The translations under genes were made by a program, and so were the position numbers. A stretch of 64,000 nt of DNA from a virus (lineage: Duplodnaviria > Caudoviricetes): positions 29,508 to 93,507 of IMG/VR virus record IMGVR_UViG_3300030613_000008, one strand, 5' to 3'. Numbering within the stretch: the first letter of the stretch is position 1; the number at the start of each line of letters is the position of its first letter. Of this stretch, positions 1 to 64,000 are shown piece after piece. A model generated the notes under the pieces. The model did not search any database, had not been told where the DNA came from, and worked only from the letters and a program-made list of their open reading frames with translations.

Positions 1-363
1 GGTGACTGGCCGCGCCAGTGGCACAGCCGGTCCGCCATCCTGGTTAAAGAGACCATCAAGAAGAACTGGGCGTGGGTCAAGCACTCGAAGAACACCACGA
101 CCATGCGGCAGTCGGCGGGGCGGCAGGCGAATCAGTATCTTCGCACGACCCCGGCCGAAGCCTTCGAAATCAGCACCGGAGCGGAAGACCCGGCCATCCC
201 GGCGGGCGAGCCGCTGCGCTACTGTGACACGAGCGACGCGCTGAACCCCATCGAGGTGCGGCGCGCTGGGGAGTTCCACGCGACAGTGGGACTCGGGTTC
301 TGTGACGATGCCAAGTGGACGACCATCACCATCACTCGCACGACAGTTGCGAGCGCTAGCTAA
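1..363 (+). CDS. Contractile tail sheath protein, C-terminal part (runs off window start)
   Basis: Frame open from base 1: ...WHSRSAILVKETIKKNWAWVKHSKN...YCDTSDALNPIEVRRAGEFHATVGLG; resembles sheath C-termini; precedes the tube gene. Confidence 0.75.
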   Translation, partial: GDWPRQWHSRSAILVKETIKKNWAWVKHSKNTTTMRQSAGRQANQYLRTTPAEAFEISTGAEDPAIPAGEPLRYCDTSDALNPIEVRRAGEFHATVGLGFCDDAKWTTITITRTTVASAS

Positions 364-382
364 GGGATAGGAGGGTCATAAC

Positions 383-838
383 ATGGCCGACCCGAAATCG
401 TTTTTCGATCCGTTCAACTGGCGTCTAGAAGGTGGCGGTGGTGAGGTCATCGGCTGGGCTTGGGAGGCCGGGCCGTTCAAGCTGACCACGGCGACCACGG
501 AAATCCCGGCGGGAGCGGGCGAGCTTCGCGACGTGCCGGGAACCACGAAGATGGCGCAGATCGTCGTGACGGCTCCGCTGTCGACGAACCTGTCGCTGTA
601 CAACCGCTTCAAGGCGCAGCACGACGCGAGCACGGGCAAGGGCGTATCCGAGCCCGACGTCTACGAGGACATCGATTTCGTCCAGATCGACCGCGACGGT
701 GACGAGTTGGAGCGCATCCGCGTGTACGACTGCGTGGCCATCGATTACGAGATGGACAACTTCAACAAGAAGTCGAACGACAAGCGCACCGAGAAGCTGA
801 CGCTTGCCGGGAGACGGTTCGAGCGCATTCCGGCGTGA
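383..838 (+). CDS. Tail tube protein (T4 gp19-like)
   Basis: 151 aa, RBS GGAGG; MADP..F..FNWRLE start and C-terminal EKLTLAGRRFER; directly after sheath. Confidence 0.75.
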   Translation: MADPKSFFDPFNWRLEGGGGEVIGWAWEAGPFKLTTATTEIPAGAGELRDVPGTTKMAQIVVTAPLSTNLSLYNRFKAQHDASTGKGVSEPDVYEDIDFVQIDRDGDELERIRVYDCVAIDYEMDNFNKKSNDKRTEKLTLAGRRFERIPA

Positions 839-890
839 TGACTGACCGTCCTTCTCCGAGGGGATCGAAGAGGGCAGGAGGGACAATCTG

Positions 891-1817
891 ATGAACCCGC
901 AAACCTTTCCGTTCAAGGTGACTCTCGACAATGGCGACGTCGTGTTGTCGGTGACGCTCCGGCGTCCTACCATCGATGACCAGTTTGCGTTTCGCGCTGC
1001 ATTCAGCGAAGGGCTCGGCAAGGCCATCACCGGCATTCTGACCGCGTGTACGGTGTCCGTGGAAGACCCCGGCCCGTGGATGGTGAAGTCTAGCGCAGAG
1101 GGCAAGGAGACAGCCTGTGGCATCGATTGGGAGCGCGTGACCTCCGGGCTCCGCATGTGGGCGATGCTCACCCTGCGAATCAAGGGCAAGGAAGGCGGGC
1201 ACCTGATACCCGTCGAGTTGCTTTGCCCCATGTGCAAGCGCGGCGAAGACGAGTTCTCAGTGGACGTGGACGCGCGACCTATCGAAGAGGGCGGCGAGTT
1301 GCTGTGGTTCGAGCCCGAAGACGGCGTGGCGGTCATTGATTCCATCGTCACGGGTGCGCCGCTGTCGGCTGAAATCGGTGGCATCCCCATCAAGGTCAAG
1401 CCGCCAAGCGGAACGACGGAGTTGAAACTCCAGGCCGCGTCCGAGGCGTTGCACAAGTCGCGCGGAAAGGGCGAGGACGTCAACGAGATGTCCATCCAGA
1501 ACGACGTGGCGTTGCGCGGTCGTGCGTTGCAGCTCGCGGCCGTAAACACCGAGCCGCCGGTCCACCCGAACGACCTTGGCCGATGGGTCAAGGCGTTGCC
1601 GGAAGACCTGTACGACGAGCTTGAGGCGGCTATCGAGGCGAGCGACTGGGGTGTCGAGTTGTCGTTTGCGGCGAAGTGCCCACGCGGTCACTCGGTAGCA
1701 GGCGAAGTCCCTTTCGTCTACCTGTTTGGACGGCCGAACACGGCCATGAAGTCGCTGCGCGACCGGCAGCGGGAGAGGGCGAAGGCGAAGAAGAATCGCC
1801 CTGCGTCCCCGGCATGA
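891..1817 (+). CDS. Tail assembly chaperone / baseplate-hub assembly protein with Zn-binding motifs
   Basis: Between tube and tape measure; CPMC and CPRGH motifs; RBS AGGAGG. Confidence 0.55.
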   Translation: MNPQTFPFKVTLDNGDVVLSVTLRRPTIDDQFAFRAAFSEGLGKAITGILTACTVSVEDPGPWMVKSSAEGKETACGIDWERVTSGLRMWAMLTLRIKGKEGGHLIPVELLCPMCKRGEDEFSVDVDARPIEEGGELLWFEPEDGVAVIDSIVTGAPLSAEIGGIPIKVKPPSGTTELKLQAASEALHKSRGKGEDVNEMSIQNDVALRGRALQLAAVNTEPPVHPNDLGRWVKALPEDLYDELEAAIEASDWGVELSFAAKCPRGHSVAGEVPFVYLFGRPNTAMKSLRDRQRERAKAKKNRPASPA

Positions 1818-2095
1818 TGATACCGACGACACACGGCAGCGCAGACCGCCGCGCCGTTGTCGTCGCATGTGGACCTCTGTTTCAGATTCTCGGCGAGTCG
1901 CTAGAGCGCAAGGTGCGCTTCCGGCTGTCGTATCGGTCGGGCATCTCCGGCGGAATTATGGACTACGACAAGACGGGGGAGATGCCGGTGGGGGAAGCCC
2001 TGGCCCTGTGCGAGATGACGAGCGAGCGCGAGGTTGAGGATTACCAGGCGCTCAAGAATTGCGTGCGGCTCGGCATGTGGGGGAAGGGCGACTAG
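1814..2095 (+). CDS. Small pre-tape-measure ORF (second chaperone part; possibly reached by -1 frameshift)
   Basis: ATGA overlap at 1814; its frame is open back to 1676 across CCCTTTC at 1709-1715. Confidence 0.55.
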   Translation: MMIPTTHGSADRRAVVVACGPLFQILGESLERKVRFRLSYRSGISGGIMDYDKTGEMPVGEALALCEMTSEREVEDYQALKNCVRLGMWGKGD

Positions 2096-2097
2096 CC

Positions 2098-4626
2098 ATG
2101 CGGACCATCTTCGACATCATAGCGCGCGACAACGCCAGCGGGACGCTGAACAAAGTGGACCGCTCCATGAAGAACCTGGGAAACAGCGCGCGGACTACCG
2201 AGAAAAGCATGGCGCGCGGTTCCGGTGCTGGCGCGGGTGGTACGTTCGGTGCTGGTTCCGGCGGTCCGTTCGCCAAGATGCTGACCGGCGGGGCCATGAT
2301 GGTGGCAGGCGACAAGATGATGGACTTCTCCATCAACGTCGCCCGTAGTTCTCGGACGATGGAGGGTGCGATCGGCACGATGAAAGCCTACGGTGCGTCG
2401 ACCGAAGACCTAGCGCGGGCGCAAGACGCGGCGTTTAAGTCCGGGTTCAACATGGACCGGCAGGCGGAAGCGCTCAAGTCGTTCACCACAGAGGGGTTCA
2501 ACGCGGCCGATTCCGCGAAGATGCTCGGGCCTGCCATGCAAATGATGAAGTTCGGGCAGATGTCCGCTACAGAATCTTCCGGGTTCCTCGCCGACACGCT
2601 TGACCAATTCAGCCTCTCGGCAGGGCGCGGGCAGGATGTCACAAACAAGATGGCGAAGGCCATGCAGATGTTCGGCATCCAAGGTCCGGAGATGGTGTCC
2701 ATGTTCCGTGGCGCGGCGTCTGGCGCGAACCTTGCCGGGGCTGGTTTCGAGGATGTGTTGCTCACCACGGGCATGATAAAGAAGGTGTTGCCGGATGCTG
2801 GGAAGGCGGCGATGGCGGCGAACCAAGCGTTCATGCAACTCGCCGACGAGAACGTGAGGAAGGAACTTCACGGCCAGGGTGTGGAGGTTCTCGACTCAAA
2901 CAAGAAATTCCGTTCCCTCACGGACATCCTCGCCGACCTGATAACGCAGACGGACGGCATGACGGAATCGCAGCGGGCGTCTGAACTGGCGTCCATCTTC
3001 TCGAAGCGTTCGGCCGGTGGGTTGAGCGTCATCATGAAGCAGTTGACTGAAGGTGTGACCGACGCGGAAGGCAAGATGTACAAGGGCGCGGACGCGGCGC
3101 GCTACCTCGCTTCGCAGATGGCGGACTCCGGCGACGCGGCCAAGGTCATGTACGACGCCATGATGAACACGACCACGGGCGCAGACGAAGAGTTTGCAAA
3201 CGCAAAGACGAGGATGAACGCGACGTTCGGCAGCGCCACCCAAGGCATCTACATCAAGGCCATGCGGGCGCTCGCGGGAGGTGTGAACGCCACGGCCGAT
3301 GCGATGAATTCACTCCCGCCCATCGCGCGCACCATCGTTGTCGGGCTGACCGGCGTCACGGGCGTTTTCATCAAGGCGCTTGGCGCGTGCATCCTTCTCG
3401 GCGGTGCCATGCGAATGCTCGGCATTACGTTTCGAGGGTTGCTGTTGACGGTGGGCAAGGTGCTTCTCGTGGGCGTGCCGTTGCTCGGGTTGTTTGGTGC
3501 TCTCGCCGTTGGGTTCTACGGGATGCACCGTGCGGCTGAAAAGAACATCGGAGGGACCGGTGGTTTCTTCACTGGCCTGTGGTCGAAAATCAAGCTCGGG
3601 TTCAAGGGCACGCTGGACCTCATCTCGGGCGGCGGGTTGAGCGAGGCGGTTAAAGGCGAGTTGCAGAAGACGGAGAACTCGGGCGTGGCGAAGTTTCTCG
3701 TGTGGGTGACGGGTGCCATCGGACGCGCCAAGGCGTTCTTCGGCGGCATGGTTGCGGGGTTCGACGCTGGGCTGGCGAAATTGAGCGGACCATTCGAGAG
3801 ATTCAAGACGACGCTCATGGGCATCTTCGGGTTCAGCAACACGAGCGACCCGGCAAAACAGATGGACGAATGGCGGAAATCAGGGGCAAGCCTTGGAGAA
3901 AAGTTCGCCGAGTTGTCAGCGAAGGTGCTTGATTTTGCCGGTGGCGCGTTGACGTCGTTGAAGGGGTTGTTCAACGACATTTCGCTCAAGGACGTTGAGA
4001 CGGGATTGAAAGGAATTCTGACTGTTTTCAACGCCATGGCGAAGGTTGTCCAGTGGATAGCGGATGCGTTCACGACTATCGTCGACATGAAAAATGCGGC
4101 GTTTACGCTCGGGAAGGGTGCCGAAAACATGAGCGCCGCCGAGATGCTTGGAGTGACGCGCGGGGCTGGCGGAACGCAGGCGAGAAAAAATCTTGCTGGT
4201 CAATTCGAGAACGTCGACAGAGCCGTACAAGAAGGAAAGTACGATAAAGCATTCGGGCAGCAAGTGAAGATTGGACTCTACAAGCGGATGGCTGGTGTCG
4301 CAACAATCGGGAACATGGAAACAATCAGGAGCATCATGGATACCCTCAGTGCTCCGAGTAGAAAAATAGCATCCGCAATTGGATACACGCACGGGGTAGA
4401 AGGTCTTGGCAGAAGAGGAGACCACGGCGTTGCGCAGCGTGAGCAAAACAGAATGACAGACGCCTTGAACGGACTCGCGAAGAGCATCGACAAGGGATTT
4501 TCCATAAGCGTCGATAGCCAGACGTTTGGCAAGGCCGTGTCCAATGTCAGCAGCGAATCCGGCGACCGCAACTACGAAGAGGACTGGGGCGCTACACCGA
4601 CCGACCCGGTTTCGGTTTGGAGATAG
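2098..4626 (+). CDS. Tail tape measure protein (TP901-like)
   Basis: IIARDNASGTL start, Ala/Gly-rich helical body, GVEVLDSNKKFRSLTDIL motif, central hydrophobic stretch. Confidence 0.9.
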   Translation: MRTIFDIIARDNASGTLNKVDRSMKNLGNSARTTEKSMARGSGAGAGGTFGAGSGGPFAKMLTGGAMMVAGDKMMDFSINVARSSRTMEGAIGTMKAYGASTEDLARAQDAAFKSGFNMDRQAEALKSFTTEGFNAADSAKMLGPAMQMMKFGQMSATESSGFLADTLDQFSLSAGRGQDVTNKMAKAMQMFGIQGPEMVSMFRGAASGANLAGAGFEDVLLTTGMIKKVLPDAGKAAMAANQAFMQLADENVRKELHGQGVEVLDSNKKFRSLTDILADLITQTDGMTESQRASELASIFSKRSAGGLSVIMKQLTEGVTDAEGKMYKGADAARYLASQMADSGDAAKVMYDAMMNTTTGADEEFANAKTRMNATFGSATQGIYIKAMRALAGGVNATADAMNSLPPIARTIVVGLTGVTGVFIKALGACILLGGAMRMLGITFRGLLLTVGKVLLVGVPLLGLFGALAVGFYGMHRAAEKNIGGTGGFFTGLWSKIKLGFKGTLDLISGGGLSEAVKGELQKTENSGVAKFLVWVTGAIGRAKAFFGGMVAGFDAGLAKLSGPFERFKTTLMGIFGFSNTSDPAKQMDEWRKSGASLGEKFAELSAKVLDFAGGALTSLKGLFNDISLKDVETGLKGILTVFNAMAKVVQWIADAFTTIVDMKNAAFTLGKGAENMSAAEMLGVTRGAGGTQARKNLAGQFENVDRAVQEGKYDKAFGQQVKIGLYKRMAGVATIGNMETIRSIMDTLSAPSRKIASAIGYTHGVEGLGRRGDHGVAQREQNRMTDALNGLAKSIDKGFSISVDSQTFGKAVSNVSSESGDRNYEEDWGATPTDPVSVWR

Positions 4627-4629
4627 ACC

Positions 4630-5154
4630 ATGCCGATAGCAGCCGACGACGAACGCAGCGAATTGGTCAACCTCGAAACGATGGACAGCATTTCGTTTCC
4701 GCTGACTCCCCATGTCATCTCGCCGAGTGTCAACGTGAACTACAACGACCAGGGAGGTATCGGCGCAAGCTCGGTCAATCAGGTCTATAGCAACACGAGT
4801 GCGGAAGAAATCACGGTCGAGTTTCCGTACTACCGCGTGGGGTTGGCGAACGCGGGCGCGTTGTCCGTCGAGACGGCGACCGCCGCGATGGACTATCACC
4901 GGGATTTCGTACGCTCACTCACGTTGCCTGGCACGCGCTCGGACGGGTTGAGTAAGGGCGCTCCCCCCTTGTGCCTTCTCACGATACCGGGGCACCTCGT
5001 TTGGAAGTGCCGCGTGCGGTCGTTCAAGTACGACAAGCGCATCGGCCAAGACGGCAAGGCCATGGAACTGAAATTGAACATCACGTTCCGCGAGGAGTGG
5101 ACCATGTCGCTGTCGAGCGAGGACATCTTGGAGAAGGGCTACAACCGTGGCTGA
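4630..5154 (+). CDS. Tail tube initiator / baseplate-proximal tail protein
   Basis: Follows tape measure; GAPPLCLL..PG and LNITFRE motifs. Confidence 0.6.
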   Translation: MPIAADDERSELVNLETMDSISFPLTPHVISPSVNVNYNDQGGIGASSVNQVYSNTSAEEITVEFPYYRVGLANAGALSVETATAAMDYHRDFVRSLTLPGTRSDGLSKGAPPLCLLTIPGHLVWKCRVRSFKYDKRIGQDGKAMELKLNITFREEWTMSLSSEDILEKGYNRG

Positions 5155-5491
5155 GAACGTCAAAACCTACAGCCGGTTTCGCAGTTGCTTCGAGACGACC
5201 GACGATGACGGCGTGCTGTTCACGGTGGATGATACGCCGTACCCCTACACGGACCTCGCGGACAACTCGACCTACGAGGTGAAGGACGGCGACACGTGGT
5301 GGTCCATCGCGGACGAAGTTTTCGCACCTCTCGACTACTCGTTTCAACTTTGGTGGGTCATCATGGACTTCCAGCCGGAGCCGTACCTTGACCCAACGGT
5401 CATGCCAGCGGCGGGCACGGTGCTGTACATCCCGAGCGTCAAGACAGTCACGGGCAAGATTCTCAGTCCCGAGCGCAGGCGGTATTCGTAA
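5147..5491 (+). CDS. LysM-domain baseplate wedge protein (gpX/gp53-like)
   Basis: YEVKDGDTWWSIA...LWWVI...GTVLYIPS. Confidence 0.85.
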   Translation: MAENVKTYSRFRSCFETTDDDGVLFTVDDTPYPYTDLADNSTYEVKDGDTWWSIADEVFAPLDYSFQLWWVIMDFQPEPYLDPTVMPAAGTVLYIPSVKTVTGKILSPERRRYS

Positions 5492-6861
5492 TGGCGACAC
5501 TTGGAGGACCGGCGCTGTGGGTTGAACTCATCCAATCGGATGAGGGCGACCGCGTCATCGAAATCCCGGTGAACGCGCTGGCGTCTTTCGAGTTCACGGA
5601 CACGGACGAAGGAACCGACGTCGCGAAGTTGTCGCTCCGCAACGATGACATGAGGTGGTACGACGAAGAGGCGTTCCGCGCCGGGCAGAAAATCAATCTC
5701 ACCTGGGGTTGGGAATCCGGCATGTGTACGCCTCGCCGCATGGTCGTCAAGAAACCTTCGCAGGGGTCCAACCCCATCACCATCACCATGCACGACGAAG
5801 GCGCGCTGCTCGACATCGTTCCGAAGAAACGACACTGGTCGGGCATGACGGACGGGCAGATAGCGTCCGCAGTCGCCGACGAAAACGGGTACTCTGGAAT
5901 CCTTCAAGACATCTCGATAACGACCGCCGTTCGAGAGGGAACAACGCAGGTAGGGACGGACGCGGCATTCCTCACGACGCTCGCTCGGCGCAACGGGTTC
6001 AAATGGTGGGTGGACGGTACGGGTCTGCATTGGGGAAACCGCCCGACGGGTGCAACGCCGTCTGCGTTCTTCATCTATCGCAACGACCTGAGCGGGAACG
6101 TGTTGTCACAACCCGAGATCGAAGCGAACCTTTCGAAGGACGTTGCCAAGGTCAAGGTCGTGGCAATCGACCCGCTCACGCGCAAGGAAGTCACGGCGAC
6201 GGTCGGTGTTGACGAGGGTGACGAGACGCTTGGAGACTACGTCAACAACATCATTTCACTAGGCAACGAAGACGAGGTGAGCAACCCGGACTCACCCGAC
6301 GGTGCGCGGTCGGCTCGCGTGTCTCGCGCTATCGAATTCAACCTTGGGTCCGCAACCGAAGAGGAAGTGGCCACCGAGGCGGAGCGCATCTACCGCGAGA
6401 CGGCGATGAACCGCTACAAGATGTCCACCTCGGTGCTCGGCGACGTCGCGCTAGGTGCGAAGCAGCTTCACCACTGGACCATGCCAAGCGAGACGATGAC
6501 GGGCCTCTGGTACTGCAAGAAAGCCATCACTAGTATCGAGCCGGGCAAGTACACGATCGGCCTGCACTACGTGAAGGACGCGCTCGGCAAGTTGTTCCTG
6601 TCGAAGATTCATCCGGTGTCGCGAAAGAAGAACGAACTGGACGAAAACGGAGTGCCCATTGACACGACAGGGTTGACGAAGACACCGACTATCACGGAGG
6701 AGAACGGCAAGGAAGTTGTGGCGTGGCACTACGTCGATGCAAACAAGAACACCGTAGGCAAGGCGCAGAAGATGAGCGCGGAAGAGTTCGGGGCGCTTCC
6801 TGCGTCCGAGCGTTTGTCGCTGTCGACTGCAAGCGCCGGAACCATATTGCCGGGCAAATGA
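5491..6861 (+). CDS. Baseplate hub / late control D-like protein
   Basis: 456 aa; GQKINLTWGW, TDGQIASAVA, QVGTDAAFLTTLARRNGF. Confidence 0.8.
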   Translation: MATLGGPALWVELIQSDEGDRVIEIPVNALASFEFTDTDEGTDVAKLSLRNDDMRWYDEEAFRAGQKINLTWGWESGMCTPRRMVVKKPSQGSNPITITMHDEGALLDIVPKKRHWSGMTDGQIASAVADENGYSGILQDISITTAVREGTTQVGTDAAFLTTLARRNGFKWWVDGTGLHWGNRPTGATPSAFFIYRNDLSGNVLSQPEIEANLSKDVAKVKVVAIDPLTRKEVTATVGVDEGDETLGDYVNNIISLGNEDEVSNPDSPDGARSARVSRAIEFNLGSATEEEVATEAERIYRETAMNRYKMSTSVLGDVALGAKQLHHWTMPSETMTGLWYCKKAITSIEPGKYTIGLHYVKDALGKLFLSKIHPVSRKKNELDENGVPIDTTGLTKTPTITEENGKEVVAWHYVDANKNTVGKAQKMSAEEFGALPASERLSLSTASAGTILPGK

Positions 6862-6862
6862 C

Positions 6863-7417
6863 ATGAGCGACGCACTTCACGGAACCTACGAGGGATTCGT
6901 CATCAAGCGCGAGGAGGGCGACGCGGCGACGGATACACCGCTCGGACGTATCAAGATTCGCATCCCCGGCATGATGGAAGAGACGTCGTGGGCCTACCCG
7001 AGCGGATGGGGGAAGAACCAAAACGGGCCGGTGCCGCAACTCGGCGACATGGTAGAAGTGTTCTTCATCGCAGGGCGGCGAGACTCCCCACGGTGGCGGC
7101 CGTCGCATCCGGGACAGGGTGAGACGTTCCCCGAATTCGTTCACCCGGACGTCGCGGTGTGGGGAGACGACAACCTTCGAATCATCCGTGACCCGCGAGA
7201 CGGGCAGAAGTACACGTGCATCCGCGCGATGGAGAAGGTGAACGGCGTTGACGACGTGCTAGTTGAAATCTTCATCTCGCATGAAGGGCGAGCGCTTCGA
7301 ATCTACGGAGGTGCCGGAGTCAAGATGGAGAGCGAAGGGCAGTTGACAATCGAATCGAGCGGCGACGTTGACGTGCAAGGCCGGAAGGTCTTGCCGCGCA
7401 ATAAGCCGCTGGCGTGA
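6863..7417 (+). CDS. Baseplate spike protein (gpV/gp5 N-terminal OB fold)
   Basis: LGRIKIRIPG...WAYP...PQLGDMVEVFF.AG...PRW. Confidence 0.8.
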   Translation: MSDALHGTYEGFVIKREEGDAATDTPLGRIKIRIPGMMEETSWAYPSGWGKNQNGPVPQLGDMVEVFFIAGRRDSPRWRPSHPGQGETFPEFVHPDVAVWGDDNLRIIRDPRDGQKYTCIRAMEKVNGVDDVLVEIFISHEGRALRIYGGAGVKMESEGQLTIESSGDVDVQGRKVLPRNKPLA

Positions 7418-7427
7418 GGGTAGCAAC

Positions 7428-8216
7428 GTGGCAGCGCCGAATGTATGGAAGCCGGTCAACGATTTGGTGTGCCCGTTCCTGACTCCGGTCGGGAGCATCG
7501 ATGACATCTGCTTTCCCGGCGGCCTATGTCTGTCCGCGATTCGACCTCCAGACGATTACCCGCGCATCTCCGACCTGGTCATGGCGCAACTCGCGCAAAT
7601 CGGCCCGGCGATGGCACCGCTCAAGCCGTTTTTCGACGTGCTCGACACGGCTCTGGCCATCTTCAAGTGCATCGAGGCGATACCAGATTGCATCACGAAA
7701 CTGGACCCGAGCGGACTCATCAATTGCGTGCCGGACCTCGTAGAGAAAATCAATCAGTTGCTCTCGCTGATACCGCAGTTGACGATACCGCGCCTCATCA
7801 TTCAGTTGATTCGCAACCTCGCGGCGTTCCTGCGGTCGCTCGCCGATGACCTGGACTACCTAAAGCAACGACTCGCGAGGGTGGCGCAGGCTATCAGCCG
7901 CGCGGCAGACCTCAACGACGTGACGTGGGGTGGGTTCCTGCAATGCGCCGAGCAAACGGTGGCGGACGAAATGGACGCGCTGGCGCAGGCGTTGCAGATG
8001 CTAGGCCGTATCATCCTTCTCGCGAACATCATGCTGTCGCTGATTTCCGGTGCGCCTGAGATTCCGTGTTTTGGTACAATGATGCAAGACATAGCCGTGC
8101 TAGACGATGTCATCGCGGCGATTCGCGCGCTTGCCGCGTTACTCGAAGAGTTGGCGAACAAGATACCCGACCCGGAGATGGCGATAACGTTGCTTCTCAA
8201 GGGCGAGAAGTGTTGA
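7428..8216 (+). CDS. Alpha-helical, Cys-containing baseplate-region protein, function unknown
   Basis: GTG start after GAGG; fills the spike-gp25 gap. Confidence 0.6.
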   Translation: MAAPNVWKPVNDLVCPFLTPVGSIDDICFPGGLCLSAIRPPDDYPRISDLVMAQLAQIGPAMAPLKPFFDVLDTALAIFKCIEAIPDCITKLDPSGLINCVPDLVEKINQLLSLIPQLTIPRLIIQLIRNLAAFLRSLADDLDYLKQRLARVAQAISRAADLNDVTWGGFLQCAEQTVADEMDALAQALQMLGRIILLANIMLSLISGAPEIPCFGTMMQDIAVLDDVIAAIRALAALLEELANKIPDPEMAITLLLKGEKC

Positions 8217-8223
8217 GGCCGGA

Positions 8224-8610
8224 ATGAGCGATGAAGAAGGACGGTTTGGAGTTGGGTTGGCGATGCCGTTTGGCTTTGCGTCCACCGACTTGAAGCAGGC
8301 GACCGGGACGCGATTGCTTGAGATGGACCTCACCTTGGAGGTCGGCACGAAGCGCGGGGAACTCCCATGGGACATGCACCGGGGCTCGCGCTTGCACTTG
8401 CTCAAGCACACGAAAGTAGGGAAAACGGCGCGCTCCGCGCTGGCCGGACACCTCGTGCAAGAGGCGCTTGTATTTGACAAGCGGATACGAGTTGGAGCAA
8501 CCGAGGCCACCGGAACAGGTGGTGAGTTGCAGGTATCGACGGCATACGCGGAGCGTCGGTACAATGGAAGCGGCGGCGAGGGGAGAATTGATTACGAGGT
8601 GCCCGCGTGA
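8224..8610 (+). CDS. Baseplate wedge protein (gp25/gpW-like)
   Basis: GVGLAMPF...T..GELPW...GSRL...EAL..FDKRIRV. Confidence 0.8.
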   Translation: MSDEEGRFGVGLAMPFGFASTDLKQATGTRLLEMDLTLEVGTKRGELPWDMHRGSRLHLLKHTKVGKTARSALAGHLVQEALVFDKRIRVGATEATGTGGELQVSTAYAERRYNGSGGEGRIDYEVPA

Positions 8611-10115
8611 CATTCGAGGCCGAAACCTACGATTACACGGGACGCGACCAGGCGGCGCTTGACGCTCGTCTTCAAAGTCTGTTTCTGTCCGTGTTCCCGA
8701 CGTGGACCGAGGTGACATCGCGCAACATGGCGAACGTCATTCGCAGCGGGTCGGCTTGGACCAGTTCCGTCAACGACTACTACATGACGCGCAAGGCGCG
8801 TGGTGCCTACGTCCCGACGGCGACAGAGCGACGGGACATGATAGCGTTGGGGAAGCGGCAGAGTTACGAGATGTCCGGGGCGCAGGCCGCGACGTGTGAT
8901 TTGACCGTGGCCTTGCTCAACGGGCCGCTCGCTGGCGACGTGACGTTCGCTATCGGCGACAAGGTGCAAACCGAGGACGTCGTCAACCCTGTCATCGGCG
9001 AAGTGCAAGCGACGGTCATCATGGCGGCGGGAGCTACCACGGCAACACTTTCGTGGCGACACTGCCAATCGAAAACGCAGACGTACACCGCGACCATCAA
9101 CGCCGGGCAAGAAGTCTACCTCTCGGACGGACCGTATCTCGAAGATTCCGTAGCGTTCTCGACTGGCCTTGGCGCGTGGACCGAAGTCGATTCACTCGCG
9201 CTGTCCGGCCCGACCGATCGTCACTTCGAGGTGCTTGTAGACCAGAACGACCGCGCAACTGTGCGGTTTGGCGACGGCGTCAACGGCGCGGTTCCCACCG
9301 GAACGTTCACCATCAACTACAAGACGGGCGGCGGGGCGTCCGGCAACGCGGCCGTGAACACCGTCAAGAAATTCGGGAAGACCTACGCTGATACGTTCGG
9401 CACGCAGGCGATCGTTTCTGTAACGAACGCAGCGGCGGCATCCGGAGGACTTGCGCGCGAGACGGTCAACGCAGCTCGCCAGCAAATCCCGCTGTCGAAC
9501 ACGGCCCCGCGAACGACGGTCACGAGGTCCGACTTTGAGGTGCACGCGCTCGAAGTGCCGTCCGTGGCTCGCGCGCTCATGCTGTCGAGTGACGAAGACC
9601 TCACCATCCCGGAAGAGGAAGGGCGTCTGTATGTCGTTCCGGCCGGTGGCGGCACGGCGAGCCAGGCACTTCTCGACGCAGTAGAAACGATGGTCACGGT
9701 CACCTACCCGATGCTCACTAACTACAGCGTGCTCATCTCGACTGCGAACTACCTCACGGTGGACGTGCGCGCGGTCATCTGGATAGCGGCGAACTACTCG
9801 GCGACGGCGGTCAAGACGGCCATCCTCGCGGCACTTGCGGCCTATTTCAATCCGCTGTCGACAGACGGCAGCGCGAATACGCTCATCGATTTCGGCTACA
9901 ACTACCGCGACGCCAACGACTTGCCGTGTGGCGAGATTGCGCTGTCGGACATCTTCAACCTCGTGAGGGACATCCCCGGTGTGCGGAAAATCGGCACGGG
10001 GCTCGACGACTTCACGCTGAACGGCGCGCACTCGGACCCGCCGATCTCCAACTGGCAATTTCCGGCATTGGGCTCCATTGTGCTGGTCAACGGCGCGACC
10101 GGAAACGTGATTTGA
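8607..10115 (+). CDS. Baseplate J / gp6-like wedge protein
   Basis: YDYTGRD, VRFGDGVNGAVP, YKTGGGASGN, RTTVTRSDFE. Confidence 0.9.
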   Translation: MTFEAETYDYTGRDQAALDARLQSLFLSVFPTWTEVTSRNMANVIRSGSAWTSSVNDYYMTRKARGAYVPTATERRDMIALGKRQSYEMSGAQAATCDLTVALLNGPLAGDVTFAIGDKVQTEDVVNPVIGEVQATVIMAAGATTATLSWRHCQSKTQTYTATINAGQEVYLSDGPYLEDSVAFSTGLGAWTEVDSLALSGPTDRHFEVLVDQNDRATVRFGDGVNGAVPTGTFTINYKTGGGASGNAAVNTVKKFGKTYADTFGTQAIVSVTNAAAASGGLARETVNAARQQIPLSNTAPRTTVTRSDFEVHALEVPSVARALMLSSDEDLTIPEEEGRLYVVPAGGGTASQALLDAVETMVTVTYPMLTNYSVLISTANYLTVDVRAVIWIAANYSATAVKTAILAALAAYFNPLSTDGSANTLIDFGYNYRDANDLPCGEIALSDIFNLVRDIPGVRKIGTGLDDFTLNGAHSDPPISNWQFPALGSIVLVNGATGNVI

Positions 10116-10116
10116 T

Positions 10117-12861
10117 ATGGCGAACGTCGTTCTCAATCCGACCTTTGCGACCGCTGACCCGCTCGGTGAACCCGGCGAGGCGCAGCATTGGGCGCGTGTC
10201 TCGCACCAACACTATCCGGGGTTCGCGAACTTCCGGCAGCCACATTCGTTCTATGCGACCTCAGAGCGGTTTCAGTTCGAGGATGCACCGGCTCGGGTCG
10301 TTGGGACGGAGCCGTTCGAATACGGACGCGCGACGGCGGGAAGCCCGACAACGCTGACCGATTCGACGAAGAGTTGGACGGTCAACGAATGGACGGGACA
10401 TACGTTCCGCATCGTCTCGGGCACGGGGTTTGGCTATGCCTATGTCACGGTGGCAACGAACGACGCTACCACGCTGACCTATGCAGCGCAGTTGTTTACT
10501 CCCGACACGACGTCGCGCTACATCATGGACAAGCCGTTCGTCCTGCCAACGGTTCCGCAGTGGACGTTCCCGGTAGCGGCTGTCTTTGTCGCGCCGACGA
10601 ACGCAATCCAGTTCAACGGCGTTGACCTGCGGTCGGCAATCCTTCCGGGTTCGAGTTTCCAGGTGGTCGGCGTCGCGCCGAACACGCAACTGGACGGGTA
10701 CTGGACCGTGGTCAGCATCGCCCTTGTCGGTGCGAATTCCGTTGTCTACGTGTCGGAGGACGTGCTCGCCATGGCACCGGGGGCGGTCGCGAACCTCCCG
10801 CCTGTGCTCGCGTGTACGGCACACGAACACGCCTTCCAGGCAAGCGTCACGGACACGACGGCGTACCCTATAGCGCCTATCGGTGCGGGGCAGACAATCG
10901 AGGCGCGGATAGGCCGTGGTGACATACAGGTCATCGCGTTCCTCGGTGGTGAGACGACAGCGCAGAATGTCGCGGAAGTCATCGATGAACTTCTGGTCGG
11001 CGGCGGGGCTCGCGTCACGGGTGGACAGGTGCAAGTCTACTCGGATGCTCGCGGCCCGACGTCGTTCGTTCAGGTTGAACCCATCACGGCGGGGCTCACG
11101 TTCGACCTTCACGAGTCGCGCGGATACGGGCAGTGGGCTCAAATGTGGTCGCTGTATTTCGCCAACGCGGCGGACGCCACGACGGCCGAAATAGCGGACG
11201 TTCTCGGTGAGCACTGGCACCACGTGCGGGTCCGATATCCGGGCGGCGCGGCCGGTGACGCGGTGCATGTTGAGACGGAGCGTAAGGGCGCAACGGCTAC
11301 GCTGTTCATCGATGACGCGGTGGGAGGGTTTCACGACGCGGCGAATTGGGCGGTAATTGTGGACCGGGTGACCGGGATAAATGACGAATTGTGGTTTGAT
11401 GTAAATGGTTCTCCGGTAACGGTTACTCTGCCCCCGGGACTAACCACTCCCGAATTCACATCCGGTGCGATTATGGCTAGATTTGCATCGGTTAGTTTCG
11501 ACGCCACCTCTTCCTACAGTTCCGACCGCGTCTACGTCGACAGCCGCGTGGCGTTGGTCTGTACGGGGGGAACGGCCAACGCGGACATCGGATTCCCCAC
11601 GACGTTCACCGCTTACGGCGGCGGGACGGCGGCGCGGGTCATCGGATTCGCTGGCGCGACGGCAGTTGGTGTTGACGACGTCGGTTGGTTCTCTGATTTC
11701 AGCGACGTGACGAGCGTATTCGCGCTGTTCTCGGCGGATTCCCCGGCCGCGCTGAACGCCGACACGTTCGCGTGGTCCGAGATTTACGCGACGATGGACG
11801 CGGTGACTAACTACTACGCGCCGTTCGCGAGTTTCTACGAGGTTGGCACGGCGACGGGTGGAAGTCCGACCACGCTGGTTGACACGAGGCGGGATTGGGC
11901 CGTTGACGAGTTGGCGGGGCTGACCTTCCAAGTCGTTTCCGGCACGGGGTCTACGTTCGGCGCGGTCACGATTGTCTCGAACACGTCCGATACGCTTGTG
12001 TACGTCGCTCCCGGATTTACTGCGGACGCGACGACACACTACCGAATAGACGGCGCGTGGACGGTGCTCGCGGATTCCTTCGACCAGGCGTGGTCGAACG
12101 AATGGCTCGCGACCTACAACCCGTTCACTCCGGTTGCGGGCGCGTGGAAACCGCCGGGCATGACGCCGTCGGCGCAGATTGTCGGGCGCGAGTTGACGTT
12201 CCCGCTGACCGTGCGGAGCAACGCAAACAAACTGACCATCCGCAGCGAGACGGATAATACGTGGTATACGTTGAGTGTCACGACCGGCATCTACGCAACG
12301 ATCACCGCACTTGTCACGGCGTTGAACCATCCGGCGACCGGGCTTCCTTCCACTGGCATCACCGACGACGTAATTTTCGGCCACGACGGCAACGTGTTGA
12401 CACTCGGCTGGGACGGCACGGCGAACGCGGACGGGGCGCTTCACCTGGCGAGCGGGATTGGCCTTGTGGCGGGCGCGGACGTGCGGGCCACCTTGGGGCT
12501 ATGGCCTCTCGCCTCGGACACTGGCGCGTCGTCTGTGGCCGTTCCCGGTGGGTTCTACGACGGCGACCCGGTTGGAACGTGGGACGCCAACAATCAGTAC
12601 GGGGTGGACCCGTTCTCCCGGTTGGTGTTCGACACGGTGCAAGACCCGGACTTGGCGACGTGGCAGCCGCAGATAAACGGCGACCTCGCGGCGCTGTTCA
12701 ACACCACGAAGCCGTCGCCTGATTCCTACGCCGAGCGGTTTGCGTTCCCGAATTGGTACGGGGCGTATGTGACGCCGGGTGGCGGTCATTTGTGGGCGGT
12801 AGCGATGTTCGATTCGCTGATTGTCCCGCAAGATGCAGAAGATTTCGAAGAGGGATGGTGA
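10117..12861 (+). CDS. Large virion structural protein with internal domain duplications
   Basis: 914 aa, beta-rich; duplicated ~69-aa unit; repeated TAxEVA/IA modules. Confidence 0.7.
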   Translation: MANVVLNPTFATADPLGEPGEAQHWARVSHQHYPGFANFRQPHSFYATSERFQFEDAPARVVGTEPFEYGRATAGSPTTLTDSTKSWTVNEWTGHTFRIVSGTGFGYAYVTVATNDATTLTYAAQLFTPDTTSRYIMDKPFVLPTVPQWTFPVAAVFVAPTNAIQFNGVDLRSAILPGSSFQVVGVAPNTQLDGYWTVVSIALVGANSVVYVSEDVLAMAPGAVANLPPVLACTAHEHAFQASVTDTTAYPIAPIGAGQTIEARIGRGDIQVIAFLGGETTAQNVAEVIDELLVGGGARVTGGQVQVYSDARGPTSFVQVEPITAGLTFDLHESRGYGQWAQMWSLYFANAADATTAEIADVLGEHWHHVRVRYPGGAAGDAVHVETERKGATATLFIDDAVGGFHDAANWAVIVDRVTGINDELWFDVNGSPVTVTLPPGLTTPEFTSGAIMARFASVSFDATSSYSSDRVYVDSRVALVCTGGTANADIGFPTTFTAYGGGTAARVIGFAGATAVGVDDVGWFSDFSDVTSVFALFSADSPAALNADTFAWSEIYATMDAVTNYYAPFASFYEVGTATGGSPTTLVDTRRDWAVDELAGLTFQVVSGTGSTFGAVTIVSNTSDTLVYVAPGFTADATTHYRIDGAWTVLADSFDQAWSNEWLATYNPFTPVAGAWKPPGMTPSAQIVGRELTFPLTVRSNANKLTIRSETDNTWYTLSVTTGIYATITALVTALNHPATGLPSTGITDDVIFGHDGNVLTLGWDGTANADGALHLASGIGLVAGADVRATLGLWPLASDTGASSVAVPGGFYDGDPVGTWDANNQYGVDPFSRLVFDTVQDPDLATWQPQINGDLAALFNTTKPSPDSYAERFAFPNWYGAYVTPGGGHLWAVAMFDSLIVPQDAEDFEEGW

Positions 12862-12864
12862 TTC

Positions 12865-13572
12865 ATGGCTGATGCAGATTGGGCCGCACTGGATAATCAA
12901 CTCGGGTTTGCGGACGTCGCACAGGATACGACCGCCGGGGTCACGCCTCCCAACGGTGGCGGGACGCACGTCTACGCCTTCAACTGTCTCGACGGGACGG
13001 TGACCGGGGCGGCCGGGAAATACTGCCTCATCGGAAACTACTCGCCGACGGTGAGCGGGGCGTGGATTGCCGGGGCTGTCAAGCGCCTGTCGAGCGCACA
13101 AAACACGGGGTTCTCCCCGTTCCTTTACGTCGCGGCCACCGGGCACGACACCGCCGACAACGGCTATCTCCTCGGTTTGGAGGACGCGGACCCATACCGG
13201 ATTGTGCTCCGCAAGGGGACAATCATCGGCGGGATTCCCGTTGCGGCCGATGGGGAATATCTGCGGCGGTCGTCGGCGCAGTACCAGATTTCCGACGATC
13301 TCTGGCATCACCTCGCGGTCGAAGCGGTTGAGCAGCCGAACGGCGAAATCTACCTGAACTGTTGGGAGTCGGACCTCGTAGCGCACGCGGTTACGTCCCC
13401 GGTGTGGGTTGCCATCCCCGGCATGACGCAGTTCATCGATGACGCGGTGGGCATCAACTCGGGAACGTTGCCGTTGAGCGGAGGCGGGTACTGCGGCTAT
13501 GCGATGGCGGTTGCCGAGGCGATTGGAACGCGAGCGGCGTTCGACCACATACAGATTCGGCGACAGGTCTGA
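12865..13572 (+). CDS. Putative tail/baseplate structural protein
   Basis: 235 aa beta-rich ORF coupled within the tail operon. Confidence 0.6.
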   Translation: MADADWAALDNQLGFADVAQDTTAGVTPPNGGGTHVYAFNCLDGTVTGAAGKYCLIGNYSPTVSGAWIAGAVKRLSSAQNTGFSPFLYVAATGHDTADNGYLLGLEDADPYRIVLRKGTIIGGIPVAADGEYLRRSSAQYQISDDLWHHLAVEAVEQPNGEIYLNCWESDLVAHAVTSPVWVAIPGMTQFIDDAVGINSGTLPLSGGGYCGYAMAVAEAIGTRAAFDHIQIRRQV

Positions 13573-14726
13573 TGTCGAGCGCGCCGACACTTCCGGGTCC
13601 GGCTCCGGCGGCTACGTCCCTGGTCCGAGCGGACGGGACGTGGTTCGATGCGGGTGTCGGCACGTTGTGCGGGCGCATCTCGGCGGCGGGGTACGTGCTC
13701 GGGCTGTCGTCAAGCGTGGACCGCCCGACGTTGTACCCCGGAGACTACATCGAAAACACGCAGGTTGTGGACCTAACCGGGCAAGACCTCGTGGTGATGG
13801 CGGCGGAGATGACCGGCCTCGTAGTGCCGACGGGTATCGAGATGCCGGGCTACACGACCGGCACGGACGCGCTTTTGCACTACCGCATGGACGAGGTGAG
13901 CGGCGGGGCGCGCGATGAAGTCGATTGGCAACACGACTTGCGGATGGTGGACGGCCTCGTGTCGCCATCGGTGCCGACGTACAATCTCGGATACGGGCTC
14001 GCGCGCACGTGGGGTGCGGGTGCGGGCGCGATGGCTGGCGAGGCAAGTCCGCTCGTCATCCCGGCCGCTGGTCTGCCGTCGTACACCGTGGATTGGTGGC
14101 AGAACTTCGCTGTCGACTCCATCGTGACGAGCAACGGAGTGAGCCCGAACGTATTTCAGTTGCGGTCCGTGACGGCGGGTGGATTGCGGATTCTGTGGGG
14201 TGGGCTCGCGGGTATGGGTGCGCATACGTGGCGGCTCTACATCGAGCACTGGAAGGGTGGGGTCTACTCGTCTCAGAACCTCATCGCCACGGCGCGAGCG
14301 GCGAATCAGGGTAACGAGTTCTTCTCGGTGGCGTTTGACGATACGACGATGGCGGCGCGGGTTTACATCAACGGCGTGTTGGTCGCGACCACCGGGGCGT
14401 TCGCCGTGCATCCTGGCCAGCCTCTTCTCGGCGCTCGTGTCCAGATTGGCGACCCGCTGTACCGAGGCGTCATCGATGACGTGAGGCTGTCGAACACGAA
14501 CCACAACCTCGCAACGCATCAAGCGGCCTACGCGACGCGGCTGAACGCGCCGTCCGTCTACGCCGTGAGTTGGTGGTTGCATATCAACGTGGACGGCGAG
14601 CACTACGCGAGTTGCAAAATCACGGCAGACGCGAGCGGACGCCCGGCGTATCTGCAAGCCCCTTCGTTTCACCTCCCGGGCGTCCACACAATCGCAGCGC
14701 GGCTTGAACTAGGACTCGGTGCATGA
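13572..14726 (+). CDS. LamG/concanavalin-like domain tail protein
   Basis: LLHYRMDE...YTVDWW...ARVYINGV...YRGVIDDVRLSN. Confidence 0.75.
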   Translation: MSSAPTLPGPAPAATSLVRADGTWFDAGVGTLCGRISAAGYVLGLSSSVDRPTLYPGDYIENTQVVDLTGQDLVVMAAEMTGLVVPTGIEMPGYTTGTDALLHYRMDEVSGGARDEVDWQHDLRMVDGLVSPSVPTYNLGYGLARTWGAGAGAMAGEASPLVIPAAGLPSYTVDWWQNFAVDSIVTSNGVSPNVFQLRSVTAGGLRILWGGLAGMGAHTWRLYIEHWKGGVYSSQNLIATARAANQGNEFFSVAFDDTTMAARVYINGVLVATTGAFAVHPGQPLLGARVQIGDPLYRGVIDDVRLSNTNHNLATHQAAYATRLNAPSVYAVSWWLHINVDGEHYASCKITADASGRPAYLQAPSFHLPGVHTIAARLELGLGA

Positions 14727-17074
14727 CGGTTCACGCGCACATCCCGGCGGCGTTGCTCGAAAGCGTCGAGAGCGAAGACGTCACGTTCCCGATTGTCCTC
14801 GTGATAGCGAACCCCGGCGAGGACGCGGTTGACGTCGCGACTGACACCCATCCGATGTTGCGAATCGCGCACATCTGGGCTGACCCGACCGTCGCACCGG
14901 CCCCATATTTCACCGTGGCAATCGAGGCGAATGTCGGTGGCACGGGGTGGGTAACGGCATACACGACGGCGGGTGGGTTCTTCGCTCCCTGGAACGGAGC
15001 GGCAAGTGCGGTGTCGTACCACGCGGTGACGTCGCCGTACGTGTTCACCGAGGTGGTGTTCGAATACGCGGGCGGCATCATGCCGCACGATTCGACGGTA
15101 TCGTTCCGCGTCACGGTCACGAGTCCGATTATCGGGTGGGGTCACTTCCCGTGGGGCCACATGCCGTGGGGCCATGTGACGGGGACGTCCACCTCGATGA
15201 TTGTGACCTACACGTTCGGCACGGCAGACGAGGAAGCTCCGCAACTGTTGAGCGCCGTGGCGGTCGTCAACGACGTGGTGCGCCTTGTGTTCGACGATAC
15301 CATGCGGGTGTCGACACCGGACGGCAGGGCGAGCGTCACGACGGTTACGGACGAAACCGCGTGGGGCGCGTTGTCTGTACCGGGAACTCTCATCGTCTCG
15401 GTGGACGGCGGCGCGGTGACGACCTACACGGTGGACGCGACGATGCTGTCCCTGGTCTACCCCGTGACGGCGGTAGACATTGCAAACCTTCTCCCGTCCC
15501 TGATAGACGGAATATCAGCGCACGCCAACGACGATGGCAAGGTGTCGCTCTACAGCGAGACGATCGGCGACGCGGCGACGTTGCAGGTTACGGGCGGGAC
15601 GATGAACGCCGTGCTTCAATTCCCGACCGCGCTGGTCACGGGGAACGATTCGTCGGCGCTGTCGGCGAGCAACTACACCATCGCGCGGAACAACGTGTAT
15701 CCGGCCGTTGCGGTGCATCTGACTCCGCAGTCGGTGGAAGCGGTGGACACGGCGCTCACGACGTTCGACCTCGCGGTCCAGTGGCCGATGACCCCGCAAG
15801 CTCCCTACGAAATCACGGTGGCGGCGGACGTCACGGACCACGCGGGGAACGCCATCGACGCGACGGCGGACTCCGCGACGTTCGCGGGATTCCAGCCTCC
15901 CGTCCCGGCTGGGCGCGTGACGAAGTTCCCGGTGCCTCAAGCGGCCTACGACGTGGACGATACGCAGGAATTGCGGGCGTTCATCAACGCGCTGGAAGAG
16001 GTCTGGAACCTGCAACTGACCGACATTGATAACCTGTCGGACGTGTGGGACCCGGATGTCGTTGACGAGACGCGGCTTGATTTGCACCTCAAAGACCAGG
16101 GCAACCCGTTCACATGGGCGGAGTTGGACTTGACCGAGGCAGAGCGCAAGAAGCTGCTTCGCGTGTTGCCCGACCTCTGCAACTACCGAGGCACGGACCC
16201 CGGTATCGAGGCGGCGATTCTGACCTTGCTCGGTATCGAGTGCGACGTTGCGCCTGCCATGCTGGACGTGTGGACGCTTGGCGTGTCGTTGCTCGGGGAC
16301 TACTACCCGGCTCAGGTCGTAGCGGCGAACCCGGAGACGTACAACCTCGCGGCGGCTGGCATGGACTTGTGGGTCATCGTCGACAACGGGCACGCGGTAA
16401 ACGCCGTGAGCACGACGGCGCAGACGTTCACGCTCGCGGGGCGCAACGCGGCGCAGTACGTCGCAACCTATCAGTTCCGCATCTACGGGTCGGCGGGAAA
16501 CGACGCGCGATACACGGTCGTGTCGTCTGTCGAGTCCGGGGACGATACGGTGGTCACGGTTGTCGAAGCGATACCGAGCGCGGTGGCAGACGGTACGGCA
16601 ATCCAGACCATGCAGTTCAGCAACGTCGCTGGAGTGGATTTCGCGGTCCCGGCGGCGGCCACGGCAGACGAAGTGGCGGACGCCATCGCGGCGGACATCT
16701 ACGGCGGCGCGGCCACCGGGCTGAACCCCGGCGGCGGGAACACCGTGGCGATTGCTTCGATGAATCCGAGCGGCACGATTCAAGTGGTCGGCGGAACGGC
16801 AAACGTCGCGCTGGCATTTGACGTTGCAATTCATTCGTCGACAGGCGGTTGCGTGCTCGGTCCCGGCACGGCACGCGAGCGGCACACCTTTGACCTCGTT
16901 GTAGCCGGTGCGTTACCATCGGCACAGGAGGAGGTCTTGATGCGTCGCATCGCCAATTGGGCCAAGCCGGTCAACACACACCTCGGTCGCATTCGCACGG
17001 CGTATGTGGTCGAGGACGATGGCATCTGGCGACTCGGACGCAGCCGACTCGGCGCGGACACCGTGCTCGGGTAA
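14723..17074 (+). CDS. Tail protein with P2 gpI-like domain and Ig-like domains
   Basis: WDPD..DETRLDLHLKDQG...YRGTDPGIEAAI, WAKPVNTH, VTDHAGN. Confidence 0.7.
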   Translation: MTVHAHIPAALLESVESEDVTFPIVLVIANPGEDAVDVATDTHPMLRIAHIWADPTVAPAPYFTVAIEANVGGTGWVTAYTTAGGFFAPWNGAASAVSYHAVTSPYVFTEVVFEYAGGIMPHDSTVSFRVTVTSPIIGWGHFPWGHMPWGHVTGTSTSMIVTYTFGTADEEAPQLLSAVAVVNDVVRLVFDDTMRVSTPDGRASVTTVTDETAWGALSVPGTLIVSVDGGAVTTYTVDATMLSLVYPVTAVDIANLLPSLIDGISAHANDDGKVSLYSETIGDAATLQVTGGTMNAVLQFPTALVTGNDSSALSASNYTIARNNVYPAVAVHLTPQSVEAVDTALTTFDLAVQWPMTPQAPYEITVAADVTDHAGNAIDATADSATFAGFQPPVPAGRVTKFPVPQAAYDVDDTQELRAFINALEEVWNLQLTDIDNLSDVWDPDVVDETRLDLHLKDQGNPFTWAELDLTEAERKKLLRVLPDLCNYRGTDPGIEAAILTLLGIECDVAPAMLDVWTLGVSLLGDYYPAQVVAANPETYNLAAAGMDLWVIVDNGHAVNAVSTTAQTFTLAGRNAAQYVATYQFRIYGSAGNDARYTVVSSVESGDDTVVTVVEAIPSAVADGTAIQTMQFSNVAGVDFAVPAAATADEVADAIAADIYGGAATGLNPGGGNTVAIASMNPSGTIQVVGGTANVALAFDVAIHSSTGGCVLGPGTARERHTFDLVVAGALPSAQEEVLMRRIANWAKPVNTHLGRIRTAYVVEDDGIWRLGRSRLGADTVLG

Positions 17075-17087
17075 GGGGAAAACAGAG

Positions 17088-19613
17088 ATGGACCTTCTCA
17101 ATTTCTACTATCTTCAGCGGGTGCTCGAATCCGAGCTTGACCTTGTAGAGACGAACACGGCGGCGGCGCTCAAGAAAGCGCGGCAAGACCTCGCCATTAT
17201 TGGGATGCACGACGGCGGCGTGGTGACGCAGAACGCACCGCCCGACTTGTCCGTGCTAGTGAGCGGCCCGGCGCTCGGCACCGACCCGGACGGAGAGCGC
17301 CTGTATTGGGCGGCGGCGCAGACGGTGGATTGCAGTCAAGACCACCTCGGCGCACCGACAACGGTCGTTGCTCCCGGTAACGAGCGGTGGATTTCTGTCA
17401 TCGCGGAATACGACCAGACGCTTGCGCTCCCCGTCACGGACGGGAACGGCGTCACGGTCTACACGCGCATCTACGATTCTTTCAATCTCTACGTGACGAT
17501 GGCGGCAGAGCAGGCGTTCGGGGCGAACGTCAAACCGGCGCTCCCGGCAGACGGCGTGTTGCTCGCGGACATCCGGCTTGTGTTCGGCACCGTTCAGATT
17601 CTCGCGGCGGACATCAACATCGTCGCGGCCGGTATTACGAACCGTCGTCAAGACCTCGTGAGGTACGCAGGAACGTACATCCCGACGGCGGCATACGGCA
17701 ACCTCGTGGACGCCGTGATCGCCCTGTTCGGCTACGTGGACGCGCTGTCGACGGGCGTTGGTGTGGTGTTCGCGGCGACGGGGACTTGGCGCGACGCTTC
17801 GGCTATCGCGGCTGTCACAGTAAGCGGAGCCATCAACGAAATAGTGTCCGATCTGTCGGCGTTTGCCGGTGCCGCGCGCATGGGCTCGGCGGCGCACGTC
17901 ACGGTCGGAGGGTTCTGCAACCTCGGCAACGGAGCAATTCAAGATGCGCTTGAGGGCATCGCGGACAACGTGGACGGGCACATCGGAGGCGGCGCTCCGG
18001 CACATCCCGACACGGCGGTTACGTCGGCAGCGCAGGCGGGGACGCCCGAGTCATGGGCCGGTGGTAGTGTTCGCGGGTTCCTCACTGGTTTGCTCGGGCA
18101 CGTCAACGACAGGACGGAGAGGGCGGTAGATGAGACGGTGAGCGGGGCTTGGAAGTTCGAGAACGGTGAAGCGTGGCCACGGGATCGGGCCAAGCAATCG
18201 GAGAACCTTGCGTTCCGCGATTCGCCCTGGTTTGAGGCGCTATTCGGAGGATCTGCTCCTCCCTGGGAGACACCGGAACAGGTGTGCGCCGATCTCCGAG
18301 TCGCGGGGTACAATTGGGCGCAGGCTTGGCTCGGACTGAACAGCCCCTACAACAGCGCCGGATACAACTACCCGGACACGTGCCGCTTCCTCGGCTCGTC
18401 TGGCCGGAAGTACGTTGCGTTCCTTGCGGACCTCGCAGGATTTGGAACGCCGTGCAACGTTGTTATGTGGTTCGACCCGTGCGAGATCCCTGTGCTTCCC
18501 ACTTTCATCGCCGATCTGGGAGCGGTCCCGAACGCTCTCCCCGTACCGGCCGGTCGCTGGGAACCGACGGCCATGTGCTCGGACGGACTGAACGTATACA
18601 TCATGTTTGTCGACCCGACACTTGGAGCTGCGAGTCCGCATCGCATTCAGGCGTTCAATCTCATCGCGGGCACGATCAAGGTTGGATGGCCGAACGACGG
18701 CACTGTGCTCCCTGGAAGCGGACTCGGCACCACCGGAACGATGAAGCAGAGCGAGCGTTGCAAGGTCGTCCAGATGTCGGCGTACGGCGGTTCGGATGTC
18801 ATCTGCACGCTGAACTCGTGGGTCCGGGGTCCGGTGGCGATTCCCGGAACGACTCCCTGCGTGTCGATGATTAACATGGGGACCGGGGCCATCGTCGCAT
18901 CCGGCTGCGGCGACATGCCTATCGACGCGGTGAACAACTGCTGGCCGACCGAGGCGCTCGCGAGCGATGGAACGAATGTGTACGTCGGGAGTTGGAATGA
19001 GACAACCGGAGTCGGCCAGGTGTTCACGTGCAGGATAGTGAACCCGCAGCTCGGGAGCGCGACAGGAACGTGGCCCTACCAGCTGAACTCCGGAGGGATG
19101 CCCGCGTGGGCGTGTCCCAAGGAGTTGCTATTCGACGGTGCGCTCCTTTGGTGCTCGTTCAACGACGGGAATTCGCTCGCGGGAGCGGGACCAATCAACT
19201 TCGGGATGACGTTCGGCGCGGTCGTGGCCTATGACTTTACGGCAGACGACTGGATTCCGCAGTTGGCAGCGGCCGACATCCTTGCTGTCGGGCACATGGC
19301 ATACGACGGGCTCAACGTATGGGTCCAGGTGATGCGCGACATGGACGGTGCTGGGAACAAAGACATCGAGTGCCTATACAAGATGCCTTGCGTACAGGCA
19401 AATCCCAGAATCGAACTCACGGTCGGTGCCGACGAGCAGAAGCAACTCGTCGCTTACCTAATGAGCATGAGCGAGTTTGCTCAAATATCAACGACAGACT
19501 TCGGCCGGATGTGTTTCGACGGCGACGGCGTTTGGACGATCGTGGACGGAGCCGGTGACGGCCACTCGCTTGAGGGAGTCATCAGGCGAGTCCCGCACGC
19601 TGGGTCGAGGTAG
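17088..19613 (+). CDS. Tail fibre / receptor-binding protein with C-terminal beta-propeller-like region
   Basis: NFYYLQRV...ELD start; recurring SDG/FDG/YDG blade-like motifs. Confidence 0.65.
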   Translation: MDLLNFYYLQRVLESELDLVETNTAAALKKARQDLAIIGMHDGGVVTQNAPPDLSVLVSGPALGTDPDGERLYWAAAQTVDCSQDHLGAPTTVVAPGNERWISVIAEYDQTLALPVTDGNGVTVYTRIYDSFNLYVTMAAEQAFGANVKPALPADGVLLADIRLVFGTVQILAADINIVAAGITNRRQDLVRYAGTYIPTAAYGNLVDAVIALFGYVDALSTGVGVVFAATGTWRDASAIAAVTVSGAINEIVSDLSAFAGAARMGSAAHVTVGGFCNLGNGAIQDALEGIADNVDGHIGGGAPAHPDTAVTSAAQAGTPESWAGGSVRGFLTGLLGHVNDRTERAVDETVSGAWKFENGEAWPRDRAKQSENLAFRDSPWFEALFGGSAPPWETPEQVCADLRVAGYNWAQAWLGLNSPYNSAGYNYPDTCRFLGSSGRKYVAFLADLAGFGTPCNVVMWFDPCEIPVLPTFIADLGAVPNALPVPAGRWEPTAMCSDGLNVYIMFVDPTLGAASPHRIQAFNLIAGTIKVGWPNDGTVLPGSGLGTTGTMKQSERCKVVQMSAYGGSDVICTLNSWVRGPVAIPGTTPCVSMINMGTGAIVASGCGDMPIDAVNNCWPTEALASDGTNVYVGSWNETTGVGQVFTCRIVNPQLGSATGTWPYQLNSGGMPAWACPKELLFDGALLWCSFNDGNSLAGAGPINFGMTFGAVVAYDFTADDWIPQLAAADILAVGHMAYDGLNVWVQVMRDMDGAGNKDIECLYKMPCVQANPRIELTVGADEQKQLVAYLMSMSEFAQISTTDFGRMCFDGDGVWTIVDGAGDGHSLEGVIRRVPHAGSR

Positions 19614-19616
19614 CAG

Positions 19617-20261
19617 TTGGGCGCACAGGAGCACGCAATGGATTCTCCGTCTCTCCCTGAGCCGAGCGTTTGCGCCGGGCATCGGTATCTCGAAAGGAAA
19701 ATTGACGACTTGGCGAGCGACGTTCACGATGGGTTCGAACGCCTCGGTCAGAAAATAGAGGACGTGCGAGTAGAGCAAGCCGAGACGAATTCGTCATTGA
19801 AGGGCGCGTGGCACCGCATCAACGAGCTTGAGCGGCAGGCTGGAGACGTGCCCATCAAGATAGAGAAAGCCGTTCACACGCACATGCGCGGGTGCCCAAT
19901 CAACGACGTGACAGAGGTCGGCATCAAGTCGGACCGTCGCAGGGATGGCGACCGTGGGCGATCTGAATCCTGCGAACCGACACCAAAGCGCCGCTCCCTG
20001 TCTCCGCCGTCCACCCTGTTCCCGTCTCTTCCGAGGTGGGCCGTGGCGATTGGTGTTGGTGTGGTTTTGGCGTGTGTTCTTCTCGGCGTATTCCTTAGCA
20101 TTTTCATGTCAACTGGCAGTGTGGACAAGGCTTCACACGCCGTGCGCGGGCTTGCCGAACAGGTGGGCTCACATGCTACGATAGAAAACGAAACGGGCGA
20201 GAGTCCGCAGGCCGCGACGGCCGCTACAGGAGGAAGTTATGACGACCCTGACCGTAATTAA
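19617..20261 (+). CDS. Coiled-coil protein with one transmembrane helix (holin-like candidate)
   Basis: AWHRINELE coiled coil; WAVAIGVGVVLACVLLGVFLSIFM TM segment; start could be ATG 19638. Confidence 0.5.
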   Translation: MGAQEHAMDSPSLPEPSVCAGHRYLERKIDDLASDVHDGFERLGQKIEDVRVEQAETNSSLKGAWHRINELERQAGDVPIKIEKAVHTHMRGCPINDVTEVGIKSDRRRDGDRGRSESCEPTPKRRSLSPPSTLFPSLPRWAVAIGVGVVLACVLLGVFLSIFMSTGSVDKASHAVRGLAEQVGSHATIENETGESPQAATAATGGSYDDPDRN

Positions 20262-20745
20262 CCCGGCAAAGGAATTTCGCGGCGGCATGAACATCGTTCC
20301 CGACGCCGACACCGGCAAGGAACTCGGCGACATCATCTACGACCTCCAGACGGCGGTCAACACGATCGGCAATGCGGTTGTTGAGAGCACGCACGCCGGG
20401 CTGGCGCTGCGGACTCTGAACAACGAAGTGGCGGCGGCGCTCAACGGAACGGCCACCAAGAAGTTCATCCCCGAGGGAATCGATTTCATCGTGACCGCGC
20501 TGACCGGTGTTCCAAACGGAAACGCCATCGTGACAGTGGGGACCACGGCGGGTGGCACGCAGATTCTTCCGGCGACTCCGTTGACAGGGCTGAACGCCGT
20601 AGGCGAGACGTTCCCGATTCAGATCACCGGTATCCTCCCGAGCATCGCGGGGACTGCAACTCTGTACGTGAAAGTGACGACGGCGGACACGGGTGCGGGT
20701 TCAACATTGACGGCGACCGCTCGCATCTACGGGCGCGAGAACTGA
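20239..20745 (+). CDS. Putative virion protein
   Basis: RBS AGGAGG; Thr/Gly-rich beta protein. Confidence 0.55.
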   Translation: MTTLTVINPAKEFRGGMNIVPDADTGKELGDIIYDLQTAVNTIGNAVVESTHAGLALRTLNNEVAAALNGTATKKFIPEGIDFIVTALTGVPNGNAIVTVGTTAGGTQILPATPLTGLNAVGETFPIQITGILPSIAGTATLYVKVTTADTGAGSTLTATARIYGREN

Positions 20746-20799
20746 TAGGCGAGTGACGAGGTAACAAATCGCGGTGGGCAACCGCCGACGGAGGACGAG

Positions 20800-21927
20800 A
20801 TGGCAATCAGGGTAAGTGCGACAAGGGTTATCACGGCGCTCGACACGACCAAATTGGACGGCATCGAGGCGACGGCAGACGTCACCGACGCGGCAAACGT
20901 CGCGGCGGCTGGCGCGGTCATGGACGCGGACATGGCGGGGGCGACGCTCGGGCACATGATGCGCACGGGTGCCGGGGCCTATGCCGTGATTCAGGACAAC
21001 ATGGCGGCGGTTGTTCCCCCGGCTGTCGGCGATGACAGCGTGGCGGGCTACGCGGTCGGCTCGCGGTGGGTGGACAACGCACTCAACAACACCTACGAGT
21101 GCGCAGATGCGGCGGTTGGCGCGGCGGTGTGGCGGCTCACGCTGAACGCGGCGGCGGCTGGTGGGGAACTCGCGGGCACGTACCCGAACCCGACCGTGGC
21201 GGACGGCGTCATCGATGCTGCGAACGGCCTCGCGGGTGCGGTGGCTGGCATCGTCGTTGACAAGGGCACGCCGAGTTCGTGCGTCATCGCGTTCGACGTG
21301 GGTGGTGCGGCACAGCGCCCGGCGGATGGCGCGTCCTACACGTTCAGCATCGGCGGTGTGGCACTCGCGGCCATCGAGGCGCGGGACGTCGTGGTCGACC
21401 AGGACGACTTTCTGCGGTCGAGCGCAGGCGTCGAGGAGGACGACACCATCCTCATGGCGGCGGCGTTTGCGGCGTGCATCAACGCCCACACGGTCATCGG
21501 CCTGCGAATTCGCGCGGCCATCTACGGCGGCGCGGGCGACGGTCGCTGGTACGTCCAGTGCTACACGCGGCTACAGGCGGACATCACGGCGGCCTCGGCT
21601 CTCACGTGCGTGCTCGCGGGTGGGCAGCCGGGCTTCTATCAGGCTCGCGCTACGGCGGTCGCGGCGTCCAAGCGCCAGACGTTCCCGTTCCGCTACGAGG
21701 TAACTGCGCAGGACGTGCTCGCTGGTGAGATTCGGTTCGACTTCGGCGGGTCGGCGGTCGTGGCCTACGGGCTCGACATACTGACAGCCGCTGCAAACTA
21801 CACGCGCATCGCATGGACCGGAGCCGTGACGCTGGCCGGTGGTCAGTTGACCGTCGACAACAGCGCCGGGACCGATTGGGCGGCGGGCAACGTCCTCACG
21901 GGCTGGATGCTCTGCACCGTCGCGTAG
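20800..21927 (+). CDS. Putative fibre/decoration protein
   Basis: KLDGIEATADVTD, GYAVGSRW, AGGELAGTYPNPTV fibre-type motifs. Confidence 0.65.
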   Translation: MAIRVSATRVITALDTTKLDGIEATADVTDAANVAAAGAVMDADMAGATLGHMMRTGAGAYAVIQDNMAAVVPPAVGDDSVAGYAVGSRWVDNALNNTYECADAAVGAAVWRLTLNAAAAGGELAGTYPNPTVADGVIDAANGLAGAVAGIVVDKGTPSSCVIAFDVGGAAQRPADGASYTFSIGGVALAAIEARDVVVDQDDFLRSSAGVEEDDTILMAAAFAACINAHTVIGLRIRAAIYGGAGDGRWYVQCYTRLQADITAASALTCVLAGGQPGFYQARATAVAASKRQTFPFRYEVTAQDVLAGEIRFDFGGSAVVAYGLDILTAAANYTRIAWTGAVTLAGGQLTVDNSAGTDWAAGNVLTGWMLCTVA

Positions 21928-22040
21928 TCCTTCGGCCCCGGCGGGGGCCTCCCTGTTAGCGTAGCGGTCCCGAGCCGCCGGTCGGGCGGATAGACGAAGA
22001 ACCGTTCGCGTCGCTCTGGCGCGTCGATTAGGAGGCTTCC

Positions 22041-25000
22041 GTGGCAGGTTACAGCACCCCGTACGCATTCGCGAACTATCTCGGTGAATGGGCAAACGAC
22101 GCGGCGGCCTTGACGGAGCTTCGAGCGCGCAAGTGGGATAGCACGGCGGACGGGCTCGGAAACCCGCGCAACGGCATGACCTACTACGCCACGGGCACGC
22201 ACACGTACAGGGGCTACCAGGGTGGTGCGTGGGTGGACTTTTTGACGCCCGGTGTCTTGACGCTCGACAACGCCTACAACGGAGGTCGTTTCATCACGGC
22301 GGACGCGGGCGCGGTGGACATCTCTGTCCCGGTCGCTGTCAACGGCACGGCCCTGTCGTTGCACCAACTCATGCCCTTGGCGACGGTGGATGTGCTCACA
22401 ATCGAGAACTTGGGGAACACTGGTGCGAGCATCGGGCTGATGGGGACGCGGCGGTGGATTGAGTCCGATGGCGGCAACATGCGGATTCAGCTGACGGCCA
22501 GCGATGCGCTTGCCTACGCATTGCAGATCTTCGCGGAGAATCTTGGCGGCGGCACGGCGGGAATCGGTATCGACGCGGACGATGACATTACGATTACGGC
22601 GACAAACGGACAACTGCTGCTCCACGGGTTCAACGGAGTCGGTGGTGCCGGTGTCGCGATTGAGGCCACGGCAGGAGGCGGGGAAATAGCGATTGGCGCT
22701 GCTAACGTTGCCAACCAGATTTCCGTTGGAACGAACGGTGCCCGCAATATTCAGATTGGCTATTCCGGATCTCTAGCCACTACCGTCAACGCGATGGATG
22801 TTGGACTTCTCGCCGATACGAACGATGCGCTGGCGCACGCAATAGTCATTCGTGCAACCAACGCCGGAGTCGGAACGGCAATTCTGAACATCGACGCAGA
22901 CGACGCTATCACGATCGATTCGCTGGCTGCGGGGTTCTCCATCGATGGCGTCACGGCATCCAACGTCTGCACCACGACCGGAAATCTGACACTGGATGCC
23001 ACGGCAGGGAAACTCTACGTTGGGACCGGTGCGGGCGGAAGTTCTGTGGCCATTGGTAACCTCCTTCGCGCCATGACTGTCGATGCCGACACGTACACGC
23101 TCACTGCGACTGGACTCAACGGTAATTTGCAGATCCTGTTGCACGCCGACGTTGCGGTGCTTCGCGATTTGACAATCGACTGCGACAACGTGAATGCCCT
23201 CGGTGCGCGCATTACGTTCTCCGATTCCTGGCAGAAAGACAGCGGAGGTGCTGGCGGGTACACGGTTGCGATGCCGTTTGGCACCACGGCGGCAGAGTGG
23301 ACGCTGTTCAAAAACAACTTCGGGGATGGCACGTCGCTGCTCAACGCGATCAACCAGTGCGCGTCTTCGGCGGTGACGCTGGATGAGGCGTATGCGGCTG
23401 CGGCGGCAACGGTTGCTGTTAATGACTGGGATGTTACCTGGACAACTACAGGGGCATATTCCCATATCTTCAATCTCGCTGGATGTACGGGAGTCGCCGA
23501 TGGGTTCTTCATCGAGGACGGGACGGATTATTTCAGGTTCACCCATGCTGGCGCGAATACGTTGAACCTGTCCGCCGAGTTAGGGTCCGCTATCATCGGT
23601 ACGTCGCTCACGTTCGACCTCAACGCAACCGGGGCTGTCACAATCGATGCTGCCGGTGCTAGCGCCATCACGATTGGCGGTGACGCCAACACGGGCGCGA
23701 TGGGTTTTGGAACGGCCGGTGCGCGGACGGTAACGGTCGGCAACATCACCACGACAACGGGAGTCATTGTCAACACGGGTACTAGCGGATTCCAGGTCAA
23801 CACGACGGGCGCGGGCACGGTAGACATCAACGGTACAAATGCCGTGACCATCGATGCCGCAACGGGACTAAGTTTGGACGGCGTGGGTGCAAGCAATCTC
23901 ACGGCAACATCCGGCACGTTGACTCTCAGCACGCTTGTATCTGGCACGTTGATTGTGAACTCGATTGGTCTGCTTGATATTGATGCCGCTGCCAACATCG
24001 ACATGGATGTCACCGGCACGTTCGACATGCTTTCGACTGGTGTGTTTTCGATAGACGGTACAGGGGCTTCCAACGTCACGGCGTCTTCGGGAAATCTGAC
24101 CCTGAGCACTCTGGTTTCCGGCGGTCTGATTCTCAACTCGATCGGGATAGTGGACATTGATGGCACGATAGGAACCTGGAATGCGACATCGTTGACTCTT
24201 ACGACCTCGCTCGGGTTCGATGTTAATGCTACTGGGGCCGTGACCTTGGACGCGGCAGGGACTAGCGCAATCACGATCGGTGGGGATGCGGATACCGGAG
24301 CGATGGGATTTGGCACTGCTGGTGCTCGGCAGATCACGATTGGAAATACCACTACGACAACCGGCGTTGCGATCAACACCGGGACGTCTGATTTCGCGAT
24401 CAACACGAATCAGTTGTATGTGGACCAGCCGACCGGGTTCACGGGGTTTGGAACTGCGACGCCGTTGCAGCGCGCGAACATTCAATCCGGGGCGATCCGA
24501 TTCGATTACGTTCCGACGCTGAGCTGCGCGGCGGCGGTGCTTGGTGCTGGGGCGGCTGGAGTCAACACGAATGGTGTGCACTCGATTAAACTTACTGCTG
24601 TGAATGCTCTTGGCGAAACCGAGCTTTGGACCGGCAGTGGAAATTACACGGTCGTGGCAAACGAGCAGATCGCTTGTTCCAATCTGCCGGTATCCACCGA
24701 TTCGACTGTTACCGGGCGCTACATTCACATGAACAAGGCCGGGGGCGCAATATGGTACAGAGTCGCGCTGCTCAACAACGTTGATACAACCTACAATATC
24801 AACGTTGCTGACACTGGATTGGTTGACGCTGGACCCTCTCGCAACACGACATCATGTCGAATATTTGCTGGCGCAATATCGTGCTTCACGGTTGATTCGG
24901 TTGGGAGCCTTGGGATTGGTGGGGATGGGACATTCTCGGTTGCTAGCAGTCCTGGATACACGCAGATCATGGCGGGTCCGTCAGGCGCAATTTTTTTCCG

Positions 25001-25934
25001 CGCGAACAACGGTGGTGCGTATTACGGGAGGATAAATCAATATGGTATCGGATCGCTTGGCGCGACTCCAACGTCCGGAGAGACGTTCGCCATGCTCGGC
25101 ACCTCTGCGGCCGGTGTCAAGATGCAGCGCCACACCACCGCAAACACTGCTGGCAACACGCTGTCTGTAGTCGCGGGCGGCGCGACTCTGGCGGCAACGG
25201 ACAAGGCCGGTGGTCCGCTCTATCTCGTCGCTGGCACGGCTACAGGTTCGGCGGGCTCGTACACCTCCCTGTGGGCTTCGCCGATTGGCGGTGCTGGCGT
25301 AGCAGACAACGCCCCGGTTCAGATTCTCACGGCTGGTCCTCTCAGCGATGGTGCGGCTGGAACGATCGCCGTTGGCATCGGCACGATTCTCCCGACGTCG
25401 CTACTCGACCTGGAAATCCTTGGCGCGTCCAAGGCCGTTACGGATGTTCTCGAACTGACGAACCGCTACAACGCCGCCGACATGGACGGCACGGGCTCCG
25501 CGATTCTTTGGAATCAGTGGTACTATGACGCGGCAACACCGGCTGTTGCGGACGCGGGTCGCATTGCCTGTATCACTGAGAACGATTGGACATCTGTAAA
25601 CCAGGATTCTTGCTTGGCCTTCTACAACGCAGGCACCCGCGCGGTAGAAGAAAAGATGAGGTTGAATTCCAAGGGCACTTTGCAACTCATGGGAACTGCC
25701 ATAAACGCAAATGCCTATGGTGCACTCCATTTATTCTATACGGGTACGGTTCCAATTGCGGCCACAGCCGACTCCATCCTGGCCTATGCCGTAGATTCCA
25801 GTGATAACACGGCCACTCTCGGCTTGTTCCTGGAGCAAGCAGTTGAGGCGATTGGCGCAGGGTTCACCCCCGATTTCAAGCTCAAGATATTGGTGGGGGG
25901 TGTTGAATACAGGATAGCGTTGGAAGCAGTGTAG
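22041..25934 (+). CDS. Large fibre/adhesin-like virion protein with internal repeats
   Basis: 1297 aa Gly/Ala/Thr-rich; TLDNAY/TLDEAY; GFGTATP and GIGTILP fibre motifs. Confidence 0.7.
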   Translation: MAGYSTPYAFANYLGEWANDAAALTELRARKWDSTADGLGNPRNGMTYYATGTHTYRGYQGGAWVDFLTPGVLTLDNAYNGGRFITADAGAVDISVPVAVNGTALSLHQLMPLATVDVLTIENLGNTGASIGLMGTRRWIESDGGNMRIQLTASDALAYALQIFAENLGGGTAGIGIDADDDITITATNGQLLLHGFNGVGGAGVAIEATAGGGEIAIGAANVANQISVGTNGARNIQIGYSGSLATTVNAMDVGLLADTNDALAHAIVIRATNAGVGTAILNIDADDAITIDSLAAGFSIDGVTASNVCTTTGNLTLDATAGKLYVGTGAGGSSVAIGNLLRAMTVDADTYTLTATGLNGNLQILLHADVAVLRDLTIDCDNVNALGARITFSDSWQKDSGGAGGYTVAMPFGTTAAEWTLFKNNFGDGTSLLNAINQCASSAVTLDEAYAAAAATVAVNDWDVTWTTTGAYSHIFNLAGCTGVADGFFIEDGTDYFRFTHAGANTLNLSAELGSAIIGTSLTFDLNATGAVTIDAAGASAITIGGDANTGAMGFGTAGARTVTVGNITTTTGVIVNTGTSGFQVNTTGAGTVDINGTNAVTIDAATGLSLDGVGASNLTATSGTLTLSTLVSGTLIVNSIGLLDIDAAANIDMDVTGTFDMLSTGVFSIDGTGASNVTASSGNLTLSTLVSGGLILNSIGIVDIDGTIGTWNATSLTLTTSLGFDVNATGAVTLDAAGTSAITIGGDADTGAMGFGTAGARQITIGNTTTTTGVAINTGTSDFAINTNQLYVDQPTGFTGFGTATPLQRANIQSGAIRFDYVPTLSCAAAVLGAGAAGVNTNGVHSIKLTAVNALGETELWTGSGNYTVVANEQIACSNLPVSTDSTVTGRYIHMNKAGGAIWYRVALLNNVDTTYNINVADTGLVDAGPSRNTTSCRIFAGAISCFTVDSVGSLGIGGDGTFSVASSPGYTQIMAGPSGAIFFRANNGGAYYGRINQYGIGSLGATPTSGETFAMLGTSAAGVKMQRHTTANTAGNTLSVVAGGATLAATDKAGGPLYLVAGTATGSAGSYTSLWASPIGGAGVADNAPVQILTAGPLSDGAAGTIAVGIGTILPTSLLDLEILGASKAVTDVLELTNRYNAADMDGTGSAILWNQWYYDAATPAVADAGRIACITENDWTSVNQDSCLAFYNAGTRAVEEKMRLNSKGTLQLMGTAINANAYGALHLFYTGTVPIAATADSILAYAVDSSDNTATLGLFLEQAVEAIGAGFTPDFKLKILVGGVEYRIALEAV

Positions 25935-25983
25935 CAGGAGGAACCAATGACACGGCTGCAAACAACCAACCAAGGGGATAGCG

Positions 25984-26574
25984 ATGCTGACCTACGAAAA
26001 AGCCAAGGCGTTCTCCAACTTCCTCAACGTCCAGTCCGGGGCGTACTTCACGTCTCCTGACCCGACGGAGCAGGCGGCCAACCAGAAGGCCGCTGCCGAG
26101 ACGGTGGACCGCGTGAGGCGGTACACGCGCTACGCCACGGGTATCGCCCGCAACCAGACCATCGTCGACAAGGTGATGGAGGCTGCAACCAAGGCGATGA
26201 AGAACGAAAAGCTGGAGGCGTACCAGAAGGCGCACCAAGCGCTCGCCGCCGAGAAGATGGAGACCGAAGAGTTAGAGAAGCGGTCGTCCGCGTTGCGAGC
26301 CGAGCACGACGCCGACGAACTCGTGGCAGAGCAGAACCGACGGTACGCCGAACTCATGGCGTCCGAGGTGCTGGCCGATGACGGCGTGACCCCGCTCAAG
26401 CTGTACCGCATTCTGGTCACGGACCTCCCCGGCTGGAACGACAAGCCCGAGACGCCGTGTGAGGACCGGGGCGGCATCGTCTCCCCGGCGGACATCAAGT
26501 TTCTGTTCTCCATCGGCGTGCTGCACGACCCGAGCGACGACGAAGCCGCGAAGGCCGCCGGACCCGCGAACTAG
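25984..26574 (+). CDS. Hypothetical helical protein (possible fibre chaperone)
   Basis: Last gene of the tail module, RBS GGGGA. Confidence 0.55.
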   Translation: MLTYEKAKAFSNFLNVQSGAYFTSPDPTEQAANQKAAAETVDRVRRYTRYATGIARNQTIVDKVMEAATKAMKNEKLEAYQKAHQALAAEKMETEELEKRSSALRAEHDADELVAEQNRRYAELMASEVLADDGVTPLKLYRILVTDLPGWNDKPETPCEDRGGIVSPADIKFLFSIGVLHDPSDDEAAKAAGPAN

Positions 26575-26604
26575 CAAGCCCGCGTCGATTTCCAAACAAC
26601 TCGC

Positions 26605-26649
26605 TTGACATTCGCAAGGGCAAGGCGCAAGCTGTCCCTTGAGGTGGAC
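26605..26649 (+). promoter_or_regulatory. TTGACA promoter followed by GAGGTGGAC motif
   Basis: TTGACA-17 nt-CAAGCT then GAGGTGGAC; same layout at 53564, 60531, 62465. Confidence 0.5.
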
Positions 26650-26689
26650 GGTGGCGAGTGCACAACCCAATTGAGAGGAGTCGGAGTAG

Positions 26690-26959
26690 ATGCCAAGATA
26701 CTACACCCCCGAATACGCCCGAGTGAAAGTCCGGGCAGCCACGCACGGCATGACATTCGCGCAACTCGCGGGGAAGTGCGGGGTGTCGCGGCAAGCCTTG
26801 GAGATGAGTCTCAAGGCAGGGCGTCCCGCGCTGGCCGGGCTGGAACGTCTCGCCGGGGCGCTGACCATGGCCCGAGATGACGTGCTCGCGCCGCTCAAGA
26901 ATTCGGAACTCATCGCGGCGGCCCTCTGGTACGCCGGGTTGACGGGGGGGCAGCGTTGA
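26690..26959 (+). CDS. Cro/XRE-like HTH protein
   Basis: GMTFAQLAGKCGVSRQALEMSL. Confidence 0.7.
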   Translation: MPRYYTPEYARVKVRAATHGMTFAQLAGKCGVSRQALEMSLKAGRPALAGLERLAGALTMARDDVLAPLKNSELIAAALWYAGLTGGQR

Positions 26960-27771
26960 CGACCTTGGACCACCTGTCGGCGTCGTCCTACGGGCAGTTC
27001 TTCAAGTGCCCGGCACAGTGGGATTACGTACACAACCAGGGCATCAAGATACCGCCGGGCATCGCGGCACACGTCGGTAGCGGGTTGCACGGCGCGGCAG
27101 AGTTGAACTTCCGGCAGAAGATTGTCACGGGGGTGGACCTCCCGGCGTCCGACCTTGCCGACGCGGCCGTCACCAAGTACCGCGAGCGAGTCGAGAAGGA
27201 CGGCGTGCTCTGTACGCGCGAGGACAGGCCCGCCCTTGGCCGTCTGCTATCCGAGGGGGTAGACAGAGCGGTGGAGTTCTCGCGCGTGCTGGCGGCCACG
27301 GTGGCCCCGTTGTACCGGCCCGCCTCGGTAGAGCAGTTCGTCAAGTACCAGGGGTCGGAGCTGCCGGTCCCGTGGGTGGGGTATATCGACCTCACGACGG
27401 CGGACAACAAACTGGTCGACTGGAAGACGGCGGGCAAGCGGTGGCCGAAGGGGCGGGAGCACAAGGAAAATCAGGCGACGATTTATCGCAAGTTGTTCGT
27501 CGCCGACCGTGGCATCGAACCGGCCGAGACGGTGTTCGAGGTGTTCTTCGATTCGAAGGACGGGGCGAAGCGAGACGACCGGACCACGGTGCGGGACGAC
27601 GCGGATTGGGTGGCGTTGCAGCACGGCGCGGGAATCATGCTGCGGATGATAGACCACGGCGACTTCCCACCGTGCCCGCCGGGGTCGTGGAATTGCTCGC
27701 CCACGTGGTGCGGGCTCTTTTGGATTTGTCGTCATGTGTCCGAGCGGGTTCGGAGATTGCCGAACGTGTGA
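26956..27771 (+). CDS. PD-(D/E)XK exonuclease, Cas4/RecB-like with Fe-S cysteines
   Basis: HLSASS..F..CP, GSGLH, GYIDL, VDWKT, QATIY, C-terminal C..WC....C. Confidence 0.85.
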   Translation: MTTLDHLSASSYGQFFKCPAQWDYVHNQGIKIPPGIAAHVGSGLHGAAELNFRQKIVTGVDLPASDLADAAVTKYRERVEKDGVLCTREDRPALGRLLSEGVDRAVEFSRVLAATVAPLYRPASVEQFVKYQGSELPVPWVGYIDLTTADNKLVDWKTAGKRWPKGREHKENQATIYRKLFVADRGIEPAETVFEVFFDSKDGAKRDDRTTVRDDADWVALQHGAGIMLRMIDHGDFPPCPPGSWNCSPTWCGLFWICRHVSERVRRLPNV

Positions 27772-27776
27772 GTGCA

Positions 27777-28064
27777 ATGCGTGAATGCGATTGGTGCGGT
27801 CGGAGATTTGAGAACGGAGACGTTCATCGTTTCAAACGAACGGGTGATGCTGTTTGCTTCGTCTGCTTTCACGGTCCAGAGTACGAATTTAGAATGCTGA
27901 TATTACCTTGGCTGGAAACTGGACAATGGAATGAATCGACGAATCCAATACGAGACGACATTGTGAACAACATCAATATTACAACGGCAATTCCTAGCGT
28001 TGCGACAGTCGGAGAAATTACCGATGTTGCCCAGGATGATTTAGAAGGAAAACTCGGCTGGTAG
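27777..28064 (+). CDS. AT-richer small Zn-binding protein (moron-like)
   Basis: MRECDWCG...VCFVC; composition departs from the flanks. Confidence 0.55.
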   Translation: MRECDWCGRRFENGDVHRFKRTGDAVCFVCFHGPEYEFRMLILPWLETGQWNESTNPIRDDIVNNINITTAIPSVATVGEITDVAQDDLEGKLGW

Positions 28065-28086
28065 GCCGCATCGAAAGGGGATCAAA

Positions 28087-29361
28087 ATGGCAGGCAATCA
28101 GGAATGGCAGGGAACCGTCAAGGTCGTGGACCCGCAAGCGCTCGCGCCGGTCGCGCCGATTCAGGCGCTCGCACAGTCGGCGGCAGTCGACGCGGCGCGT
28201 GTGTTGTCGGAGACGCAGGCCATGGTGCTCATGGCGAGGTCCAACCCGCGCAACGAATTCGCGGTGCTCAAGAAAATCAAGGCGATGTGCTCGCGGTTGC
28301 GGCTCGCCGATAAGGCGCTCTACTCGTTCCCGCGCAGCAACAAGACCGTTACAGGCCCGAGCATCGATCTCATGGAGGCCATCGCCACGGCATACGGCAA
28401 CCTGGACCACGGGTGGCGGATGCTCGAAGAGGATGGCGAGTCCGTGCGCGTGGAAACCTACGCCTGGGACATGGAGACAAACTCGCGAACTCGTATCGAG
28501 TTCTGGATGCGCCGCGTCCGCGACACGAAGCAGGGGGAGAAGGAACTCCATGACGAGCGCGACAAGTACGAAATCGTAGCGAACTACGCCAGCCGTCGCA
28601 AGCGCGCGTGCCTGGAGAAAATCATCCCCGTCGACATCGTTGAGCAGGCTGTCGAGTGGTGCATGAAGACCATCGAGAAGGGCGATGACGAGATGCCGCT
28701 GGTGGACCGCATCCGGGGCATGGTGTTGCAGTTCTCGGAACTCGGTGTCAGCCAGGTCATGTTGGAGAAGCGGCTCGGGCACACGGTGGACACGACCATC
28801 GCGAAGGAACTGCCCGAGCTTCGCGCCATCGCCAACGGGTTGAAGGGCGGACGCGGCCGGGAGGAGTTCTTTGACCTCGCGCTGGCTGGGCAGGCTCCCG
28901 CGACGAAGGCCCCGGCACCGACCTCGAAGCCCGAACCCGCGCCGGCCGAACCGTCCAAGGCTGCGGACCCGCCGGCGCGGGGCTCGACTCAGAACGGCGC
29001 GGAACCAGTATCTACGCGGACCAATGGCGGCGCGGAACCCGCCCCGGTCCACGTCGTGACGAAGCCCGAGAAGTCCGAGCCCGCCGCCGAAGCGACACCC
29101 CGGCTGTTCGCCACGTTGCTCGGCCGGTTGCACAACACCTACAAGATGACAGACGAGCAAATCCGCGCGGCGCTCGGTGGACCCATCGAAGGCGCTCCCG
29201 TCGAGGAGTTGGAGCGAGTCATCACCGAGGCCGAACTGCGAAACAAGCGGACGCGCAAGGGCAAGGCCCCGCCGCCGCTGAATCTCGTGCCACAGGGCGA
29301 GCCCGAGACGGGCGGACCTCCCGATATGGAGATGCCGCCGGACGACAACGAAGAGTTCTAG
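28087..29361 (+). CDS. Putative single-strand annealing/recombination protein with Pro-rich acidic tail
   Basis: ARSNPRNE...YSFPR...VTGPSI...YGNL domain next to the exonuclease; function inferred from context. Confidence 0.5.
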   Translation: MAGNQEWQGTVKVVDPQALAPVAPIQALAQSAAVDAARVLSETQAMVLMARSNPRNEFAVLKKIKAMCSRLRLADKALYSFPRSNKTVTGPSIDLMEAIATAYGNLDHGWRMLEEDGESVRVETYAWDMETNSRTRIEFWMRRVRDTKQGEKELHDERDKYEIVANYASRRKRACLEKIIPVDIVEQAVEWCMKTIEKGDDEMPLVDRIRGMVLQFSELGVSQVMLEKRLGHTVDTTIAKELPELRAIANGLKGGRGREEFFDLALAGQAPATKAPAPTSKPEPAPAEPSKAADPPARGSTQNGAEPVSTRTNGGAEPAPVHVVTKPEKSEPAAEATPRLFATLLGRLHNTYKMTDEQIRAALGGPIEGAPVEELERVITEAELRNKRTRKGKAPPPLNLVPQGEPETGGPPDMEMPPDDNEEF

Positions 29362-29371
29362 GAGGTGCCTC

Positions 29372-29974
29372 GTGGCGTTCATCAAAAAAAGCGGCTACTC
29401 GCAACCGCAAGCCCCGGAGAACCCCGTGCCGCCGTCGCAACGCGCGCAACTGGCGCTCGGGTTCCGACACTACGATGATAGCGACAAGGCCCCGAGCGAG
29501 TTTGAGACGACGGAGCGGGAGCACGTCGTGAAGCAGCTTCGCGCCGAGGTCCGCGCCGAAGCTCCGGCCGGTTGCCGTTGCCCCATCTGCGACCGTGTTG
29601 TGAAGTCGTACCACCGGGCGATGAACGCGGATATGGCGCGGTTCCTCATCCTGTTGTGTCGCGAATACCTCGCCAAGCCGCCCGGCACGTTCGTGGACAT
29701 CCGCACGATTTCGGTCCGGGGTGGCGACTACGCGAAGCTCACCCATTGGGGGCTGGTAGAGCAGGCGCACAACGACGACCCCGCGAAACGCTCTAGCGGC
29801 CTCTGGCGTCCGACTCCGCGCGGGCTGGCATTCGCCCAAGGGACGGCGACGGAGCCGAGCCACGTGGTGCTTCTCGACAACCAGGTGCAGGGGTTTGACG
29901 AAGACCGCGTGACCATCTGGCAAGCGCTCGGGACGCACTTCAACTTCGAGGTGCTTTGGAGGGGGGAGAAATGA
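29372..29974 (+). CDS. Hypothetical protein (CPIC, winged-helix-like)
   Basis: RBS AGGAGG, GTG start. Confidence 0.55.
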   Translation: MAFIKKSGYSQPQAPENPVPPSQRAQLALGFRHYDDSDKAPSEFETTEREHVVKQLRAEVRAEAPAGCRCPICDRVVKSYHRAMNADMARFLILLCREYLAKPPGTFVDIRTISVRGGDYAKLTHWGLVEQAHNDDPAKRSSGLWRPTPRGLAFAQGTATEPSHVVLLDNQVQGFDEDRVTIWQALGTHFNFEVLWRGEK

Positions 29975-30414
29975 AAGACGACACAACGAACTGGTACGAG
30001 GTCCGCTGTCACGACGGGATTCAGTGGCGAACGTGCGACCTCTCCGAGTGCCACCCCGGAGACCTCGTGAGGGTCAACTCAAGCGATGGTCCCGGCGAGC
30101 CGTTTATCTACGCGGAGCCCGAGCCGCTTGAGCACAACGTGGGGGCGGTGCCGACCGTTGACGAGCCACCTGCCAAACGGAGTTTTGACCCAAGGGAGGA
30201 CATCGTTGCGCGCATCCAATCGTTCTCGCCGAGTCGTCACGGCCCGGCATCCTGCCCGTGGTGCGGCGAGTTGTTCGGGCCTCAGTGGGAGATTGAGGAC
30301 GTGATAGTCAAGTCGATGGATTGGGACGGAGACGAAGAGGAGCGGAATGGTAGCCCGCACGCCATCACGTGCCCGCGCTGTGGTTGGCTCGGGACGTTCG
30401 TGCGTTTGCCTTGA
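29971..30414 (+). CDS. Hypothetical Zn-ribbon protein
   Basis: CPWCG and CPRCG; ATGA overlap. Confidence 0.55.
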   Translation: MKDDTTNWYEVRCHDGIQWRTCDLSECHPGDLVRVNSSDGPGEPFIYAEPEPLEHNVGAVPTVDEPPAKRSFDPREDIVARIQSFSPSRHGPASCPWCGELFGPQWEIEDVIVKSMDWDGDEEERNGSPHAITCPRCGWLGTFVRLP

Positions 30415-30439
30415 CTTCGGAGACGGCGCGTTGTAGAAA
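30411..30439 (+). promoter_or_regulatory. Sigma70-like promoter of the replication operon
   Basis: TTGACT-17 nt-TAGAAA. Confidence 0.55.
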
Positions 30440-30443
30440 AGAA

Positions 30444-30565
30444 GTGCAATGCAGAACAATACTGGTCAGATTCTCCGATCGAAGCATCTGCGGGTAGACC
30501 CTCCCAAGGTTCTGCATTGCACCGCAGGTGCTTCGTTCAGAGAAGCTGACACGTTTGGAGGGTTC
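30444..30565 (+). ncRNA. C4/CI-like antisense hairpin in the replication-operon leader
   Basis: 29-bp stem 30465-30493/30522-30550; loop complementary to 30444-30457 (14/14) and to RBS 30555-30565. Confidence 0.65.
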
Positions 30566-30569
30566 GACG

Positions 30570-30737
30570 ATGGCCGAGTCACACGCTGAAATCCAGGCAC
30601 AACTCGAAGCCGCGAACCTGCGCTTGATAGAGAAGCGGCGGGCGCTCGGGATACGAGACGACCGGCCGGTTCACGTCGGCGACGTCGTTGGCGACGTGCT
30701 CGCGGACCTGCGGCGGGAATCGGAGGAGGGGAGATGA
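30570..30737 (+). CDS. Small protein coupled to the replication initiator
   Basis: RBS GGAGG, ATG 30570, ATGA overlap with the next gene. Confidence 0.6.
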   Translation: MAESHAEIQAQLEAANLRLIEKRRALGIRDDRPVHVGDVVGDVLADLRRESEEGR

Positions 30738-31828
30738 CCTCTCAACGCGAACCGTTCACCTGTCTCTACCGGGGCATCTGGAACGATGACAAGTTTTGGC
30801 TGCGCTCGGAACTCGGGCAGCGGGTTTACCTCTACGTCCTGTCCACTCCTCTCGGTAACGGGCTTGGCTGTTTCAAGGCCGGGATGGCGGCGATGGCCGA
30901 GGACCTTCGAATGTTGCCGTCAAGGTTCGCCGAAGGTTTCGGGGAAGGTTTCGATGAACGTTACGGGGAACCTTTGTTCGACTATGACGAAGGGGCTCGG
31001 GTGGTTTTCATCCCGAAGTATTTAGAACGCAACCCCCCGAGCAACCCGAACGGAATCCGGGCACTCGCCAAGGCGTTCGTTTCCATACCGGACTGCAAAC
31101 TGAAACTCGATTGCTATCAAACGGTTAAGGCGTTTGTTGAGAGGAAAAACCCAACAACAGAGGGAGGGGGAAAAACGTTCGCGCAAGCATTCGCCGAATC
31201 ATTCGCTAAACCTTCGCCGAACCATACCGCCAACGTTGACCGAACCATGCCGTTATGGTTCGAGGACTCACCAGGAATAAATACCGTTCCCGTTCCCCCT
31301 TCCGTTCCCTTGGCCGTTCCCGATACCTATACCGGGAGTGCGTGCCGCACTCCTCACGCGCCCGCGCGCCTTGAAATTGAAGATCCAAGAGGAAACGAAA
31401 ACGAGTGGGACTGGAAAGCGTTACCACCCGAACTGATAGAACAGCTTTCAATTTTGAACGGCGGGAAGAAAGACAGACACGTCGCGGCGGTTCGACTCCT
31501 CTGGTACTGGCCCGACCTTGGAGCGCAGGAAGCACAGGAACTCGCCGTCCAAACGTGCGGGCTGTACATCGACAAGGGGTTGGACATTCGAGAAGCGCTC
31601 GCGACAGCGGCCACGGACCGGCGGCGCAAGGACGGGCTACAGGGATTTGGTCGCTTCCTGTCTCGCTGGCTCGGCATCGAGTTGGACCGACAGCACAAGG
31701 CAAACCGAGCGGCAGGCGGACCCGGCATCGTCGAACCTCCGAAGAAACAAGCGGCGTGGGAAATCGAAGCGACCCGGATTCAAAAACTGTGGGATGAAAA
31801 ACATGGCAAAGAACCCGCAGCCGGTTGA
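30734..31828 (+). CDS. Phage replication initiator / replisome organiser
   Basis: IWNDDKF...VYLYVLS...GCF...MAEDL domain; directly upstream of DnaB. Confidence 0.7.
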   Translation: MTSQREPFTCLYRGIWNDDKFWLRSELGQRVYLYVLSTPLGNGLGCFKAGMAAMAEDLRMLPSRFAEGFGEGFDERYGEPLFDYDEGARVVFIPKYLERNPPSNPNGIRALAKAFVSIPDCKLKLDCYQTVKAFVERKNPTTEGGGKTFAQAFAESFAKPSPNHTANVDRTMPLWFEDSPGINTVPVPPSVPLAVPDTYTGSACRTPHAPARLEIEDPRGNENEWDWKALPPELIEQLSILNGGKKDRHVAAVRLLWYWPDLGAQEAQELAVQTCGLYIDKGLDIREALATAATDRRRKDGLQGFGRFLSRWLGIELDRQHKANRAAGGPGIVEPPKKQAAWEIEATRIQKLWDEKHGKEPAAG

Positions 31829-33209
31829 TGGCGGGCGCGTCCCGCCGCACAACCTGGAAGCCGAAGCGGCCGTGCTCGGGGCGGTGCTTCTCAACAACGC
31901 GGCCTTCCACGTGGCGGCCCCGCGTATCACGTCGGCAGACTTCTACGCCTGGAAGCACCGCTACATCTGGGATGCCATGCTCCGGCTGTCCAAGTTGGGC
32001 GAACCGATTGACGCCGTGACGGTCGGCAACGACCTGATACAAGCGGGGAACCTGGAGAAGTGCGGCGGTACCCTGGCTCTCGACGGACTGATAGAAGAGG
32101 TGGCGACCGTCGCAAACGTCGCGCACTACGCAACTATCATCGCGCGCAAGGCGGCACTCCGGCGAGTCATCTACGCGGCGCAGACCATCGTGGCGGAAGC
32201 GTTCGCGAACGGTGGTGAGGACGAAACCGTTGAGGAGTTTTTAGCGCAGTCGCGCGCTGACTTCACGGCCGCGTCCCTGTCCCTGGCTTCCACGGGCAGC
32301 GTATGCCAGTCGGCGAGTCAAGGAATGCACGACCTATTCAACGCCTTGGAGGCGGGTAAGCCCATCGTCGAGACGTTGCCAATAGGGTTCGGCGGGGTGC
32401 GGATTCCGAGGGGCACGCCAACGGTCATCGGCGGTAGACCCTCAAACGGAAAGAGTGTTTGCGCCATGACGGCAGCTCGGAACCTAGCGACGCAAGGGCG
32501 GAGCGGCATTTACTTCTCGCTTGAGGAGACATCGCGGGTTCAGTGGGCGCGGCTTGCGTGCCAGATGTCGGGCATCGCGGCCAAACGAATCATCGAATGC
32601 GACGTGCGAGGCAACGAATTCAAGGTGCTCTCGGACGCGGCGAGCGAGGCGGCCCGGTTCAACCTCTACCTGTGTGACCGAACGGGCGTCGACTCCATGT
32701 TCGTCCGGCAAGAAGCGGCGGCGCACAAGGAAAGGCACGGCCTGGATTTTGTGGTCGTCGATTACATCCAACTCATCCGCGAGAAGGAGCGATCGGGGCA
32801 GGCGCGACACGAGCGGTTCGCAGAAGCCATGCAAGGGCTTGTGGACCTCGCGCGAGAACTGGACATCGCGGTTATCGTCGTTTCGCAGATTCGGCGGAGT
32901 GAATTCAACCCCAGCAAAGAACCGCCACCGCCGAGCATCGAACAACTGAAAGAGTCGGGCGAAATCGAGCAAGCGGCGAAACTCATTCTGCTTTTGCACT
33001 ACCCCTACTTCTACACAAAGAGCATCGAGGGGGCGGAGCAGAAGCCGAACGCCTTGCGGATGGACATCGCGAAGGACAGCATCGGAGAAGGCGGGGTGCG
33101 GATGCTTCACGCCGTCATGCCTCGCCTGTGGGTGGGAGACGTGGAGACCGTATTCGAGCCGGGGCAACCGGGCGAGACGTATCGAGAGAATAGGCCGGGG
33201 GAGTATTGA
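31803..33209 (+). CDS. dnaB: Replicative DNA helicase
   Basis: PPHNLEAEAAVLGAVLL, GGRPSNGKS, YFSLE, VVVDYIQL, SQIRR, LKESGEIEQAA. Confidence 0.95.
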   Translation: MAKNPQPVDGGRVPPHNLEAEAAVLGAVLLNNAAFHVAAPRITSADFYAWKHRYIWDAMLRLSKLGEPIDAVTVGNDLIQAGNLEKCGGTLALDGLIEEVATVANVAHYATIIARKAALRRVIYAAQTIVAEAFANGGEDETVEEFLAQSRADFTAASLSLASTGSVCQSASQGMHDLFNALEAGKPIVETLPIGFGGVRIPRGTPTVIGGRPSNGKSVCAMTAARNLATQGRSGIYFSLEETSRVQWARLACQMSGIAAKRIIECDVRGNEFKVLSDAASEAARFNLYLCDRTGVDSMFVRQEAAAHKERHGLDFVVVDYIQLIREKERSGQARHERFAEAMQGLVDLARELDIAVIVVSQIRRSEFNPSKEPPPPSIEQLKESGEIEQAAKLILLLHYPYFYTKSIEGAEQKPNALRMDIAKDSIGEGGVRMLHAVMPRLWVGDVETVFEPGQPGETYRENRPGEY

Positions 33210-33259
33210 GGTCGCGGGACTGACATACCCGAGGCTCCCGTGGTAGAATCTGGCGAAAG

Positions 33260-34060
33260 GTGCAACGGATGACGAACACTTGTATCATGGTCGGCGGTTC
33301 CCCGGTGGACATCGGCATCCCTGTTATTCGGTGGACCGACCCCGGCGGGTTCGACGGCTACACGACCAAGGCCGTGACCGTAGAGGACCGCAAGACGGGG
33401 AAGGACCGGACCATCAAGGGACCGCGCTACAGCGCCCGCAAGGCGGGGCTGGCCTCGGTGTCGCAGTTGTTCGTGCATCACTCGGGGGGGGACGGGAAGA
33501 ACCCCTCCGGCATGTACCAGACGCTTTGGATGGACCGTGGGCTATCGGTCCAGTTCGCCATCGAGGACGACGGCCGGGTGTACCAGTTTCTTGACGCGGT
33601 GGAATGCGCTTGGCACGCGGGGGCTCATAACGGGATTTCGGTGGGCGCGGAGTTGTGCCTGTTCCCGGACGCGGCGGCTGACCCGGACTACTACAGCCCG
33701 GCGAATTGCAAGCGGCGGAACAACCTACCACATGCCACCCGGTACGAGACGTTACAGGGCTCGCCACGCAAGGTGTACGTCATGCCGGACGTCCAGGTTG
33801 ACGCCTGCGCTCGGGTCATGGCGGGCGTGTGGGCAGCCGTGACGAAGGCGCGGGGCGAGACGACCACGGCCCCGATGTTCCCGCGCGTCGGCGGGGTGAT
33901 TCCGCGAGAGGTCATCACGAACTCGAAAGAGCACGTCGGGATGATAGGGCATCTGCACGCGACAACGAAGAAGTTCGATCCTGCCGGATGCGACATGGAA
34001 GGAATGGAGCGCCTTTGCGGCTTGTACGCAGCGGCGTTTCGCACAGCGCTAGGAGGTTAG
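33260..34060 (+). CDS. N-acetylmuramoyl-L-alanine amidase (endolysin)
   Basis: FVHHS, LSVQFAIEDDGRVYQ, AWHAG.HN..SVGAE, IGH, KFDP; upstream CTGACA/TGGTAGAAT promoter. Confidence 0.9.
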   Translation: MQRMTNTCIMVGGSPVDIGIPVIRWTDPGGFDGYTTKAVTVEDRKTGKDRTIKGPRYSARKAGLASVSQLFVHHSGGDGKNPSGMYQTLWMDRGLSVQFAIEDDGRVYQFLDAVECAWHAGAHNGISVGAELCLFPDAAADPDYYSPANCKRRNNLPHATRYETLQGSPRKVYVMPDVQVDACARVMAGVWAAVTKARGETTTAPMFPRVGGVIPREVITNSKEHVGMIGHLHATTKKFDPAGCDMEGMERLCGLYAAAFRTALGG

Positions 34061-34062
34061 TT

Positions 34063-34902
34063 TTGCTTGACGAATACTTGAAGCAAAAGAAACAGGCGGA
34101 GCACGAACGGCGCGTCAAGCGCGAGAAGCGCGAGATGCTGATAATGGGGGTGGTGTTGGTTGTGGCGGCCATCGTCGCGGCGTGTCTGTTCTACGCCTCG
34201 CGAGCGGACGCGTCGGCTGAAACAGAGTTGACCCACAAGGGGAAGGCTTGGGTAGTGAAAGCAGGGCGCGCATTCGCGGCAATTACGCGGCGCGAATCTC
34301 CGAAACAGTGGTACGACTGCGGCGAGTTGACGCCGACCGATCAGTGGAATGCTCGCGGGGAGCGCATCGCAGAAGCCGCCTTGCTTGCGATGAAGCGGAA
34401 CAGCCTGCACGTTGACCCCATGGGCCTTCTCGCGGTCGCCTGGAATGAGAGTCGCGGAAACGCTTGCTCCATCGGCCCTCGCACCCGAGCGCGAGCCGAG
34501 AAGATGGGGCTCCTACCAGCCGGGAAGACGTGGCGAGAGTACACCCGAGCGGACGTGCTGGCCGTGCTCGACAACCCAAAGTGGAAGGAGCGCGGCAACG
34601 TGGCGGACGTTGGCGTCTGGCAAGACGTCTATCCGCCCTACGCGCGCATTCTCGACGACAGCGGCGACTTGACGTGCTTGCGTCCGAAGAACGTCCGCTG
34701 TCGCATCCCGCGCACGTCCGAGCTTGTGACCGTCGAGACGAGCGCCGAAGTGGGGGTTCACGGGATGCTTGTGCGCTACTTCCATTTTCGGACTCGCGAG
34801 CCGTGGTTGTACTGGCCCTGGACGATTCGGGACAGCTACAGCCGGGCGGTTAAGGCGACAATTAAGGCGCTGAATGACGAAATGAAAAAGGGGAAAGCAT
34901 GA
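34063..34902 (+). CDS. Membrane-anchored lytic transglycosylase-like protein
   Basis: N-terminal TM; LLAVAWNESRGN and DVGVWQ SLT-like motifs. Confidence 0.6.
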   Translation: MLDEYLKQKKQAEHERRVKREKREMLIMGVVLVVAAIVAACLFYASRADASAETELTHKGKAWVVKAGRAFAAITRRESPKQWYDCGELTPTDQWNARGERIAEAALLAMKRNSLHVDPMGLLAVAWNESRGNACSIGPRTRARAEKMGLLPAGKTWREYTRADVLAVLDNPKWKERGNVADVGVWQDVYPPYARILDDSGDLTCLRPKNVRCRIPRTSELVTVETSAEVGVHGMLVRYFHFRTREPWLYWPWTIRDSYSRAVKATIKALNDEMKKGKA

Positions 34903-35240
34903 GTGAGCAAATCGAAATCATCGTGTCCGAAGACCTGCCCTGGACGAACCGCAACGCGCCCCACCCCGGACACCGGGAGATTGAGCGCATCGTGGCGGTG
35001 TGTGAGGACAACCCGCGCGGAAACCATCCGAAGCGAGTCGTTGCCGCCAAGGTTGCGCTCGACAAGTGGATTGCCGAGAACGGCGGTCGCGTGCGGTCGC
35101 TGAACCCGACGAAGAACGACGACGGGTCGCCCGGCTTCCTCGCTGTCGTCGAGGGGTACAAGCCGCTACCGAGGCAGCGGCCGGTGGCGAGGGCCGGGGT
35201 GCATGCGCCAGCGCCGAACCGGCTGGTCAAGGGCAGGTAG
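34899..35240 (+). CDS. Hypothetical protein
   Basis: ATGA-coupled ORF. Confidence 0.5.
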   Translation: MSEQIEIIVSEDLPWTNRNAPHPGHREIERIVAVCEDNPRGNHPKRVVAAKVALDKWIAENGGRVRSLNPTKNDDGSPGFLAVVEGYKPLPRQRPVARAGVHAPAPNRLVKGR

Positions 35241-35243
35241 CCC

Positions 35244-35678
35244 GTGGCAACCGACCCCAACCGCCTCGCCCTGCTACGTCGCCTGTGCGACCTCGTGGGT
35301 GACCCAGAAGCTCCCTACGCCCACTCCATCCACGCGGAGCCGGGGCAGGTCTACGCGAGCAACGGGCCGCCCTTCCCGCCGCTCACGGTAATCGATTCGA
35401 CAACGACGCCCATCAAAGAGTTGATGTACCACCGGCAGACGGTGGCCGTAGAAATCCACCCCGGCGAGGAGCCCGAGCGCATCTCGGTCAACCGCATGGT
35501 CGGCGTGCTAGAGGACGGTCGAGAGGTGTGCATGGGCGAGGTGTGGGCGCTCCCGGACGTCATGTTGACGGCGGCCGAGCGCGGGCCGGTGAAGTGCGCG
35601 GCGTGCGGGATACTGGTCAGGGAGCTCCCCGTGTTCGATGACGCGGGGCTGGCCTACCACAAGGGGTGCGTGGGATGA
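35244..35678 (+). CDS. Hypothetical protein with C-terminal Zn finger
   Basis: CAACG...YHKGC. Confidence 0.5.
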   Translation: MATDPNRLALLRRLCDLVGDPEAPYAHSIHAEPGQVYASNGPPFPPLTVIDSTTTPIKELMYHRQTVAVEIHPGEEPERISVNRMVGVLEDGREVCMGEVWALPDVMLTAAERGPVKCAACGILVRELPVFDDAGLAYHKGCVG

Positions 35679-36025
35679 CGACCAAAGCGGACATCATCGC
35701 GGCGGTGCAAGCGGCGGCGGACGCCTACTACGTCGCCGACCCTGTGACGGGCGCGTCGGTAAAGCTCGGGCTCGGGTCCACCGGAACGGTCGTGACGATC
35801 GCGGGGCAGAAGTTCGACAGCGGCGCGGCGTGGGGGCCGGAGCCCGCCGCCATCCCGTGCCAGGTGGAAGGGCTCGCGGACTATCTGGACGCGGCGGGGC
35901 TCGGGAATATGACCGCGTTTCACGACAAGATTAACGAGCTTGTGGCGGCTCACGGACAGCTTGTCGCCGACTACAACGGCGGTATCGTCCCGACCACGGC
36001 CCTCCCTGTTTTGCCCCTCCCGTAG
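35675..36025 (+). CDS. Hypothetical protein
   Basis: ATGA-coupled ORF. Confidence 0.55.
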   Translation: MTTKADIIAAVQAAADAYYVADPVTGASVKLGLGSTGTVVTIAGQKFDSGAAWGPEPAAIPCQVEGLADYLDAAGLGNMTAFHDKINELVAAHGQLVADYNGGIVPTTALPVLPLP

Positions 36026-36103
36026 CGTCCCGACCAGCAACGGCGCGGGTTTGCGGGGCTGAAAAAAAACGACATAGGCCGTGTCGATTTTGCTGTTTCC
36101 GCC

Positions 36104-36137
36104 TTGACAGGCGCAAGGCGAGGCGCTATATATAGAG
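36104..36137 (+). promoter_or_regulatory. Strong sigma70-like promoter, copy 1
   Basis: TTGACA-17 nt-TATATA; shares AGGCGCTATATATAGAG with 49969. Confidence 0.8.
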
Positions 36138-36165
36138 CATGGGCAGCGAGAAAAAGGAGACGCAA

Positions 36166-36381
36166 ATGAAGATTCAGATTTGGAGTGGCGAGGGGGACGG
36201 ACCGGGAACGTGCGAGACGTACACGGCCGAAGAGTCGCACACCATGACGTGGCGCAAGTTGACCGCGCGTCTGACCCGCGAGCGCTGTGGTGGCGACCGA
36301 TGGGCCAAGGCGACGTGGGAGGACGGAGAGCCGGTTGTGCCGTCGCAGTTGGACCAGCGCCGCAGGTACGGTAGCAGGTAG
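36166..36381 (+). CDS. Small early protein
   Basis: AAAAAGGAGA RBS. Confidence 0.65.
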   Translation: MKIQIWSGEGDGPGTCETYTAEESHTMTWRKLTARLTRERCGGDRWAKATWEDGEPVVPSQLDQRRRYGSR

Positions 36382-36405
36382 TCCGAACGAAAAAGGAGAA
36401 TCACG

Positions 36406-36627
36406 ATGACCAAGCAACTGTCACACTACATTGTCGGGCGCACGGTGCGCGTGTTCACTGACCCACTCACGCGGAAGGACGAAGAGGGGACCGGAACGGT
36501 GAAGAAGATACTGCAAACGCCGGAGCAGACGGGCGTCACGGGGCAGTATTACGTCGAGGTGACATTCGGCGGCGAGCGCGCCCGATACGGTCGGTTCGTC
36601 AACGTCGGCGACGTGTTCGGGGTCTGA
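36406..36627 (+). CDS. Small SH3-like early protein
   Basis: AAAAAGGAGA RBS; VGRTVRV..GTGTV..YYVEVTF. Confidence 0.65.
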   Translation: MTKQLSHYIVGRTVRVFTDPLTRKDEEGTGTVKKILQTPEQTGVTGQYYVEVTFGGERARYGRFVNVGDVFGV

Positions 36628-36636
36628 GCACAACCC

Positions 36637-36680
36637 TCCCCGCCAGCCGCAGCCGGGTGCGAGCCCCGACCGGGGAGCCA
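36637..36680 (+). ncRNA. tRNA-like minihelix (acceptor-like stem, T-arm, GCCA)
   Basis: TCCCCG/CGGGGA stem, CGGG-TGCGAGC-CCCG arm, ends GCCA; no D or anticodon arm. Confidence 0.35.
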
Positions 36681-36706
36681 GTGACCGAACGAAAAAGGAG
36701 AACCCC

Positions 36707-37174
36707 ATGAGCAACAACATGAGCGCGGTTGAGATGCTGGCGACCTCGAAAGCGGTCGCGGAAAAGAACGTGAAGGCGGCGCGGTCGGCAATGGACCCCG
36801 GCACCTATCCGGTTGACGTGACGGTTCGCCTGTCGGGCGCGGTCACGGTCGGCGAGGATACGGACAAGGCTTCGACGTCCAGTCTCGTCTCCGAAGCGTT
36901 CCTGATTTTGGCCCTCAAGATGAGCGGTTGCACCCGCGAGCGGTCCATCCAAATCATCGAGGGGCTGGCGAGCGAGTTCGTCGGCAGCGCGGACAGGGAC
37001 GCGGCGAAGGCGGCTCGGGATGCGGCGGTCGCGGAGTTCGACGCGGACGGCGCGATGCGCGCGTTGTTCACCGGGCTCAAGGCGAGAATGCCCCGCACGC
37101 CGGTCAGCGGCGCGGTCAAGTTCGTGGGCGAGGTGGAAGTCATCGCAGCCGCGAGCGCCGAGAAGGCTGCGTAG
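36707..37174 (+). CDS. Hypothetical early protein
   Basis: AAAAAGGAGA RBS. Confidence 0.65.
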   Translation: MSNNMSAVEMLATSKAVAEKNVKAARSAMDPGTYPVDVTVRLSGAVTVGEDTDKASTSSLVSEAFLILALKMSGCTRERSIQIIEGLASEFVGSADRDAAKAARDAAVAEFDADGAMRALFTGLKARMPRTPVSGAVKFVGEVEVIAAASAEKAA

Positions 37175-37186
37175 TCTCCATCCCGT

Positions 37187-37215
37187 TTGACAAATCCAAC
37201 CGTCGGCCGTACATT
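37187..37215 (+). promoter_or_regulatory. Sigma70-like promoter
   Basis: TTGACA-17 nt-TACATT. Confidence 0.7.
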
Positions 37216-37223
37216 GCAATCAT

Positions 37224-37320
37224 GCTTCGCGCCTCCCAAGAAGCTCCCGACGGGCCACACGAGAGTCCCCCCACTCCCGTTGTCCACCTCACGTCGAGGG
37301 CTTCTTAGGGGGCGTGAGGC
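37224..37320 (+). ncRNA. Long leader hairpin carrying anti-GAGGTGGAC sequence
   Basis: 29-bp stem 37224-37252/37292-37320 with 4 G-U and 2 C-A; loop contains GTTGTCCACCTCA. Confidence 0.65.
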
Positions 37321-37333
37321 CGCAAGGGGATTC

Positions 37334-37876
37334 ATGCCGCACCGCTCTAAAGCCTTCCTCGCCTTCGTCCACACCGCGCGTCGTGACGGCCTGTGCGTGG
37401 CGTGCGAGTCGCGGACGTGGAGCCAACTTCACCATTTTGGATCCGATGGCGGCGCGGGGCTCAAGCCGTCGGACTATCTGGTTGTGCGGTTGTGCCGGGA
37501 GTGTCACGCGGATTCGGTCTCCGGACGAAAAATTCTGGCAATGCGCCGAGATGGGTTCGACCAGATGGCGGCCGACTATCTCGCCGACGCGGCGGACTCC
37601 CTGTCCCTGTGGTCCGCGCACCTCGAAAGCCGCCTTGCCGAATCCGAGGCGAACGGATGCGCTCGTGACGAGCTGGTCACGTGGCTCATGGATTACGACG
37701 CAACCGACCTGGCAGGCGCGGAGGCGTGGCTTCTCGCGTGGGCGCACCGTCGGCACGCGAACGCGCTAGAAGGGTTCTGCGAGGCGTTGGGGGAGGTTGT
37801 GAAGGCGGACAGTCTGGAAGGCGCGCGGTTCACCGCGGACCGGGCGCTAAAGGCGTGGCTTCCCGGTCAAACTTGA
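37334..37876 (+). CDS. DUF968/NinG-like His-Cys nuclease-fold protein
   Basis: RSKAFLAFV..CVAC..HH..GAGLKPSD..VRLCRECH. Confidence 0.7.
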   Translation: MPHRSKAFLAFVHTARRDGLCVACESRTWSQLHHFGSDGGAGLKPSDYLVVRLCRECHADSVSGRKILAMRRDGFDQMAADYLADAADSLSLWSAHLESRLAESEANGCARDELVTWLMDYDATDLAGAEAWLLAWAHRRHANALEGFCEALGEVVKADSLEGARFTADRALKAWLPGQT

Positions 37877-37907
37877 AAATCATTTCCGATTCTGATACTC
37901 ATTGAAA

Positions 37908-38354
37908 ATGGAGCGCGAATTCAGGCCCGTGGACGTGCGTCAACTGCTTCTGTCCATCCTACGTGCCGACGCGACTCCTCCGAAAATCCGACCGGGTCAC
38001 GTAGCGACGTGTGAGGGGATCACCGTGGCCCGGCGGTCCCTAACTGGTAAGCTATCCCTGAGATGCTTTCGCGCGGCGCACGGGACGGCACCTCAATACG
38101 CCTCGATACAGACTGCGCTCTGCAAGCTCGTGGGGGGATTCCCGACGTGCACGACGTGTGGCGGGACGGGGTGGCTGGCTGTCGACGGCAAGGAAGCGCG
38201 GGAGGCGGCCTTGAAGTCGCTGGCGTTCGGCGCTTTCCGGGGGATACGGTTCGAGGCGCTGTCATCGGCCGATGAACTCCTCAAGCAGTCGAGTATGATG
38301 GACCTCATATCAGGCGGGGCGAACTGTGGGCAGAACCAAGCTAAACCCCGCTGA
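37908..38354 (+). CDS. Hypothetical protein with CxxCxGxG motif
   Basis: CTTCGGTG. Confidence 0.45.
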   Translation: MEREFRPVDVRQLLLSILRADATPPKIRPGHVATCEGITVARRSLTGKLSLRCFRAAHGTAPQYASIQTALCKLVGGFPTCTTCGGTGWLAVDGKEAREAALKSLAFGAFRGIRFEALSSADELLKQSSMMDLISGGANCGQNQAKPR

Positions 38355-38949
38355 TAGACGCGCGGCGATACGAGCCCGCCAGGTTGCCTTGTTTAAGGCC
38401 ATTTGCTCCATCGTGCGAGAGGAGCGCCAGCCGCCAACGATGCTCATGCTCAAGGCGCGCACGGGCTACGGCAAGTGCATCGTCATAGCCGACCTCGCGG
38501 TGCTGATACGGCGCGGCACGGTCAAGCGAATCACGAACCTCTACGGCAAGGGGAGCCCCGGCTATTCGTGGGTGCCCACCTCGCGACGTCTCGCGCACGG
38601 TATCGGATTTTGCTCAACCGAGGGGTGCGACGCGGACCCGGAGCTTGTCGTGGCCGGGCACGCGCTCTGCGCTCAATGCTCTCGTGGCCCGGTGGACGCG
38701 GCGCACGGCGGCGGGCAGTTCCGCAGCGAGGAAGACGAGGACCGCACGGGGAGGGAGATGGTCGCGTCGAACTACAACGCCTCGTGCTACGCGGGCGGGT
38801 GGGAGCCAGCGGACGGCGAGAAGGAGCCGCGAGCGGTCCCGTTCCCGAGGATGGGCACCTCACTGTACAAGCGCAAGGTTCCAGCCCGCATCCCTGGCCT
38901 GTCGCTCCCCACGATGACCCCGTCCGAGGTTGAGGCCGAATTCGGGTAG
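38326..38949 (+). CDS. Winged-HTH (LexA-N-like) plus Zn-finger protein
   Basis: REERQPPTM..L..RTGY; CSTEGC...LCAQC. Confidence 0.5.
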   Translation: MGRTKLNPADRRAAIRARQVALFKAICSIVREERQPPTMLMLKARTGYGKCIVIADLAVLIRRGTVKRITNLYGKGSPGYSWVPTSRRLAHGIGFCSTEGCDADPELVVAGHALCAQCSRGPVDAAHGGGQFRSEEDEDRTGREMVASNYNASCYAGGWEPADGEKEPRAVPFPRMGTSLYKRKVPARIPGLSLPTMTPSEVEAEFG

Positions 38950-38984
38950 TTCGCGGGTGTGCTTACAAAACGTAACAACAAAAC

Positions 38985-39038
38985 TTGACACCGTGAAACG
39001 CTTGTGCTACCTATATCTCAGGCAGCGGGGAAACCCGC
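38985..39038 (+). promoter_or_regulatory. Promoter and 5' GAAA-tetraloop hairpin
   Basis: TTGACA-17 nt-TACCTA; GCGGG-GAAA-CCCGC. Confidence 0.55.
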
Positions 39039-39056
39039 ACAACGAGGAGGAGCAAG

Positions 39057-39257
39057 GTGGGCACGGTAGCGGTAGCGGTTGACACGCGGCGGGTCACGGC
39101 GTTGAGGGCCGTGCCAAGCGGCGAAGTCGAGAGGTTGCGGTTGCACGTAGAGCGACAGGCGGCGGTTATCCGGCGTCAAGAGCAGCGCATCGCGGACCTC
39201 ATCGACTTGGCCGAGCGCCAGCGTGTCGAACTGGACCGAGTGAAGGCGCGCGACTAG
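39057..39257 (+). CDS. Small coiled-coil protein
   Basis: RBS GAGGAGG. Confidence 0.55.
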   Translation: MGTVAVAVDTRRVTALRAVPSGEVERLRLHVERQAAVIRRQEQRIADLIDLAERQRVELDRVKARD

Positions 39258-39372
39258 CGATGGTTGCGCTGTACCTTCTCGCGGCGCTCGCCGCCGTGGT
39301 GCTATTGCTCGCCCTTGCGGACCTCGTGAGGAACGTTCGGAAACCTAGCAGCCTTGGGGATGGGAGGCGTTC

Positions 39373-39606
39373 GTGGCAAAGAGCAAAGTCAAGTTTTCGT
39401 GTCCGAAGTGTGGCGGCCCGCTCGTAGTCGAGCATCGGCACGGCGTTGTTGAGAGCGGCATGTCGGGGTGCCCCACGGTGTTCGCGTCGCAGGCCACGTG
39501 CCCCGCCTGTGGGCGCAAGGCGACGGCGCACCTATTCGGGCTCGGGCCGTCTCCGGTCGCGGCGCAAGCAGCGATGGAGAGGACGATTGAGGGGGCGAGA
39601 GTATGA
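39373..39606 (+). CDS. Small Zn-ribbon protein
   Basis: CPKCG, CPACG. Confidence 0.55.
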   Translation: MAKSKVKFSCPKCGGPLVVEHRHGVVESGMSGCPTVFASQATCPACGRKATAHLFGLGPSPVAAQAAMERTIEGARV

Positions 39607-39929
39607 ACGGGGAGACGTGCGCCAAGAGGGTCAGCAAGGGTGGACCTCGGTGGCATCGCGACTATGCCGACTGCGGCAAGCCCGCCAAGGGCATCGGCAA
39701 GGACGGCAAGCCGCTGTGCGGCATTCACCTTGCGGCGGAACGGAAGCGGGCGGAGACGGACGCGAAATACCAGGCGAAGTGGGACGGAGACAAAGCGTTC
39801 CGCGCCGAGGTCGCCGACTTCGCGAAGGCTCACGCACTCGGGTCACTTGCGGCACGGGACCACACGTACCGTTCGGTGTCGCTATCGTTGGACGAACTGG
39901 CGAAACTGGTCGAGAGGGCAGAGCGGTAG
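39603..39929 (+). CDS. Hypothetical protein
   Basis: ATGA-coupled; C..C..CGIH. Confidence 0.55.
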   Translation: MNGETCAKRVSKGGPRWHRDYADCGKPAKGIGKDGKPLCGIHLAAERKRAETDAKYQAKWDGDKAFRAEVADFAKAHALGSLAARDHTYRSVSLSLDELAKLVERAER

Positions 39930-39944
39930 CACTGAGGTGGACGC

Positions 39945-40202
39945 ATGATACGAAATCGAAAACTGAAAGTTTGGAACGGCCTAGTTTGGTTGAATCGAAA
40001 ACAGATTTCTTCTTCCATCTGTGCGTACTCTCAGAAGGACGCCGTGAACCTGCTAAACGAACTCGGATTCAGTTTCACACTCGGAGAGTTTCGAGACTAT
40101 TGGCCGCCGTGCTGGGGCAACTCCATGGACGGGATAGAGCCCGAGCGCGGGCTGTGGATTGAAATGGAGCGCGGCAAGCCGGAGCGATTCGTGCGCGCGT
40201 AA
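39945..40202 (+). CDS. Hypothetical protein flanked by a 12-bp direct repeat
   Basis: ACTGAGGTGGAC at 39931 and 40202. Confidence 0.6.
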   Translation: MIRNRKLKVWNGLVWLNRKQISSSICAYSQKDAVNLLNELGFSFTLGEFRDYWPPCWGNSMDGIEPERGLWIEMERGKPERFVRA

Positions 40203-40232
40203 CTGAGGTGGACAAGTCGGAAGGGGATTGCA

Positions 40233-41108
40233 GTGTCGAACTATCTCGAATTTCTGTCGGCGAAAACTCACCAAGGGTGCGAACACGGATTCGAACCGCT
40301 GTGGCTACCTAAGGTGCTTGCATTTGTGTTCTTCTTTTGTGTGACATGGTCCACAGAGGGATACAAGGTTGCTCAATGCGTTGGCTTTTACGTAGGAACC
40401 ATTGGTGAAGCAGCGGAATGGTATTCGATGGTGAACATCAAGGGCACGCCTGAGTTCGGATTCCTTTCTACCACATTGTTGGCAGGAATGTCCATCGCGC
40501 CTGCGAGCCTCCCTGGATTGTCTAATCCAATTCGGTCCATAATAGTATTGTTTGCCACCTCTCCAGCAAGGATTGTTGGAAGCCCTCCAATTCTCAGATT
40601 TCCATTTACCGAAGCATGCTCTGGAACAGAATTGTCGAGTACGATCCCTAGCGTGCCAACGGGGACGCATAAAATGATCTCCGCACACTTCACACATGAC
40701 TTCGATGCGTTCATCCTTGGGGGATGCACGACCAGTGAATGCGGATGCCATACACACCCTAGAGCAGTATTTACCAAGGGCGGATGGTGGCTTATAGAAA
40801 GACTCAGAACATACTGGACATGTTTTGTAGATGCCTTTCTTGGGAGGTCCACTAATCCAGTATTTTACTCGTTTCATAAAAAGATAATTGCACAATTACA
40901 CGATCATGTCAACACACTTGCACTCGGCTCGGAGTGCTACGGCGCCGTCATCAACGGTCGCAAGGCCATCGGTATCGAACTCAAGGAATCGTACTATCGG
41001 CAGATGGTGAAGAACGTCGCCGAAGGTGCGAAGACGGGGCGCGGATCCGAGCAAGTTCTTTTGCCGGGAGTCATCCCGACCGAGCCCATGATGGAGGCTC
41101 CCGAATGA
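40233..41108 (+). pseudogene. Chimeric remnant: helicase-like N-terminus + antisense HNH + DNA methyltransferase C-terminus
   Basis: Starts MSNYLEFLSAKTHQGCEHGFEPLWLP, ends GSECYGAVINGRKAIGIELKESYYRQMVKN; middle is the reverse of an HNH gene. Confidence 0.6.
40305..40895 (-). CDS. HNH endonuclease with two Cys-rich Zn domains
   Basis: CPVC..YCSRVC, CEVC..FCSRAC, NNPCWRGG, RDGHSCQQCG..DVHH..NL..LC..CH; AT-richer; own TTGACA upstream. Confidence 0.9.
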   Translation of the reverse strand: MCNYLFMKRVKYWISGPPKKGIYKTCPVCSESFYKPPSALGKYCSRVCMASAFTGRASPKDERIEVMCEVCGDHFMRPRWHARDRTRQFCSRACFGKWKSENWRASNNPCWRGGKQYYYGPNWIRQSREARRRDGHSCQQCGRKESELRRALDVHHRIPFRCFTNGSYVKANALSNLVSLCGPCHTKEEHKCKHLR

Positions 41109-41509
41109 CCACACTCTTCGAAAAGCGCGGAAACCGCTATCACCCCGTGCGCGACACGGCGGCATGCGACGGGCTCGGGCTCGGGTCGCACGTCGTGACG
41201 GTGATGAAGACGGAGGACGGTTGCACGCTGACATCGTACCGAGGTCCAATCATCCCGGCGTTCGCGTCGGTGCTCGCGGCGATACCGTTCGCGCGAGAGG
41301 CGATGCTGTCGGCGATGGTTGCGGCGAACCGAATTGAGAGGCCCACCAACCGGACGATGACCGCGAAGCAGAAGCGCGCGTGGGCAGCGTACAAGGTGGT
41401 AATGGCCGAAGACGCGGAAGTGCCGATGTGCTTCGAGGGCGTGTCCATGCACGACGTCGTTGACGCGGGAATCAAGGCGCTCGAAGCGCAGATGGGGGTG
41501 GTGAAATGA
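41105..41509 (+). CDS. Hypothetical protein
   Basis: RBS GGAGG, ATGA overlap. Confidence 0.55.
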   Translation: MTTLFEKRGNRYHPVRDTAACDGLGLGSHVVTVMKTEDGCTLTSYRGPIIPAFASVLAAIPFAREAMLSAMVAANRIERPTNRTMTAKQKRAWAAYKVVMAEDAEVPMCFEGVSMHDVVDAGIKALEAQMGVVK

Positions 41510-41775
41510 ACCCTGCCTACATGCTCATGGTCGCGACGTTCGTCATGCTCGGTGTTGCCGTGGCGACGTGTCACGACGGGTGCGAGCCAGAAGACACGAA
41601 GTGCGACGGGACGGCGGTGGAAGAGTGCGCGAGCGACGGTGACTGGTACACGGTTGAGAACTGTGCCGACGTCGGGCCGGGCACGTGGGAGTGTTGCGAA
41701 ACGGCGCTCGTGTGGGAGGGCGCGGAGACGGCCGGTTGCGTGCCGGTCGGGGATTGCGACGGAGGTGTCAATTGA
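41506..41775 (+). CDS. Exported Cys-rich small protein (lipoprotein-like)
   Basis: Signal-like N-terminus ending VATC; Cys-rich acidic body. Confidence 0.55.
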   Translation: MNPAYMLMVATFVMLGVAVATCHDGCEPEDTKCDGTAVEECASDGDWYTVENCADVGPGTWECCETALVWEGAETAGCVPVGDCDGGVN

Positions 41776-42365
41776 CCGCGAAACTCGTTGACCTCGTAGG
41801 CAAGGTGAAGACTGGCGCGGCGGCAAAGCGGGTGTGTCTGGCGCTGGCGAAGCACTACGGCGCGTACATCAAGTACGGGCCGGAATCGGCAACGGTGCAA
41901 GCGTTGGCGGCGGCACTGGACGCGATCGGCGTGAAGGACCGGGAGTTATTTCTGCGCACCTGCGCTATCACGGTTGGCGACGTCATCTATCTGCCGTTCC
42001 GGCCCGGCCCCAATGATTGGTATCCAGAGGCGCAAGTTGCCATCGTGGCGCACGAATGCCAGCACGTGCAGCAGGGTGGTGACGCGCACCTCCTCTTCTG
42101 GCTGCGCTACTTCACCTCGAAGGCGCACCGGGCCGAATACGAGACGAGCGCGACGGCTGTCGAGATGGAGGTCTACTGGCGTCTGGCCGGGCGGTTCCTC
42201 GACGTGAAAGAGCAGGCGTCGCGGCTGTCGTGGTACGGGGTCGGCAAGGCGGACATCGCCGTGTGCGCGAAGCACCTTGCCATCGTGCAAAACACGTTGC
42301 AGCGGGGCGGAGAAGTGAGCGAGCAAATCAAGGTCATCGCGAAGGCGATAGGAGGTGGGAGATGA
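41772..42365 (+). CDS. Zincin-like metallopeptidase (HExxH)
   Basis: AITVGDVIYLP...IVAHECQHVQQ...RAEYE. Confidence 0.7.
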   Translation: MTAKLVDLVGKVKTGAAAKRVCLALAKHYGAYIKYGPESATVQALAAALDAIGVKDRELFLRTCAITVGDVIYLPFRPGPNDWYPEAQVAIVAHECQHVQQGGDAHLLFWLRYFTSKAHRAEYETSATAVEMEVYWRLAGRFLDVKEQASRLSWYGVGKADIAVCAKHLAIVQNTLQRGGEVSEQIKVIAKAIGGGR

Positions 42366-42736
42366 GCTTGGGAAAAATCATCGGGGATGCGGTGTACGTC
42401 GCTCTGTGCGAGGCGTTCGGCGAGACGCGCAAGATTAAGCGCCCGCGAGTGGTTGTGAAGCGCAAGATGGCGCGCAAGCCTCGCAAGGTTCGCGTGGTCC
42501 AGCCGCCGACCCGCCCGTTCAAGTCGGGCGAGTACGATGCCCTGGTCATCGCGGCGTGCGACACGTGGCGGACGGTTGCCGAGATGCGAAAGCGTCCCGG
42601 CCTCACTGGTGTCATCGCGTCGCGGCTGTCGACGAAATGCCTCGCCATGTTCAGGAAGGGAAAACTGAGTCGGCGCGTGCGCAGTGAGAAGCCGTTGGAG
42701 TTCGAGTATCGGGTGTTGCCGAAGGCCACGGCATGA
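42362..42736 (+). CDS. Basic winged-helix-like protein
   Basis: Lys/Arg-rich; GKLSRR..FEYR. Confidence 0.5.
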   Translation: MSLGKIIGDAVYVALCEAFGETRKIKRPRVVVKRKMARKPRKVRVVQPPTRPFKSGEYDALVIAACDTWRTVAEMRKRPGLTGVIASRLSTKCLAMFRKGKLSRRVRSEKPLEFEYRVLPKATA

Positions 42737-43278
42737 AGCGCCGTTCCCTCACGTTCGTCCCGCTTGAGCATGACGAGCAGGTCACGGTCATCAAGTGGTG
42801 TCGAGACTACGCCCGATTCCGCTGGCCCGGCCTCTGTCTGCCGAACGGCGACTTCGCGATCTACGCGACGCCGAACGGTGGTGAGCGGGTCAAGGCGGTC
42901 GCAGCTCGGCTCAAAGCGGAGGGCGTCAACTCGGGGGTGCCCGACTTGCACGTGCCGGGGCTGCGGCTGTGGGTCGAAATGAAGCGGGTAAAGGGCAGCG
43001 TCACAAGCCAAGCGCAGAAAGACTGGCACGCCTATCTGCGGAGCATCGGCGACACCGTCGTGGTAGCCAAGGGTGCGGCGGAAGCGATCAAGGCGATTAC
43101 GATTGCGGCTGGCGGACGTGTGGTCCACATCAAAACTTGCGAGGACTTCGAACGAACGTTTGGAGCGCCAGATTCGGTCACAATTCCAAAAGAAGTGATG
43201 AGATTTCTAGATGGAGACCCGCTGTCGTTATCGGTTGTGCGCGTTGTTGGAACGCCGAAGAAGGAGCCGACAAAGTGA
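42733..43278 (+). CDS. VRR-NUC domain nuclease
   Basis: EHDEQ...PNGG.R...LKAEGV.SGVPDL...EMKR...SQAQKDW. Confidence 0.85.
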   Translation: MKRRSLTFVPLEHDEQVTVIKWCRDYARFRWPGLCLPNGDFAIYATPNGGERVKAVAARLKAEGVNSGVPDLHVPGLRLWVEMKRVKGSVTSQAQKDWHAYLRSIGDTVVVAKGAAEAIKAITIAAGGRVVHIKTCEDFERTFGAPDSVTIPKEVMRFLDGDPLSLSVVRVVGTPKKEPTK

Positions 43279-43799
43279 AAGCCTTCACCGTCTACCCCTG
43301 GTACGCCTGGGCATTCTGCGCGGCCGGCAAATGTTGTGAGAACCGCACGTGGAAACCGACCCTTGCGCACGGCGAGTGGGTAGCGATTCACGCGGGCGCT
43401 CGCAAACTCGGTGGCGCGCGACACCCGAAATTCGGGGAGCTGCTAGACCTCGTGAGGGACGCGGAAGCGGCGGGGTGGGAAGCGGAAGTAACGGAGTTCG
43501 GGCGGGTGCGCTTCATCGAAACGGACGCGCTCGAACCGACGTGCCTCAAGACCGTGGCCGTCTACGATGACCGTCACTCGCCCCGTTCCGCCATCGTCGC
43601 GGTGGCTCAATACGCCGGGGCGTCGCAAGGGATACCGATGCCGTGGGGGCACGCAACGGGCTTTCAGTGGCGGTTCACGTTGGTCATGCCCTTGGTCCGG
43701 CCGGTGCCGATACGGGGCGCACAAGGGCTGTGGAAGGTTCCAAGCGGGGTGCTAGAGCAGGTCGCGGCACAAGTTCCAGCGGCCGTAATGGGGAGGTGA
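43275..43799 (+). CDS. ASCH/PUA domain protein
   Basis: KAFTVYPWYAW..GK..ENRTW..VAIHAG...PVPIRGAQGLW. Confidence 0.85.
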   Translation: MKAFTVYPWYAWAFCAAGKCCENRTWKPTLAHGEWVAIHAGARKLGGARHPKFGELLDLVRDAEAAGWEAEVTEFGRVRFIETDALEPTCLKTVAVYDDRHSPRSAIVAVAQYAGASQGIPMPWGHATGFQWRFTLVMPLVRPVPIRGAQGLWKVPSGVLEQVAAQVPAAVMGR

Positions 43800-43802
43800 G
43801 AA

Positions 43803-44069
43803 GTGAAACTGTTTAGAATCACATTGCGCGGCATGGCATCAACGATGATGGGCACACAGGTTGCCCACGGTGCGCCGTACGTCGTGGCTGAAAGCATGGA
43901 CCGCGCCTACGAGATGGTGCGCGATGAGTTGGATAGTCGCGGGCTCGGGTTCTCGAAGGAACGCGAAATCGAGAAGTGTGAATTACTCGCGGAAGAGGGG
44001 GACTATCCTTGCTGTTTGATGCCGTTGCGCGTCGACTGGCCGGGACAAGGTGAGAACGATGGACGCTGA
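43803..44069 (+). CDS. Hypothetical protein
   Basis: RBS GGAGG. Confidence 0.55.
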   Translation: MKLFRITLRGMASTMMGTQVAHGAPYVVAESMDRAYEMVRDELDSRGLGFSKEREIEKCELLAEEGDYPCCLMPLRVDWPGQGENDGR

Positions 44070-44562
44070 GAAATTCCGCCGCATCATGAACGGACTCGCC
44101 GACCAACTGGAAGCGGCGTTGCATGACGAGGCGTTGAGTGCAGGCGAAAAGCGGGTCGCGAAGACCGTGCAAGACCAGATGGACGCGGCGTATTTCGACA
44201 TGCGACACGAGGGTGTCTGTCAAGAAATCGCCGAAGAGTGCGACCGTCTCCGCGCCGAGAACGCCGAACTGCGCACCTCTCTTGCGGGCTGGGTTGCGTC
44301 GCACTCGCCGGGGCCGATGCCCGAGTGCGTGACGATAACAAACGCGGGGGAGTGGACGGACTCGGACGGGCGACCGTGCATAATCGACATGGGCACGGCA
44401 CCCGCGCCGTTCACCCTTGTCGAGACGACGAACCGAACGTGCCGGGAGTGCGAGCACTGGCGAGGCGAAAACATGTGGGTCGGGTCGCCTTGCGCGGTTG
44501 GCCTGGAAGCGGGAGAAGCGCCGACGTGTCCGAGATACCAAAGGGTTGCCGAGATACTGTGA
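44059..44562 (+). CDS. Hypothetical protein
   Basis: Coiled coil and CRECEHW. Confidence 0.5.
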   Translation: MDAEKFRRIMNGLADQLEAALHDEALSAGEKRVAKTVQDQMDAAYFDMRHEGVCQEIAEECDRLRAENAELRTSLAGWVASHSPGPMPECVTITNAGEWTDSDGRPCIIDMGTAPAPFTLVETTNRTCRECEHWRGENMWVGSPCAVGLEAGEAPTCPRYQRVAEIL

Positions 44563-44798
44563 AGCGCACGGCTCAAGTCATCGTCCGCCTGTCGCTCGCC
44601 GAGAAGACGACGCTACAGGGCAAGGCCCGCGCGGCCGGGATGACGGTATCGGATTACGCCCGGACTGCCCTGCTTTGTGACGAGGCGGGTCTAGTTGACG
44701 AATTGGGCCGGGTTCGAGCGCTAGCCGACTCCGCGCTAGAGCGGGCGAAGGAGGCCGACAGGAGGGCGCTCAGGGCGCTTACGATGGGAAATGGGTAA
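44559..44798 (+). CDS. Ribbon-helix-helix (MobC-like) protein
   Basis: VIVRLS.AEK..L..KARAAGMTVSDYAR. Confidence 0.75.
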   Translation: MKRTAQVIVRLSLAEKTTLQGKARAAGMTVSDYARTALLCDEAGLVDELGRVRALADSALERAKEADRRALRALTMGNG

Positions 44799-44801
44799 AA
44801 C

Positions 44802-45062
44802 ATGAAGATGAGTGAGAAACGAAGGTTGGAATTGTGGAGAATAACTCAAGACACACAAACCGAAATGATTGAAATACACTTCATGGAACTCCGCGAATTG
44901 CTTTGCATGGCGGAGAGGTCTGCCAGACTGGCGAGATCAGACAAGGTTCGGGCTGGCAAAGTGGGCGGACCTGCCAGGGCGGCGAAATTGTCGGCAGAGC
45001 GACGAAGCGAAATCGGCAAGATGGGAGCAGCCGCAGCGAAGAAAAACAGGCTGGAGAGATGA
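44802..45062 (+). CDS. Small protein with GGxARAAKLSxERRSEI motif
   Basis: Motif visible; AT-richer codons. Confidence 0.55.
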   Translation: MKMSEKRRLELWRITQDTQTEMIEIHFMELRELLCMAERSARLARSDKVRAGKVGGPARAAKLSAERRSEIGKMGAAAAKKNRLER

Positions 45063-45271
45063 CGCCAAAGAGAATCAAGGAAATCCGGGAGTCTCTCGAC
45101 TCCGGCTACGACAAGGTGCAATCCGCCATGGTCATTGCGGCCGAACTTCGCGACCTCCTCACCACGGCAGACGAGGCGGCACGGCTACGGGCTGAGAACG
45201 CCCAGCTAGTTGCCGCGAATGAACAGTGGCGGTGCGACGCGATAGCGCGAGAGCAGGGGCGGACGCGATGA
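45059..45271 (+). CDS. Hypothetical protein
   Basis: ATGA-coupled. Confidence 0.5.
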   Translation: MTPKRIKEIRESLDSGYDKVQSAMVIAAELRDLLTTADEAARLRAENAQLVAANEQWRCDAIAREQGRTR

Positions 45272-45510
45272 CCACGGCCCAAACCCTCTTCGGCCTCGTG
45301 TACCTCGCGATCGGCGTGGCGCTCGTCATCGGGATGGAGCGGGCGGTCAGGCGGGCGGACGTCCAGGTGGACCCCGTGGCGGGCTCGCGAGACGACGGAA
45401 TGACGGTGCTCGGGTTCCTGCTCATCGTGACGCTGTGGCCGGTGTATCTCGGGTGTAGTACAATCCTGTGGGCGCTCGCCAGAATGCGCGGGAGAGGTGA
45501 CGACCGATGA
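45268..45510 (+). CDS. Small two-TM membrane protein
   Basis: Two hydrophobic stretches. Confidence 0.55.
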   Translation: MTTAQTLFGLVYLAIGVALVIGMERAVRRADVQVDPVAGSRDDGMTVLGFLLIVTLWPVYLGCSTILWALARMRGRGDDR

Positions 45511-45851
45511 AGAAACTGAAGCCAACGACAGACAAGCCGACGGTGCCGGGCACGGACCTCGCGATACTGCCAGCGCTCGTGCCGCTTCTCGTGCCCATCG
45601 AGGACGTACACCCGGACCCGGCGAACCCACGCATCACGCGCGACCTTGACACGTTGAAGGCGAGTTTGCGTCGGTTTGGCGTGCGGAAGCCGATTGTGGC
45701 GAACTCGCGCGACGCGCGGTCCGGAAGCTCTACGGCCAGTCGTGCCGGTGGTGGTCGGACTCCGGCCTCGGGCTCTACTACGGTCAGGTGGTCGAGCGCG
45801 ACGGGAATTGCGTCACGTACCGCCTGCGCTGCGACGTCGAGTAGGCCATGA
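45507..45851 (+). pseudogene. Truncated ParB/Srx N-terminal domain fused out of frame to another gene tail
   Basis: VPIEDVHPDPANPR...LKASLRRFG..KPIVAN then loses similarity before the expected GHxR motif. Confidence 0.6.
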
Positions 45852-46570
45852 TTTACGAACCCAAGGGACGCGCCCTCGAATACTCGCCGCTGGCCTGCAA
45901 TCTGGCTGTCGGATGTGTACACAAATGCGAATATTGCTACGGCCCCGGCGCGTTTCGCGTCGCGCCCGCCGACTGGCCCACCCCGCGCTACAAGAAAAAC
46001 GCGGTGGCTGAATTCGAGAAGGACGCGGTGAAGTTCGCAGGCGACCCGCGTGACATCCTGTTCAGCTTCGCAAGCGACCCCTACATGACAGAGGAGAGCG
46101 CCGTTACGATGGCTCAAATCCTGCCTATCGCCGAAACCAACCGCCTGCGCGTCCAGGTCCTAACCAAGAACCCGGCCCGCGCGTTGGAGGTATCAGGGGA
46201 CATCCTGGCGCGCAACGGGTGGAAGCTCGGAACTACGATTATCTTCCTGTCGGAGCAGCTTCGCGCGGAGTGGGAGCCGGGTGCGCCGTCCATCGATTCG
46301 CGCCTCGGTGCGCTCGCTCGCGCGGAAGACCTCGGCATCAAGACGTGGGTGAGCATCGAGCCGGTAGTGGACGTGGACGAAGCCATCGCGGCCATCAAGG
46401 CGGTCAAGCCGCTCGCCGACTTCATCAAGGTTGGCAAGCTGAACCACCACGCGCTCTCCAAGGAGATCGACTGGGCGGATTTCCTGTGTCGCGCGAAGGA
46501 CGCGCTCGGTAGCCATCCGCATCTCATCAAGGACGACCTCAAGAAGTTCGAGAAAGCAGGCCCCGCATGA
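45848..46570 (+). CDS. Radical SAM protein (spore-photoproduct-lyase/DUF5131-like)
   Basis: GCVHKCEYCY, SDPY, VLTK, TWVSIEP. Confidence 0.85.
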   Translation: MIYEPKGRALEYSPLACNLAVGCVHKCEYCYGPGAFRVAPADWPTPRYKKNAVAEFEKDAVKFAGDPRDILFSFASDPYMTEESAVTMAQILPIAETNRLRVQVLTKNPARALEVSGDILARNGWKLGTTIIFLSEQLRAEWEPGAPSIDSRLGALARAEDLGIKTWVSIEPVVDVDEAIAAIKAVKPLADFIKVGKLNHHALSKEIDWADFLCRAKDALGSHPHLIKDDLKKFEKAGPA

Positions 46571-46947
46571 GGGTCTTCTACGGAGCCCTCCCCGTTCCTG
46601 AGCCGCAGAATCCAAAACGCGGATGGGACAAGGCATACCGCTGGAGGACACCAACTCGGAAGCCAGTTGATGGTATTCCGTTCGATCGTGTTTGGTTTTG
46701 GAAGGTACGCCTTCCCGAGCGTTATAGACAGCCGTGCCGAGTTCTAGTGCGCGGGGCAATGAACAGTTGCCTAGTAGAATTCGAGGATGGGGAACTCGTA
46801 ATAACTAGCAGTTTCGCTGTTCGCAAGGCGAAGACAATCGGGGCGAGGATGCACGGTAGGACAGTGCGGGACGGCGTGGTATGGACAAATCAGATGGAGA
46901 AGTTAGACAGTCAAAGAAAACAGGGGAAATACGGAGGTCCCGCATGA
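46567..46947 (+). CDS. Hypothetical protein, AT-richer
   Basis: CRVLVRGAMNSCLVEFEDG. Confidence 0.55.
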   Translation: MRVFYGALPVPEPQNPKRGWDKAYRWRTPTRKPVDGIPFDRVWFWKVRLPERYRQPCRVLVRGAMNSCLVEFEDGELVITSSFAVRKAKTIGARMHGRTVRDGVVWTNQMEKLDSQRKQGKYGGPA

Positions 46948-47139
46948 CCGCTCTGAACCCTCACTGCCCTTGTGGCGGCTGGGCTATCGCATCTCGGCGA
47001 CACGCTCGCCAAGACCGGCATGACCTCGCGACAGTTCGCCGAAGCCCTCGGTGCGCGGTGGACGTGCTCTTACTGCGGGGCGGCAAGCCGGGGCGAGAGG
47101 TGCGGAAACTGCGGGGGACCGCGAGAGGGGACGTGAGAG

Positions 47140-47538
47140 ATGGACACGAACGAACGCATGGAGACGGAGCGCGACGAAGCACGCGGCAACGCTCGCATTC
47201 TGGCGCACTGTTACCAGACCGACAACCGCCCGCCTGCGCAGGTCGTCAAGGAATCGCTGGCCTACCCGGTCATGTCGGCATCGGTGCTGCACTCACGCGG
47301 ATTGCCGCAAGCATCGGAGCGCCCCGCGACCGTCCTCGATGCCGTCCGAGACTACATGTCCCGCAACGGCTACGACGCGCTGCGCCGGTCGGACGATGGC
47401 GAGGGGTGCGGTTGCTGCTTGTCCAAAGGGCTGGCCCCGTGCGCGTGTGAGATGCCGTCCGATTGTGAGATGGGGCATTGGGTGGAAGAGGACAACGACG
47501 GGGACGGCGGGGCTAGGCCGGGACCGAAACCCGCTTGA
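47140..47538 (+). CDS. Hypothetical Cys-rich protein
   Basis: NGYDAL..GCGCC..LAPC. Confidence 0.55.
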   Translation: MDTNERMETERDEARGNARILAHCYQTDNRPPAQVVKESLAYPVMSASVLHSRGLPQASERPATVLDAVRDYMSRNGYDALRRSDDGEGCGCCLSKGLAPCACEMPSDCEMGHWVEEDNDGDGGARPGPKPA

Positions 47539-47570
47539 CAACGGCCACTCGCGAGCCCTACGCTGGGGGT

Positions 47571-47765
47571 GTGGAAAGGTTAAACGATTCGCTGAAAATC
47601 AATAAGATGGTCGGCGTGAAAATGCAACAATCCGACGTGGATTACCTACGTTCGCTCGCACGCGCTTTGGATAGAAGCGTGTCGTCCACGGTCCGATTGA
47701 TAATCAGAACGGCAAGGGAACGGGGAATGGCGGGGTCCGAACAACCGAGAGGAGAGAAAACATGA
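47571..47765 (+). CDS. CopG-like ribbon-helix-helix protein
   Basis: MVGVKM..LRSLA..DRSVSSTVRLII; TTGACA at 47535. Confidence 0.65.
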   Translation: MERLNDSLKINKMVGVKMQQSDVDYLRSLARALDRSVSSTVRLIIRTARERGMAGSEQPRGEKT

Positions 47766-48103
47766 TAACGAGAGAGCAGGCGATGGGGATGAGCCTTGGT
47801 GACAAGGTGTTGGCGTGGCGTCCAGGAAGGGGAGGAAATCGTTTGGCTGAAAGCACGCCGGTCGACTTTCAGTGGGGTGTATATCTGAACACACACGAAA
47901 TCCCGAACAGAGACGGCGTTGACACCGAACACCGAATTGGATTGGCGTTCTGTGATGGGGACGTCAAGTTCTTCACTCCCGAAGATGTATTTCTTTCTTT
48001 CAACGAGGCGGCCGATTTCGTCGCGTCCGACGTTGAGAGTTTTCACGTAGAGCAGAACGGCAGGGATGCGGCGTGGCAAGCATTCTTGATGGAGAAAGCA
48101 TGA
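47762..48103 (+). CDS. Hypothetical protein
   Basis: RBS AGGAG. Confidence 0.5.
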   Translation: MITREQAMGMSLGDKVLAWRPGRGGNRLAESTPVDFQWGVYLNTHEIPNRDGVDTEHRIGLAFCDGDVKFFTPEDVFLSFNEAADFVASDVESFHVEQNGRDAAWQAFLMEKA

Positions 48104-48390
48104 CAGGGACGATTCACCACACCCTAAGTCCCGCCAGTCGCCTTGCCGCCATGGACCCCGCGTTCATGGTCTGTCTTGGCGAGGCGTCCGGTACGCCGGG
48201 GCTTGTCGCGGAGTTCGACCGGCTACAGGGGGCGAACCTATCGCGGCGCGGGTGCCCTCTGGATTTGATGATAGACGACGCGACGGGACGCATGGACGCG
48301 GACCTCGCCGCGTTCGTTGAGTTCGTGCGGGAGGCCGTGTACGAGCGGTTGCCGTCGGACGCACTGGACGGACTGAGAAGGAGCGCGTAG
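48100..48390 (+). CDS. Hypothetical protein
   Basis: ATGA-coupled. Confidence 0.55.
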   Translation: MTGTIHHTLSPASRLAAMDPAFMVCLGEASGTPGLVAEFDRLQGANLSRRGCPLDLMIDDATGRMDADLAAFVEFVREAVYERLPSDALDGLRRSA

Positions 48391-48394
48391 CCGA

Positions 48395-49048
48395 ATGACG
48401 CCCGATAGAGATGACGTGTCTCCGGCCGGGGACGATGAAGACGAGCCGAACCGGCAACCCCGCAAGAAGAAAGAGAAACGTTGGACAAAGCCGCCGATGA
48501 TAACGGTTGACATGTACAACGCCCTTTGGAAGGCGTATCAGGACGAACCGGACTATCGGAAGGCGGGGAAGGCGGCCGGGGTCAGGCTGCCCGTGGCGCG
48601 GTGGTACTGCGAGGGGGACGCCTGGCCCGCCGTGGGGTTCGTGCAGCTCGCGAGTCGGCTGAGGGCGATTCAGGGGATGGTGGCGGACATCAACGACCAC
48701 GGGACGGGGAAGTGGCGCGCGGAGCAGTTGAAGGTTTTGACCGAGGGGTTGCGTACCACGGCGGCCGGTCTGGCGATTCATCAACGCGGGGTGCGGGAGA
48801 TGGCGACGAAGGTTCAGTCGGGGGAGCTCCCGGCGGAGATGGTCGTCATGTCCAAGGAGTTCGGGCTCAAGATGGTTGTCGACGCGCACAACACGCTACT
48901 CCGCGCCGCGCTCCTCACGATGGGCGAGGCGGACTCGCTGGCCGGGACGGTGGACGCGCCGCAGCGGCTCAACTTCGCCGAGTGGACGCGGGAGGAGTGC
49001 GAGGCTTACGCGGAGCGCCAGATAGTGCCGGAGAGGTTCAAAAAATAG
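48395..49048 (+). CDS. Helical HTH protein, possibly terminase small subunit
   Basis: HTH-like KAGKAAGVRL..ARWY and C-terminal FAEWTREEC; function weakly inferred. Confidence 0.35.
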   Translation: MTPDRDDVSPAGDDEDEPNRQPRKKKEKRWTKPPMITVDMYNALWKAYQDEPDYRKAGKAAGVRLPVARWYCEGDAWPAVGFVQLASRLRAIQGMVADINDHGTGKWRAEQLKVLTEGLRTTAAGLAIHQRGVREMATKVQSGELPAEMVVMSKEFGLKMVVDAHNTLLRAALLTMGEADSLAGTVDAPQRLNFAEWTREECEAYAERQIVPERFKK

Positions 49049-49062
49049 AAGGAAGGGGAAAG

Positions 49063-49866
49063 ATGAAAGGATACATTGCTCTCACTCACGACCTGCGACA
49101 GCCGGGGTCGATGAGAAAACCTCTCTGGGACGGTTCAGTGCCGTTTGACTTGCAGACTCCAGACGCGGACATCGTCGGAGGCGGCACCACATGGAGAAAT
49201 CGTAGCGGTCTTTTCCTCTGGCCGGACGGTCACGCTGCCTTGTTGAACAGCGGTCTATGGTCAGACGGCAGGCCGTCGCGGCTCTATCGAGTAGAGGCTG
49301 AGTCTGCCACTAAGTGCGGTGATAGATATAGCGCACGCACCATCAAGGTTGTTGATGAAGTCTGTGACATCCGCCCACACGTAGAGAGGATGGCTGCCGA
49401 ACTATTTGACGATCGTTATTGTACACAGATGGTGGGAGAGCAATTGGCGTGGCACGCTGCCCTCAGGCGCGCGAAACACAACGCGGCCGTCGTTGATGCC
49501 GGTCTTAAGTCCGCCCTCATGGCGCGCGGGCTCAGCGGTTGGACACTGCGGAGGTACGACAACGCCAATGCCGCCGTCGAAGCTCACGACGCACTAGGGG
49601 TGCACACCACCGACATCGCGTTTCGCACGTGGAATACAGAGGCAGTTAGTTTTTGCGATGGAGGAAGGTCAAGCACGCAAGACTGCGACACGTTTGGCGC
49701 GTATGATGCCGATGTCGCGCTCATCGTCATGAGGAAATCATTCATGGGTGACGTTTCGTTTCGGGGCGATCTGCTAACCGTGGGCATCCGAGACGCCTAC
49801 GCGGCGGGCCTCCACGTTGCCATCCCAACCGGACCGGCAGAGTTGGGGTGGTCGATGGACGATTAA
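49063..49866 (+). CDS. Hypothetical protein
   Basis: RBS GGAAGGGG; LRRYDN...AIPTGPAELGW. Confidence 0.55.
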   Translation: MKGYIALTHDLRQPGSMRKPLWDGSVPFDLQTPDADIVGGGTTWRNRSGLFLWPDGHAALLNSGLWSDGRPSRLYRVEAESATKCGDRYSARTIKVVDEVCDIRPHVERMAAELFDDRYCTQMVGEQLAWHAALRRAKHNAAVVDAGLKSALMARGLSGWTLRRYDNANAAVEAHDALGVHTTDIAFRTWNTEAVSFCDGGRSSTQDCDTFGAYDADVALIVMRKSFMGDVSFRGDLLTVGIRDAYAAGLHVAIPTGPAELGWSMDD

Positions 49867-49968
49867 TCTACCACGCTTGTCCATTTCCCGCGCTCCAAAT
49901 CGCTACGGCCCAACGACCACGCGGGTTTTACGGGCAAGAGAAAAAGTGAAAATAGTTGTGATTCGCGC

Positions 49969-50002
49969 TTGACACGAGCAAGGATAGGCGCTATATATAG
50001 AG
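49969..50002 (+). promoter_or_regulatory. Strong sigma70-like promoter, copy 2
   Basis: TTGACA-17 nt-TATATA; AGGCGCTATATATAGAG. Confidence 0.8.
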
Positions 50003-50036
50003 AGTGAGACGGGGACAGCAAAAAGGAGAAAACATC

Positions 50037-50348
50037 ATGGGCAAGACGTACAGCGTGAATCTTTGGGGAAGCGACCCGGCACTCGACAACGACGATTGCT
50101 GGACCGGTGCCGACTTCGCCACGCGCAAAGAGGCAGAGGTCGCCTACAAGAACCCGACCCCGCACTTTTACGCGGGGGCCATGGGCAAGGTCGTGTTCGT
50201 CGAGTTGGACGGCCCGGACGTCAACGCCAAGCGGCGCGTCGCTGCCGACAGGAAGCCCGTCCGCGACCTCACGTGGCGCAACGAAATGGCGATGGAAGCC
50301 GGGATGCTTTACGGGTGCGACGGCTACAACGAGGTCATGGGCTACTAG
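50037..50348 (+). CDS. Small early protein
   Basis: AAAAAGGAGA RBS. Confidence 0.65.
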   Translation: MGKTYSVNLWGSDPALDNDDCWTGADFATRKEAEVAYKNPTPHFYAGAMGKVVFVELDGPDVNAKRRVAADRKPVRDLTWRNEMAMEAGMLYGCDGYNEVMGY

Positions 50349-50546
50349 ATGAAGGCGCGCGACGTCATCGGGAAGCGAATCACGAGGATTCGCCAGACGC
50401 GCCTTTCTCCAGGGGTGGGCCGGAGCATGGCCGTGAACATCGATTGGATTGAACTGGAAGACGGGACGCTCATCACGTTCGGAGTTGCAGAGGGAGATAG
50501 CGAATATTTCATCGAAGCGACCGCAAGAAAAAGGAGAACCCCATGA
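50349..50546 (+). CDS. Small early protein
   Basis: Abuts the previous stop. Confidence 0.55.
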   Translation: MKARDVIGKRITRIRQTRLSPGVGRSMAVNIDWIELEDGTLITFGVAEGDSEYFIEATARKRRTP

Positions 50547-50833
50547 CGACCACCAACGACCTGGAACGGGAAGAGCGCGCCTACGAGAAGACGACCGTTG
50601 ACCGCAGCGTCTACGGCAACTTCACGATTGCCGACCTGCGTGAAGCGTTCGACCGCGTGTCGCCGAAGAACTGGAAGGACCCGATCGCGTGTTCGTGCAA
50701 CGGTGGGACGGTCAACCTCGTGTGCGCGGCCATCTCGTTTTTCACGGGGTCGGTGGCCCACGTCGAAGTCGACGTGCGGACGATGACCTACTACATTGAG
50801 GCGGAGGGGTACTACGCCGCGTGCGGGTCGTGA
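50543..50833 (+). CDS. Small early protein
   Basis: AAAAAGGAGA RBS; NWKDPI...AISFFTG...AEGYY. Confidence 0.65.
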   Translation: MTTTNDLEREERAYEKTTVDRSVYGNFTIADLREAFDRVSPKNWKDPIACSCNGGTVNLVCAAISFFTGSVAHVEVDVRTMTYYIEAEGYYAACGS

Positions 50834-50893
50834 GCCGAAACCGCCTGCGGGCGGTCGCCACGGTTGGCTACCGTGGCCTGATGAGGCAGCCGA
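50834..50893 (+). ncRNA. Type II hammerhead ribozyme
   Basis: GCC-GAAA-stem III(CCGCC/GGCGG)-TC-stem I(GCCACGGT/ACCGTGGC)-CTGATGA-GGC; loop I can pair with 3' AGCCG. Confidence 0.85.
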
Positions 50894-50908
50894 AAAGGAG
50901 AGACAACG

Positions 50909-51142
50909 ATGGCATACAGGGTGAGATTGGGCGGGTCGCCGAAGGACAGCGGGGTTGTGTTATTCGACATGGACGACGCCGAGGAGGCCGCTGTGAACAT
51001 GGCCAAGCGGCGGTGCAAGGAGACGGACGACGACGCGGACACCGTGGAAATCTACGGGGAAGAGGGAACCGGCGCTGCGTGGGGTGCCTGCCCCGAGGGC
51101 GACGACGGCGCGTATTACTCGTTCATCACGGTTGAGGACTGA
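50909..51142 (+). CDS. Small acidic early protein
   Basis: GAAAAGGAGA RBS. Confidence 0.65.
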   Translation: MAYRVRLGGSPKDSGVVLFDMDDAEEAAVNMAKRRCKETDDDADTVEIYGEEGTGAAWGACPEGDDGAYYSFITVED

Positions 51143-51193
51143 CCGGAACTTGCGAATTTGCGCAAGTTCACAAATTAAGAGGGAGATTCAACG

Positions 51194-51343
51194 ATGGGAC
51201 GAAAGCTGTACAAGGTGGTGCTAGACGACGATGACCGCGCGCAGTTGGCGCGGGAGTTCGAGTTGGCTTGGCGGCAGCGGTGCGAGATGGCGGCGGCGCA
51301 GTGGGAGTTCGAGCGCGGGAGGAGAATCGCGCCGACGTTCTGA
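51194..51343 (+). CDS. Small protein (49 aa, below ORF-track cutoff)
   Basis: RBS AGAGGGAG; MGRKLYKVVLDDDDRAQLAREF. Confidence 0.5.
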   Translation: MGRKLYKVVLDDDDRAQLAREFELAWRQRCEMAAAQWEFERGRRIAPTF

Positions 51344-51354
51344 GAGGTGTCCAG

Positions 51355-51431
51355 GGTTCCCCCCTGGGCGGTGCGTCCGAGCCGGGTTAATCTCCTTTTC
51401 CTGGTTTGGGCGTACCGCCGAGGGGTGAACC
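51355..51431 (+). ncRNA. Long hairpin with anti-AAAAGGAGA loop
   Basis: 32-nt arms, 5 G-U, 2 mismatches; loop TTAATCTCCTTTT. Confidence 0.65.
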
Positions 51432-51446
51432 GAAAAGGAGAACACG

Positions 51447-51683
51447 ATGGACTACCCGAATCCGATGGTGCGAGAGACGACGCTACGACACGACGACGAC
51501 ACCGACCTTGTGCGTGTCGCCATGCCGACAGACGACCAGGTGGTTGTGTTCCGAGGACCGGCCGGGGCGTTGACGGAGTTCTCGCGCGGGAAGTTCGAGA
51601 CGCAGAAACAGGCGGCACAGTACTACTGCGCCAAGGTCAACGGCTTGCACGCGGCGGGGTGGCAAACCCTGTCGTTCGCGTAG
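51447..51683 (+). CDS. Small early protein
   Basis: GAAAAGGAGA RBS. Confidence 0.6.
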   Translation: MDYPNPMVRETTLRHDDDTDLVRVAMPTDDQVVVFRGPAGALTEFSRGKFETQKQAAQYYCAKVNGLHAAGWQTLSFA

Positions 51684-51690
51684 GTGCAAC

Positions 51691-52488
51691 GTGAGCGACT
51701 ACCAGGGCCGCAAGGCCGCGCGAATCGAGCGGCTACACGAGCGCGCCGAGAAGAAGGCGGGGCAGGCGAGCGCATCGTTCGAGGCCACGCGGAAACTCGC
51801 GGATTCGATTCCTTTTGGTCAGCCAATTTTACGCGGGCACCACAGTGAGGCTCACGCTCGCCGAGACTGCGAGCGTATCCAGCGCGGCATGGAGTGCGGT
51901 TGCGAAGCGCAGAAGGAAGCCGCCGAGCTAGAGCGCCGTGCCGAAGCGGCCGAGCGCAACACCTCGATTTCATCCGACGACCCGGACGCACTGGACGCCT
52001 TGCGCGCGAAGCTCTTGAAGATGGAGACGTTGCGCGCGGACATGACCCGCATCAACCGGCAGTATCGAGGTGGCGGGGTGGACGCCGTGACGGGCATCTC
52101 AGACGACCAGCGGGAGAAGATACGGGCAGCGATGGCGGACCGCTCGTGTGGCGTGAGGCGTGCCCCGTTCGAGGCGTACCAGTTGACGAACCTCGGCGCG
52201 AAGATACGCGCGACGGCCAAGCGGATCGGGGAGCTGGAAGCCAAGGAGGCGGACGTGACGACAGAGGAACGGCACGGGGACGTGGTGCTCCGTGACGACG
52301 TTGAGGCGAACCGGCTCATGCTCGTGTTTCCCGGCAAACCCGACCAGGCGACAATCGACGCGCTCAAGGGATACGGGTTCCGGTGGTCGCCGAGTAACGG
52401 GGCGTGGCAGCGGATGCGCGGGTACGGAGCGCGGGCGTGCGCGTTGGCCGTGCTGAAAACGCTGGAAGCCAGTAACGGCGCGGGCTAG
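51691..52488 (+). CDS. DUF3560 domain protein
   Basis: IPFGQPILRGHHSE..ARR, ISSDDPDA, FPGKP...LKGYGFRWSP..GAWQR. Confidence 0.85.
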   Translation: MSDYQGRKAARIERLHERAEKKAGQASASFEATRKLADSIPFGQPILRGHHSEAHARRDCERIQRGMECGCEAQKEAAELERRAEAAERNTSISSDDPDALDALRAKLLKMETLRADMTRINRQYRGGGVDAVTGISDDQREKIRAAMADRSCGVRRAPFEAYQLTNLGAKIRATAKRIGELEAKEADVTTEERHGDVVLRDDVEANRLMLVFPGKPDQATIDALKGYGFRWSPSNGAWQRMRGYGARACALAVLKTLEASNGAG

Positions 52489-52509
52489 AAAAATCGTAAT
52501 ATTTAGAAC

Positions 52510-52701
52510 ATGGAAACGAACACAATCTTCGTCGAGTGCATGCACTGTCGCCGCCAGCGGGTCGACGGCGTGTGGGTTGAGAACACCATCCCGGCCGGTG
52601 CCAGGGTGTCTCACGGCCTCTGTGCCGAGTGCGATTCGAAATACTATAGCGACGAAGAGATTGCCAAGGCGTTTGCGAAAAAGGAGAACGACCATGTGTA
52701 A
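52510..52701 (+). CDS. Small Zn-binding protein
   Basis: CMHC...SHGLCAEC. Confidence 0.6.
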   Translation: METNTIFVECMHCRRQRVDGVWVENTIPAGARVSHGLCAECDSKYYSDEEIAKAFAKKENDHV

Positions 52702-52927
52702 CGACCGCATGTGCGGTGCCTCGGATTGCGTGGCTTGTCGTGGCCCATCGGCCAAGTACCACGACTGGTGCGACGAGTGCCCCTACACCGACGAGTGCGG
52801 CGAGACGACGGACCCCGGTGATGACGACTGCCAGCGCAAGGCGGACGCGGACAACGCCGAGGTGGACGCCTACGAGTCGAGGATGGAGGCCCGCGCCGAT
52901 CGCATCCGCGACGGGTGGGAGTACTGA
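52694..52927 (+). CDS. Small Cys/Asp-rich protein
   Basis: AAAAAGGAGA RBS; CGASDCVAC. Confidence 0.6.
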   Translation: MCNDRMCGASDCVACRGPSAKYHDWCDECPYTDECGETTDPGDDDCQRKADADNAEVDAYESRMEARADRIRDGWEY

Positions 52928-52928
52928 C

Positions 52929-53201
52929 ATGGACGACATGACCGCAAAGCAGTTCGCAATGCTCAGGTATATTTGCGAGGTTGGTGTTGGGCAGTGGAGA
53001 AATCCGACATACCGAGAGTTGGTGAAGAGGTTTGGCATCACCGTTTTCGCCGTAGCGTGTCGGCTCAAGGCGTTGAAGAAAAAAGGATACCTTCGAACGG
53101 ACATCAATGAAATTGCAGTTACACCGATGACAATCGACAAATATTTTGAAGAGTGGCCGGTGCCCAGTGCGGAGGACGACGAGATGGGAGAATCGACATG
53201 A
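52929..53201 (+). CDS. LexA-type DNA-binding domain protein
   Basis: MTAKQFAMLRYI...PTYRELVKRFG...LKALKKKGYL. Confidence 0.75.
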   Translation: MDDMTAKQFAMLRYICEVGVGQWRNPTYRELVKRFGITVFAVACRLKALKKKGYLRTDINEIAVTPMTIDKYFEEWPVPSAEDDEMGEST

Positions 53202-53352
53202 GCGCGCCGTGGCCCGACGACCTGTGCGCCAACTGCCCGTATTCGGACATGTGCGACCTGGACCTGATGGACAAGGACGGCGAGCCCACCGGTTGCCGCC
53301 GCGTTGACGACTGGCGGGATGACGAGGAACGCAAGGCGGAGGGCGAGCGCTA

Positions 53353-53589
53353 GTGTTTCGCGCCTTCGAATCCTCGCTTACTCGCGGCCTCATTCGAGGT
53401 CAAGTGCTCACCTGCGAACTCGCGACGGCCTCTGCGGTCAACCTCGTGGAGCCGCAACGGGGGCCGTGGGTGCTCTTGACGGCGAGCGGAGAGCGGACGG
53501 TGTACCAGACGCCAATCGCCGCAGCCCGTGCGTGGCGCTATCTCATGCACTGGCAGATACAGATTGACAACGACAAACGGCCGTGCTAG
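53353..53589 (+). CDS. Hypothetical protein
   Basis: Coupled ORF ending in the promoter region. Confidence 0.4.
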   Translation: MFRAFESSLTRGLIRGQVLTCELATASAVNLVEPQRGPWVLLTASGERTVYQTPIAAARAWRYLMHWQIQIDNDKRPC

Positions 53590-53747
53590 CGATAGCACAA
53601 CAGGAGGTGGACAACATGGGGAAGACAACTGCTACCGAAAACAACTCCGAACAGGGATGATGAGGGGCAATCGGCCGATTCAAATGGCGCTTGACAACCG
53701 TGTCGGGATGCTGTACCTATATGTTGTTACAGCTGGAGGTGGGGAAA

Positions 53748-53885
53748 TTGGCTTCAGTTACAATTCCAGAAAAGACGAAATGTCTACGGTGTGGGCACGA
53801 ATGGACTCCGCGGCAAGCGGAAGTCACCCGCTGTCCGAAGTGCGGAAGTCCATACTGGAATCGTCCAAGGAAGAGTCCGAAGTGA
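53748..53885 (+). CDS. 45-aa Zn-ribbon protein coupled to TnpB
   Basis: RBS GGAGGTG, TTG start; CLRCGHEW.PR...CPKCGSPYW; GTGA overlap with tnpB. Confidence 0.75.
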   Translation: MASVTIPEKTKCLRCGHEWTPRQAEVTRCPKCGSPYWNRPRKSPK

Positions 53886-55090
53886 AATCCTACCGCACCG
53901 AGTTGAATTTGAACGATAAGCAGCGTACGGCGTGTTTGCAGCATGCAGGAGTGGCGCGGTTCGCGTACAACTTCGGACTGCGGCGCAAGCGGGAAGCATA
54001 CGAGACGACTGGCAAGAGTCCATCTGCCATCGATTTGCACCGGGAACTGAACGCACTCAAGAAGACCGAATTCCCGTGGATGTATGAGGTCAGCAAGTGC
54101 GCGCCCCAGGAAGCCTTGCGGAATCTGGACAAGGCGTTTGAAGGGTTTTTCCGTCGGTGCAAGGAGAAGTCGGCGCGGAAGGGGTACCCGAAGTTCAAGA
54201 GCCGGAAGCGCGGCATCGGATCGTTCACGTTGACGGGGGCAATTCACGTGACGGAACAGACTATCCAATTGCCGCGACTGGGTGTGTTGCGACTCAAGGA
54301 ACGTGGGTACTTTCCGACGGCGGCTCATATCACGCGGGCAACGGTATCGGAGCGAGTTGGTCGGTGGTTCGTGTCCATCCTGGTGGACGAGGAGCCGGTG
54401 CGTACAAAGGGCACGGAGGTACTCGGAGTGGACGTGGGCATCGCGCACTTGGCAGTGCTGTCGGATGGAACGGTGTTCGAGAATCCGCGAGCGTTGAAGA
54501 CGGCACAGGAGCGGGTGCGACGGTTGCAGAAGTCGGTGAGTCGGAAGGTAAAGGGATCTAGAAATCGGAAGAAGGCAGTCAACAAGTTGGCGAAGCAGCA
54601 TTATCGGGTGTCGTGCGTGCGGAGCAACGCGATTCATCAGGCGACGAACGCGATAGCCAAGCGAGCGTCGGTTGTAGGAATCGAGACGTTGAACGTGCGC
54701 GGGATGCTGCGGAATCACTGCTTGGCGGGTGCATTGTCCGACGCGAGCATGTCCGAGTTTTTACGACAGCTAGAATACAAGATAGAATGGACAGGTGGCA
54801 TAGTAGTGAAGGCGGATCGATGGTACCCATCATCAAAGACGTGTTCAGATTGTGGAACAGTAGTGAACGATTTACCGTTGTCGGTGCGGGAATGGTCCTG
54901 TGCCGAGTGCGGTATCGTCCATGATCGAGACGTGAATGCGGCGATTAACCTGAAGAACATGGCCGCGAGTTTCGCGGTGACAGCCTGTCGTCCTGGGAGC
55001 GCTGGTCCGACTCGCAAGAGAAGGACGAAACTTCTGGTTGGGCAGGAAATCAACACTAGACAGGGCACGTCCCTGGGAGGGTCAGTTTGA
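53882..55090 (+). CDS. tnpB: RNA-guided endonuclease TnpB
   Basis: ARFAYN, GYPKFK, RuvC GVDVG / IETLNV / DRDVNAA, SSKTCSDCG and CAECG Zn ribbon. Confidence 0.95.
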   Translation: MKSYRTELNLNDKQRTACLQHAGVARFAYNFGLRRKREAYETTGKSPSAIDLHRELNALKKTEFPWMYEVSKCAPQEALRNLDKAFEGFFRRCKEKSARKGYPKFKSRKRGIGSFTLTGAIHVTEQTIQLPRLGVLRLKERGYFPTAAHITRATVSERVGRWFVSILVDEEPVRTKGTEVLGVDVGIAHLAVLSDGTVFENPRALKTAQERVRRLQKSVSRKVKGSRNRKKAVNKLAKQHYRVSCVRSNAIHQATNAIAKRASVVGIETLNVRGMLRNHCLAGALSDASMSEFLRQLEYKIEWTGGIVVKADRWYPSSKTCSDCGTVVNDLPLSVREWSCAECGIVHDRDVNAAINLKNMAASFAVTACRPGSAGPTRKRRTKLLVGQEINTRQGTSLGGSV

Positions 55091-56382
55091 TGGAACGGAA
55101 GAACGACAGCAGGGCGCGGCTGATACGCGCCTCGGTTTCGAACGTGCTCGGCATCAAGCTCGCGGAGGTGAAATTCCAGGCGGACGGCGGGATGGTCGTC
55201 GTCGGTGGGGAGAACGGCGCGGGGAAGTCCTCGCTTCTCGACGCCCTGCGGTGGGGACTGGACGGCGTGAAGCCCAAGGGCAAGGAGCTGCTACACCACG
55301 GCGCGGACAAGGGCGTAGTGACCTTGGAGCTGGCTGGTGAGGTGGTCGAAATCAAGCGCGGGGTAACGGAGAAGGGCACGACCTTGAAAGTCACCTCGCC
55401 CGACGGTGGCGACCTCAAGAAACCGCAGTCCGTTTTGGACGCCTTGTGCGGGACGTTCGGTATCGACCCCACGGCGTTCCTGCTCATGTCGGACGCGGAC
55501 CAAACCAAGCGCGTGCAAGAGGTCATGGGCGTCGACTTCACTGACCTGGACGCGGAGTACAAGCGGCTGTACGAGGAGCGCACCACGGCCAACCGGCGCG
55601 TGAGAGACGCGGAGGGGGAACTCCGCAACCTGCCAAGGCCGGAGCCGGGGGACCCGACGGAGCCGATTTCGATGACGGCGCTCGTCTCCGAAATCGACGA
55701 AGTGACGTTCGCCGAGAAGGCCTGCGAATCGGAGGCAAAGCGCCTCGTGTCGTTGCGTGAGAACTCCGCCGGGCTCAAGGCTGAAATCGAGGAGATGGAA
55801 GCAAAACTCGTTGCCCTCAAAGCGGCTCGCGCGGCCGTTATCGAAGAGGGCAAGGGGCTGGCGAGCAAGGTGGACCGCAACCTCGTCAACATGGAGCAGG
55901 CCAAGGCCGCCGGGTGTGACTCCGCTTCCCTCCGCTCCAAGCTCGCCAACGCCGAAACCATCAACGCCCGTGTCGCTATCGCCAAGCGTCGTGACGAGGC
56001 ATCGGCCAAGGTGCGCGACCTCGGTGTCGCAGCGGAGAAGGTGGACAAGGAACTCGCGGCCGTGCAAGTTGAGCGCTCCAAGCGTATCGAGGCGGCCCCA
56101 CTGTGCATCGCCGGGGTGGACATCCGGGACGGCGCGGTCTGCTACAACAACGCCCCGCTGTCCGAGGCGTCCGATGGGCAACGGCTCCGCGTGGCGTTCG
56201 AGATCGCGGCGGCTGGTTCTCCGCACCTTCGTTTCCTGAACATGCGGCACGGTGGGCTTCTCGACATGAAGAACAGGCAGGCGGTTGCCGAGTTGGCAAT
56301 CGAGCGCGGCTACACGGTATTGATGGAAGTCGTCGGGACGCAGGGGATTGACATTCTCATTGAGGAGGGGGTGGCGAAGTGA
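55090..56382 (+). CDS. SMC/RecN-like coiled-coil ABC ATPase
   Basis: Walker A GENGAGKS, long coiled coil, ASDGQ signature, GLLD. Confidence 0.85.
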   Translation: MERKNDSRARLIRASVSNVLGIKLAEVKFQADGGMVVVGGENGAGKSSLLDALRWGLDGVKPKGKELLHHGADKGVVTLELAGEVVEIKRGVTEKGTTLKVTSPDGGDLKKPQSVLDALCGTFGIDPTAFLLMSDADQTKRVQEVMGVDFTDLDAEYKRLYEERTTANRRVRDAEGELRNLPRPEPGDPTEPISMTALVSEIDEVTFAEKACESEAKRLVSLRENSAGLKAEIEEMEAKLVALKAARAAVIEEGKGLASKVDRNLVNMEQAKAAGCDSASLRSKLANAETINARVAIAKRRDEASAKVRDLGVAAEKVDKELAAVQVERSKRIEAAPLCIAGVDIRDGAVCYNNAPLSEASDGQRLRVAFEIAAAGSPHLRFLNMRHGGLLDMKNRQAVAELAIERGYTVLMEVVGTQGIDILIEEGVAK

Positions 56383-57272
56383 AAGAAGTCAACGTCAAGA
56401 CACTGGAAGAGTTGCGCGCGGCACTCGCCGATGGCGACATCCCAATCGTGGTCGGCGACATCCACATGGAGACGAACGGCAGCGAAGCGCCATACATCAT
56501 CGTGTCGGCGAGAGGATCGTTGCACGTCGTGGCGAGGGGGAGCAGCCAGCCGCACGTCGAGGCGTTGGGGAGCAGCCAGCCGCACGTCGAGGCGTTGGGG
56601 AGCAGCCAGCCGCACGTCGAGGCGTTGGGGAGCAGCCAGCCGCACGTCGTGGCGAGGGGGAGCAGCCAGCCGCACGTCGTGGCGAGGGGGAGCAGCCAGC
56701 CGCACGTCGTGGCGAGGGGGAGCAGCCAGCCGCACGTCGTGGCGAAAGGCACGGTGCAGTTGACCGTGCGTGGTGCCGTTGCGGTCGTTGCTGCGGCGAT
56801 GGTGGCGATCTGCATTCTCGGCGGCAACCCGACTATCGAAGGCGGTGGGTACGTCGTTCGCGTCGATAGGAAAACACCGCAGACGTGGTGCGAATACTAC
56901 GGCGCGGAGACGAGCGGTGACTTCGCGCTGCTCTACAAGGGTGTGCGCGAGAACTACCACTCGAAATACGATTTCGACTACACGCTGGGAACCTGTCCCG
57001 AGGCTCCCGATTGGGACGGAATGGCGCGCGAGTGCGGAGGCGGGCTGCACTTCTCTCCATATCCGGCGATGGCGATCGAATTCGACTCGGAAATCAAGCG
57101 CTACCTGGCCTGTCCAGTGCGCCTCGACGAAATGGTTGTGCACCCCGACGGCGACTATCCGCAGAAGTGCAAGGCGAAGCGTGTCGCTCTCCCATGTTGG
57201 GAGGTGGACCGCTACGGCAAGCCAGTAGAAGGGGCCGTGGTGAACTGGCCTCCGAAGTCAGGTGACGCATGA
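56379..57272 (+). CDS. Decapeptide-repeat protein with CGGGLHF C-terminal domain
   Basis: HV(V/E)A(R/L)GSSQP x7; PDWDG..ECGGGLHFSP. Confidence 0.75.
   Translation: MKEVNVKTLEELRAALADGDIPIVVGDIHMETNGSEAPYIIVSARGSLHVVARGSSQPHVEALGSSQPHVEALGSSQPHVEALGSSQPHVVARGSSQPHVVARGSSQPHVVARGSSQPHVVAKGTVQLTVRGAVAVVAAAMVAICILGGNPTIEGGGYVVRVDRKTPQTWCEYYGAETSGDFALLYKGVRENYHSKYDFDYTLGTCPEAPDWDGMARECGGGLHFSPYPAMAIEFDSEIKRYLACPVRLDEMVVHPDGDYPQKCKAKRVALPCWEVDRYGKPVEGAVVNWPPKSGDA
56522..56745 (+). repeat. 30-bp coding tandem repeat, ~7.5 units, two alleles
   Basis: GCACGTCG(T/A)GGCG(AG/TT)GGGGAGCAGCCAGCC. Confidence 0.95.
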
Positions 57273-57496
57273 CCGACACCACTTGGATGGTTCCCGGTGC
57301 GCTCGCCGAATACGCACCCATCGGCCCGCGTCCGCCGTGGTTCCCGTGCGTGATAGACAGCAAGCCCATCAAGTTCGGCGGCGACGTCGTTGTGAACCTG
57401 CGCGACCTGTCGCCGATGTACGCCCTATCGACGGGGCGCAAGTCAACAACCGTCCCGGCTGCGGCCGTGGCGCACGTGAGGAGATACCAGCCATGA
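57269..57496 (+). CDS. Small hypothetical protein
   Basis: ATGA-coupled at both ends. Confidence 0.55.
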   Translation: MTDTTWMVPGALAEYAPIGPRPPWFPCVIDSKPIKFGGDVVVNLRDLSPMYALSTGRKSTTVPAAAVAHVRRYQP

Positions 57497-58041
57497 CGAA
57501 GCGCAAGGCGGCAGCAACGCATCACAGAGCGCGTTCGAGACGCGGCGCGGATACTCGGGTGGAAGCCATGAGCCTCGATTGGCAGTCCGAGCGTGACGCC
57601 GTGCTTCTCTCTCGCATCCGCCTGTGCCTCGCCCGTGGCCTCTCGCGTCGTGGTGCGGCTCTGTCCGTCGGGGTGGGGTTACCCAAGGTCCACGAGTTGC
57701 TAGACCTCAACGACGAGACGGAGGATACGAAGCGCCGCGAGCCCTGTGCCAAGCGCAAGCGGTGCAAGTGCGGAGCCAAGGCGGTTGACGTCGTAGGTGG
57801 CAAGCCGCTCTGCCGTCGTTGTATGTGCCCATCGCCAACGTATGACCAGCTCGCGGCCGAACGGGCGTACCACTACACGCGGACGCTCGGGTCGAATCTC
57901 GGGCAGGCGTGCGGACCCGGTCGCAACGACTCGATTTCGTTAACCGCGTTCAACCGGCTGCTCAACGCGGCGATGCTCAAACACGGGCTCAACCCCGACG
58001 TGCCGACTGCGGCGCTGTTCGGGTCTGCGGCGCACGGGTGA
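57493..58041 (+). CDS. HTH plus Zn-finger protein
   Basis: GLSRRGAALSVGV; CKCG..VVGGKPLCRRC. Confidence 0.5.
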   Translation: MTKRKAAATHHRARSRRGADTRVEAMSLDWQSERDAVLLSRIRLCLARGLSRRGAALSVGVGLPKVHELLDLNDETEDTKRREPCAKRKRCKCGAKAVDVVGGKPLCRRCMCPSPTYDQLAAERAYHYTRTLGSNLGQACGPGRNDSISLTAFNRLLNAAMLKHGLNPDVPTAALFGSAAHG

Positions 58042-58047
58042 CAAGCG

Positions 58048-58281
58048 ATGTGGTGTGAACTCTGCGGTGGTAAAACGACGGTGAAGGACACGAGGACAAG
58101 CGCCGACCTTGACGGTGATGCTCGTGTGCGGGTCGTGTTGTTCGCGCTCGGGCGAGACGTTGCGAAGCACGTGGACGAAGGCAAGACGCGGCTGCGGTTG
58201 CGCTGGCGACGTTGTACGGTATGCGGTCACGAGCAAGCCACGGTCGAGATGACGGCCGGGGCGTGGGAGGGAAGGCGATGA
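58048..58281 (+). CDS. NrdR-N/Ogr-like Zn-ribbon protein
   Basis: CELCG..T.VKDTR...RWRRCTVCG...TVE. Confidence 0.65.
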   Translation: MWCELCGGKTTVKDTRTSADLDGDARVRVVLFALGRDVAKHVDEGKTRLRLRWRRCTVCGHEQATVEMTAGAWEGRR

Positions 58282-58512
58282 GCCAAGAGCACGTCGACAA
58301 GTTCAGCGCGGCGCTCGAAGCTCGGCAAATCAAGCGCGTTTTCATCTGCGGTTCGTACACCTCGCCCGACCGTTGGACAGAAGAGCAGAACGTTCGCAAC
58401 GCCGAAGCGGTCGGCTACCGGGTCTCCTTGGCGGGTTGCTACCCCGTGATTCCGCACGCCAACACGCGGGTAGTGTATCAGTTTGGAAAAACGAGCGGTT
58501 TGGGGGTGCACT

Positions 58513-58815
58513 GTGATCGCTGAGATCGTCGCGCACCGCCTCGGGTGGTCCGCTGTCTGGTACGCGCACCCTGGCCCCGGTGGTTTTCTCAGTCGCACAT
58601 TCGGCCCCAGGTGGTTCGTCGGGAACTGGACGGGTCCGGACGGAGACTTGCTTTGCACTAGAAAAAGCAGAATGTCAGAGGCGGCAGAAGCCGCTCTAAG
58701 TCCAGGCGGATGGACGATTCTTCACGCAACCGCGCTGGCTCTTTTGAAGGAATGGCGCTTGCGACGGCTAGAACGTCTTGGAGTGACAATCCCAGCACAG
58801 GATTTCACAGTTTGA
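58513..58815 (+). CDS. Hypothetical cargo ORF
   Basis: GTG after GGGGG; overlaps the HNH 3' end convergently. Confidence 0.4.
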   Translation: MIAEIVAHRLGWSAVWYAHPGPGGFLSRTFGPRWFVGNWTGPDGDLLCTRKSRMSEAAEAALSPGGWTILHATALALLKEWRLRRLERLGVTIPAQDFTV

Positions 58816-59016
58816 GGCGATGTCTTCTCCTCCAGACGCGACGGACACCTTGTGGTGAGCCTCCCACTTTCCGACCCCCGTCGCTTCTCTCCCGCGTTCC
58901 GATTTCGTGAGAACCTTGTCGTGCTTGCCAACGTGGGCGTGGGTGGTGCGCACGCACTCGCACTTTCCTCCGCAGTTCTTCCAAGCCTTGTCGATGACTT
59001 CCTGAGAAAACGCCAT
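58768..59016 (-). CDS. Minimal HNH endonuclease (cargo)
   Basis: RBS GGGGAGG; GKCEC...WEAHH...GG.D..SNCEILCWDCH. Confidence 0.85.
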   Translation of the reverse strand: MAFSQEVIDKAWKNCGGKCECVRTTHAHVGKHDKVLTKSERGREATGVGKWEAHHKVSVASGGEDIASNCEILCWDCHSKTF

Positions 59017-59099
59017 GTGGACCTCCCCCGTGAATTGGTTGTTTGGTTCATGCTCCCCTACTCCGGAGCGAAGATCAACCCGTACAGGTGTGACATGGG

Positions 59100-59927
59100 C
59101 TAGCGGTCGAGAAGGCCAACGAGTTCTTCGATGCTCCACACATGATCCGCGACTCCCGCTTCCATCGCCGGGGTGACGCGCAGGGTCTTGTGAATCCGGC
59201 AGAAGTTGTAGTGCATGAAGTGGAGCGCGACGGCCGCGATGTGGTTCTCAACCTTCTTCGAGAAGGCGTTGGTCAGCCGCGTGAACCGCCTCATGCTCAT
59301 CCGCATCGTGAGGTTCTGGCGCTCTACGTAGCTCGTGGAGATGTGCTTGGGGTCGGGGTTGCCGGTGACCGTGTCGATCTCCGTCCCGGTGCACACGGGC
59401 GGGCTGTAGCGCTTCTCGCCGTTGGGGTCCGTGCCGTACAGCTTTATGAGCACCGCGTAGTCAATCTCGGAACCGAACGCGCCTTCGACAGCCTGGAGGT
59501 ACGGCTTGTGACCGTCGCTCGTGAGCTGAACGCGATTCGCAAGGCGGGAGGCCAAGTCCGAGATGAACTGCGCGGCGTCTTCGGCGTTCCTACCGCCGAC
59601 GTGCCAAGAGGGAACCAACTTCGAGTCCGCGTCGATGGCCGTCCAGGTCCAGACGTCGCCGACGCCAAACTCTCCGCGCATGTTCGCGGGGATGTTCTTC
59701 TGCTTGGCGTAGACGAAGCTCCAGATCTCGTCGACCTGAACACGCTTGCACGGCAGGTTAACGAGCGTCTTGTGCTGGTAGGCATCGCAAGCCGCGCCGA
59801 GGTCCAGGAGCAGCTTGATGACGGTGTTGATCGCGGTGTCGGTCATGCGGGACGTGGAGCGCAGCGAGTTGCCCTCGACCAGCGCCGCGACGATCCGAAC
59901 CTGCTTCTCTTTTGTGATCCTGTTCAT
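59100..59927 (-). CDS. IS1-family-like DDE transposase
   Basis: N-terminal HTH; QVDEIWSFV, LTSDG...Y, STSYVERQN...RRFTR.T..FSKK. Confidence 0.9.
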   Translation of the reverse strand: MNRITKEKQVRIVAALVEGNSLRSTSRMTDTAINTVIKLLLDLGAACDAYQHKTLVNLPCKRVQVDEIWSFVYAKQKNIPANMRGEFGVGDVWTWTAIDADSKLVPSWHVGGRNAEDAAQFISDLASRLANRVQLTSDGHKPYLQAVEGAFGSEIDYAVLIKLYGTDPNGEKRYSPPVCTGTEIDTVTGNPDPKHISTSYVERQNLTMRMSMRRFTRLTNAFSKKVENHIAAVALHFMHYNFCRIHKTLRVTPAMEAGVADHVWSIEELVGLLDR

Positions 59928-59983
59928 AACTATAATATGCTTCTTCGCTCAAGCATTGTCAAGTGCTAAAAATCATTTTGAGA

Positions 59984-60025
59984 GAAAAAAGATGGGGCCG
60001 TTCCGCCCTCTCGGATGGCGGCCCC
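59984..60025 (-). terminator. Intrinsic terminator upstream of the transposase promoter
   Basis: Minus strand GGGGCCG...CGGCCCC followed by ATCTTTTTT. Confidence 0.6.
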
Positions 60026-60057
60026 GGAGCCTGCGATAACTCAGGTGAGGGCGTCTA

Positions 60058-60141
60058 TCACAGGCGTGGCTGTGCTATCTCTACTTCAAGTGAGAAGCGC
60101 CCGAGACGAAGAGCAATACGGAACCGGAATGACTTTCTCAT
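60058..60141 (-). CDS. 27-aa peptide MRKSFRFRIALRLGRFSLEVEIAQPRL
   Basis: RBS AGGAAGGGA, ATG..TGA, terminator follows. Confidence 0.45.
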   Translation of the reverse strand: MRKSFRFRIALRLGRFSLEVEIAQPRL

Positions 60142-60211
60142 GGCAGACCCGTCCCTTCCTGGCCTTACCCAGTGGATAAGCCGCGCCCCGACGCTGGGCG
60201 CTAGTAAAAGG

Positions 60212-60315
60212 TTGACGAGTTCCGACGTCGGTGGTAGGATTTCCCTTGCAGGGGAGGGTTCCTACCCGGAACCGTTATGTAAAAGGGCCGGTGTTCTAGC
60301 ACCGGCCTTTTTCTT
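60212..60315 (+). ncRNA. Promoter, ~70-nt small RNA and terminator inside the IS end
   Basis: TTGACG-17 nt-TAGGAT; GGTTCC/GGAACC hairpin; GGCCGGTG/CACCGGCC-TTTTT. Confidence 0.6.
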
Positions 60316-60577
60316 GCCCGTATCAACACGCGGCACTGCTTCTCGGGAATCCAGACACCTCAGTTCTGGTACGACGCGACGATGGCGGAGATGAGGACGT
60401 GCGACGCCGTTCTCATGGTGCCAGGGTGGGCGCAATCGGTGGGCGCGGTCGCGGAGAAGGCGGAAGCGGAACGGCTGGGCATCCCGGTATTCCTGCACGT
60501 ACGCGACCTCGTGGAGTGGCTTGAATCCGCTTGACATTGGCAAGCGGCGGGAGTAGAAGAGGGGAGAGGTGGACGGG

Positions 60578-60889
60578 ATGAAAATCACTGTCACGAAAAC
60601 TATCCACACCGCCGAAAATGCAGAGGAGGCGAATGAACTTCTAGGAAAGTTCGGAGTTTCGTTTGCGGATGCGCAGAGTCGCGAGGCTGATAGGGCTCAT
60701 TCGTGTGGTGGCAAGGTGCGGTACGGTCGGCACTCTACGGCGTTGATGGCTGTGGCCAAGATGCTGGAGAAGGGGATAGAGTTGGAGCCGTACTACTGCC
60801 CAACGTGCGACGGGTTTCACCTCGGACACAAGGTGGGATGGTTCGTCGGCTGGCTGCTGCGAATGACACGCAAGGCAAGCCAAAAATGA
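60578..60889 (+). CDS. Small Zn-finger protein
   Basis: CGGKVRY...YYCPTCDGFHL; TTGACA 60531 and GAGGTGGAC RBS. Confidence 0.65.
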   Translation: MKITVTKTIHTAENAEEANELLGKFGVSFADAQSREADRAHSCGGKVRYGRHSTALMAVAKMLEKGIELEPYYCPTCDGFHLGHKVGWFVGWLLRMTRKASQK

Positions 60890-60897
60890 GGTGGACC

Positions 60898-61656
60898 ATG
60901 ATGACCGAAGGCGAGCGGATGGTATGGGCGGCTGCGTTCGTGAGAGCCGAAGAGACGGCTAGGCGAATCAATTTGGACGGCGGCATGTTGGACGGCTACA
61001 AGGTCACACAAGCGTGTGAGGCCGTGCGCCGATTGCGTGCCGTCGACATCGGCGACACGAGCGACCCCGACTCGCCTTGGAACGAATCGATACGGATGCT
61101 CCGCGATATGGTCGGAACGCCCGACCCGGCGAAGTGCGAACCCGCGATCTACCAGGTGGATTCATCTCCTGATGACGGGCTGGTGGACGCCCTCGAAAGC
61201 ATCGGTGCGAATCCGGCGAAGGCGACGCTGAACGAAATCGTTGAAGCGATGAACAAGGTGAATCTCTGCCCCGGCTTCTACGTAGCATCCGAGGACGGTC
61301 GCTCGTACTCTGCGATACCCAACGCCGTCGGCACCTCGCACGTCGAGATAGTCCCGTGGTCACACGAGGGCAAGACGCGAGAGGAGTTGGTTGAGAGAAT
61401 CGAATTTCTGGACTCAATCATAGACGATGAAGACGAACTCAACGATTGCAAGGCGGACTTAGAAAGGGAACGCGAGCGCAATAGAGGGTGGGAGGAATGG
61501 TTCACGGCGACAAGGTTCCACTACCCAGGTGGTCTTCATGCCGTTGGAGGACGCGCCAGTTGTTCATGGGAGCACCTTGGAAGTAGAATTCCGTGGCCCA
61601 CGCGGGAAGAGGAACGATTGGCCGCCGCGAGCTGCGAAAACGATGACGTTGACTGA
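60898..61656 (+). CDS. Hypothetical protein
   Basis: GAGGTGGAC RBS; alternative start 60886. Confidence 0.55.
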   Translation: MMTEGERMVWAAAFVRAEETARRINLDGGMLDGYKVTQACEAVRRLRAVDIGDTSDPDSPWNESIRMLRDMVGTPDPAKCEPAIYQVDSSPDDGLVDALESIGANPAKATLNEIVEAMNKVNLCPGFYVASEDGRSYSAIPNAVGTSHVEIVPWSHEGKTREELVERIEFLDSIIDDEDELNDCKADLERERERNRGWEEWFTATRFHYPGGLHAVGGRASCSWEHLGSRIPWPTREEERLAAASCENDDVD

Positions 61657-61674
61657 CAAACGAAAGGACGATCG

Positions 61675-62241
61675 ATGACCGACAAACCGACAACGACACT
61701 AGGCGAATTCCTGGGCCTCGTACCCGAGCAAGCGGTAAAGGACGCGCAAGCCGCGACCTTGGCCGTGGAAGGCGAGCGCGACGCGGCCTTGAAGCGCGTG
61801 ACGAAACTGGAAGCCGAACTCGCCGCAGAGAAGTCCATCCGCAACGACCGCAAGAAGGCGATCGCCGAGATGAGCAATCGGGTGCTTGAGGTCGAATCCA
61901 TAAAGCACTTGGCCGTGACCGAGGCGTGCAAGGCGAAGTCGGCGGAACTCGGGCACAAGCGGAAACTCGCGACGATGGACGAAGCCAACGCGGCGCTGTC
62001 CAGCGAGGTCGACCAGCTCCGGGCGAAGGGCTCCGAACTGTGGGCGTCCCTGGTAGCAGCGCGAGAGGCGCGCGACGTGGCGGTCAAAGAGCGCATCGCG
62101 GCGGAAGAGGCGGCGGACGTGGCGTTGACGGAAGTCGAGACGTTGAGGACCGCGCTGGCAACGACCGTGGAAGCGGTAGAGGTCGCCACGGCCCCTGTGG
62201 TTGCCGACTGCGGCCCGGTGCCGACGCTCGTCAACCCATGA
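61675..62241 (+). CDS. Coiled-coil protein
   Basis: RBS AAGGA; heptad-rich. Confidence 0.6.
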   Translation: MTDKPTTTLGEFLGLVPEQAVKDAQAATLAVEGERDAALKRVTKLEAELAAEKSIRNDRKKAIAEMSNRVLEVESIKHLAVTEACKAKSAELGHKRKLATMDEANAALSSEVDQLRAKGSELWASLVAAREARDVAVKERIAAEEAADVALTEVETLRTALATTVEAVEVATAPVVADCGPVPTLVNP

Positions 62242-62468
62242 ACTGCGAACGCTGCGGAGGTCGCCTACGGGTGCGCCAGACGCGTGAGCCCCACACGGTG
62301 GTAGCCGGACGGTTCGGTCGCGAAGTCGAGGAAGAACTGGAACGCATCGGGATGGCGGAGTCGTTGTACACTGTCCGCGACCGGGTGTGCGACGGGTGCG
62401 GGCGCGTTGTCGGGACGGCGGAACTACTGCTTGACGACCTGCGCGCTTTACAACTGCAAACCGCTTGA
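62238..62468 (+). CDS. NrdR-N/Ogr-like Zn-ribbon protein (paralogue of 58048)
   Basis: CERCG..L.V.QTR...RDRVCDGCG...TAE. Confidence 0.65.
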   Translation: MNCERCGGRLRVRQTREPHTVVAGRFGREVEEELERIGMAESLYTVRDRVCDGCGRVVGTAELLLDDLRALQLQTA

Positions 62469-62510
62469 CAACTGCAAACAACGGGCGCAAGGTATGAGGG
62501 AGGTGGACGG

Positions 62511-62714
62511 ATGCCTAAAAAACGAAACGCCCCGGTGGACGGCAAGCGATACCCCATCTACGCCTCAGCGATGGCCGCGTGCAAGGTTGGCTGCTTTGAG
62601 TGCGGGGCGATGCTGGACCCGAGCGCCGTCAAGTCCACCGGCCGCGCGTTCGGCAAGGGTACGCACCTCGTGACGTGCGAGTGCGGGATGACCAAGGAGT
62701 TCGACGTCCGCTGA
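62511..62714 (+). CDS. Small Zn-ribbon protein
   Basis: TTGACA 62465, GAGGTGGAC RBS; CFECG, CECG. Confidence 0.6.
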   Translation: MPKKRNAPVDGKRYPIYASAMAACKVGCFECGAMLDPSAVKSTGRAFGKGTHLVTCECGMTKEFDVR

Positions 62715-62730
62715 AGAGGAGGCTGTGCAA

Positions 62731-63093
62731 ATGACCGACGAAACCCAGACTTGGAGAGCCGCATTCTGGACCGCCGTCCACAACTACGTTGCCGCCTGCG
62801 GCGGTGACCATGACCTGTTCACCAACCTCGACACCGCGTCGCTCAAACTCGCGGCCGTGCGAGACATCGAGGCCACGCTCATTCAGACGCCCGGTATCGA
62901 GGCGCAACTCCGCCTGGACATCATTGGCTACCGCGTGAGGGCCAACGCTGCGACCGTAGCGGCTCTCGGTCTGGTCGAAATCGCGCAACGCATGGCAAGC
63001 GGAGAGGTCACGGCCGAGATGCAAGCGCAAGCCAAGGTGACGTTGGAGAAGGTGGCGGGCACACTGGCGCAACTCGCCGTGACGGCGAATTAG
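62731..63093 (+). CDS. Hypothetical protein
   Basis: RBS GAGGAGG. Confidence 0.55.
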   Translation: MTDETQTWRAAFWTAVHNYVAACGGDHDLFTNLDTASLKLAAVRDIEATLIQTPGIEAQLRLDIIGYRVRANAATVAALGLVEIAQRMASGEVTAEMQAQAKVTLEKVAGTLAQLAVTAN

Positions 63094-63102
63094 GGGTGGC
63101 GA

Positions 63103-63387
63103 ATGAGCGACGAAAAGAAATTGACGGTCGTCATCGAAGGTTCTGGATACTCCGGCGCACCCGGTGCCTGCCGACACGGTTCGTTCAATTGCGAGGTGTG
63201 CGAACTGGACGAGCGGATCGCGGAGTTGGAGGCCGAGTGCGAGAGGCTGCGGGGCCTGGTGGACGAGTTGCATGATCCCGACGAGGCGTGCAGGTACGAT
63301 CACCATGGGTACTGTCAAACGCATTCGTTGGGCGAGCGGCCGTGTCCGCACGAGCGTGCCCGCGCCGCGCTGAAGGGGAGGGGATGA
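63103..63387 (+). CDS. Hypothetical Cys/His-rich protein
   Basis: C.YDHHGYCQTH...CPH. Confidence 0.55.
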   Translation: MSDEKKLTVVIEGSGYSGAPGACRHGSFNCEVCELDERIAELEAECERLRGLVDELHDPDEACRYDHHGYCQTHSLGERPCPHERARAALKGRG

Positions 63388-64000
63388 TGAAAACGGAGAA
63401 AGTGAAAATGAAAGCACGAACGAAAATCGAAGGCGATGTTACCTACAATCCGTCCGTGGATTACTCGGGGGTGGAGGAGATAACCGGCTGGCTCAATTGC
63501 TACGGCGCGGACACGAAGGCCTCGTTCCCGAAGCTGAGCACGGTGGGCGGCTGGCTCGATTGCAGCGGCGCGGGCACGAAGGCATCGTTCCCGGTGCTGA
63601 GCACGGTGGGCGGTGGTCTCTATTGCAGCGGCGCGGACACGAAGGCCTCGTTCCCGAAGCTGAGCACGGTGGGCGGCGGGCTCGATTGCCGCGGCGCGGA
63701 CACGAAGGCCTCGTTCCCGAAGCTGAGCACGGTGGGCGGCGGGCTCGATTGCCGCGGCGCGGACACGAAGTGCTCGTTCCCGCGGCTGAGCACGGTGGGC
63801 GGCGGGCTCTATTGCAGCGGCGCGGACACGAAGTGCTCGTTCCCGAAGCTGAGCACGGTGGGCGGCTGGCTCTATTGCAGCGGCGCGGACACGAAGGCCT
63901 CGTTCCCGAAGCTGAGCACGGTGGGCGGCTGGCTCTATTGCCGCGGCGCGGACACGAAGGCCTCGTTCCCGAAGCTGACGAAGAGAGAATGTGGAGACGC
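63384..64000 (+). CDS. Leucine-rich (receptor-L-domain-like) repeat protein, runs off window
   Basis: Open frame to the end; 21-aa unit GWLDCSGADTKASFPKLSTVG. Confidence 0.8.
   Translation, partial: MMKTEKVKMKARTKIEGDVTYNPSVDYSGVEEITGWLNCYGADTKASFPKLSTVGGWLDCSGAGTKASFPVLSTVGGGLYCSGADTKASFPKLSTVGGGLDCRGADTKASFPKLSTVGGGLDCRGADTKCSFPRLSTVGGGLYCSGADTKCSFPKLSTVGGWLYCSGADTKASFPKLSTVGGWLYCRGADTKASFPKLTKRECGD
63486..63978 (+). repeat. 63-bp coding tandem repeat, ~8 units
   Basis: GCTGA(G/C) recurs at 63533, 63596, 63659, 63722, 63785, 63848, 63911, 63974. Confidence 0.95.

Follow-up and report, generated by a model that had tools for sequence, protein, structure and literature searches.

Three long hairpins in the genome of an uncultured soil phage adjoin ribosome-binding sites (RBSs) and are real, and the evidence supports their being RNA-level structures on the sense strand. 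With a probability of about 0.5, they are sense-strand cis elements that serve mRNA processing, message stability or RBS insulation, in the manner of RNase III hairpins. The stretch analysed (the window, 64,000 nucleotides of a 93.5-kb genome) was present in two DNA runs of a single soil metagenome sample. The hairpins (HP1, HP2 and HP3) are mutually unrelated and single-copy, and the features considered here, in window coordinates, are as follows.

30411-30439, + strand: promoter-like site TTGACT-17-TAGAAA ahead of HP1, read directly; overlaps the preceding gene at its stop codon.
30444-30457, + strand: arm A (GTGCAATGCAGAAC), 14 nt exactly complementary to A' (30509-30522); A:A' rivals the long HP1 stem.
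30465-30550, + strand: HP1, a long imperfect stem-loop (-48.4 kcal/mol) in the leader of a replication operon with DnaD-like and DnaB-like genes.
30555-30572, + strand: RBS TTGGAGGGT and ATG 30570 of the first gene (55 aa) of the replication operon.
37187-37215, + strand: sigma-70-like promoter TTGACA-17-TACATT, preceding HP2.
37224-37320, + strand: HP2, with a 29-bp lower stem and a 40-nt apical region.
37324-37336, + strand: RBS AAGGGGA and ATG 37334, 3' of HP2.
40204-40236, + strand: leader, Shine-Dalgarno (SD) sequence and GTG start codon belonging to an SNF2-like helicase gene; a candidate pairing site for the apical part of HP2.
50833-50895, + strand: type II hammerhead ribozyme (53.3 bits, gathering score 37) occupying the spacer 5' of the next RBS; same operon as HP3.
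51350-51439, + strand: HP3, a stem-loop of 30-35 pairs, intercistronic between a 49-aa gene and a 78-aa gene.
51432-51449, + strand: RBS GAAAAGGAGA and ATG 51447, complementing the HP3 loop over 10 nt here and 9 nt in the relative described below.

The folds proposed in an earlier note were confirmed for HP1 (z -4.3), HP2 (z -3.5) and HP3 (z -5.6; core 51355-51431), and in no case was a shuffled sequence as stable. Among the long stem-loops of the whole genome on both strands, ranked by energy per nucleotide, HP3 was 1st, HP2 2nd/6th and HP1 8th; the 'arm length' of minimum-free-energy structures was dropped, being useless as a rank. According to our own rough gene calls, the hairpins lie in the non-coding gaps 30415-30569, 37175-37333 and 51344-51446, respectively, all of them inside or at the head of co-directional operons. 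The stems comprise 29-35 pairs, and in all three cases an SD follows 2-6 nt past the stem, ahead of ATG 30570, 37334 or 51447. The single design claimed for the three hairpins holds only in part: HP3 lies between cistrons, HP1 and HP2 in leaders close to a promoter. The folding energy of HP3 is -62.8 kcal/mol on the + strand versus -38.0 kcal/mol on the - strand, and this difference, together with its five G-U pairs, argues for a sense-strand RNA; HP2 folds equally well on either strand. Past the stems there is an RBS and no U-tract or T run, and none of the three hairpins is followed by a terminator-like site. No C4 or other known RNA family was detected by Rfam at the three hairpins, the sole gathering-level match in the window being Hammerhead_II; at E values up to 10 the three regions gave just weak generic matches to pre-miRNA-like families. 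A ribozyme core is absent from all three hairpins, and the window has no tRNA genes.

Relatives were sought by protein scans of a virus collection and by exact HP2 and HP3 core patterns in virus and metagenome collections. One was found, an 86-kb contig in which HP2 and HP3 are kept. A near-identity search with 8 kb against 50,697 phage records gave no match, contigs with homologs of neighbouring proteins at 52-83% identity lacked HP2 and HP3, and covariance models of these two hairpins detected no extra copy in the window, the relative or the neighbour-protein contigs. In the relative, 34 pairs of HP2 show seven compensatory and three one-sided changes, and 30 pairs of HP3 show three compensatory and four one-sided changes, with no pair broken in either. 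Judged from this one relative, pairing is maintained in HP2 and HP3; HP1 has no counterpart there, although the RBS of the 55-aa replication gene is kept. Two HP2 segments, 37260-37276 (17 nt) and 37281-37291 (11 nt), are invariant between both phages, and HP3 keeps TCTCCTTT. Both hexamers of the HP2 promoter are conserved with a divergent spacer, and the transcript start predicted from the promoter consensus lies 0-2 nt ahead of the stem here and 4-5 nt ahead in the relative, where about 680 bp with other genes separates HP2 from the homolog of the gene starting at ATG 37334. A DUF3560 scan of bacterial genomes returned matches of 29-50% identity spread over many phyla and thus pointed to no particular host.

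The location of the hairpins in non-coding gaps of co-directional operons, immediately 5' of an SD, points to action in cis, as do the compensated and nowhere broken pairing and the conserved hexamers of the HP2 promoter with a predicted start at the stem base. HP1 and HP2 would be 5' leaders just past sigma-70-like promoters, and HP3 would stand between two cistrons of an early operon. The stems of about 30 bp would most likely be double-stranded processing and stability signals, acting as sites of RNase III-type cleavage, as stem-loops that protect message ends, or as both; we infer that such cleavage and stabilisation delimit and preserve the messages, while the SD, 2-6 nt beyond, would be left unpaired and insulated against upstream sequence. 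The early precursor of T7 contains five RNase III sites, and the N-leader of lambda holds another processing hairpin. Like these, the present hairpins have imperfect stems longer than two helical turns, occupy early-operon gaps 5' of an RBS, and would be expected to leave the messages with stable ends (PMC3867540); they bear no sequence relation to the T7 and lambda hairpins. An ideal RNase III substrate has 22 bp, equal to two helical turns (PMC3867540), and the greater length of the present stems is in line with an RNase III-type reading.

The cis-acting reading is also consistent with other spacer RNAs in the same operons, namely the hammerhead, a palindrome at 51145-51169 and an element at 36634-36680. 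The hammerhead precedes the HP3 region by one gap, lies immediately 5' of an RBS, and recurs both in the relative and among more distant contigs (L002, L012, L015); it may do in its gap the same job as HP3 in the neighbouring one. Prophage hammerheads flank single genes and were interpreted as processing long phage transcripts (Perreault et al. 2011, PMC3088659). The operon of HP3 resembles such hammerhead-punctuated operons in carrying a type II hammerhead directly before an RBS, whereas the three hairpins, with no ribozyme core, would depend on a host nuclease.

Pairing between loop and RBS, if meaningful, would probably be local. The loop sequence of HP3, TCTCCTTTTC (51391-51400), is complementary to its own RBS over 10 nt (p = 0.003), and the complementarity of HP3 to its own adjacent RBS is the sole loop-RBS relation retained by both phages, which again favours action in cis. 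HP1 complements its own RBS over 7 nt (p = 0.03), and for HP2 the corresponding value was not significant. In HP1 local control might operate via the competing A:A' fold: a nascent transcript extending to 30522 folds as A:A' (-32.3 kcal/mol), and the long stem takes over once 30550 is made. The promoter-like site ahead of HP1 is weak, as its -10 hexamer lacks the T that the scanner demands in sixth place. Such pairing could give a self-limiting or switchable translation signal rather than control of gene classes. The T4 genes e, soc, 49 and I-TevI have RBS-sequestering leaders, with effects that vary according to the transcript or fold produced (PMC3014915). As in these leaders, an anti-RBS lies in cis upstream of the start, and the alternation of A:A' with the long stem of HP1 fits this scheme; the layout is opposite, however, the most stable fold here freeing the SD while the loop holds the anti-SD.

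The earlier note had proposed that the loops address distinct RBS classes, and the motif counts and loop complements behind this proposal are real. The motif AAAAGGAGA occurs in eight copies on the + strand, every one 5-7 nt before an ATG; GAGGTGGAC has 12 copies, about six of them near starts, and GGAGGGT eight, five near starts. The apical sequences are pyrimidine-rich and resemble pieces of the 16S anti-SD tail: HP1 contains GACCCTCCCAA (30497-30507), and HP2 has a small hairpin with a CCCCCC loop, single-stranded TGTCCACCTCA and the loop complement GTTGTCCACCTCA (37279-37291). The longest contiguous Watson-Crick complements to start regions are 12 nt for HP2 and 10 nt each for HP3 and HP1, modestly beyond chance for each loop (p about 0.03 each for 104 start regions and mononucleotide shuffles; about 0.01-0.03 each for contiguous complements of RBS motifs), so anti-RBS sequence is indeed present in the apical regions. 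Whole-loop duplex energies against 98 start regions were no better than those of shuffles (p = 0.29, 0.71 and 0.065), and a genome-wide scan of loop duplexes was too noisy for picking targets in this G+C-rich genome. The supposed classes turned out to be a single extended SD, GAAAGGAGGTGAT, read in overlapping registers; each of its 6-mers is 8-29 times enriched before starts, an enrichment that is partly circular as the start calls relied on that tail.

Three parallel trans channels, each silencing the gene class addressed by its RBS flank, are accordingly very improbable, even with the genuine motifs and complements and an over-representation of GAC after GAGGTG at starts (4/13 calls, plus 53604 and 40205). 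Besides the merging of the classes into registers of one SD, the AAAAGGAGA class is limited to the genes of two early operons with near-identical promoters (36104-36132 and 49969-49997), most of them lacking orthologs in the relative, where HP3 nevertheless keeps its loop along with the RBS next to it; HP1 is absent from that phage altogether. Specificity of a loop for its cognate class was found for the HP2 core alone, which places the five GAGGTGGAC starts at ranks 1-5, whereas the cores of HP1 and HP3 bind non-cognate starts (8 and 24, respectively) as well as cognate ones, an outcome that the earlier note had named as refuting its proposal. The class to which ACTGAGGTGGAC belongs, moreover, partly reflects mosaic gene junctions, since this sequence is a 12-bp direct repeat (39931-39942 and 40202-40213) flanking a window-specific gene. 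A narrower possibility, which we hold to be unlikely, is that the hairpins are released from the transcript as leader- or spacer-derived antisense regulators of a few specific targets: HP3 of its own or neighbouring RBSs, and HP2 of the translation start (leader, SD and GTG) belonging to the co-directional SNF2-like helicase gene, which lies 3 kb downstream. Phage RNAs of this kind are c4 of P1/P7 and the CI RNA of P4, structured leader RNAs whose unpaired parts complement downstream sites of the same operon, including RBSs. HP2 and the helicase leader could be read likewise. The two are predicted to form a collinear duplex of 12+3+7+4 bp (26 bp in all; -40.0 kcal/mol, and -35.9 kcal/mol in the relative), and neither the helicase leader nor the HP2 apical segments differ between the two phages; a search with the helicase protein gave matches of just about 30% identity. 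Statistically, this complementarity is insecure: elsewhere in the genome, chance sites reach -48.5 kcal/mol, and the only loop difference in the relative reduces the pairing from 12 bp to 11 bp with no compensation. In addition to the shuffle-like scores of the whole loops, the absence of any terminator or known processing signal to yield a discrete RNA argues against release, and so does the lack of Rfam matches to C4 (RF01695) or small RNAs up to E = 10; nor do the bases of the hairpins show a tRNA-like end that would suit RNase P. RNAIII hairpins and 6C RNA of Gram-positive bacteria have C- or U-rich loops that pair with SD regions, and are discrete, terminated small RNAs. The CCCCCC loop of HP2 is like theirs, but neither a terminator nor an Rfam match is present here. 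That a recurrent, undescribed phage design exists in which a long stem displays a conserved anti-RBS that pairs with start leaders and is released as a C4- or RNAIII-like antisense RNA, with HP3 matched to its own and sister RBSs and HP2 to the helicase leader, is a similarly doubtful proposition.

Signals acting on transcription are less probable still; the hairpins would then be terminators or pause sites devoid of a U-tract, or else RNAs made close to the promoter that modify RNA polymerase, as the put RNAs of HK022 do. Promoters directly precede HP1 and HP2, and past a homolog of the gene upstream of HP2, contig L017 has a long CCCCCC-loop hairpin followed by T8, a canonical intrinsic terminator whose upper stem (GAGCCGGG/CCTGGTT) matches that of HP3. 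On the other hand, no U-tract follows any of the three hairpins, and the likeness of the L017 and L018 hairpins to HP3 is a lead only, given that the HP3 covariance model misses both at E values up to 1. A function at the level of DNA, as cruciforms, operators or an origin beside the replication genes, is highly improbable. It would suit the position of HP1 just upstream of the DnaD-like and DnaB-like genes, its perfect 14-bp inverted repeat and the strand symmetry of HP2, but HP3 is strongly strand-specific through its G-U pairs, the compensatory changes include G-U intermediates, and an inverted-repeat finder reports none of the three hairpins because of their wobble pairs and bulges.

Several observations count against the cis-acting reading too. 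The conserved apical runs (17 and 11 nt in HP2, and the sequence kept in HP3) would be needless in a plain processing hairpin, the loops show more complementarity than shuffles do to the two extended RBS motifs that recur most in the genome, and HP1 is dispensable in the relative. The RNase III sites of T7 are not known to carry apical sequences that mirror RBS motifs, and T7 gene 1.2 is, to our knowledge, the only case of a sequence at an RNase III site pairing with an RBS. The conserved anti-RBS apical sequences are left unexplained by action in cis, and may be a sign of translational control overlooked in phages. If the cis-acting reading is true, interchangeable RNA signals punctuate the early operons of this phage group, namely long hairpins, a hammerhead ribozyme and a structured spacer lacking an Rfam match, and the group would be a natural system in which to study the cleavage and stabilisation of polycistronic phage messages.

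Of the other spacer RNAs in the hairpin operons, the structured element at 36634-36680 is conserved, with no Rfam match and little covariation in five copies. In contig L014 this element precedes the same 77-aa gene that in the window has the hammerhead in that slot, which also speaks for the cis-acting reading.

The three hairpins described by the earlier note, each with an adjoining ribosome-binding site (RBS), are borne out in their folds, gap positions and motif counts. All shuffled sequences fold less well (z = -4.3, -3.5 and -5.6 for HP1, HP2 and HP3), and in a ranking of all the genome's long stem-loops, both strands included, by energy per nucleotide, HP3 is 1st, HP2 2nd and 6th (its two strands) and HP1 8th; the absolute energies are -48.4 (HP1), -55.0 (HP2) and -62.8 (HP3) kcal/mol. 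Each hairpin is single-copy and occupies most of its own non-coding gap, with a Shine-Dalgarno (SD) sequence 2-6 nt past the stem. The idea of one design is right only in part: the promoter setting differs among the three.

Features discussed in the text (window coordinates)
30465-30550, + strand: HP1, heading the replication operon; a promoter-like site, weaker than the HP2 promoter, lies directly ahead
36070-36086: bidirectional terminator-like hairpin, preceding the promoter at 36104-36132
36104-36132 and 49969-49997: near-identical twin promoters, strong and sigma-70-like (TTGACA-17-TATATA), common spacer GCAAGG..AGGCGC, heading two small-gene operons in which all RBSs are AAAAGGAGA
36634-36680: conserved intergenic element CCCTCCCCGCC...CGGGGAGCCA, immediately ahead of an RBS, in the operon ending before HP2
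37224-37320, + strand: HP2, behind a good sigma-70-like promoter (TTGACA-17-TACATT) with a predicted start 0-2 nt before the stem
39945-40202: window-only gene, 85 aa, lower G+C, repeat ACTGAGGTGGAC on both sides (39931-40213)
40204-40236: start of an SNF2-like helicase gene (leader, SD and GTG)
50833-50895: hammerhead ribozyme, type II (53.3 bits), HP3 operon; a stop codon precedes it and the next gene's RBS, AAAAGGAGA, directly follows
51145-51169: palindrome, HP3 operon
51350-51439, + strand: HP3, intercistronic; no promoter found

The virus record is 93,507 bp long, and the window, its right-hand 64 kb, has a G+C content of 62% and carries nearly all genes on the + strand. Its DNA is present in runs of one soil metagenome sample; no close relative was found among deposited phages, and a single relative was recovered, the metagenomic contig G001 (86,329 bp), which is syntenic at ~75-89% nucleotide identity, the synteny being broken by many insertions and replacements. 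All predicted pairs of HP2 (34/34; 7 changed on both sides, 3 on one) and of HP3 (30/30; 3 on both sides, 4 on one) are kept in this contig, and this comparison with one relative is good evidence that pairing in both hairpins is under selection. The hexamers of the HP2 promoter are kept and the spacer between them differs. The HP2 apical runs CGAGAGTCCCCCCACTC and TGTCCACCTCA are identical in G001; changes affect 7/40 apical and 17/58 stem positions, and overall the apical region is not clearly better conserved than the stem. The HP1 segment is replaced by other sequence in G001, where the RBS and gene that follow persist with no hairpin ahead of them. A likeness to C4 RNAs had been raised, and a search of Rfam gave no family match for any of the three, C4 included.

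The loops carry anti-RBS sequence, with a moderate signal. The longest contiguous Watson-Crick complements to start regions are modestly unusual, at 10, 12 and 10 nt for HP1, HP2 and HP3 (p ~0.03 each), whereas the duplex energies of whole apical regions against ~98 start regions were no better than for mononucleotide shuffles (p = 0.29, 0.71 and 0.065); start regions are G/A-rich, and any loop rich in C and U will pair with them. Towards the hairpin's own adjacent RBS, the complement is 10 nt in HP3 (p = 0.003) and 7 nt in HP1 (p = 0.03); HP2 has no significant complement to its own.

The earlier note proposed that each loop silences one RBS class in trans through parallel channels, which we consider highly improbable. 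The three class motifs are the same extended SD, GAAAGGAGGTGAT, read in overlapping registers, and the usual 3' tail of bacterial 16S rRNA is complementary to it; all its 6-mers are enriched 8-29 times before starts, a partly circular figure, as the start calls used that tail. The HP1 and HP3 cores fail to separate their classes, since 8 and 24 other starts, respectively, match the weakest class member in binding, and for these two of the three hairpins the result is one that the earlier note itself named as refuting its model; the HP2 core does rank the five GAGGTGGAC starts 1-5 among starts. The AAAAGGAGA class is operon-confined, with 8/8 sites within the two short twin-promoter operons, most small genes of which have no ortholog in G001. 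That contig has the motif before one start only, the RBS adjoining HP3, yet the HP3 loop is kept. GAGGTGGAC after GAGGTG is over-represented at starts, and one pair of copies forms the 12-bp direct repeat ACTGAGGTGGAC bracketing the 85-aa gene. In G001 the repeat occurs once and the gene is missing; the gene looks like an insertion at an RBS junction, and the repeat points to mosaic gene junctions. Three class members lie in the window's right end, much of which G001 does not cover.

Antisense regulation of a few specific targets is unlikely, though less so than the class-wide scheme. The apical region of HP2 might pair with the helicase leader over 12+3+7+4 bp, at -40.0 kcal/mol in the window and -35.9 in G001, the leader being identical in both phages. 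Chance sites elsewhere in the genome reach -48.5 kcal/mol with loops, and the sole HP2 loop difference in G001 weakens the pairing with nothing compensated; this leader is a candidate target and a lead only. The helicase gene (40233-41108) shares its leader and first ~25 codons, with few differences, with a 476-aa gene of G001, then enters ~600 bp of low G+C (roughly 40300-40900). This stretch resembles an insertion and may hold a mobile endonuclease gene, encoded on the - strand.

The best explanation, to which we give a probability of about 0.5, is that HP1 and HP2 in leaders and HP3 between cistrons would act in cis, processing, stabilising or insulating the messages that carry them, and that loop-RBS pairing, if any, is local. 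By analogy, all three are consistent with operon punctuation such as that by hammerheads or RNase III hairpins: hammerheads flanking single prophage genes have been read as cutting long phage transcripts to gene length (PMC3088659), and RNase III cuts the early precursor of T7 at five hairpins, the ideal substrate being 22 bp (PMC3867540). The hammerhead of the HP3 operon is conserved in G001 (L002, 4732-4794), and a hammerhead also occurs, in a similar gap, in the more distant contigs L012 (8718-8780) and L015 (308-372). In L014 its slot before the same 77-aa gene is filled by an element of the 36634-36680 type, copies of which lie in L012 (~9215-9262), L014 (~675-722), L013 (~839-866) and L017 (~757-800). 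Several of these features recall a tRNA in some copies, which resemble an acceptor/T-arm minihelix with a terminal CCA; the element has no Rfam match and little covariation across five copies, and may act as a processing signal, either of RNase P type or of an unknown kind.

HP1 also has a competing fold. The 14 nt of arm A (30444-30457) are perfectly complementary to A' (30509-30522) inside the long-stem loop, and in the modelled nascent RNA the A:A' fold (-32.3 kcal/mol) yields to the long stem only once 30550 is made. In the A:A' fold the anti-SD adjoins A' and could reach the SD (predicted duplex -16.8 kcal/mol), an alternative resembling the T4 leaders that mask an RBS in cis (PMC3014915), and HP1 is possibly a switch.

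That the hairpins are transcription-level signals is improbable: a look-alike with a T8 tail occurs in L017, but a covariance model does not confirm its homology. A role as DNA-level elements is very doubtful; HP3 contains five G-U pairs, its folding energy is -62.8 kcal/mol for the + strand vs -38.0 for the - strand, and a DNA inverted-repeat search missed all three hairpins.

Long CCCCCC-loop hairpins follow ~60%-identity homologs of the gene upstream of HP2 in L017 (1362-1425) and L018 (1432-1485), sharing the upper stem GAGCCGGG/CCTGGTT with HP3; the T8 run makes that of L017 a canonical terminator. A full TnpB lies beside a truncated homolog of the same upstream gene in L021 (135-1328), and in G001 (L002, ~5530-5900) a TnpB-like (IS605-type) piece interrupts the 78-aa gene located just past HP3.

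Follow-up and report, generated by a model that had tools for sequence, protein, structure and literature searches.

A conserved leader RNA with crossing pairings, and possibly a translational switch, at the head of a replication operon in an uncultivated tailed phage

The replication operon of an uncultivated tailed phage is headed by a leader RNA whose design, as judged from the comparison of related sequences, is real and has been conserved through compensating changes. The window analyzed here, i.e., the whole 64,000-nucleotide stretch of this virus record, carries the leader between a promoter-like sequence and the first Shine-Dalgarno (SD) sequence of the operon. The leader combines a predicted 5'-terminal segment with a long imperfect hairpin, in the loop of which the exact complement of that segment lies next to a complement of the SD. 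The interpretation that is preferred here, albeit tentatively and with somewhat less than even confidence, is that this promoter-proximal structured RNA of approximately 125 nt would gate the translation of the first cistron through an intramolecular two-state switch. On the sequence evidence, the leader is best classed as a new and conserved form of translational control by a leader RNA, here before the replication genes of a phage, outside both the C4/CI group and the plasmid rep-leader groups.

The virus record spans 93.5 kb, has a GC content of approximately 62%, and is 98% complete according to CheckV, with a GC skew that is positive across the whole window, which is consistent with the predominance of plus-strand genes. 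A Zn-ribbon-like gene (29956-30414) lies directly upstream from the leader, and the first cistron downstream from it is a conserved 55-aa ORF (30570-30737, plus strand), which matched no Pfam or PHROG family and has homologues at 57-84% identity. The stop codon of this ORF overlaps the start (ATGA) of a gene for a DnaD-like helicase loader/initiator of 364 aa (30734-31828, plus strand; phrog_25711, 1.8e-12; phrog_1701, DnaD-like helicase loader, 5e-6). This gene is followed by one for a DnaB-type replicative helicase (31800-33209, plus strand; PF03796, 1.8e-39; PF00772, 6e-27; phrog_19, 7.5e-64), the start of which is approximate, as the mechanical ORF runs from 31518 and the proteins of the relatives have 465-471 aa, and then by an amidase gene. 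One homologue of the small ORF, the 57-aa P0017, comes from a 93.3-kb contig for which one source names an Acidobacteriia MAG, and this is either a possible hint to the host or possibly a phage contig binned with that MAG. Within the N-terminal part of the initiator gene, iteron-like tandem 12-nt repeats (TTCGCCGAAGGT and variants) are found at 30926-30973 (plus strand), a candidate origin inside the initiator ORF, as in lambda O.

Searches for PF00589, PF00239, PF02195, and PF01381 (integrase, resolvase, ParB, and HTH_3 repressor) found none of these in the 98%-complete, 93.5-kb genome, and the phage looks virulent on this gene content, with room left for distant or novel lysogeny genes. The RNA-based immunity that had been suggested in a preliminary description of this DNA is unlikely for the same reason.

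The leader opens with segment A (GTGCAATGCAGAAC; 30444-30457, plus strand). This segment, which is predicted to form the first 14 nt of the transcript, includes an AUG at 30449 and is the exact complement of segment A' (30509-30522, plus strand) in the 3' half of the hairpin loop. Helix B, which was recovered in the inverted-repeat listing, is formed by a 5' arm at 30465-30493 and a 3' arm at 30522-30550 (both plus strand), with A' abutting the 3' arm and, in the window, overlapping it by 1 nt. The whole loop covers 30494-30521, and its 5' half (30494-30508, plus strand) contains GACCCTCCCAA at 30497-30507, which includes the anti-SD GACCCUCC at 30497-30504. The SD of the first cistron, GGAGGGUU (30557-30564, plus strand), begins 6 nt past the base of helix B and is conserved in the relatives. 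Both the 14-nt exact complementarity and the composition of the stem had been given in the preliminary description, and both proved to be exact, the former at these coordinates and the latter on a pair-by-pair recount, in which the 29 positions comprise 25 Watson-Crick pairs, one U-G pair, and three mismatches.

The loop had also been described as complementary to the next ribosome-binding site (RBS), TTGGAGGGTT. The anti-SD is real, and the pairing is not gap-free: it runs over 8 contiguous bp between GACCCUCC and GGAGGGUU, one G-U pair included, followed by a mismatch and two A-U pairs, with a duplex energy of -15.9 kcal/mol in the window. A further match of the same loop, to the RBS GGAGGGTC at 370-377, does extend over 8 of 8 positions, and the gene concerned does encode the tail tube (phrog_4542), but a specific target is not what this match represents, because the plus strand has 30 occurrences of GGAGGG and the complementarity is that of a generic SD.

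No other perfect local inverted repeat of the 93.5-kb genome reaches the length of the A/A' pair (14 nt), with approximately 0.06 such 14-mers expected, and neither a further copy of A nor any other target of A' was found in this genome. The predicted fold of the leader has a z of -3.2 relative to shuffled sequences, and no intrinsic terminator was found near the leader.

The transcription of the leader is predicted from a promoter-like sequence, TTGACT-17 nt-TAGAAA (30411-30439, plus strand). This site, which had been named as the promoter in the preliminary description, is missed by a scan for the strict promoter consensus; it is nevertheless conserved, as the pattern TTGAC-N18-TAG is invariant in five aligned relatives and is found in both L145 and L127 as well. 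The TGA stop codon of the upstream gene (30412-30414) lies inside the -35 hexamer TTGACT, an arrangement that is repeated in L125, L126, and L145.

Relatives of the leader were located through protein homologues of the initiator and the small ORF, followed by inspection of the contigs on which these are encoded. This yielded eight leaders with one design, from phages and metagenomes, i.e., those of the window, L125, L126, L121, L130, L145, L146, and L127, of which the L130 leader is identical in L131 and L132, while L133 and L134 represent a looser variant. L127 stood outside the training alignment and was found by the covariance model R1 only, with a score of 76.9 bits and an E-value of 2e-17. 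In all of these leaders, the promoter is followed by A, the 5' arm of helix B, the loop (anti-SD and then A'), the 3' arm of helix B, the SD, and the first cistron.

The dimensions of these elements are held within narrow limits. In all eight leaders, A and A' form a perfect Watson-Crick run of 11-14 nt with no G-U pair, and their complementarity begins 5-6 nt past the -10 hexamer, at a 5' end that is itself predicted, and terminates at the top of helix B. The spacer between A and the stem measures 5-8 nt, helix B keeps 29 positions with 1-6 G-U pairs and 1-3 mismatches, and A' directly adjoins the 3' arm (a gap of 0 nt) in seven of the eight leaders, with the 1-nt overlap of the window as the eighth case. 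Every loop contains a CCCUCC, ACCCUC, or CCUCC anti-SD motif, the duplex energy of which with the respective SD falls between -11 and -17 kcal/mol (8/8), and the SD starts 4-13 nt downstream from the stem. Conserved nucleotides are limited to the SD, the anti-SD, and the 5' part of A.

Outside this group, the leader is missing upstream from the initiator in L001/L120, L135, and L136, and L135 and L136 have a MerR-like gene upstream. The closest full-genome relative, G001, which holds L001, has no copy of the leader, which makes the element dispensable; homology to the window sets in there precisely with the SD. The IMG/VR scan for the 14-mer returned single chance matches only, and the search of a phage collection by blastn with 3 kb of this region returned no match. 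The candidates L123 and L124, from a structured pattern scan, and L139-L144, from a second one, were discarded as chance matches, and the 8-nt complement of L144 lies inside minus-strand coding genes. The sole match in the scan of genome contigs, L122, a distant initiator (35% identity) in a Magnetobacteriaceae MAG, was set aside as well, as the region upstream from it is AT-rich and has no such leader.

In a plain MAFFT alignment of seven of these sequences, 92.5% of the cells of the proposed helices hold standard pairs. Both sides have changed in 25 of the 42 pairs (7/13 in helix A and 18/29 in helix B), counts that overstate the number of independent events, as the sequences are related, while the control in which the partner is slid by 1-3 columns keeps this relatedness intact and drops the pairing to 32-44%. 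None of 500 shuffles reached the observed covariation. The mismatch at stem position 12 (C30476 opposite A30539) is itself conserved in six of the seven sequences. The preservation of the complementarity in relatives, which the preliminary description had named as a point on which its interpretation could fail, is thus borne out, and the complementarity is kept through compensatory changes.

The two helices differ in the kind of pair that they tolerate, given that helix A is Watson-Crick in all 96 cells, with no G-U pair, whereas helix B holds G-U pairs in 31 of 232 cells (13%) and mismatches in approximately 8%. The plus-strand hairpin is more stable than its minus-strand counterpart in all eight leaders, and the score of the covariance model R1 is 127 bits for the plus strand versus 32 for the minus strand. 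Because of the G-U pairs of helix B, this asymmetry of stability, and the strand scores of R1, the structure belongs to the plus-strand RNA.

These same data bear on the idea of an element that acts at the DNA level, in which A and A' would be inverted protein-binding sites (an autoregulatory operator or part of an origin) or a priming signal folded from single-stranded DNA. A role of this kind would fit the exactness of A/A' on both strands, with no G-U pair, and the position of A, which overlaps the predicted start site and adjoins the initiator gene, and segment A of the window also contains a near-palindrome, TGCA-A-TGCA. This palindrome is not conserved in the relatives, however, and a palindromic operator was rejected on that account. 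Protein-binding sites rarely stay identical to each other at all of their 11-14 positions while their sequence drifts, and the covariation of helix B is rich in G-U pairs and strand-specific. The number of copies is, moreover, limited to two, separated by 65 bp, and the repeats that do resemble iterons are located within the initiator gene instead. L001, finally, keeps an initiator that is 78% identical and fully conserved in its N-terminal part, and yet has no A/A'. A DNA-level element is therefore regarded as very improbable.

The AUG within segment A opens a candidate near-leaderless upstream ORF (uORF), which in the window has 46 codons (30449-30589, plus strand), runs the length of the leader, and terminates in frame +1, 19 nt beyond the main ATG. 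Among nine leaders, i.e., the eight plus L133, seven have such a uORF of 44-46 codons, the exceptions being L127, in which it was lost, and L133, in which it is missing. The AUG lies 10-11 nt past the -10 hexamer and, by this measure, a few nt from the predicted 5' end, the frame, +1 in every case, closes 16-19 nt downstream from the main ATG, and the spacings between the AUG of the uORF and the main ATG (121, 121, 118, 115, 121, 118, and 121 nt) are all equal to 1 modulo 3, despite several indels. The frame is open in the five aligned leaders and in L145 and L146. Ribosomes are known to bind 5'-terminal AUGs on SD-led mRNAs, which can affect the downstream cistron (PMC4965119).

The open frame is weakly significant when taken alone (product of P = 0.018 over five leaders), the peptide sequence lacks conservation, and no bias in GC3 is seen. 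In L127, the AUG has become ACA, and both of these changes are compensated in A' (CAU to UGU), which leaves helix A intact. Because this AUG was lost by changes that are compensated in A', it is the pairing that is under selection, and the uORF constitutes an optional layer; its candidacy as the core of the element was downgraded with this loss and the lack of codon bias.

In the preliminary description, control was taken to be exerted through the small ORF downstream by its coupling to the initiator, and the coupling itself stands, in the form of the ATGA overlap. The action via the small ORF does not, as the first gene after the leader varies from the small ORF to the initiator itself (L130) and an HNH gene (L127); the leader stays with the first SD of the operon irrespective of the gene behind it, and the element does not, therefore, work via the small ORF as such. 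The HNH endonuclease gene of L127 (1893-2504), which separates the leader from the initiator and relies on the SD of the leader, looks like a homing-type insertion that took over the regulated position. In L130, the gene upstream from the leader (587-1333) resembles a transcriptional repressor (phrog_2328, 1e-6; weak HTH_31), and that phage may be temperate, unlike the phage of the window.

The segments of the leader are ordered A, B 5' arm, anti-SD, A', B 3' arm, and SD, and they pair 1-4, 2-5, and 3-6, so the three helices cross each other mutually and one molecule cannot form all of them in full. By a geometric estimate of our own, the complete A/A' helix and the complete helix B would be incompatible in one molecule, and the loop could not reach the SD with the stem standing. 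A pseudoknot of the H type in which A and B are both complete was discarded on the same kind of estimate, in which a spacer of 5-8 nt cannot span 13 plus 29 bp. The energies of the individual duplexes across the leaders are -20 to -24 kcal/mol for A, -11 to -17 for the anti-SD/SD pairing, -26 to -30 for the upper part of B, and -11 to -18 for its lower part, with -42 to -49 for the full hairpin B, all of them duplex energies, as ViennaRNA cannot score crossing helices and the pseudoknot energies and steric limits used here are rough estimates of our own. In these terms, the exchange of the upper part of B for A plus the anti-SD/SD pairing would be roughly even. When transcript prefixes that end at A' were folded, the A/A' helix was the minimum-energy structure in all five that were tested, and the A/A' pairing should thus be the first to form during synthesis.

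The intramolecular switch that is tentatively preferred builds on these features, and in it we infer the transcription start, both conformations, the translation of the uORF, and the effect on expression. In the ON state, the 29-position hairpin B would be intact, and both the 5' tail (A and its AUG) and the SD would be single-stranded. In the OFF state, A would be paired with A' and the anti-SD with the SD, and these two helices, 1-4 nt apart, would be stacked as a pseudoknot of approximately 21 bp, for which the upper 17 bp of hairpin B would be open, while its lower 11 bp might persist as the third arm of a junction. As A and A' are transcribed before the 3' arm of B, a new transcript would first adopt the A/A' form, and the leader would be born OFF, or poised. 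Any ribosome translating the uORF would reshape the switch and might initiate again at the main start, and the gate as a whole would control the operon of the small ORF, the DnaD-like loader, and the DnaB helicase at the level of translation initiation.

A cis interpretation is favored because the partners all lie within 125 nt, A/A' is expected to form co-transcriptionally, the energies are balanced, and the conserved mismatch of stem position 12 divides helix B at the boundary between its lower and upper parts, where the OFF model needs a hinge. Against it, the full hairpin B may, by its duplex energies, simply win at equilibrium, and the lack of G-U pairs in helix A, as against 13% in helix B, is unusual for an ordinary cis helix and fits an antisense RNA and its target better.

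The principal rival, self-antisense control in trans on the lines of P1 C4, P4 CI, or IS10 RNA-OUT, is possible but doubtful. Here, the loop, either that of a whole leader or that of a hairpin fragment released by a nuclease, would pair with the segment A and the SD of sister transcripts. Hairpin B would be the stable ground state, which displays both the anti-SD and A', and the new helix would sit flush atop helix B. The binding of the 30S subunit and the 5'-terminal AUG would be blocked according to the dosage of the transcript, resulting in negative feedback or in the late shut-off of the loader and the helicase. An arrangement in two molecules would allow all of the pairings to form without opening helix B, which, according to the geometry argued from the spacers, is impossible in cis. 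It would also suit the contrast between the two helices in their G-U pairs and mismatches, and internal mismatches are typical of the long stems of antisense RNAs. The position of A at the predicted 5' terminus, together with an A' the end of which coincides with the top of helix B in all eight leaders, recalls the capture of the RNA-IN 5' tail by the RNA-OUT loop (PMC4737173). The CI RNA of P4, too, controls replication genes from inside the same transcript (PMC4825925).

On the other hand, neither a terminator nor a recognizable processing signal that would free a small RNA was found, there is no match to the Rfam C4 family, and the intramolecular A/A' helix forms first during transcription and would compete. 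With no other target of A' in the genome, the RNA would act only on its own leader, and the phage, which looks virulent, would have no lysogenic immunity for it to serve.

Two further hairpins of the same phage carry loops with complementarity to an SD. Hairpin 2 (37224-37320, plus strand; region 37187-37336), which follows a promoter-like TTGACA-17-TACATT, has a 29-bp stem and a 39-nt loop, in which GAGTCCCC is complementary to the following SD, GGGGATTC. The same loop also holds GTTGTCCACCTCA, the complement of which occurs at 40204 and 53603, beside HNH and TnpB insertions (annotated as such in the preliminary description); in total, this loop has seven matches at up to two mismatches, versus 1.4 expected. 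Hairpin 3 (51355-51431, plus strand; region 51355-51441) has a 32-bp stem and a 13-nt loop with TCTCCTTTTC, the exact complement of the SD GAAAAGGAGA just after the stem and of a copy of this SD at 50892, and the complement of this loop has three matches, versus 0.06 expected. The GAAAAGGAGA RBS at 50892 also marks the end of a type II hammerhead ribozyme (50833-50895, plus strand; 53.3 bits, against a gathering score of 37).

The anti-SDs in the loops of hairpins 2 and 3 cannot reach their SD in cis with the stem standing, which hints at an action in trans and counts in favor of the self-antisense reading of the leader. An RNA-only dosage sensor can also be envisaged, in which sister leaders would pair loop to ends, with the loop of one on the 5' terminus and SD of another and the new helices flush on the hairpin, and the translation of the loader and the helicase would fall as the copies of the transcript, and hence of the genome, rise, with the leader as perhaps one of three hairpin channels for different classes of RBS. 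Such a sensor is regarded as rather improbable.

The leader might also serve in processing or stability alone. In this case, the stem would be an RNase III-type site or a 5' stabilizer heading the operon, comparable to the T7 R sites or the lambda N leader, A/A' would guard the 5' end, and the anti-SD would have no regulatory role. The length of the stem, which exceeds two helical turns, its internal mismatches, its promoter-proximal position directly before the first SD, and the existence of three such hairpins at the head of operons in this phage are all compatible with this. A role in processing alone would nevertheless leave unexplained a compensated A/A' helix of 11-14 bp in all eight leaders that is incompatible with the full stem, and the presence of an anti-SD motif in all eight loops, which makes this explanation improbable.

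An RNA that acts on the polymerase, in put-like processive antitermination, or a ligand-sensing riboswitch might also be expected to be a conserved promoter-proximal structure at the head of a long operon. In the present leader, however, nucleotide conservation has the limited extent given above, the long and regular stem offers no conserved internal loop for a binding pocket, no terminators are found nearby, and no Rfam family is matched, and such a function can hardly be credited. The search of Rfam with cmscan over 30200-30800, on both strands and at E-values of up to 10, returned only four chance matches to miRNA models, and a scan of the whole window at the gathering thresholds returned only the hammerhead, away from the leader.

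The closest parallels to this layout are found in phage P4 and in the C4 RNA of P1 and P7. Both C4 and CI are processed by RNase P to a stable RNA of approximately 70-77 nt, with one loop sequence that is complementary to two copies of a single target, upstream and downstream (seqA/seqC and a1b1/a2b2), and C4 of P1 acts on a small ORF that is coupled to the gene after it, a layout like that of the window. As in these systems, regulator and target share one strand and one transcript, the former upstream from the RBS of the latter, in an order that is conserved in the eight leaders, and a hairpin loop is complementary to one upstream site and one downstream site, the latter of which covers the RBS. 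In P4, the genes controlled by CI are replication genes, and a single sequence, seqB, pairs with both seqA and seqC (PMC4825925). The P4-like arrangement proposed in the preliminary description can be maintained to the extent that an upstream partner, a loop, and a downstream RBS partner precede a small ORF, but the parallel is loose, as there are here two distinct loop segments with one partner each, and A and the SD region are unrelated in sequence.

Membership of the C4/CI type did not hold up even at the permissive Rfam threshold, as the leader has no match in sequence or structure to the Rfam C4 family, which we take to be RF01695. The leader also lacks any evident tRNA-like features for processing by RNase P, its upstream partner is the transcript's own 5' end, and it is found in a phage with no detectable lysogeny genes.

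In IS10, the loop of the RNA-OUT hairpin captures the unstructured 5' tail of RNA-IN, and the resulting duplex hinders ribosome binding (PMC4737173). The predicted 5' end of the present leader is complementary to the loop of a long imperfect hairpin. RNA-OUT is, however, transcribed from the opposite strand, which makes its complementarity automatic, whereas the complementarity here lies within one strand and one transcript and has to be maintained by selection.

Structured leaders also control the initiator after transcription in the IncFII plasmids (tap-repA of R1) and in IncI1 and IncB, through the repY-repZ pseudoknot (PMC8053102 and references there). These plasmid leaders have an ORF the stop of which falls on the start of the following gene or shortly after it, and a pseudoknot between a loop and the RBS region (PMC8053102), to which the candidate uORF and the predicted pseudoknot of the present leader may be compared. 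They differ in their countertranscript, which is encoded on the opposite strand, while none is indicated here: no promoter-like site was called for one on either strand, and the minus-strand hairpin is the weaker one in all eight leaders. In addition, the pseudoknot of IncI1 and IncB is an activator of translation, while the predicted pairing of the present leader would occlude the SD, and the uORF of the present leader would be near-leaderless, with 44-46 codons, unlike the leader ORFs of the plasmid rep genes.

Finally, among the leader hairpins of phages that sequester an RBS or are sites for RNase III, long imperfect stems are found just upstream from the SD at the head of early operons in the lambda N leader and cIII, the T7 R sites, and T4 e and soc, where alternative folds set the level of translation. 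In these lambda, T7, and T4 hairpins, the SD lies in the stem or against it, whereas in the present leader it lies outside, and its complement is placed in the loop, beside the complement of the 5' end.

The post-transcriptional control of initiators has been well worked out for plasmids, P1, and P4, and, to our knowledge, little is known of such control in uncultivated, large, high-GC tailed phages. The leader described here represents a compact RNA motif that is missing from Rfam and has strong covariation support, with an unusual topology in which three mutually crossing pairings link the 5' end, a hairpin loop, and the RBS. Short synthetic constructs would suffice for testing this leader, and the host is not needed. 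If the leader is a switch, it would serve as a clear-cut model for a translational gate that is set kinetically. If, on the other hand, its pairings are intermolecular, same-strand antisense control of the C4/CI kind could arise independently and work outside lysogeny. A dosage sensor, if true, would amount to self-antisense feedback without a separate antisense gene, in a virulent phage.

What the first reader, a model, noticed from the sequence alone, without database searches (positions are those of the whole stretch)
37187..37336. Promoter-proximal hairpin antisense to the GAGGTGGAC gene class
Seen: transcription from TTGACA-17-TACATT would start at the base of a 29-bp stem with 4 G-U pairs. 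Its 39-nt loop holds GTTGTCCACCTCA (37279-37291), a 12-nt exact complement of GAGGTGGACAAC (53604) and TGAGGTGGACAA (40204) and a 9-10-nt complement of the other copies. It also holds GAGTCCCC, complementary to its own downstream RBS GGGGATTC. The loop can sub-fold to expose ACCTCA and CCCCCC. Inference: a trans-acting translational repressor with distant targets.
Basis: partly seen in the sequence, partly recalled or inferred. Interest (0 to 1): 0.75.

Follow-up and report, generated by a model that had tools for sequence, protein, structure and literature searches.

The report
Phage leader hairpin antisense to ribosome sites
A soil phage makes a conserved ~100-nt hairpin RNA just after an early promoter. 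Its two exposed loops match, and co-evolve with, the ribosome-binding region of a helicase gene 3 kb downstream, so it is probably an antisense translation regulator like phage P1's C4 RNA.

Summary
TTGACA-17-TACATT (37187-37215) is followed by a 29-position stem (27 pairs, 4 G-U) enclosing a 39-nt apical region with GTTGTCCACCTCA.

I found six relatives in phage contigs from metagenomes and Acidobacteriota (Terriglobia, Solibacteraceae) genome bins. Thirteen of 38 stem pairs show compensatory changes. The anti-SD-like GUCCACCUC is kept and predicted unpaired in 6 of 7.

The region is not coding: the HNH-like gene starts at the same MP(H/Y)R in all homologues.

The key result concerns the site at 40204, which lies 19 nt upstream of the SD of an SF2-helicase gene.
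- The apical region is a two-part complement of that start region: bulge to UGAGGUGGACAA, C-rich tip to GGGGAUU.
- In the diverged relative L095, all three sites (loop, adjacent RBS, helicase site) carry the compensating variant GUUCACCUC / GAGGUGAAC.
- L095's second half pairs over 14 bp, including 3 G-U.
- Matched pairs give -36 to -43 kcal/mol, mismatched pairs -24 to -35.

The 16S tail of the host class (GGAUCACCUCCUU) does not explain the GAC extension.

The architecture resembles P1/P7 C4 RNA, but there is no Rfam homology. Repression, action in trans rather than in cis, and regulation of the whole GAGGTGGAC class remain untested. The scan has not found this on other DNA.

The parts
37172..37186 (+). 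Conserved block upstream of the -35 hexamer (TAGTCTCCATCCCGT). It includes the stop codon of the upstream gene 36707-37174.
   Evidence: 20 nt are identical in G001. ATCCCGTTTGACA also occurs at the paralogous promoter G000:5717 and at G001:3086.
37187..37215 (+). Sigma70-type promoter TTGACA-17-TACATT.
   Evidence: An equivalent TTGACA-17-nAnnnT lies 6-10 nt before the hairpin in G001, L095, L096, L097 and L099, but not in L098.
37222..37224 (+). Predicted transcription start, an ATG 6 nt after the -10 hexamer. The paralogous promoter has the same spacing to the start of a 101-aa leaderless gene.
   Evidence: The short ORF that starts here (28 codons, stop at 37306-37308) is not conserved: 7 codons in G001 and no such ATG in L095-L097.
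37224..37252 (+). 5' arm of the long stem.
37261..37278 (+). Tip hairpin GAGAGU-CCCCCC-ACUCCC with a six-C loop at 37267-37272. It is complementary to the GGGGAUU of the SDs at 37326 and 40223.
   Evidence: The 17-nt block CGAGAGTCCCCCCACTC is identical in G001 and L098.
37279..37291 (+). Anti-SD-like element GUUGUCCACCUCA, in a 3'-side asymmetric internal loop.
   Evidence: GUCCACCUC is invariant in 6 members and reads GUUCACCUC in L095. P(unpaired) is 0.55-1.0 for CCACCUC in the window and higher in L095, L096, L097 and L099.
37292..37320 (+). 3' arm of the long stem.
37324..37336 (+). SD AAGGGGAU and ATG of the HNH/DUF968-like gene (37334-37876).
   Evidence: The same start is used in all homologues. 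PHROG HNH hits are weak. In L095, L096, L097 and L099 this RBS is instead GAGGTG(G/A)AC, a 9-11-nt complement of the loop.
40204..40235 (+). Candidate target: the start region of the SF2-helicase-derived gene 40233-41108. It comprises a distal site UGAGGUGGACAA (40204-40215), the SD AAGGGGAU (40221-40228) and GTG (40233).
   Evidence: A 75-nt block is 100% identical to G001 while the flanks differ. The two-part duplex gives -40.0 kcal/mol, with 0 of 1000 loop shuffles as good. It ranks 2nd of about 110 predicted start regions in G000 and G001. The L095 orthologous site co-varies.
53604..53618 (+). GAGGTGGACAAC-ATG, an RBS of the GAGGTGGAC class and a 12-nt complement of the loop. Others of the class are at 39934, 60566, 60888 and 62500.
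   Evidence: Five such RBSs also occur in the related contig G002. Their regulation by the hairpin is untested.

Best explanation
The element is a leader-encoded antisense RNA. The promoter at 37187 starts transcription 0-2 nt before a rod-like hairpin of about 97 nt.

The long stem (27-31 bp in all members) is a scaffold that displays two pyrimidine-rich single-stranded elements:
- the tip loop (CCCCCC here);
- a 3'-side bulge (CCACCUCA).

These two elements pair, antiparallel and in matching order, with two purine-rich sites in the translation start region of an SF2-helicase gene 2.9-3.6 kb downstream on the same strand. The sites are a distal GAGGUGGACAA box and the SD proper, AAGGGGAU. Pairing would cover the SD and block 30S binding.

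The gene next to the hairpin (HNH-like) carries one or the other box as its own SD. It, and possibly other genes with GAGGUGGAC or AAGGGGAU SDs, may be secondary targets.

**Shown:** the structure, its conservation and covariation, predicted exposure of the bulge, and the complementarity with its co-variation.

**Inferred:** that the promoter fires, that pairing occurs in vivo, that its effect is repression, and whether the hairpin acts as a processed small RNA (for example after RNase III cleavage of the stem) or as the 5' end of the same polycistronic mRNA.
For: 1. **A family of seven.** The members are the window, G001, L098/G002, L095, L096, L097 and L099. All are long hairpins in the same place relative to the HNH-like gene.
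2. **Stem covariation.**
   - The window/G001 pair shows 7 double compensatory changes, 3 G-U-compatible single changes and 0 broken pairs.
   - Five sequences show 13 of 38 pairs with double changes.
   - Paired cells are 92% against 82% in shuffles (0 of 500) and 41-56% when partners are slid.
3. **Selection on apical sequence.** The apical motifs are more conserved than the stem: 29 of 32 nt are identical between the window and G001.
4. **Exposure.** The bulge is predicted unpaired in 6 of 7 members.
5. **Co-variation in L095.** The loop reads CGUUCACCUC. The only two GAGGTGRAC sites on the + strand of that 6.9-kb contig are the adjacent RBS and the box 20 nt upstream of the helicase SD, and both read GAGGUGAACG. 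Window and G001 have C in the loop and G in the targets.
6. **A second pairing half kept by different sequences.**
   - In L095, UGGUGAUCUCCUUU pairs with GAAGGGGAUCAUCA over 14 bp. Its three departures from DNA-level identity are all G-U pairs.
   - In the window, GAGUCCCC pairs with GGGGAUU.
   - L096 and L097 carry CCCCUUCCG, the complement of the window's CGGAAGGGG.
7. **Matched versus mismatched energies.** Matched duplexes give -40.0, -35.9 and -43.0 kcal/mol; mismatched give -28.4, -23.6 and -34.6. Shuffled loops reach the observed value in 0, 7 and 0 of 1000 trials.
8. **Rank among start regions.** The helicase start region ranks 2nd of about 110 in both G000 and G001. It is itself unstructured.
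9. **Not explained by the ribosome.** The 16S 3' tail of the host class, including the G002 bin, is GGAUCACCUCCUU. The GAC/AAC extension therefore pairs with the loop, not with the ribosome.
10. **Portability.** In G001 and G002 a different gene follows the hairpin. This argues against a device tied to the adjacent gene and for an operon-level or trans role.
Against: - No expression data exist. Only DNA runs hold this sequence.
- No terminator or known processing site follows the hairpin, so a discrete small RNA is unproven.
- A genome-wide RNAduplex scan finds coding G-rich sites that pair as well as or better than 40204, for example window 14164 at -48 kcal/mol. Energy alone does not single out the target.
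- Co-variation rests on two independent lineages (window/G001/G002 versus L095).
- G002 keeps the hairpin but has no homologue of this helicase.
- In the window the helicase gene is reduced to a 291-aa remnant, although its start region is intact.
- L098 lacks the recognisable promoter.
- Both partners resemble the anti-SD and SD, which inflates chance complementarity.
Confidence: 0.5

Rival explanations
1. A purely cis-acting structural leader. The long double-stranded stem would be an RNase III processing site or a 5'-terminal stabiliser of the operon mRNA, as at the T7 early R sites, the lambda N leader or the ompA 5' hairpin. The anti-SD-like loop sequences would be incidental.
For: - The stem is 27-31 bp, two or more helical turns, and starts 0-10 nt from the predicted start in 6 of 7 members.
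- The same phage has two more long intergenic hairpins next to RBSs, at 30465-30550 and 51355-51431. The latter is conserved in G001.
- The cassette is portable in front of different genes.
Against: - A generic stabiliser or RNase III site does not need a 17-nt and an 11-nt invariant apical block.
- It does not explain the three-site co-variation in L095 or the 26-bp two-part match to the helicase start region.
- L098 keeps the hairpin without the promoter, so it need not be 5'-terminal.
- This reading is compatible with the main explanation as a maturation step.
Confidence: 0.2
2. A protein- or RNAP-binding regulatory RNA. The conserved tip and bulge would be bound by a phage protein or by RNA polymerase, as in nut/boxB-N, HK022 put or a translational operator. 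The result would be antitermination or autoregulation.
For: - The position is promoter-proximal.
- The apical sequence is conserved on a co-varying stem.
- The tip is an 18-nt near-palindrome, GAGAGU-N6-ACUCUC.
Against: - No convincing intrinsic terminators lie downstream: 13 terminator-like hits in 28-48 kb against 19.8 in shuffles.
- The tip sequence is not conserved in L095, L096, L097 or L099, whereas complementarity to the SD region is.
- There are no further copies of the palindrome in G000 or G001.
Confidence: 0.1
3. A DNA-level element. The loop and the 40204 region would be inverted repeats for site-specific inversion or recombination, or the hairpin a cruciform or operator. Repeat homogenisation would then explain the co-variation.
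For: - The loop and helicase-site sequences are inverted repeats 2.9 kb apart.
- They stay matched in two lineages.
Against: - Stem and intermolecular mismatches at the DNA level are nearly all G-U pairs on the + strand RNA. There are 4 in the window stem, and 3 of 3 in the L095 second half.
- The assembled contigs of the source sample show no inversion joint at the repeat (weak evidence).
- I did not look for a recombinase gene near it.
Confidence: 0.04

Closest known systems
C4 antisense RNA of phages P1 and P7 (immI operon; Citron & Schuster 1990, cited in PMC8198154; Rfam C4 family)
   Same: - Encoded on the same strand and upstream of its targets, directly after the operon promoter.
- Two short exposed segments pair with two sites that cover a downstream RBS.
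- Relatives carry matched loop and target variants, the basis of P1/P7 specificity.
   Different: - No sequence or structure homology: there is no Rfam hit at E <= 5.
- One 97-nt rod with a tip and a bulge, rather than the C4 fold.
- The target is an SF2 helicase gene 3 kb away plus the adjacent HNH-like gene, not icd/ant.
- The host is probably Acidobacteriota.
- RNase P processing and Rho-mediated polarity are unknown here.
C-rich-loop small RNAs that mask G-rich SDs (6C/B11 of Actinobacteria, RsaE/RoxS, RNAIII; named from my own knowledge)
   Same: A CCCCCC or UCCC loop on a stable stem, complementary to GGGG-type SD sequences.
   Different: - No Rfam match.
- Phage-encoded, in a leader, without a terminator.
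- A second CCACCUC element resembles the 16S 3' tail.
RNase III sites in phage early leaders (T7 R0.3 to R1.3, lambda N leader; from my own knowledge)
   Same: A long imperfect double-stranded RNA hairpin between a promoter or upstream gene and the next RBS.
   Different: Those sites have no loop complementarity to distant RBSs. Cleavage here is untested.

Membership tests
C4 antisense RNA (P1/P7, Rfam C4 family) | Match to the family covariance model | tested here: not met
   cmscan of 35000-41000 at E <= 5 gave only COG3943 and mir-160 chance hits.
C4 antisense RNA (P1/P7, Rfam C4 family) | Encoded in the leader of the transcript that also carries its target, on the same strand | tested here: inconclusive
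   The arrangement fits. A promoter lies at 37187, all genes are on the + strand, and there is no terminator between 37320 and 40233. Transcripts were not observed.
C4 antisense RNA (P1/P7, Rfam C4 family) | Two exposed segments complementary to two sites overlapping the target RBS | tested here: met
   The bulge pairs with the distal box and the tip with the SD, in the window, G001 and L095.
C4 antisense RNA (P1/P7, Rfam C4 family) | Matched loop and target variants in related phages | tested here: met
   L095 has GUUCACCUC with GAGGUGAAC at two sites; the window and G001 have GUCCACCUC with GAGGUGGAC. This rests on only two independent lineages.
C4 antisense RNA (P1/P7, Rfam C4 family) | Processing by RNase P and control of an icd/ant antirepressor operon | not testable with these tools
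   Processing cannot be tested here. The targets appear to be helicase and HNH-like genes, not icd/ant.
Intrinsic terminator / attenuator | GC-rich hairpin followed by a U-tract | tested here: not met
   The 3' flank is CGCAAGGGGAUUCAUG, and the terminator scan gives no hit at 37320.
RNase III processing hairpin | About 20 bp or more of double-stranded RNA stem, cleaved by RNase III | tested here: inconclusive
   The stem length criterion is met, at 27-31 bp. Cleavage is not testable.
Protein-coding leader / N-terminal extension | A conserved reading frame across relatives | tested here: not met
   - In G001 the HNH-like gene starts at the same ATG, directly after another gene's stop.
- The short ORFs over the hairpin differ in frame and length.

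The most novel reading that the evidence does not exclude
The phage uses a small set of leader hairpins as a translational code. Each would display anti-SD variants that read SD extensions lying beyond what the ribosome pairs with (GAGGUGGAC, AAGGGGAU, AAAAGGAGA). Sets of genes scattered over the genome would thereby be switched together after the early promoters fire. The hairpins at 30465, 37224 and 51355 would be three channels of this system. The window-type and L095-type variants would be natural orthogonal pairs.
Probability: 0.15. Interest if true: 0.8.

Novelty: new variant of a known kind. Interest (0 to 1): 0.58.

Why it matters
Few phage regulators are known that are encoded on the same strand as their targets and mask them by antisense pairing; P1/P7 C4 is the classic case. 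None is described for phages of Acidobacteriota, a major soil phylum with almost no phage genetics.

If the reading is right:
- The element gives a compact and predictable regulator: one scaffold stem and two programmable exposed segments.
- The window-type and L095-type variants are naturally occurring matched pairs that could be tested directly for orthogonality.
- It would show that nucleotides flanking the SD can be selected for pairing with a regulator rather than with the ribosome.

Tried and rejected
**Searches that found nothing useful**
- Rfam scan of the region: only chance hits.
- blastn of 36700-37900 against GenBank phages: no match.
- Pattern scans of IMG/VR and JGI metagenomes with loop, promoter and hairpin+RBS patterns: only G001, or chance hits.
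- The 80 IMG/VR loci encoding 53-66% identical helicases have unrelated start regions and no hairpin by the covariance model R1. The pairing is therefore confined to a narrow clade.
The wider co-variation test could not be run.
- No RNA holder is listed among public runs. Laying the two DNA runs showed no variants in the hairpin.

**Ideas rejected**
- Leaderless leader peptide. The ATG sits 6 nt after the -10, as at the leaderless gene G000:5759. I rejected it as the main function because the ORF is 28 codons here and 7 in G001. The ATG is also not at that position in L095-L097, and the frames over the C-tract differ.
- Pseudoknot with the adjacent SD in one molecule. The SD starts 3-10 nt after a 27-31-bp stem, and the loop is about 80 Å away, so this is sterically impossible.
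- The host 16S tail as the partner of the GAC extension. The tail is GGAUCACCUCCUU in 77 of 121 genomes of the class, including G002. One of those genomes, G077, is flagged unpublished, and the claim does not depend on it.
- A palindromic operator in the tip: no other copies.
- A genome-wide RNAduplex scan does not make 40204 an outlier.

Full report
**Context.** The window is bases 29508-93507 of a 93.5-kb IMG/VR virus record (98% complete, 62% G+C) with genes almost all on the + strand. Close relatives are:
- G001, an 86-kb viral contig;
- a 93-kb contig binned in a Terriglobia MAG (G002/L098);
- a more distant relative in a Solibacteraceae MAG (L099).

The host is therefore probably an acidobacterium. 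The finding lies between a 155-aa gene (36707-37174) and an HNH/DUF968-like gene (37334-37876). It sits inside a block of small DNA-metabolism genes.

**Observation.**
- TTGACA-17-TACATT lies at 37187-37215.
- The arms 37224-37252 and 37292-37320 form 27 pairs, 4 of them G-U, with two mismatches.
- The apical region is 39 nt. Folding gives -57.6 kcal/mol, z = -3.3.
- GTTGTCCACCTCA lies at 37279-37291, with exact 12-nt complements at 40204 and 53604.
- GAGGTGGAC occurs 12 times against 0.69 expected. Five copies are SDs 1-3 nt before an ATG; several others are Glu-Val-Asp codons.
- A 12-nt match alone is at chance level here (E = 0.84), so the case depends on comparison.

**The promoter.**
- The phage has four TTGACA-N17-TANNNT sites, all on the + strand.
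- One, at G000:5724, is a paralogue sharing ATCCCGTTTGACAAnTCCAACCG.
- It drives a 101-aa winged-helix-like gene whose ATG lies 6 nt after the -10, in both phages. That mRNA is leaderless.
- At 37187 an ATG sits at the same distance, so transcription probably starts at about 37222, two nucleotides before the stem.
- The short ORF from that ATG is not conserved: 28 codons here, 7 in G001, and no such ATG in L095-L097. I do not think a leader peptide is the point.

**Not coding.** In G001 the HNH-like gene starts at the same ATG, directly after another gene's stop. The promoter-hairpin cassette lies about 700 nt further upstream, in front of an unrelated 83-aa ORF.

**A family of seven.** Homologues of the HNH-like protein led to L095, L096 and L097 and to L098 and L099. 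Each carries a long hairpin in the same place, and five also carry a TTGACA-17-nAnnnT promoter 6-10 nt upstream.
- Window against G001: 7 double compensatory changes, 3 G-U-compatible single changes, and no broken pair.
- Five sequences: 13 of 38 pairs have double changes.
- Paired cells are 92% against 82% in shuffles (0 of 500) and 41-56% with slid partners.
- Single changes such as G-C to G-U keep pairing only on the + strand RNA.
- A covariance model finds exactly one copy per phage.

The apical motifs are better conserved than the stem, with 29 of 32 nt identical between the window and G001. The element GUCCACCUC sits in a 3'-side asymmetric internal loop in every member and is predicted unpaired in six of seven.

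**The partner.** In L095, L096, L097 and L099 the SD of the adjacent HNH gene is GAGGTG(G/A)AC, a 9-11-nt complement of the bulge. L095 is the informative case.
- Its loop reads CGUUCACCUC.
- The only two GAGGTGRAC sites on the + strand of that 6.9-kb contig both read GAGGUGAACG.
- One is the adjacent RBS. The other lies 20 nt upstream of the SD of an SF2/SNF2 helicase gene.
- That second site is orthologous to window 40204, where the box is UGAGGUGGACAA and the loop has C.

The complementarity is two-part and in matching order.
- In L095, 12 bp (UUCGUUCACCUC with GAGGUGAACGAA) are followed by 14 bp (UGGUGAUCUCCUUU with GAAGGGGAUCAUCA). Together they reach the start codon.
- The three DNA-level mismatches in the L095 second half are all G-U pairs.
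- In the window, 12 bp are followed by GAGUCCCC pairing with GGGGAUU.
- L096 and L097 carry CCCCUUCCG in the tip region, the complement of the window's CGGAAGGGG. Their helicase regions are not on the short contigs.

| Loop | Start region | Duplex energy (kcal/mol) |
|---|---|---|
| window | own | -40.0 |
| G001 | own | -35.9 |
| L095 | own | -43.0 |
| window | L095 | -28.4 |
| G001 | L095 | -23.6 |
| L095 | window | -34.6 |

Shuffled loops reach the observed value in 0, 7 and 0 of 1000 trials. Three further points support the target:
- Among about 110 predicted start regions, the helicase one ranks second in both G000 and G001.
- It is not itself structured.
- It sits in a 75-nt block that is 100% identical between the window and G001 while the upstream genes are unrelated.

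**The ribosome is not the explanation.** The 16S 3' tail in the host class, including the G002 bin, is GGAUCACCUCCUU. GAGGUG pairs with it. The following GAC or AAC does not (G-U or A-U, then A-A), yet it is Watson-Crick complementary to the loop's GUC or GUU.

**Limits.**
- No RNA data exist.
- Nothing marks a 3' end after the hairpin. It may act as the 5' end of the same long mRNA, or after processing; the long stem would suit RNase III.
- Within one molecule, pairing with the adjacent SD is sterically excluded while the stem stands.
- A genome-wide duplex scan finds G-rich coding sites that score as well.
- G002 keeps the hairpin but has no homologue of this helicase.
- In the window the helicase gene is a 291-aa remnant with an intact start region.
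- G001 has the hairpin but no RBS of the GAGGTGGAC class apart from the non-RBS helicase site. G000 and G002 have five each.
- The co-variation rests on two lineages.

**Comparison.** The closest known system is the C4 antisense RNA of P1 and P7. It is encoded in the leader of the operon it controls. Two exposed segments pair with two sites over a downstream RBS, and loop and target variants are matched between relatives (PMC8198154, citing Citron & Schuster 1990). The present element works like that on the evidence available, but it is not a member:
- it has no Rfam hit;
- its fold is different, one rod with a tip and a bulge;
- its targets and host phylum are different.

**Verdict.** This is a real, conserved, structured leader RNA. 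The most likely function is antisense masking of the helicase start region, and probably the HNH one (confidence about 0.5). Regulation of the whole class is possible but unsupported. I classify it as a new variant of a known kind.

Noticed in passing
G000:5717-6064 (outside the window; L002:1501-1850) and G001:3086-3430: A paralogue of the 37187 promoter drives a 101-aa winged-helix-like protein. Its ATG lies 6 nt after the -10 hexamer in both phages, so the mRNA is leaderless. The protein is 97% conserved.
   Followed up: partly
window 40233-41108: The 291-aa ORF keeps only the first 29-40 residues of the 476-aa SF2 helicase of G001 and L095. Those are joined to a C-terminal part that matches DNA about 2.8 kb further on in G001. 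This looks like an internal deletion that left the 5' UTR and first codons 100% identical to G001.
   Followed up: partly
window 51353-51433 and L011:4639-4750: A second long hairpin (-65 kcal/mol) is 81-89% conserved in G001. Its loop UCUCCUUUUC is complementary to the adjacent RBS GAAAAGGAGA. In G001 the loop and RBS still match over 9 nt in a slightly shifted register. It gives a weak hit to model R1 (21.8 bits).
   Followed up: partly
window 25972, 28075, 37324, 40221, 60770: AAAGGGGAT-type motif: AAGGGGAT occurs 5 times, all on the + strand, against 1.1 expected. At least four copies lie 4-5 nt before a start codon. This is a second SD variant, complementary to the C-rich tip of the hairpin.
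   Followed up: partly
window 53528-55090: A TnpB gene (OrfB_IS605 plus the Cas12f-like TNB domain). The GAGGTGGACAAC-ATG at 53604-53618 is out of frame with it and seems to belong to the AAA-ATPase gene that the element interrupts.
   Followed up: partly
window 47535-47765: A fourth TTGACA-17-TACGCT promoter, followed by a small ribbon-helix-helix-like ORF (about 47608-47765). I read this by eye and did not search it.
   Followed up: no
L095:1438-1542: Another long hairpin lies immediately upstream of the L095 promoter (27 bits with model R1). Its function is unknown.
   Followed up: no
L098/G002 contig C12 and L099: Whole phage-like contigs of this group are binned in Terriglobia and Solibacteraceae MAGs. 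This is the only host clue, and binning of a free phage contig is weak evidence.
   Followed up: partly

Follow-up and report, generated by a model that had tools for sequence, protein, structure and literature searches.

What is the role of a long RNA hairpin that is placed exactly between two small phage genes, and whose loop is complementary to the ribosome-binding site (RBS) at its own foot? This question is raised by a 77-nt element on the + strand (positions 51355-51431, as given by sequence and fold) of the stretch of DNA that we analysed, hereafter the window, which spans 64 kb and corresponds to positions 29508-93507 of the IMG/VR virus record IMGVR_UViG_3300030613_000008 (93.5 kb, 98% complete). 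The G+C content of the record is 61.7%, the window encodes tail and baseplate proteins, and the source is an uncultured soil-type phage. The genes that surround the hairpin are all on the + strand, small, and without known family in Pfam or PHROG. A TnpB gene is found 2 kb downstream of the hairpin.

The hairpin and its gene neighbourhood

The region begins on the + strand with a type II hammerhead ribozyme at 50833-50895, which matches the Rfam model RF02276 over its full length (1-66) at 53.3 bits, the gathering score being 37. Its 3′ tail, the AGCC strand of the pseudoknot, extends into the RBS GAAAAGGAGA (50892-50901). Behind this RBS lies a gene of 77 aa (50909-51142, + strand). The next RBS region, AGAGGGAGAUU (51178-51188, + strand, by sequence), belongs to gene B (P0001, 49 aa, 51194-51343, + strand), which is the gene that always precedes the hairpin. 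A second copy of GAAAAGGAGA (51432-51441, + strand) adjoins the base of the stem, and is followed by a gene of 78 aa (51447-51683, + strand) with its AUG at 51447. The hammerhead sits one gene or intergenic spacer upstream of the pair formed by gene B and the hairpin, and is a separate element that provides the context of the hairpin. Between positions 48000 and 54000, neither a sigma-70-like promoter nor a U-tract terminator was predicted on the + strand (the host promoter type may differ), and the hairpin is therefore probably an intercistronic spacer in one long message.

Gene B matches no family in Pfam or PHROG, nor any recognisable RNA-binding family. AlphaFold predicts its product as one long helix (residues 12-44), for which reason an RHH fold was rejected. 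The gene is represented by just three protein clusters among 5.8 billion proteins, and its homologues P0002 and P0003 share 82% and 73% identity with the query, respectively (75% for P0003 in alignment A1).

The 5′ arm of the hairpin (51355-51386, + strand) begins 11 nt past the UGA of gene B, the loop UUAAUCUCCUUUU takes up 13 nt (51387-51399, + strand), and the 3′ arm (51400-51431, + strand) ends directly at the next RBS. These are the arms that an earlier note on this DNA had proposed, and both sequence and fold confirm them: 30 of the 32 positions pair, the exceptions being the 1x1 mismatches C51360×U51426 and G51366×G51420. From the base up, the predicted stem consists of 5 bp, the C×U mismatch, 5 bp, the G×G mismatch, and 20 uninterrupted bp. 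This inner helix (51367-51386 with 51400-51419) contains, as that note had also described, five G·U pairs (51373/51413, 51376/51410, 51379/51407, 51381/51405 and 51384/51402).

The minimum free energy of the + strand fold is -65.5 kcal/mol (z -5.73), a value matched by none of 200 shuffles. The - strand reaches only -41.6 kcal/mol (z -1.88), because each G·U pair turns into an A·C clash, and the structure is therefore specific to the + strand RNA. No other 100-nt window on either strand is as stable as that of the hairpin in any of the three genomes that carry it. In this phage, the 100-nt window holding the hairpin has a folding energy of -64.3 against a genome mean of -31.1 (sd 6.8), and in the two IMG/VR genomes the strand gap of the hairpin is the largest among the most stable windows listed. 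A hairpin at 37187-37336 ranks second in stability in the 100-nt window scan of this phage.

Rfam has no family for the hairpin, and the search yielded neither a match to a self-cleaving ribozyme (hammerhead, twister, pistol, hatchet, HDV-like or hairpin) nor a catalytic core. Hits over the hairpin were at chance level only (miRNA and flg-Rhizobiales, E 3.3-8), and a mir-9242 match on locus L023 obtained 36 bits against a gathering score of 62; the miRNA-like hits (E 3.8-8) only reflect a long hairpin. No match of at least 13 nt to the arms occurs elsewhere in their own genomes, except for one 13-mer in one relative (JAQUPQ, below), which is at chance level. Likewise, the covariance model R1 recovers the hairpin once in each genome, without paralogues.

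Protein-guided and DNA-pattern scans of IMG/VR, metagenomes and GTDB genomes found two relatives only, and the hairpin is known from three genomes only. These are the phage described here (G000), IMGVR_UViG_3300032156_000003 from IMG/VR (G001, 86 kb), and JAQUPQ010000012.1 (G002 or JAQUPQ; contig C12, 93 kb), a phage-like contig binned into a Terriglobia MAG. Searches of the public phage collection with megablast, blastn and tblastn came back empty. Sixteen other loci that match a 17-mer of the 5′ arm were set aside as chance, being coding sequences without a hairpin, and locus L025 was rejected as a relative when its reading frame revealed an unrelated dehydrogenase-like gene.

The layout is kept whole in G001, with the hammerhead (54.9 bits), an unrelated gene (a receiver-domain protein), gene B, the hairpin and the start of gene C. 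Meanwhile, the homology of JAQUPQ to the window ends at the 3′ stem base, and the gene that follows the hairpin there is unrelated, encoding a 37-aa phrog_8760 protein. The hairpin travels with gene B and the downstream gene of JAQUPQ is unrelated, indicating that the hairpin belongs to the upstream module. JAQUPQ also encodes a second gene B paralogue without the hairpin.

Spacing and architecture are shared among the three phages. In each of them the hairpin follows gene B by 11 nt, an RBS of the AAAGGAGA type lies 0-5 nt past the stem, and the AUG is 15-16 nt from the stem base (15 in this phage). All copies display 4-5 bp, a 1x1 mismatch, 5 bp, G×G, 20-21 bp and a loop of 12-13 nt. The outermost pair is broken in JAQUPQ, as is one further pair mid-stem. 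Between G000 and G001, two pairs of the lower stem changed on both sides (U-A to C-G and C-G to A-U), three stem changes preserve wobble pairing, and the top of the stem went from GGG/CCU (three pairs) to UGCG/CGUG (four pairs) in G001, with new G·U pairs. Paired cells make up 97.5% in the alignment, against 35-56% when the partners are slid. In a shuffle test, which is weak with n=3 sequences, 48 of 500 shuffles reached the observed value. The selection at the RNA level that had been expected from the G·U pattern is thus borne out by the strand asymmetry, by the compensatory and wobble-preserving changes, and by the top stability in the three genomes. The hairpin is real and is under selection as + strand RNA.

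A proposed role in processing and stability of the gene B message

We tentatively interpret the hairpin as a cis-acting intercistronic determinant of the processing and stability of the gene B message, most likely as an RNase III substrate, an interpretation in which our confidence falls somewhat short of even. According to this proposal, a polycistronic early-type phage message, presumably one transcript, would carry the hairpin between gene B and the downstream gene, and the RNase III of the host would bind the 30-bp duplex and presumably cut it. The cut would separate the upstream from the downstream message, the former beginning at the hammerhead cleavage site, which in this phage lies 575 nt 5′ of the hairpin. 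Alternatively, a cut on one strand, or decay that halts at the stem, would leave the hairpin as a cap that shields the upstream message from 3′ exonucleases. The stem base that abuts the next RBS would in addition keep this RBS single-stranded and in a fixed context.

It is the length of the duplex that points to RNase III. An idealised substrate of the E. coli enzyme is 22 bp, or two helical turns (PMC3867540), and the stem offers an unbroken run of 20 pairs, with another 10 set off by two 1x1 mismatches. Internal mismatches of this kind favour single-strand cuts, which leave stabilising 3′ hairpins (PMC3867540). The rules of reactivity (proximal and distal boxes, antideterminants) come from few enzymes, and our assignment of this particular enzyme is correspondingly tentative, again at less than even confidence. 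An RNase III gene (128.6 bits) is present in the MAG that was binned with the JAQUPQ contig, binning being no proof of host, and no RNase III gene is encoded in the phage genomes themselves.

The closest parallel for such a role is provided by the RNase III signals of the T7 early mRNA (R0.3-R1.3), which are likewise long intercistronic phage hairpins of about two or more helical turns with small mismatches (PMC3867540). The polycistronic early precursor of T7 carries five of these signals, and the hairpins left at the 3′ ends stabilise the upstream mRNA (PMC3867540). In contrast to T7, there is one giant hairpin per phage genome here and not a series, which counts against the processing interpretation. 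The present stem is also longer and nearly perfect, with five conserved G·U pairs, and its loop is large and has a conserved anti-RBS core. The two systems share no sequence homology.

The hammerhead upstream offers a second parallel, since phage hammerheads that flank single genes were proposed to cut long transcripts into gene-length mRNAs (PMC3088659). In these prophage cassettes, RNA elements sit at gene borders; here, the hammerhead and the hairpin adjoin successive RBSs. Unlike the hammerheads, the hairpin lacks a ribozyme core, and its cleavage would depend on a protein nuclease. We also take to be comparable the sib and N-leader hairpins of lambda, as well as the synthetic RiboJ insulator, presumably likewise a gene-border RNA element that cuts or insulates messages.

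Two features of the hairpin are left over by this interpretation. A hairpin dedicated purely to processing or stability would not need a loop of 12-13 nt with a fixed 8-nt anti-RBS core, and the invariance of the central 17 bp hints at sequence-specific recognition, which processing does not explain. The paralogue of gene B that lacks the hairpin in JAQUPQ also indicates that gene B is not strictly dependent on it. Processing alone leaves the conserved anti-RBS loop unaccounted for, and control of translation through this loop may act together with it.

The loop and the ribosome-binding sites

The complementarity of the loop is extensive. As the earlier note had claimed, the 10-nt TCTCCTTTTC at 51391-51400 complements the RBS GAAAAGGAGA (50892 and 51432) without a mismatch, and our counts place this in context: in the window, GAAAAGGAGA and its complement are found three times, where 0.06 would be expected. 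The final C of the stretch (51400) closes the stem, leaving 9 nt in the loop proper. On the + strand of the 64-kb window, the hairpin loop is the sole copy of CTCCTTTT, and its complement AAAAGGAG occurs eight times, always just a few bases ahead of a small gene's ATG; the total of 9 compares with 1.12 expected. A gene on the - strand, led by the AAAAGGAGA of that strand, was rejected, as there is no start codon at a workable distance.

The 8-nt anti-RBS core UCUCCUUU (51391-51398) is unchanged in the three phages. The loop of G001 is UUAUUCUCCUUU, with one base changed on each side of the core, and the core stayed fixed while five of the six top-stem bases changed. These two loop changes move the match one base along the motif, from AAAAGGAGA to AAAGGAGAA, and 9 nt are kept.

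The pairing of the loop region with the RBS upstream, which had also been pointed out before, was reproduced by duplexfold: AAUCUCCUUUU pairs with AGAGGGAGAUU at 51178-51188 over 11 bp, including 2 G·U, at -12.9 kcal/mol. Among 307 candidate initiation regions of this genome, a crude set, the strongest predicted loop duplex is the one with the adjacent downstream RBS (-13.9 kcal/mol), and that with the gene B RBS is the fourth strongest. RBSs of the AAAAGGAGA class are predicted to bind the loop more tightly than they bind the canonical 16S tail CCUCCUUUCU (-9.3). This tail, as CACCUCCUUUCU, is present in the MAG to which the JAQUPQ contig was assigned, the candidate host bin. The loop matches the CGAAAAAGGAGAAC cassette over 9-10 bp, against 7 bp for the 16S tail of the host. 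When the 5′ arm is removed, the minimum-energy fold joins the loop to the downstream RBS in all three phages.

These observations suggest, as the main alternative, that the loop, UCUCCUUU(U), pairs with Shine-Dalgarno (SD) regions in transcripts of the phage itself, reducing translation from them, a proposal that is compatible with processing and that we regard as possible, if doubtful. It could take three forms. First, the hairpin could act in trans, possibly as a mini-hairpin of ~35 nt excised by RNase III, on small accessory genes of the CGAAAAAGGAGAAC class. Second, the loop could fold back onto the RBS of gene B, ~200 nt upstream. Third, the hairpin could be a processing switch, in which the loop masks the adjacent downstream RBS once the 5′ arm is removed.

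Each form meets objections. Any CU-rich loop pairs with any strong SD, and the pairing with the gene B RBS is extended in this phage only; in the relatives it covers 9 bp (JAQUPQ) and 7 bp (G001) by hand alignment, which is generic SD pairing. An intact 32-bp stem keeps the loop ~32 bp away from the stem base and out of reach of the RBS there, and a cis pseudoknot between the loop and this adjacent RBS with the stem closed was rejected on this ground. The folds in which the loop masks this RBS are no more stable than those of shuffled sequence (z -0.7 to +0.15). For action in trans, seven of the nine window genes behind a AAAAGGAG site have no orthologue in either relative. Moreover, the extended motif GAAAAAGGAGAAC accommodates the two loop variants to a similar degree, and each loop would suit the sites of the other phage about as well. 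The YUNR turn of the loop (UUAA), as judged by eye, is not retained in G001. The linkage of the hairpin is to the upstream 49-aa gene and not to a target set. A contrast in favour comes from the number of AAAAGGAGA sites on the + strand, which is 8 in G000, 8 in G002 and 2 in G001, the genome whose loop has lost the fourth U; being a single contrast, it is suggestive.

There are two precedents for loops of this kind. The first is the C4 antisense RNA of phages P1 and P7 (RF01695), which is cut from the operon transcript that carries its targets, and whose loop occludes an RBS (PMC5320573). As in C4, the hairpin exposes a loop that is complementary to an RBS of what is probably the same operon, here by a 10-nt exact complement at 50892 and 51432. 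However, C4 is made of three stem-loops, with two target-recognising loops (a′ and b′) and an RNase P site, compared to the single 32-bp hairpin and one loop of this phage. The complementarity of our loop consists of a generic SD core with flanking A's, unlike the unique target of C4. The C4 covariance model of Rfam found no match at E up to 10 in 50700-51700.

The second precedent is the icaR 3′-UTR of Staphylococcus aureus, in which an anti-SD motif blocks the SD of its own message and creates an RNase III substrate (PMC3868564), much as in the fold-back proposed for gene B. Both motifs, UCCCCUG in icaR and UCUCCUUU here, are located 3′ of the coding region. Nevertheless, icaR is a monocistronic cellular mRNA with a long 3′-UTR and the hairpin is probably an intercistronic spacer, for which the 11-bp pairing with the upstream RBS is found in this phage only.

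The earlier note had gone further, proposing a negative-feedback RNA that accumulates from the early transcript and shuts off early genes. The selection at the RNA level and the fixed loop core speak for this idea; the part that called for a discrete RNA finds no promoter- or terminator-like site on the + strand between 48000 and 54000 that would yield it. The idea is partly supported, neither shown nor refuted. A further version would have RNase III cut out a mini-hairpin of ~35-77 nt with a loop tuned to the phage-specific extended RBS cassette CGAAAAAGGAGAAC; this RNA would titrate the ribosome sites of one class of accessory early genes and cause their class-specific translational shut-off as the early message accumulates. 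We consider this version rather unlikely.

Other readings and biological significance

The hairpin could also be a passive end-of-message structure that requires neither processing nor a function of the loop, that is, a terminator or attenuator without a U-tract, or an exonuclease barrier (retroregulator) for gene B. Its extreme stability, its position 11 nt past the stop codon and its linkage to the upstream gene agree with this, and 3′ hairpins are established determinants of stability (PMC3867540). Yet the stem is followed by GAAAAGGAGAAC, GAAAAAGGAGAAC or AACAAAGGAGAG in the three phages with no U run in any of them, the terminator scan was empty on the + strand, and an intrinsic (rho-independent) terminator was rejected on these two grounds. 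In addition, an RBS and a gene follow 0-5 nt past the stem without a promoter-like site, so that efficient termination would silence the downstream genes. A 32-bp stem with a 13-nt loop is far outside the usual dimensions of terminators, and the conservation of the loop would go unexplained. We judge a purely passive role to be distinctly unlikely. Translational attenuation by a ribosome terminating on gene B was rejected as well: the stop codon is 11 nt from the stem, and only 1-3 pairs could be opened.

Another reading treats the hairpin as an operator for an RNA-binding protein, a translational repressor of phage or host origin, possibly the helical product of gene B, which would recognise the central duplex with its G·U pairs, the mismatches and the loop. 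Between G000 and G001, the central 17 bp are invariant and the G×G and pyrimidine-U mismatches are fixed, against a difference of 18% at the third-codon positions of gene B. A comparison of G000 with JAQUPQ shows ~3 changes in the 77 positions of the hairpin (by eye), and 30 in 153 aligned columns of gene B. The tight linkage to one small gene would also suit an operator. However, gene B falls into no recognisable RNA-binding family, its product is modelled as one helix only, and its paralogue in JAQUPQ stands without a hairpin; the conservation could also reflect a slow rate of change at paired positions, or a recent exchange of this segment. We give this reading little credence.

The least credible proposal is a signal in single-stranded DNA, used for priming or packaging on the displaced + strand: DNA hairpins tolerate G·T wobbles and strand specificity would hold for single-stranded DNA too, but the exact placement between stop codon and RBS, with conserved spacing to both, points to a message, new G·U pairs arose in G001 (UGCG/CGUG), and no recognisable replication or packaging module is nearby. 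A solitary CRISPR-repeat mimic or a TnpB guide RNA was rejected, as size and position do not fit.

Collectively, these results place the mechanism of the hairpin between processing or stability and antisense control, in an element that is not in Rfam. Most likely it is a cutting or stabilising point in the message, and it may also dampen translation. If the hairpin is a processing site, a ribozyme (the hammerhead) and a site for a protein nuclease would together carve one early transcript into defined messages, which would make this locus a compact natural case of messages insulated at the borders of genes. If the loop pairs with RBSs, the hairpin would be a structurally new and uncatalogued addition to the phage antisense RNAs that control translation (C4, sar and OOP), and would support the view that anti-RBS loops on hairpins are a general device of phages.

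Sequence elements around gene B

The final codons of gene B (GGG AGG AGA AUC), the 49-aa gene at 51194-51343 on the plus strand, carry an internal SD-like run, GGAGGAGAAU (51318-51330, plus strand). The anti-RBS loop (51387-51399) of the main hairpin, which begins 11 nt after the gene B stop, is complementary to this run over 6 nt in the window and over 8 nt in the relative IMGVR_UViG_3300032156_000003 (G001), where the pair is AGGAGAAU / AUUCUCCU. Ahead of gene B, a perfect 9-bp palindrome, GAACTTGCG-AATTTG-CGCAAGTTC (51146-51169, plus strand), lies between the stop codon of the upstream 77-aa gene and the gene B RBS. It may act as a protein operator or form a small hairpin between cistrons. 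The palindrome is not kept in G001, which has TGACA-AAA-TGTCA in its place.

Further upstream, a complete type II hammerhead ribozyme was found (50833-50895, plus strand, 53.3 bits), whose pseudoknot tail AGCC leads directly into an RBS. G001 also keeps a complete hammerhead (positions 1967-2029 of its locus L002, 54.9 bits), but ahead of another gene, which encodes a receiver-domain protein. Beside gene B of a further relative, JAQUPQ010000012.1, a hammerhead was looked for and none was found.

Elsewhere in the genome, the second most stable 100-nt window (~37219-37318) scored -54.5 on the minus strand and -49.4 on the plus strand. The hairpin at 37187-37336, with which this 100-nt window overlaps, folds at -66.1 kcal/mol (z -3.9) as plus-strand RNA.

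The related phage contig JAQUPQ010000012.1

The 93-kb contig JAQUPQ010000012.1, binned into a Terriglobia MAG, is a phage genome and a relative of the window. Of its two gene B paralogues, only one is accompanied by the hairpin. Both ends of the contig (L023:1-400 and L024:3560-3946) fall inside a gene of ~60-nt tandem repeats, present there as two diverged copies. A break within these repeats probably produced the contig ends, and the contig may be circular or permuted.

TnpB and the small accessory genes

The early region that holds the main hairpin also encodes a full-length TnpB (OrfB_IS605, with Cas12f1-like TNB and HTH_OrfB_IS605 domains; 53528-55090, plus strand); the gene immediately after it encodes an AAA/SMC-like ATPase. 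In G001, the homologue of the 78-aa gene downstream of the hairpin is interrupted after ~15 codons by an insert of ~335 bp (L002:~2770-3105) and continues beyond it (tblastn matches to residues 1-15 and 15-78). In sequence, this insert resembles the C-terminal zinc-finger part of a TnpB together with the RNA tail of that TnpB.

Small accessory genes have in common an extended RBS cassette with a consensus of about CGAAAAAGGAGAAC, followed by 3-6 nt and ATG, with sites at 36152, 36391, 36693, 50021, 50529, 50892, 51432 and 52679. Of the nine genes in this genome that lie behind an AAAAGGAG site, seven lack an orthologue in the two related phages; the cassette therefore seems to move along with mobile small genes.
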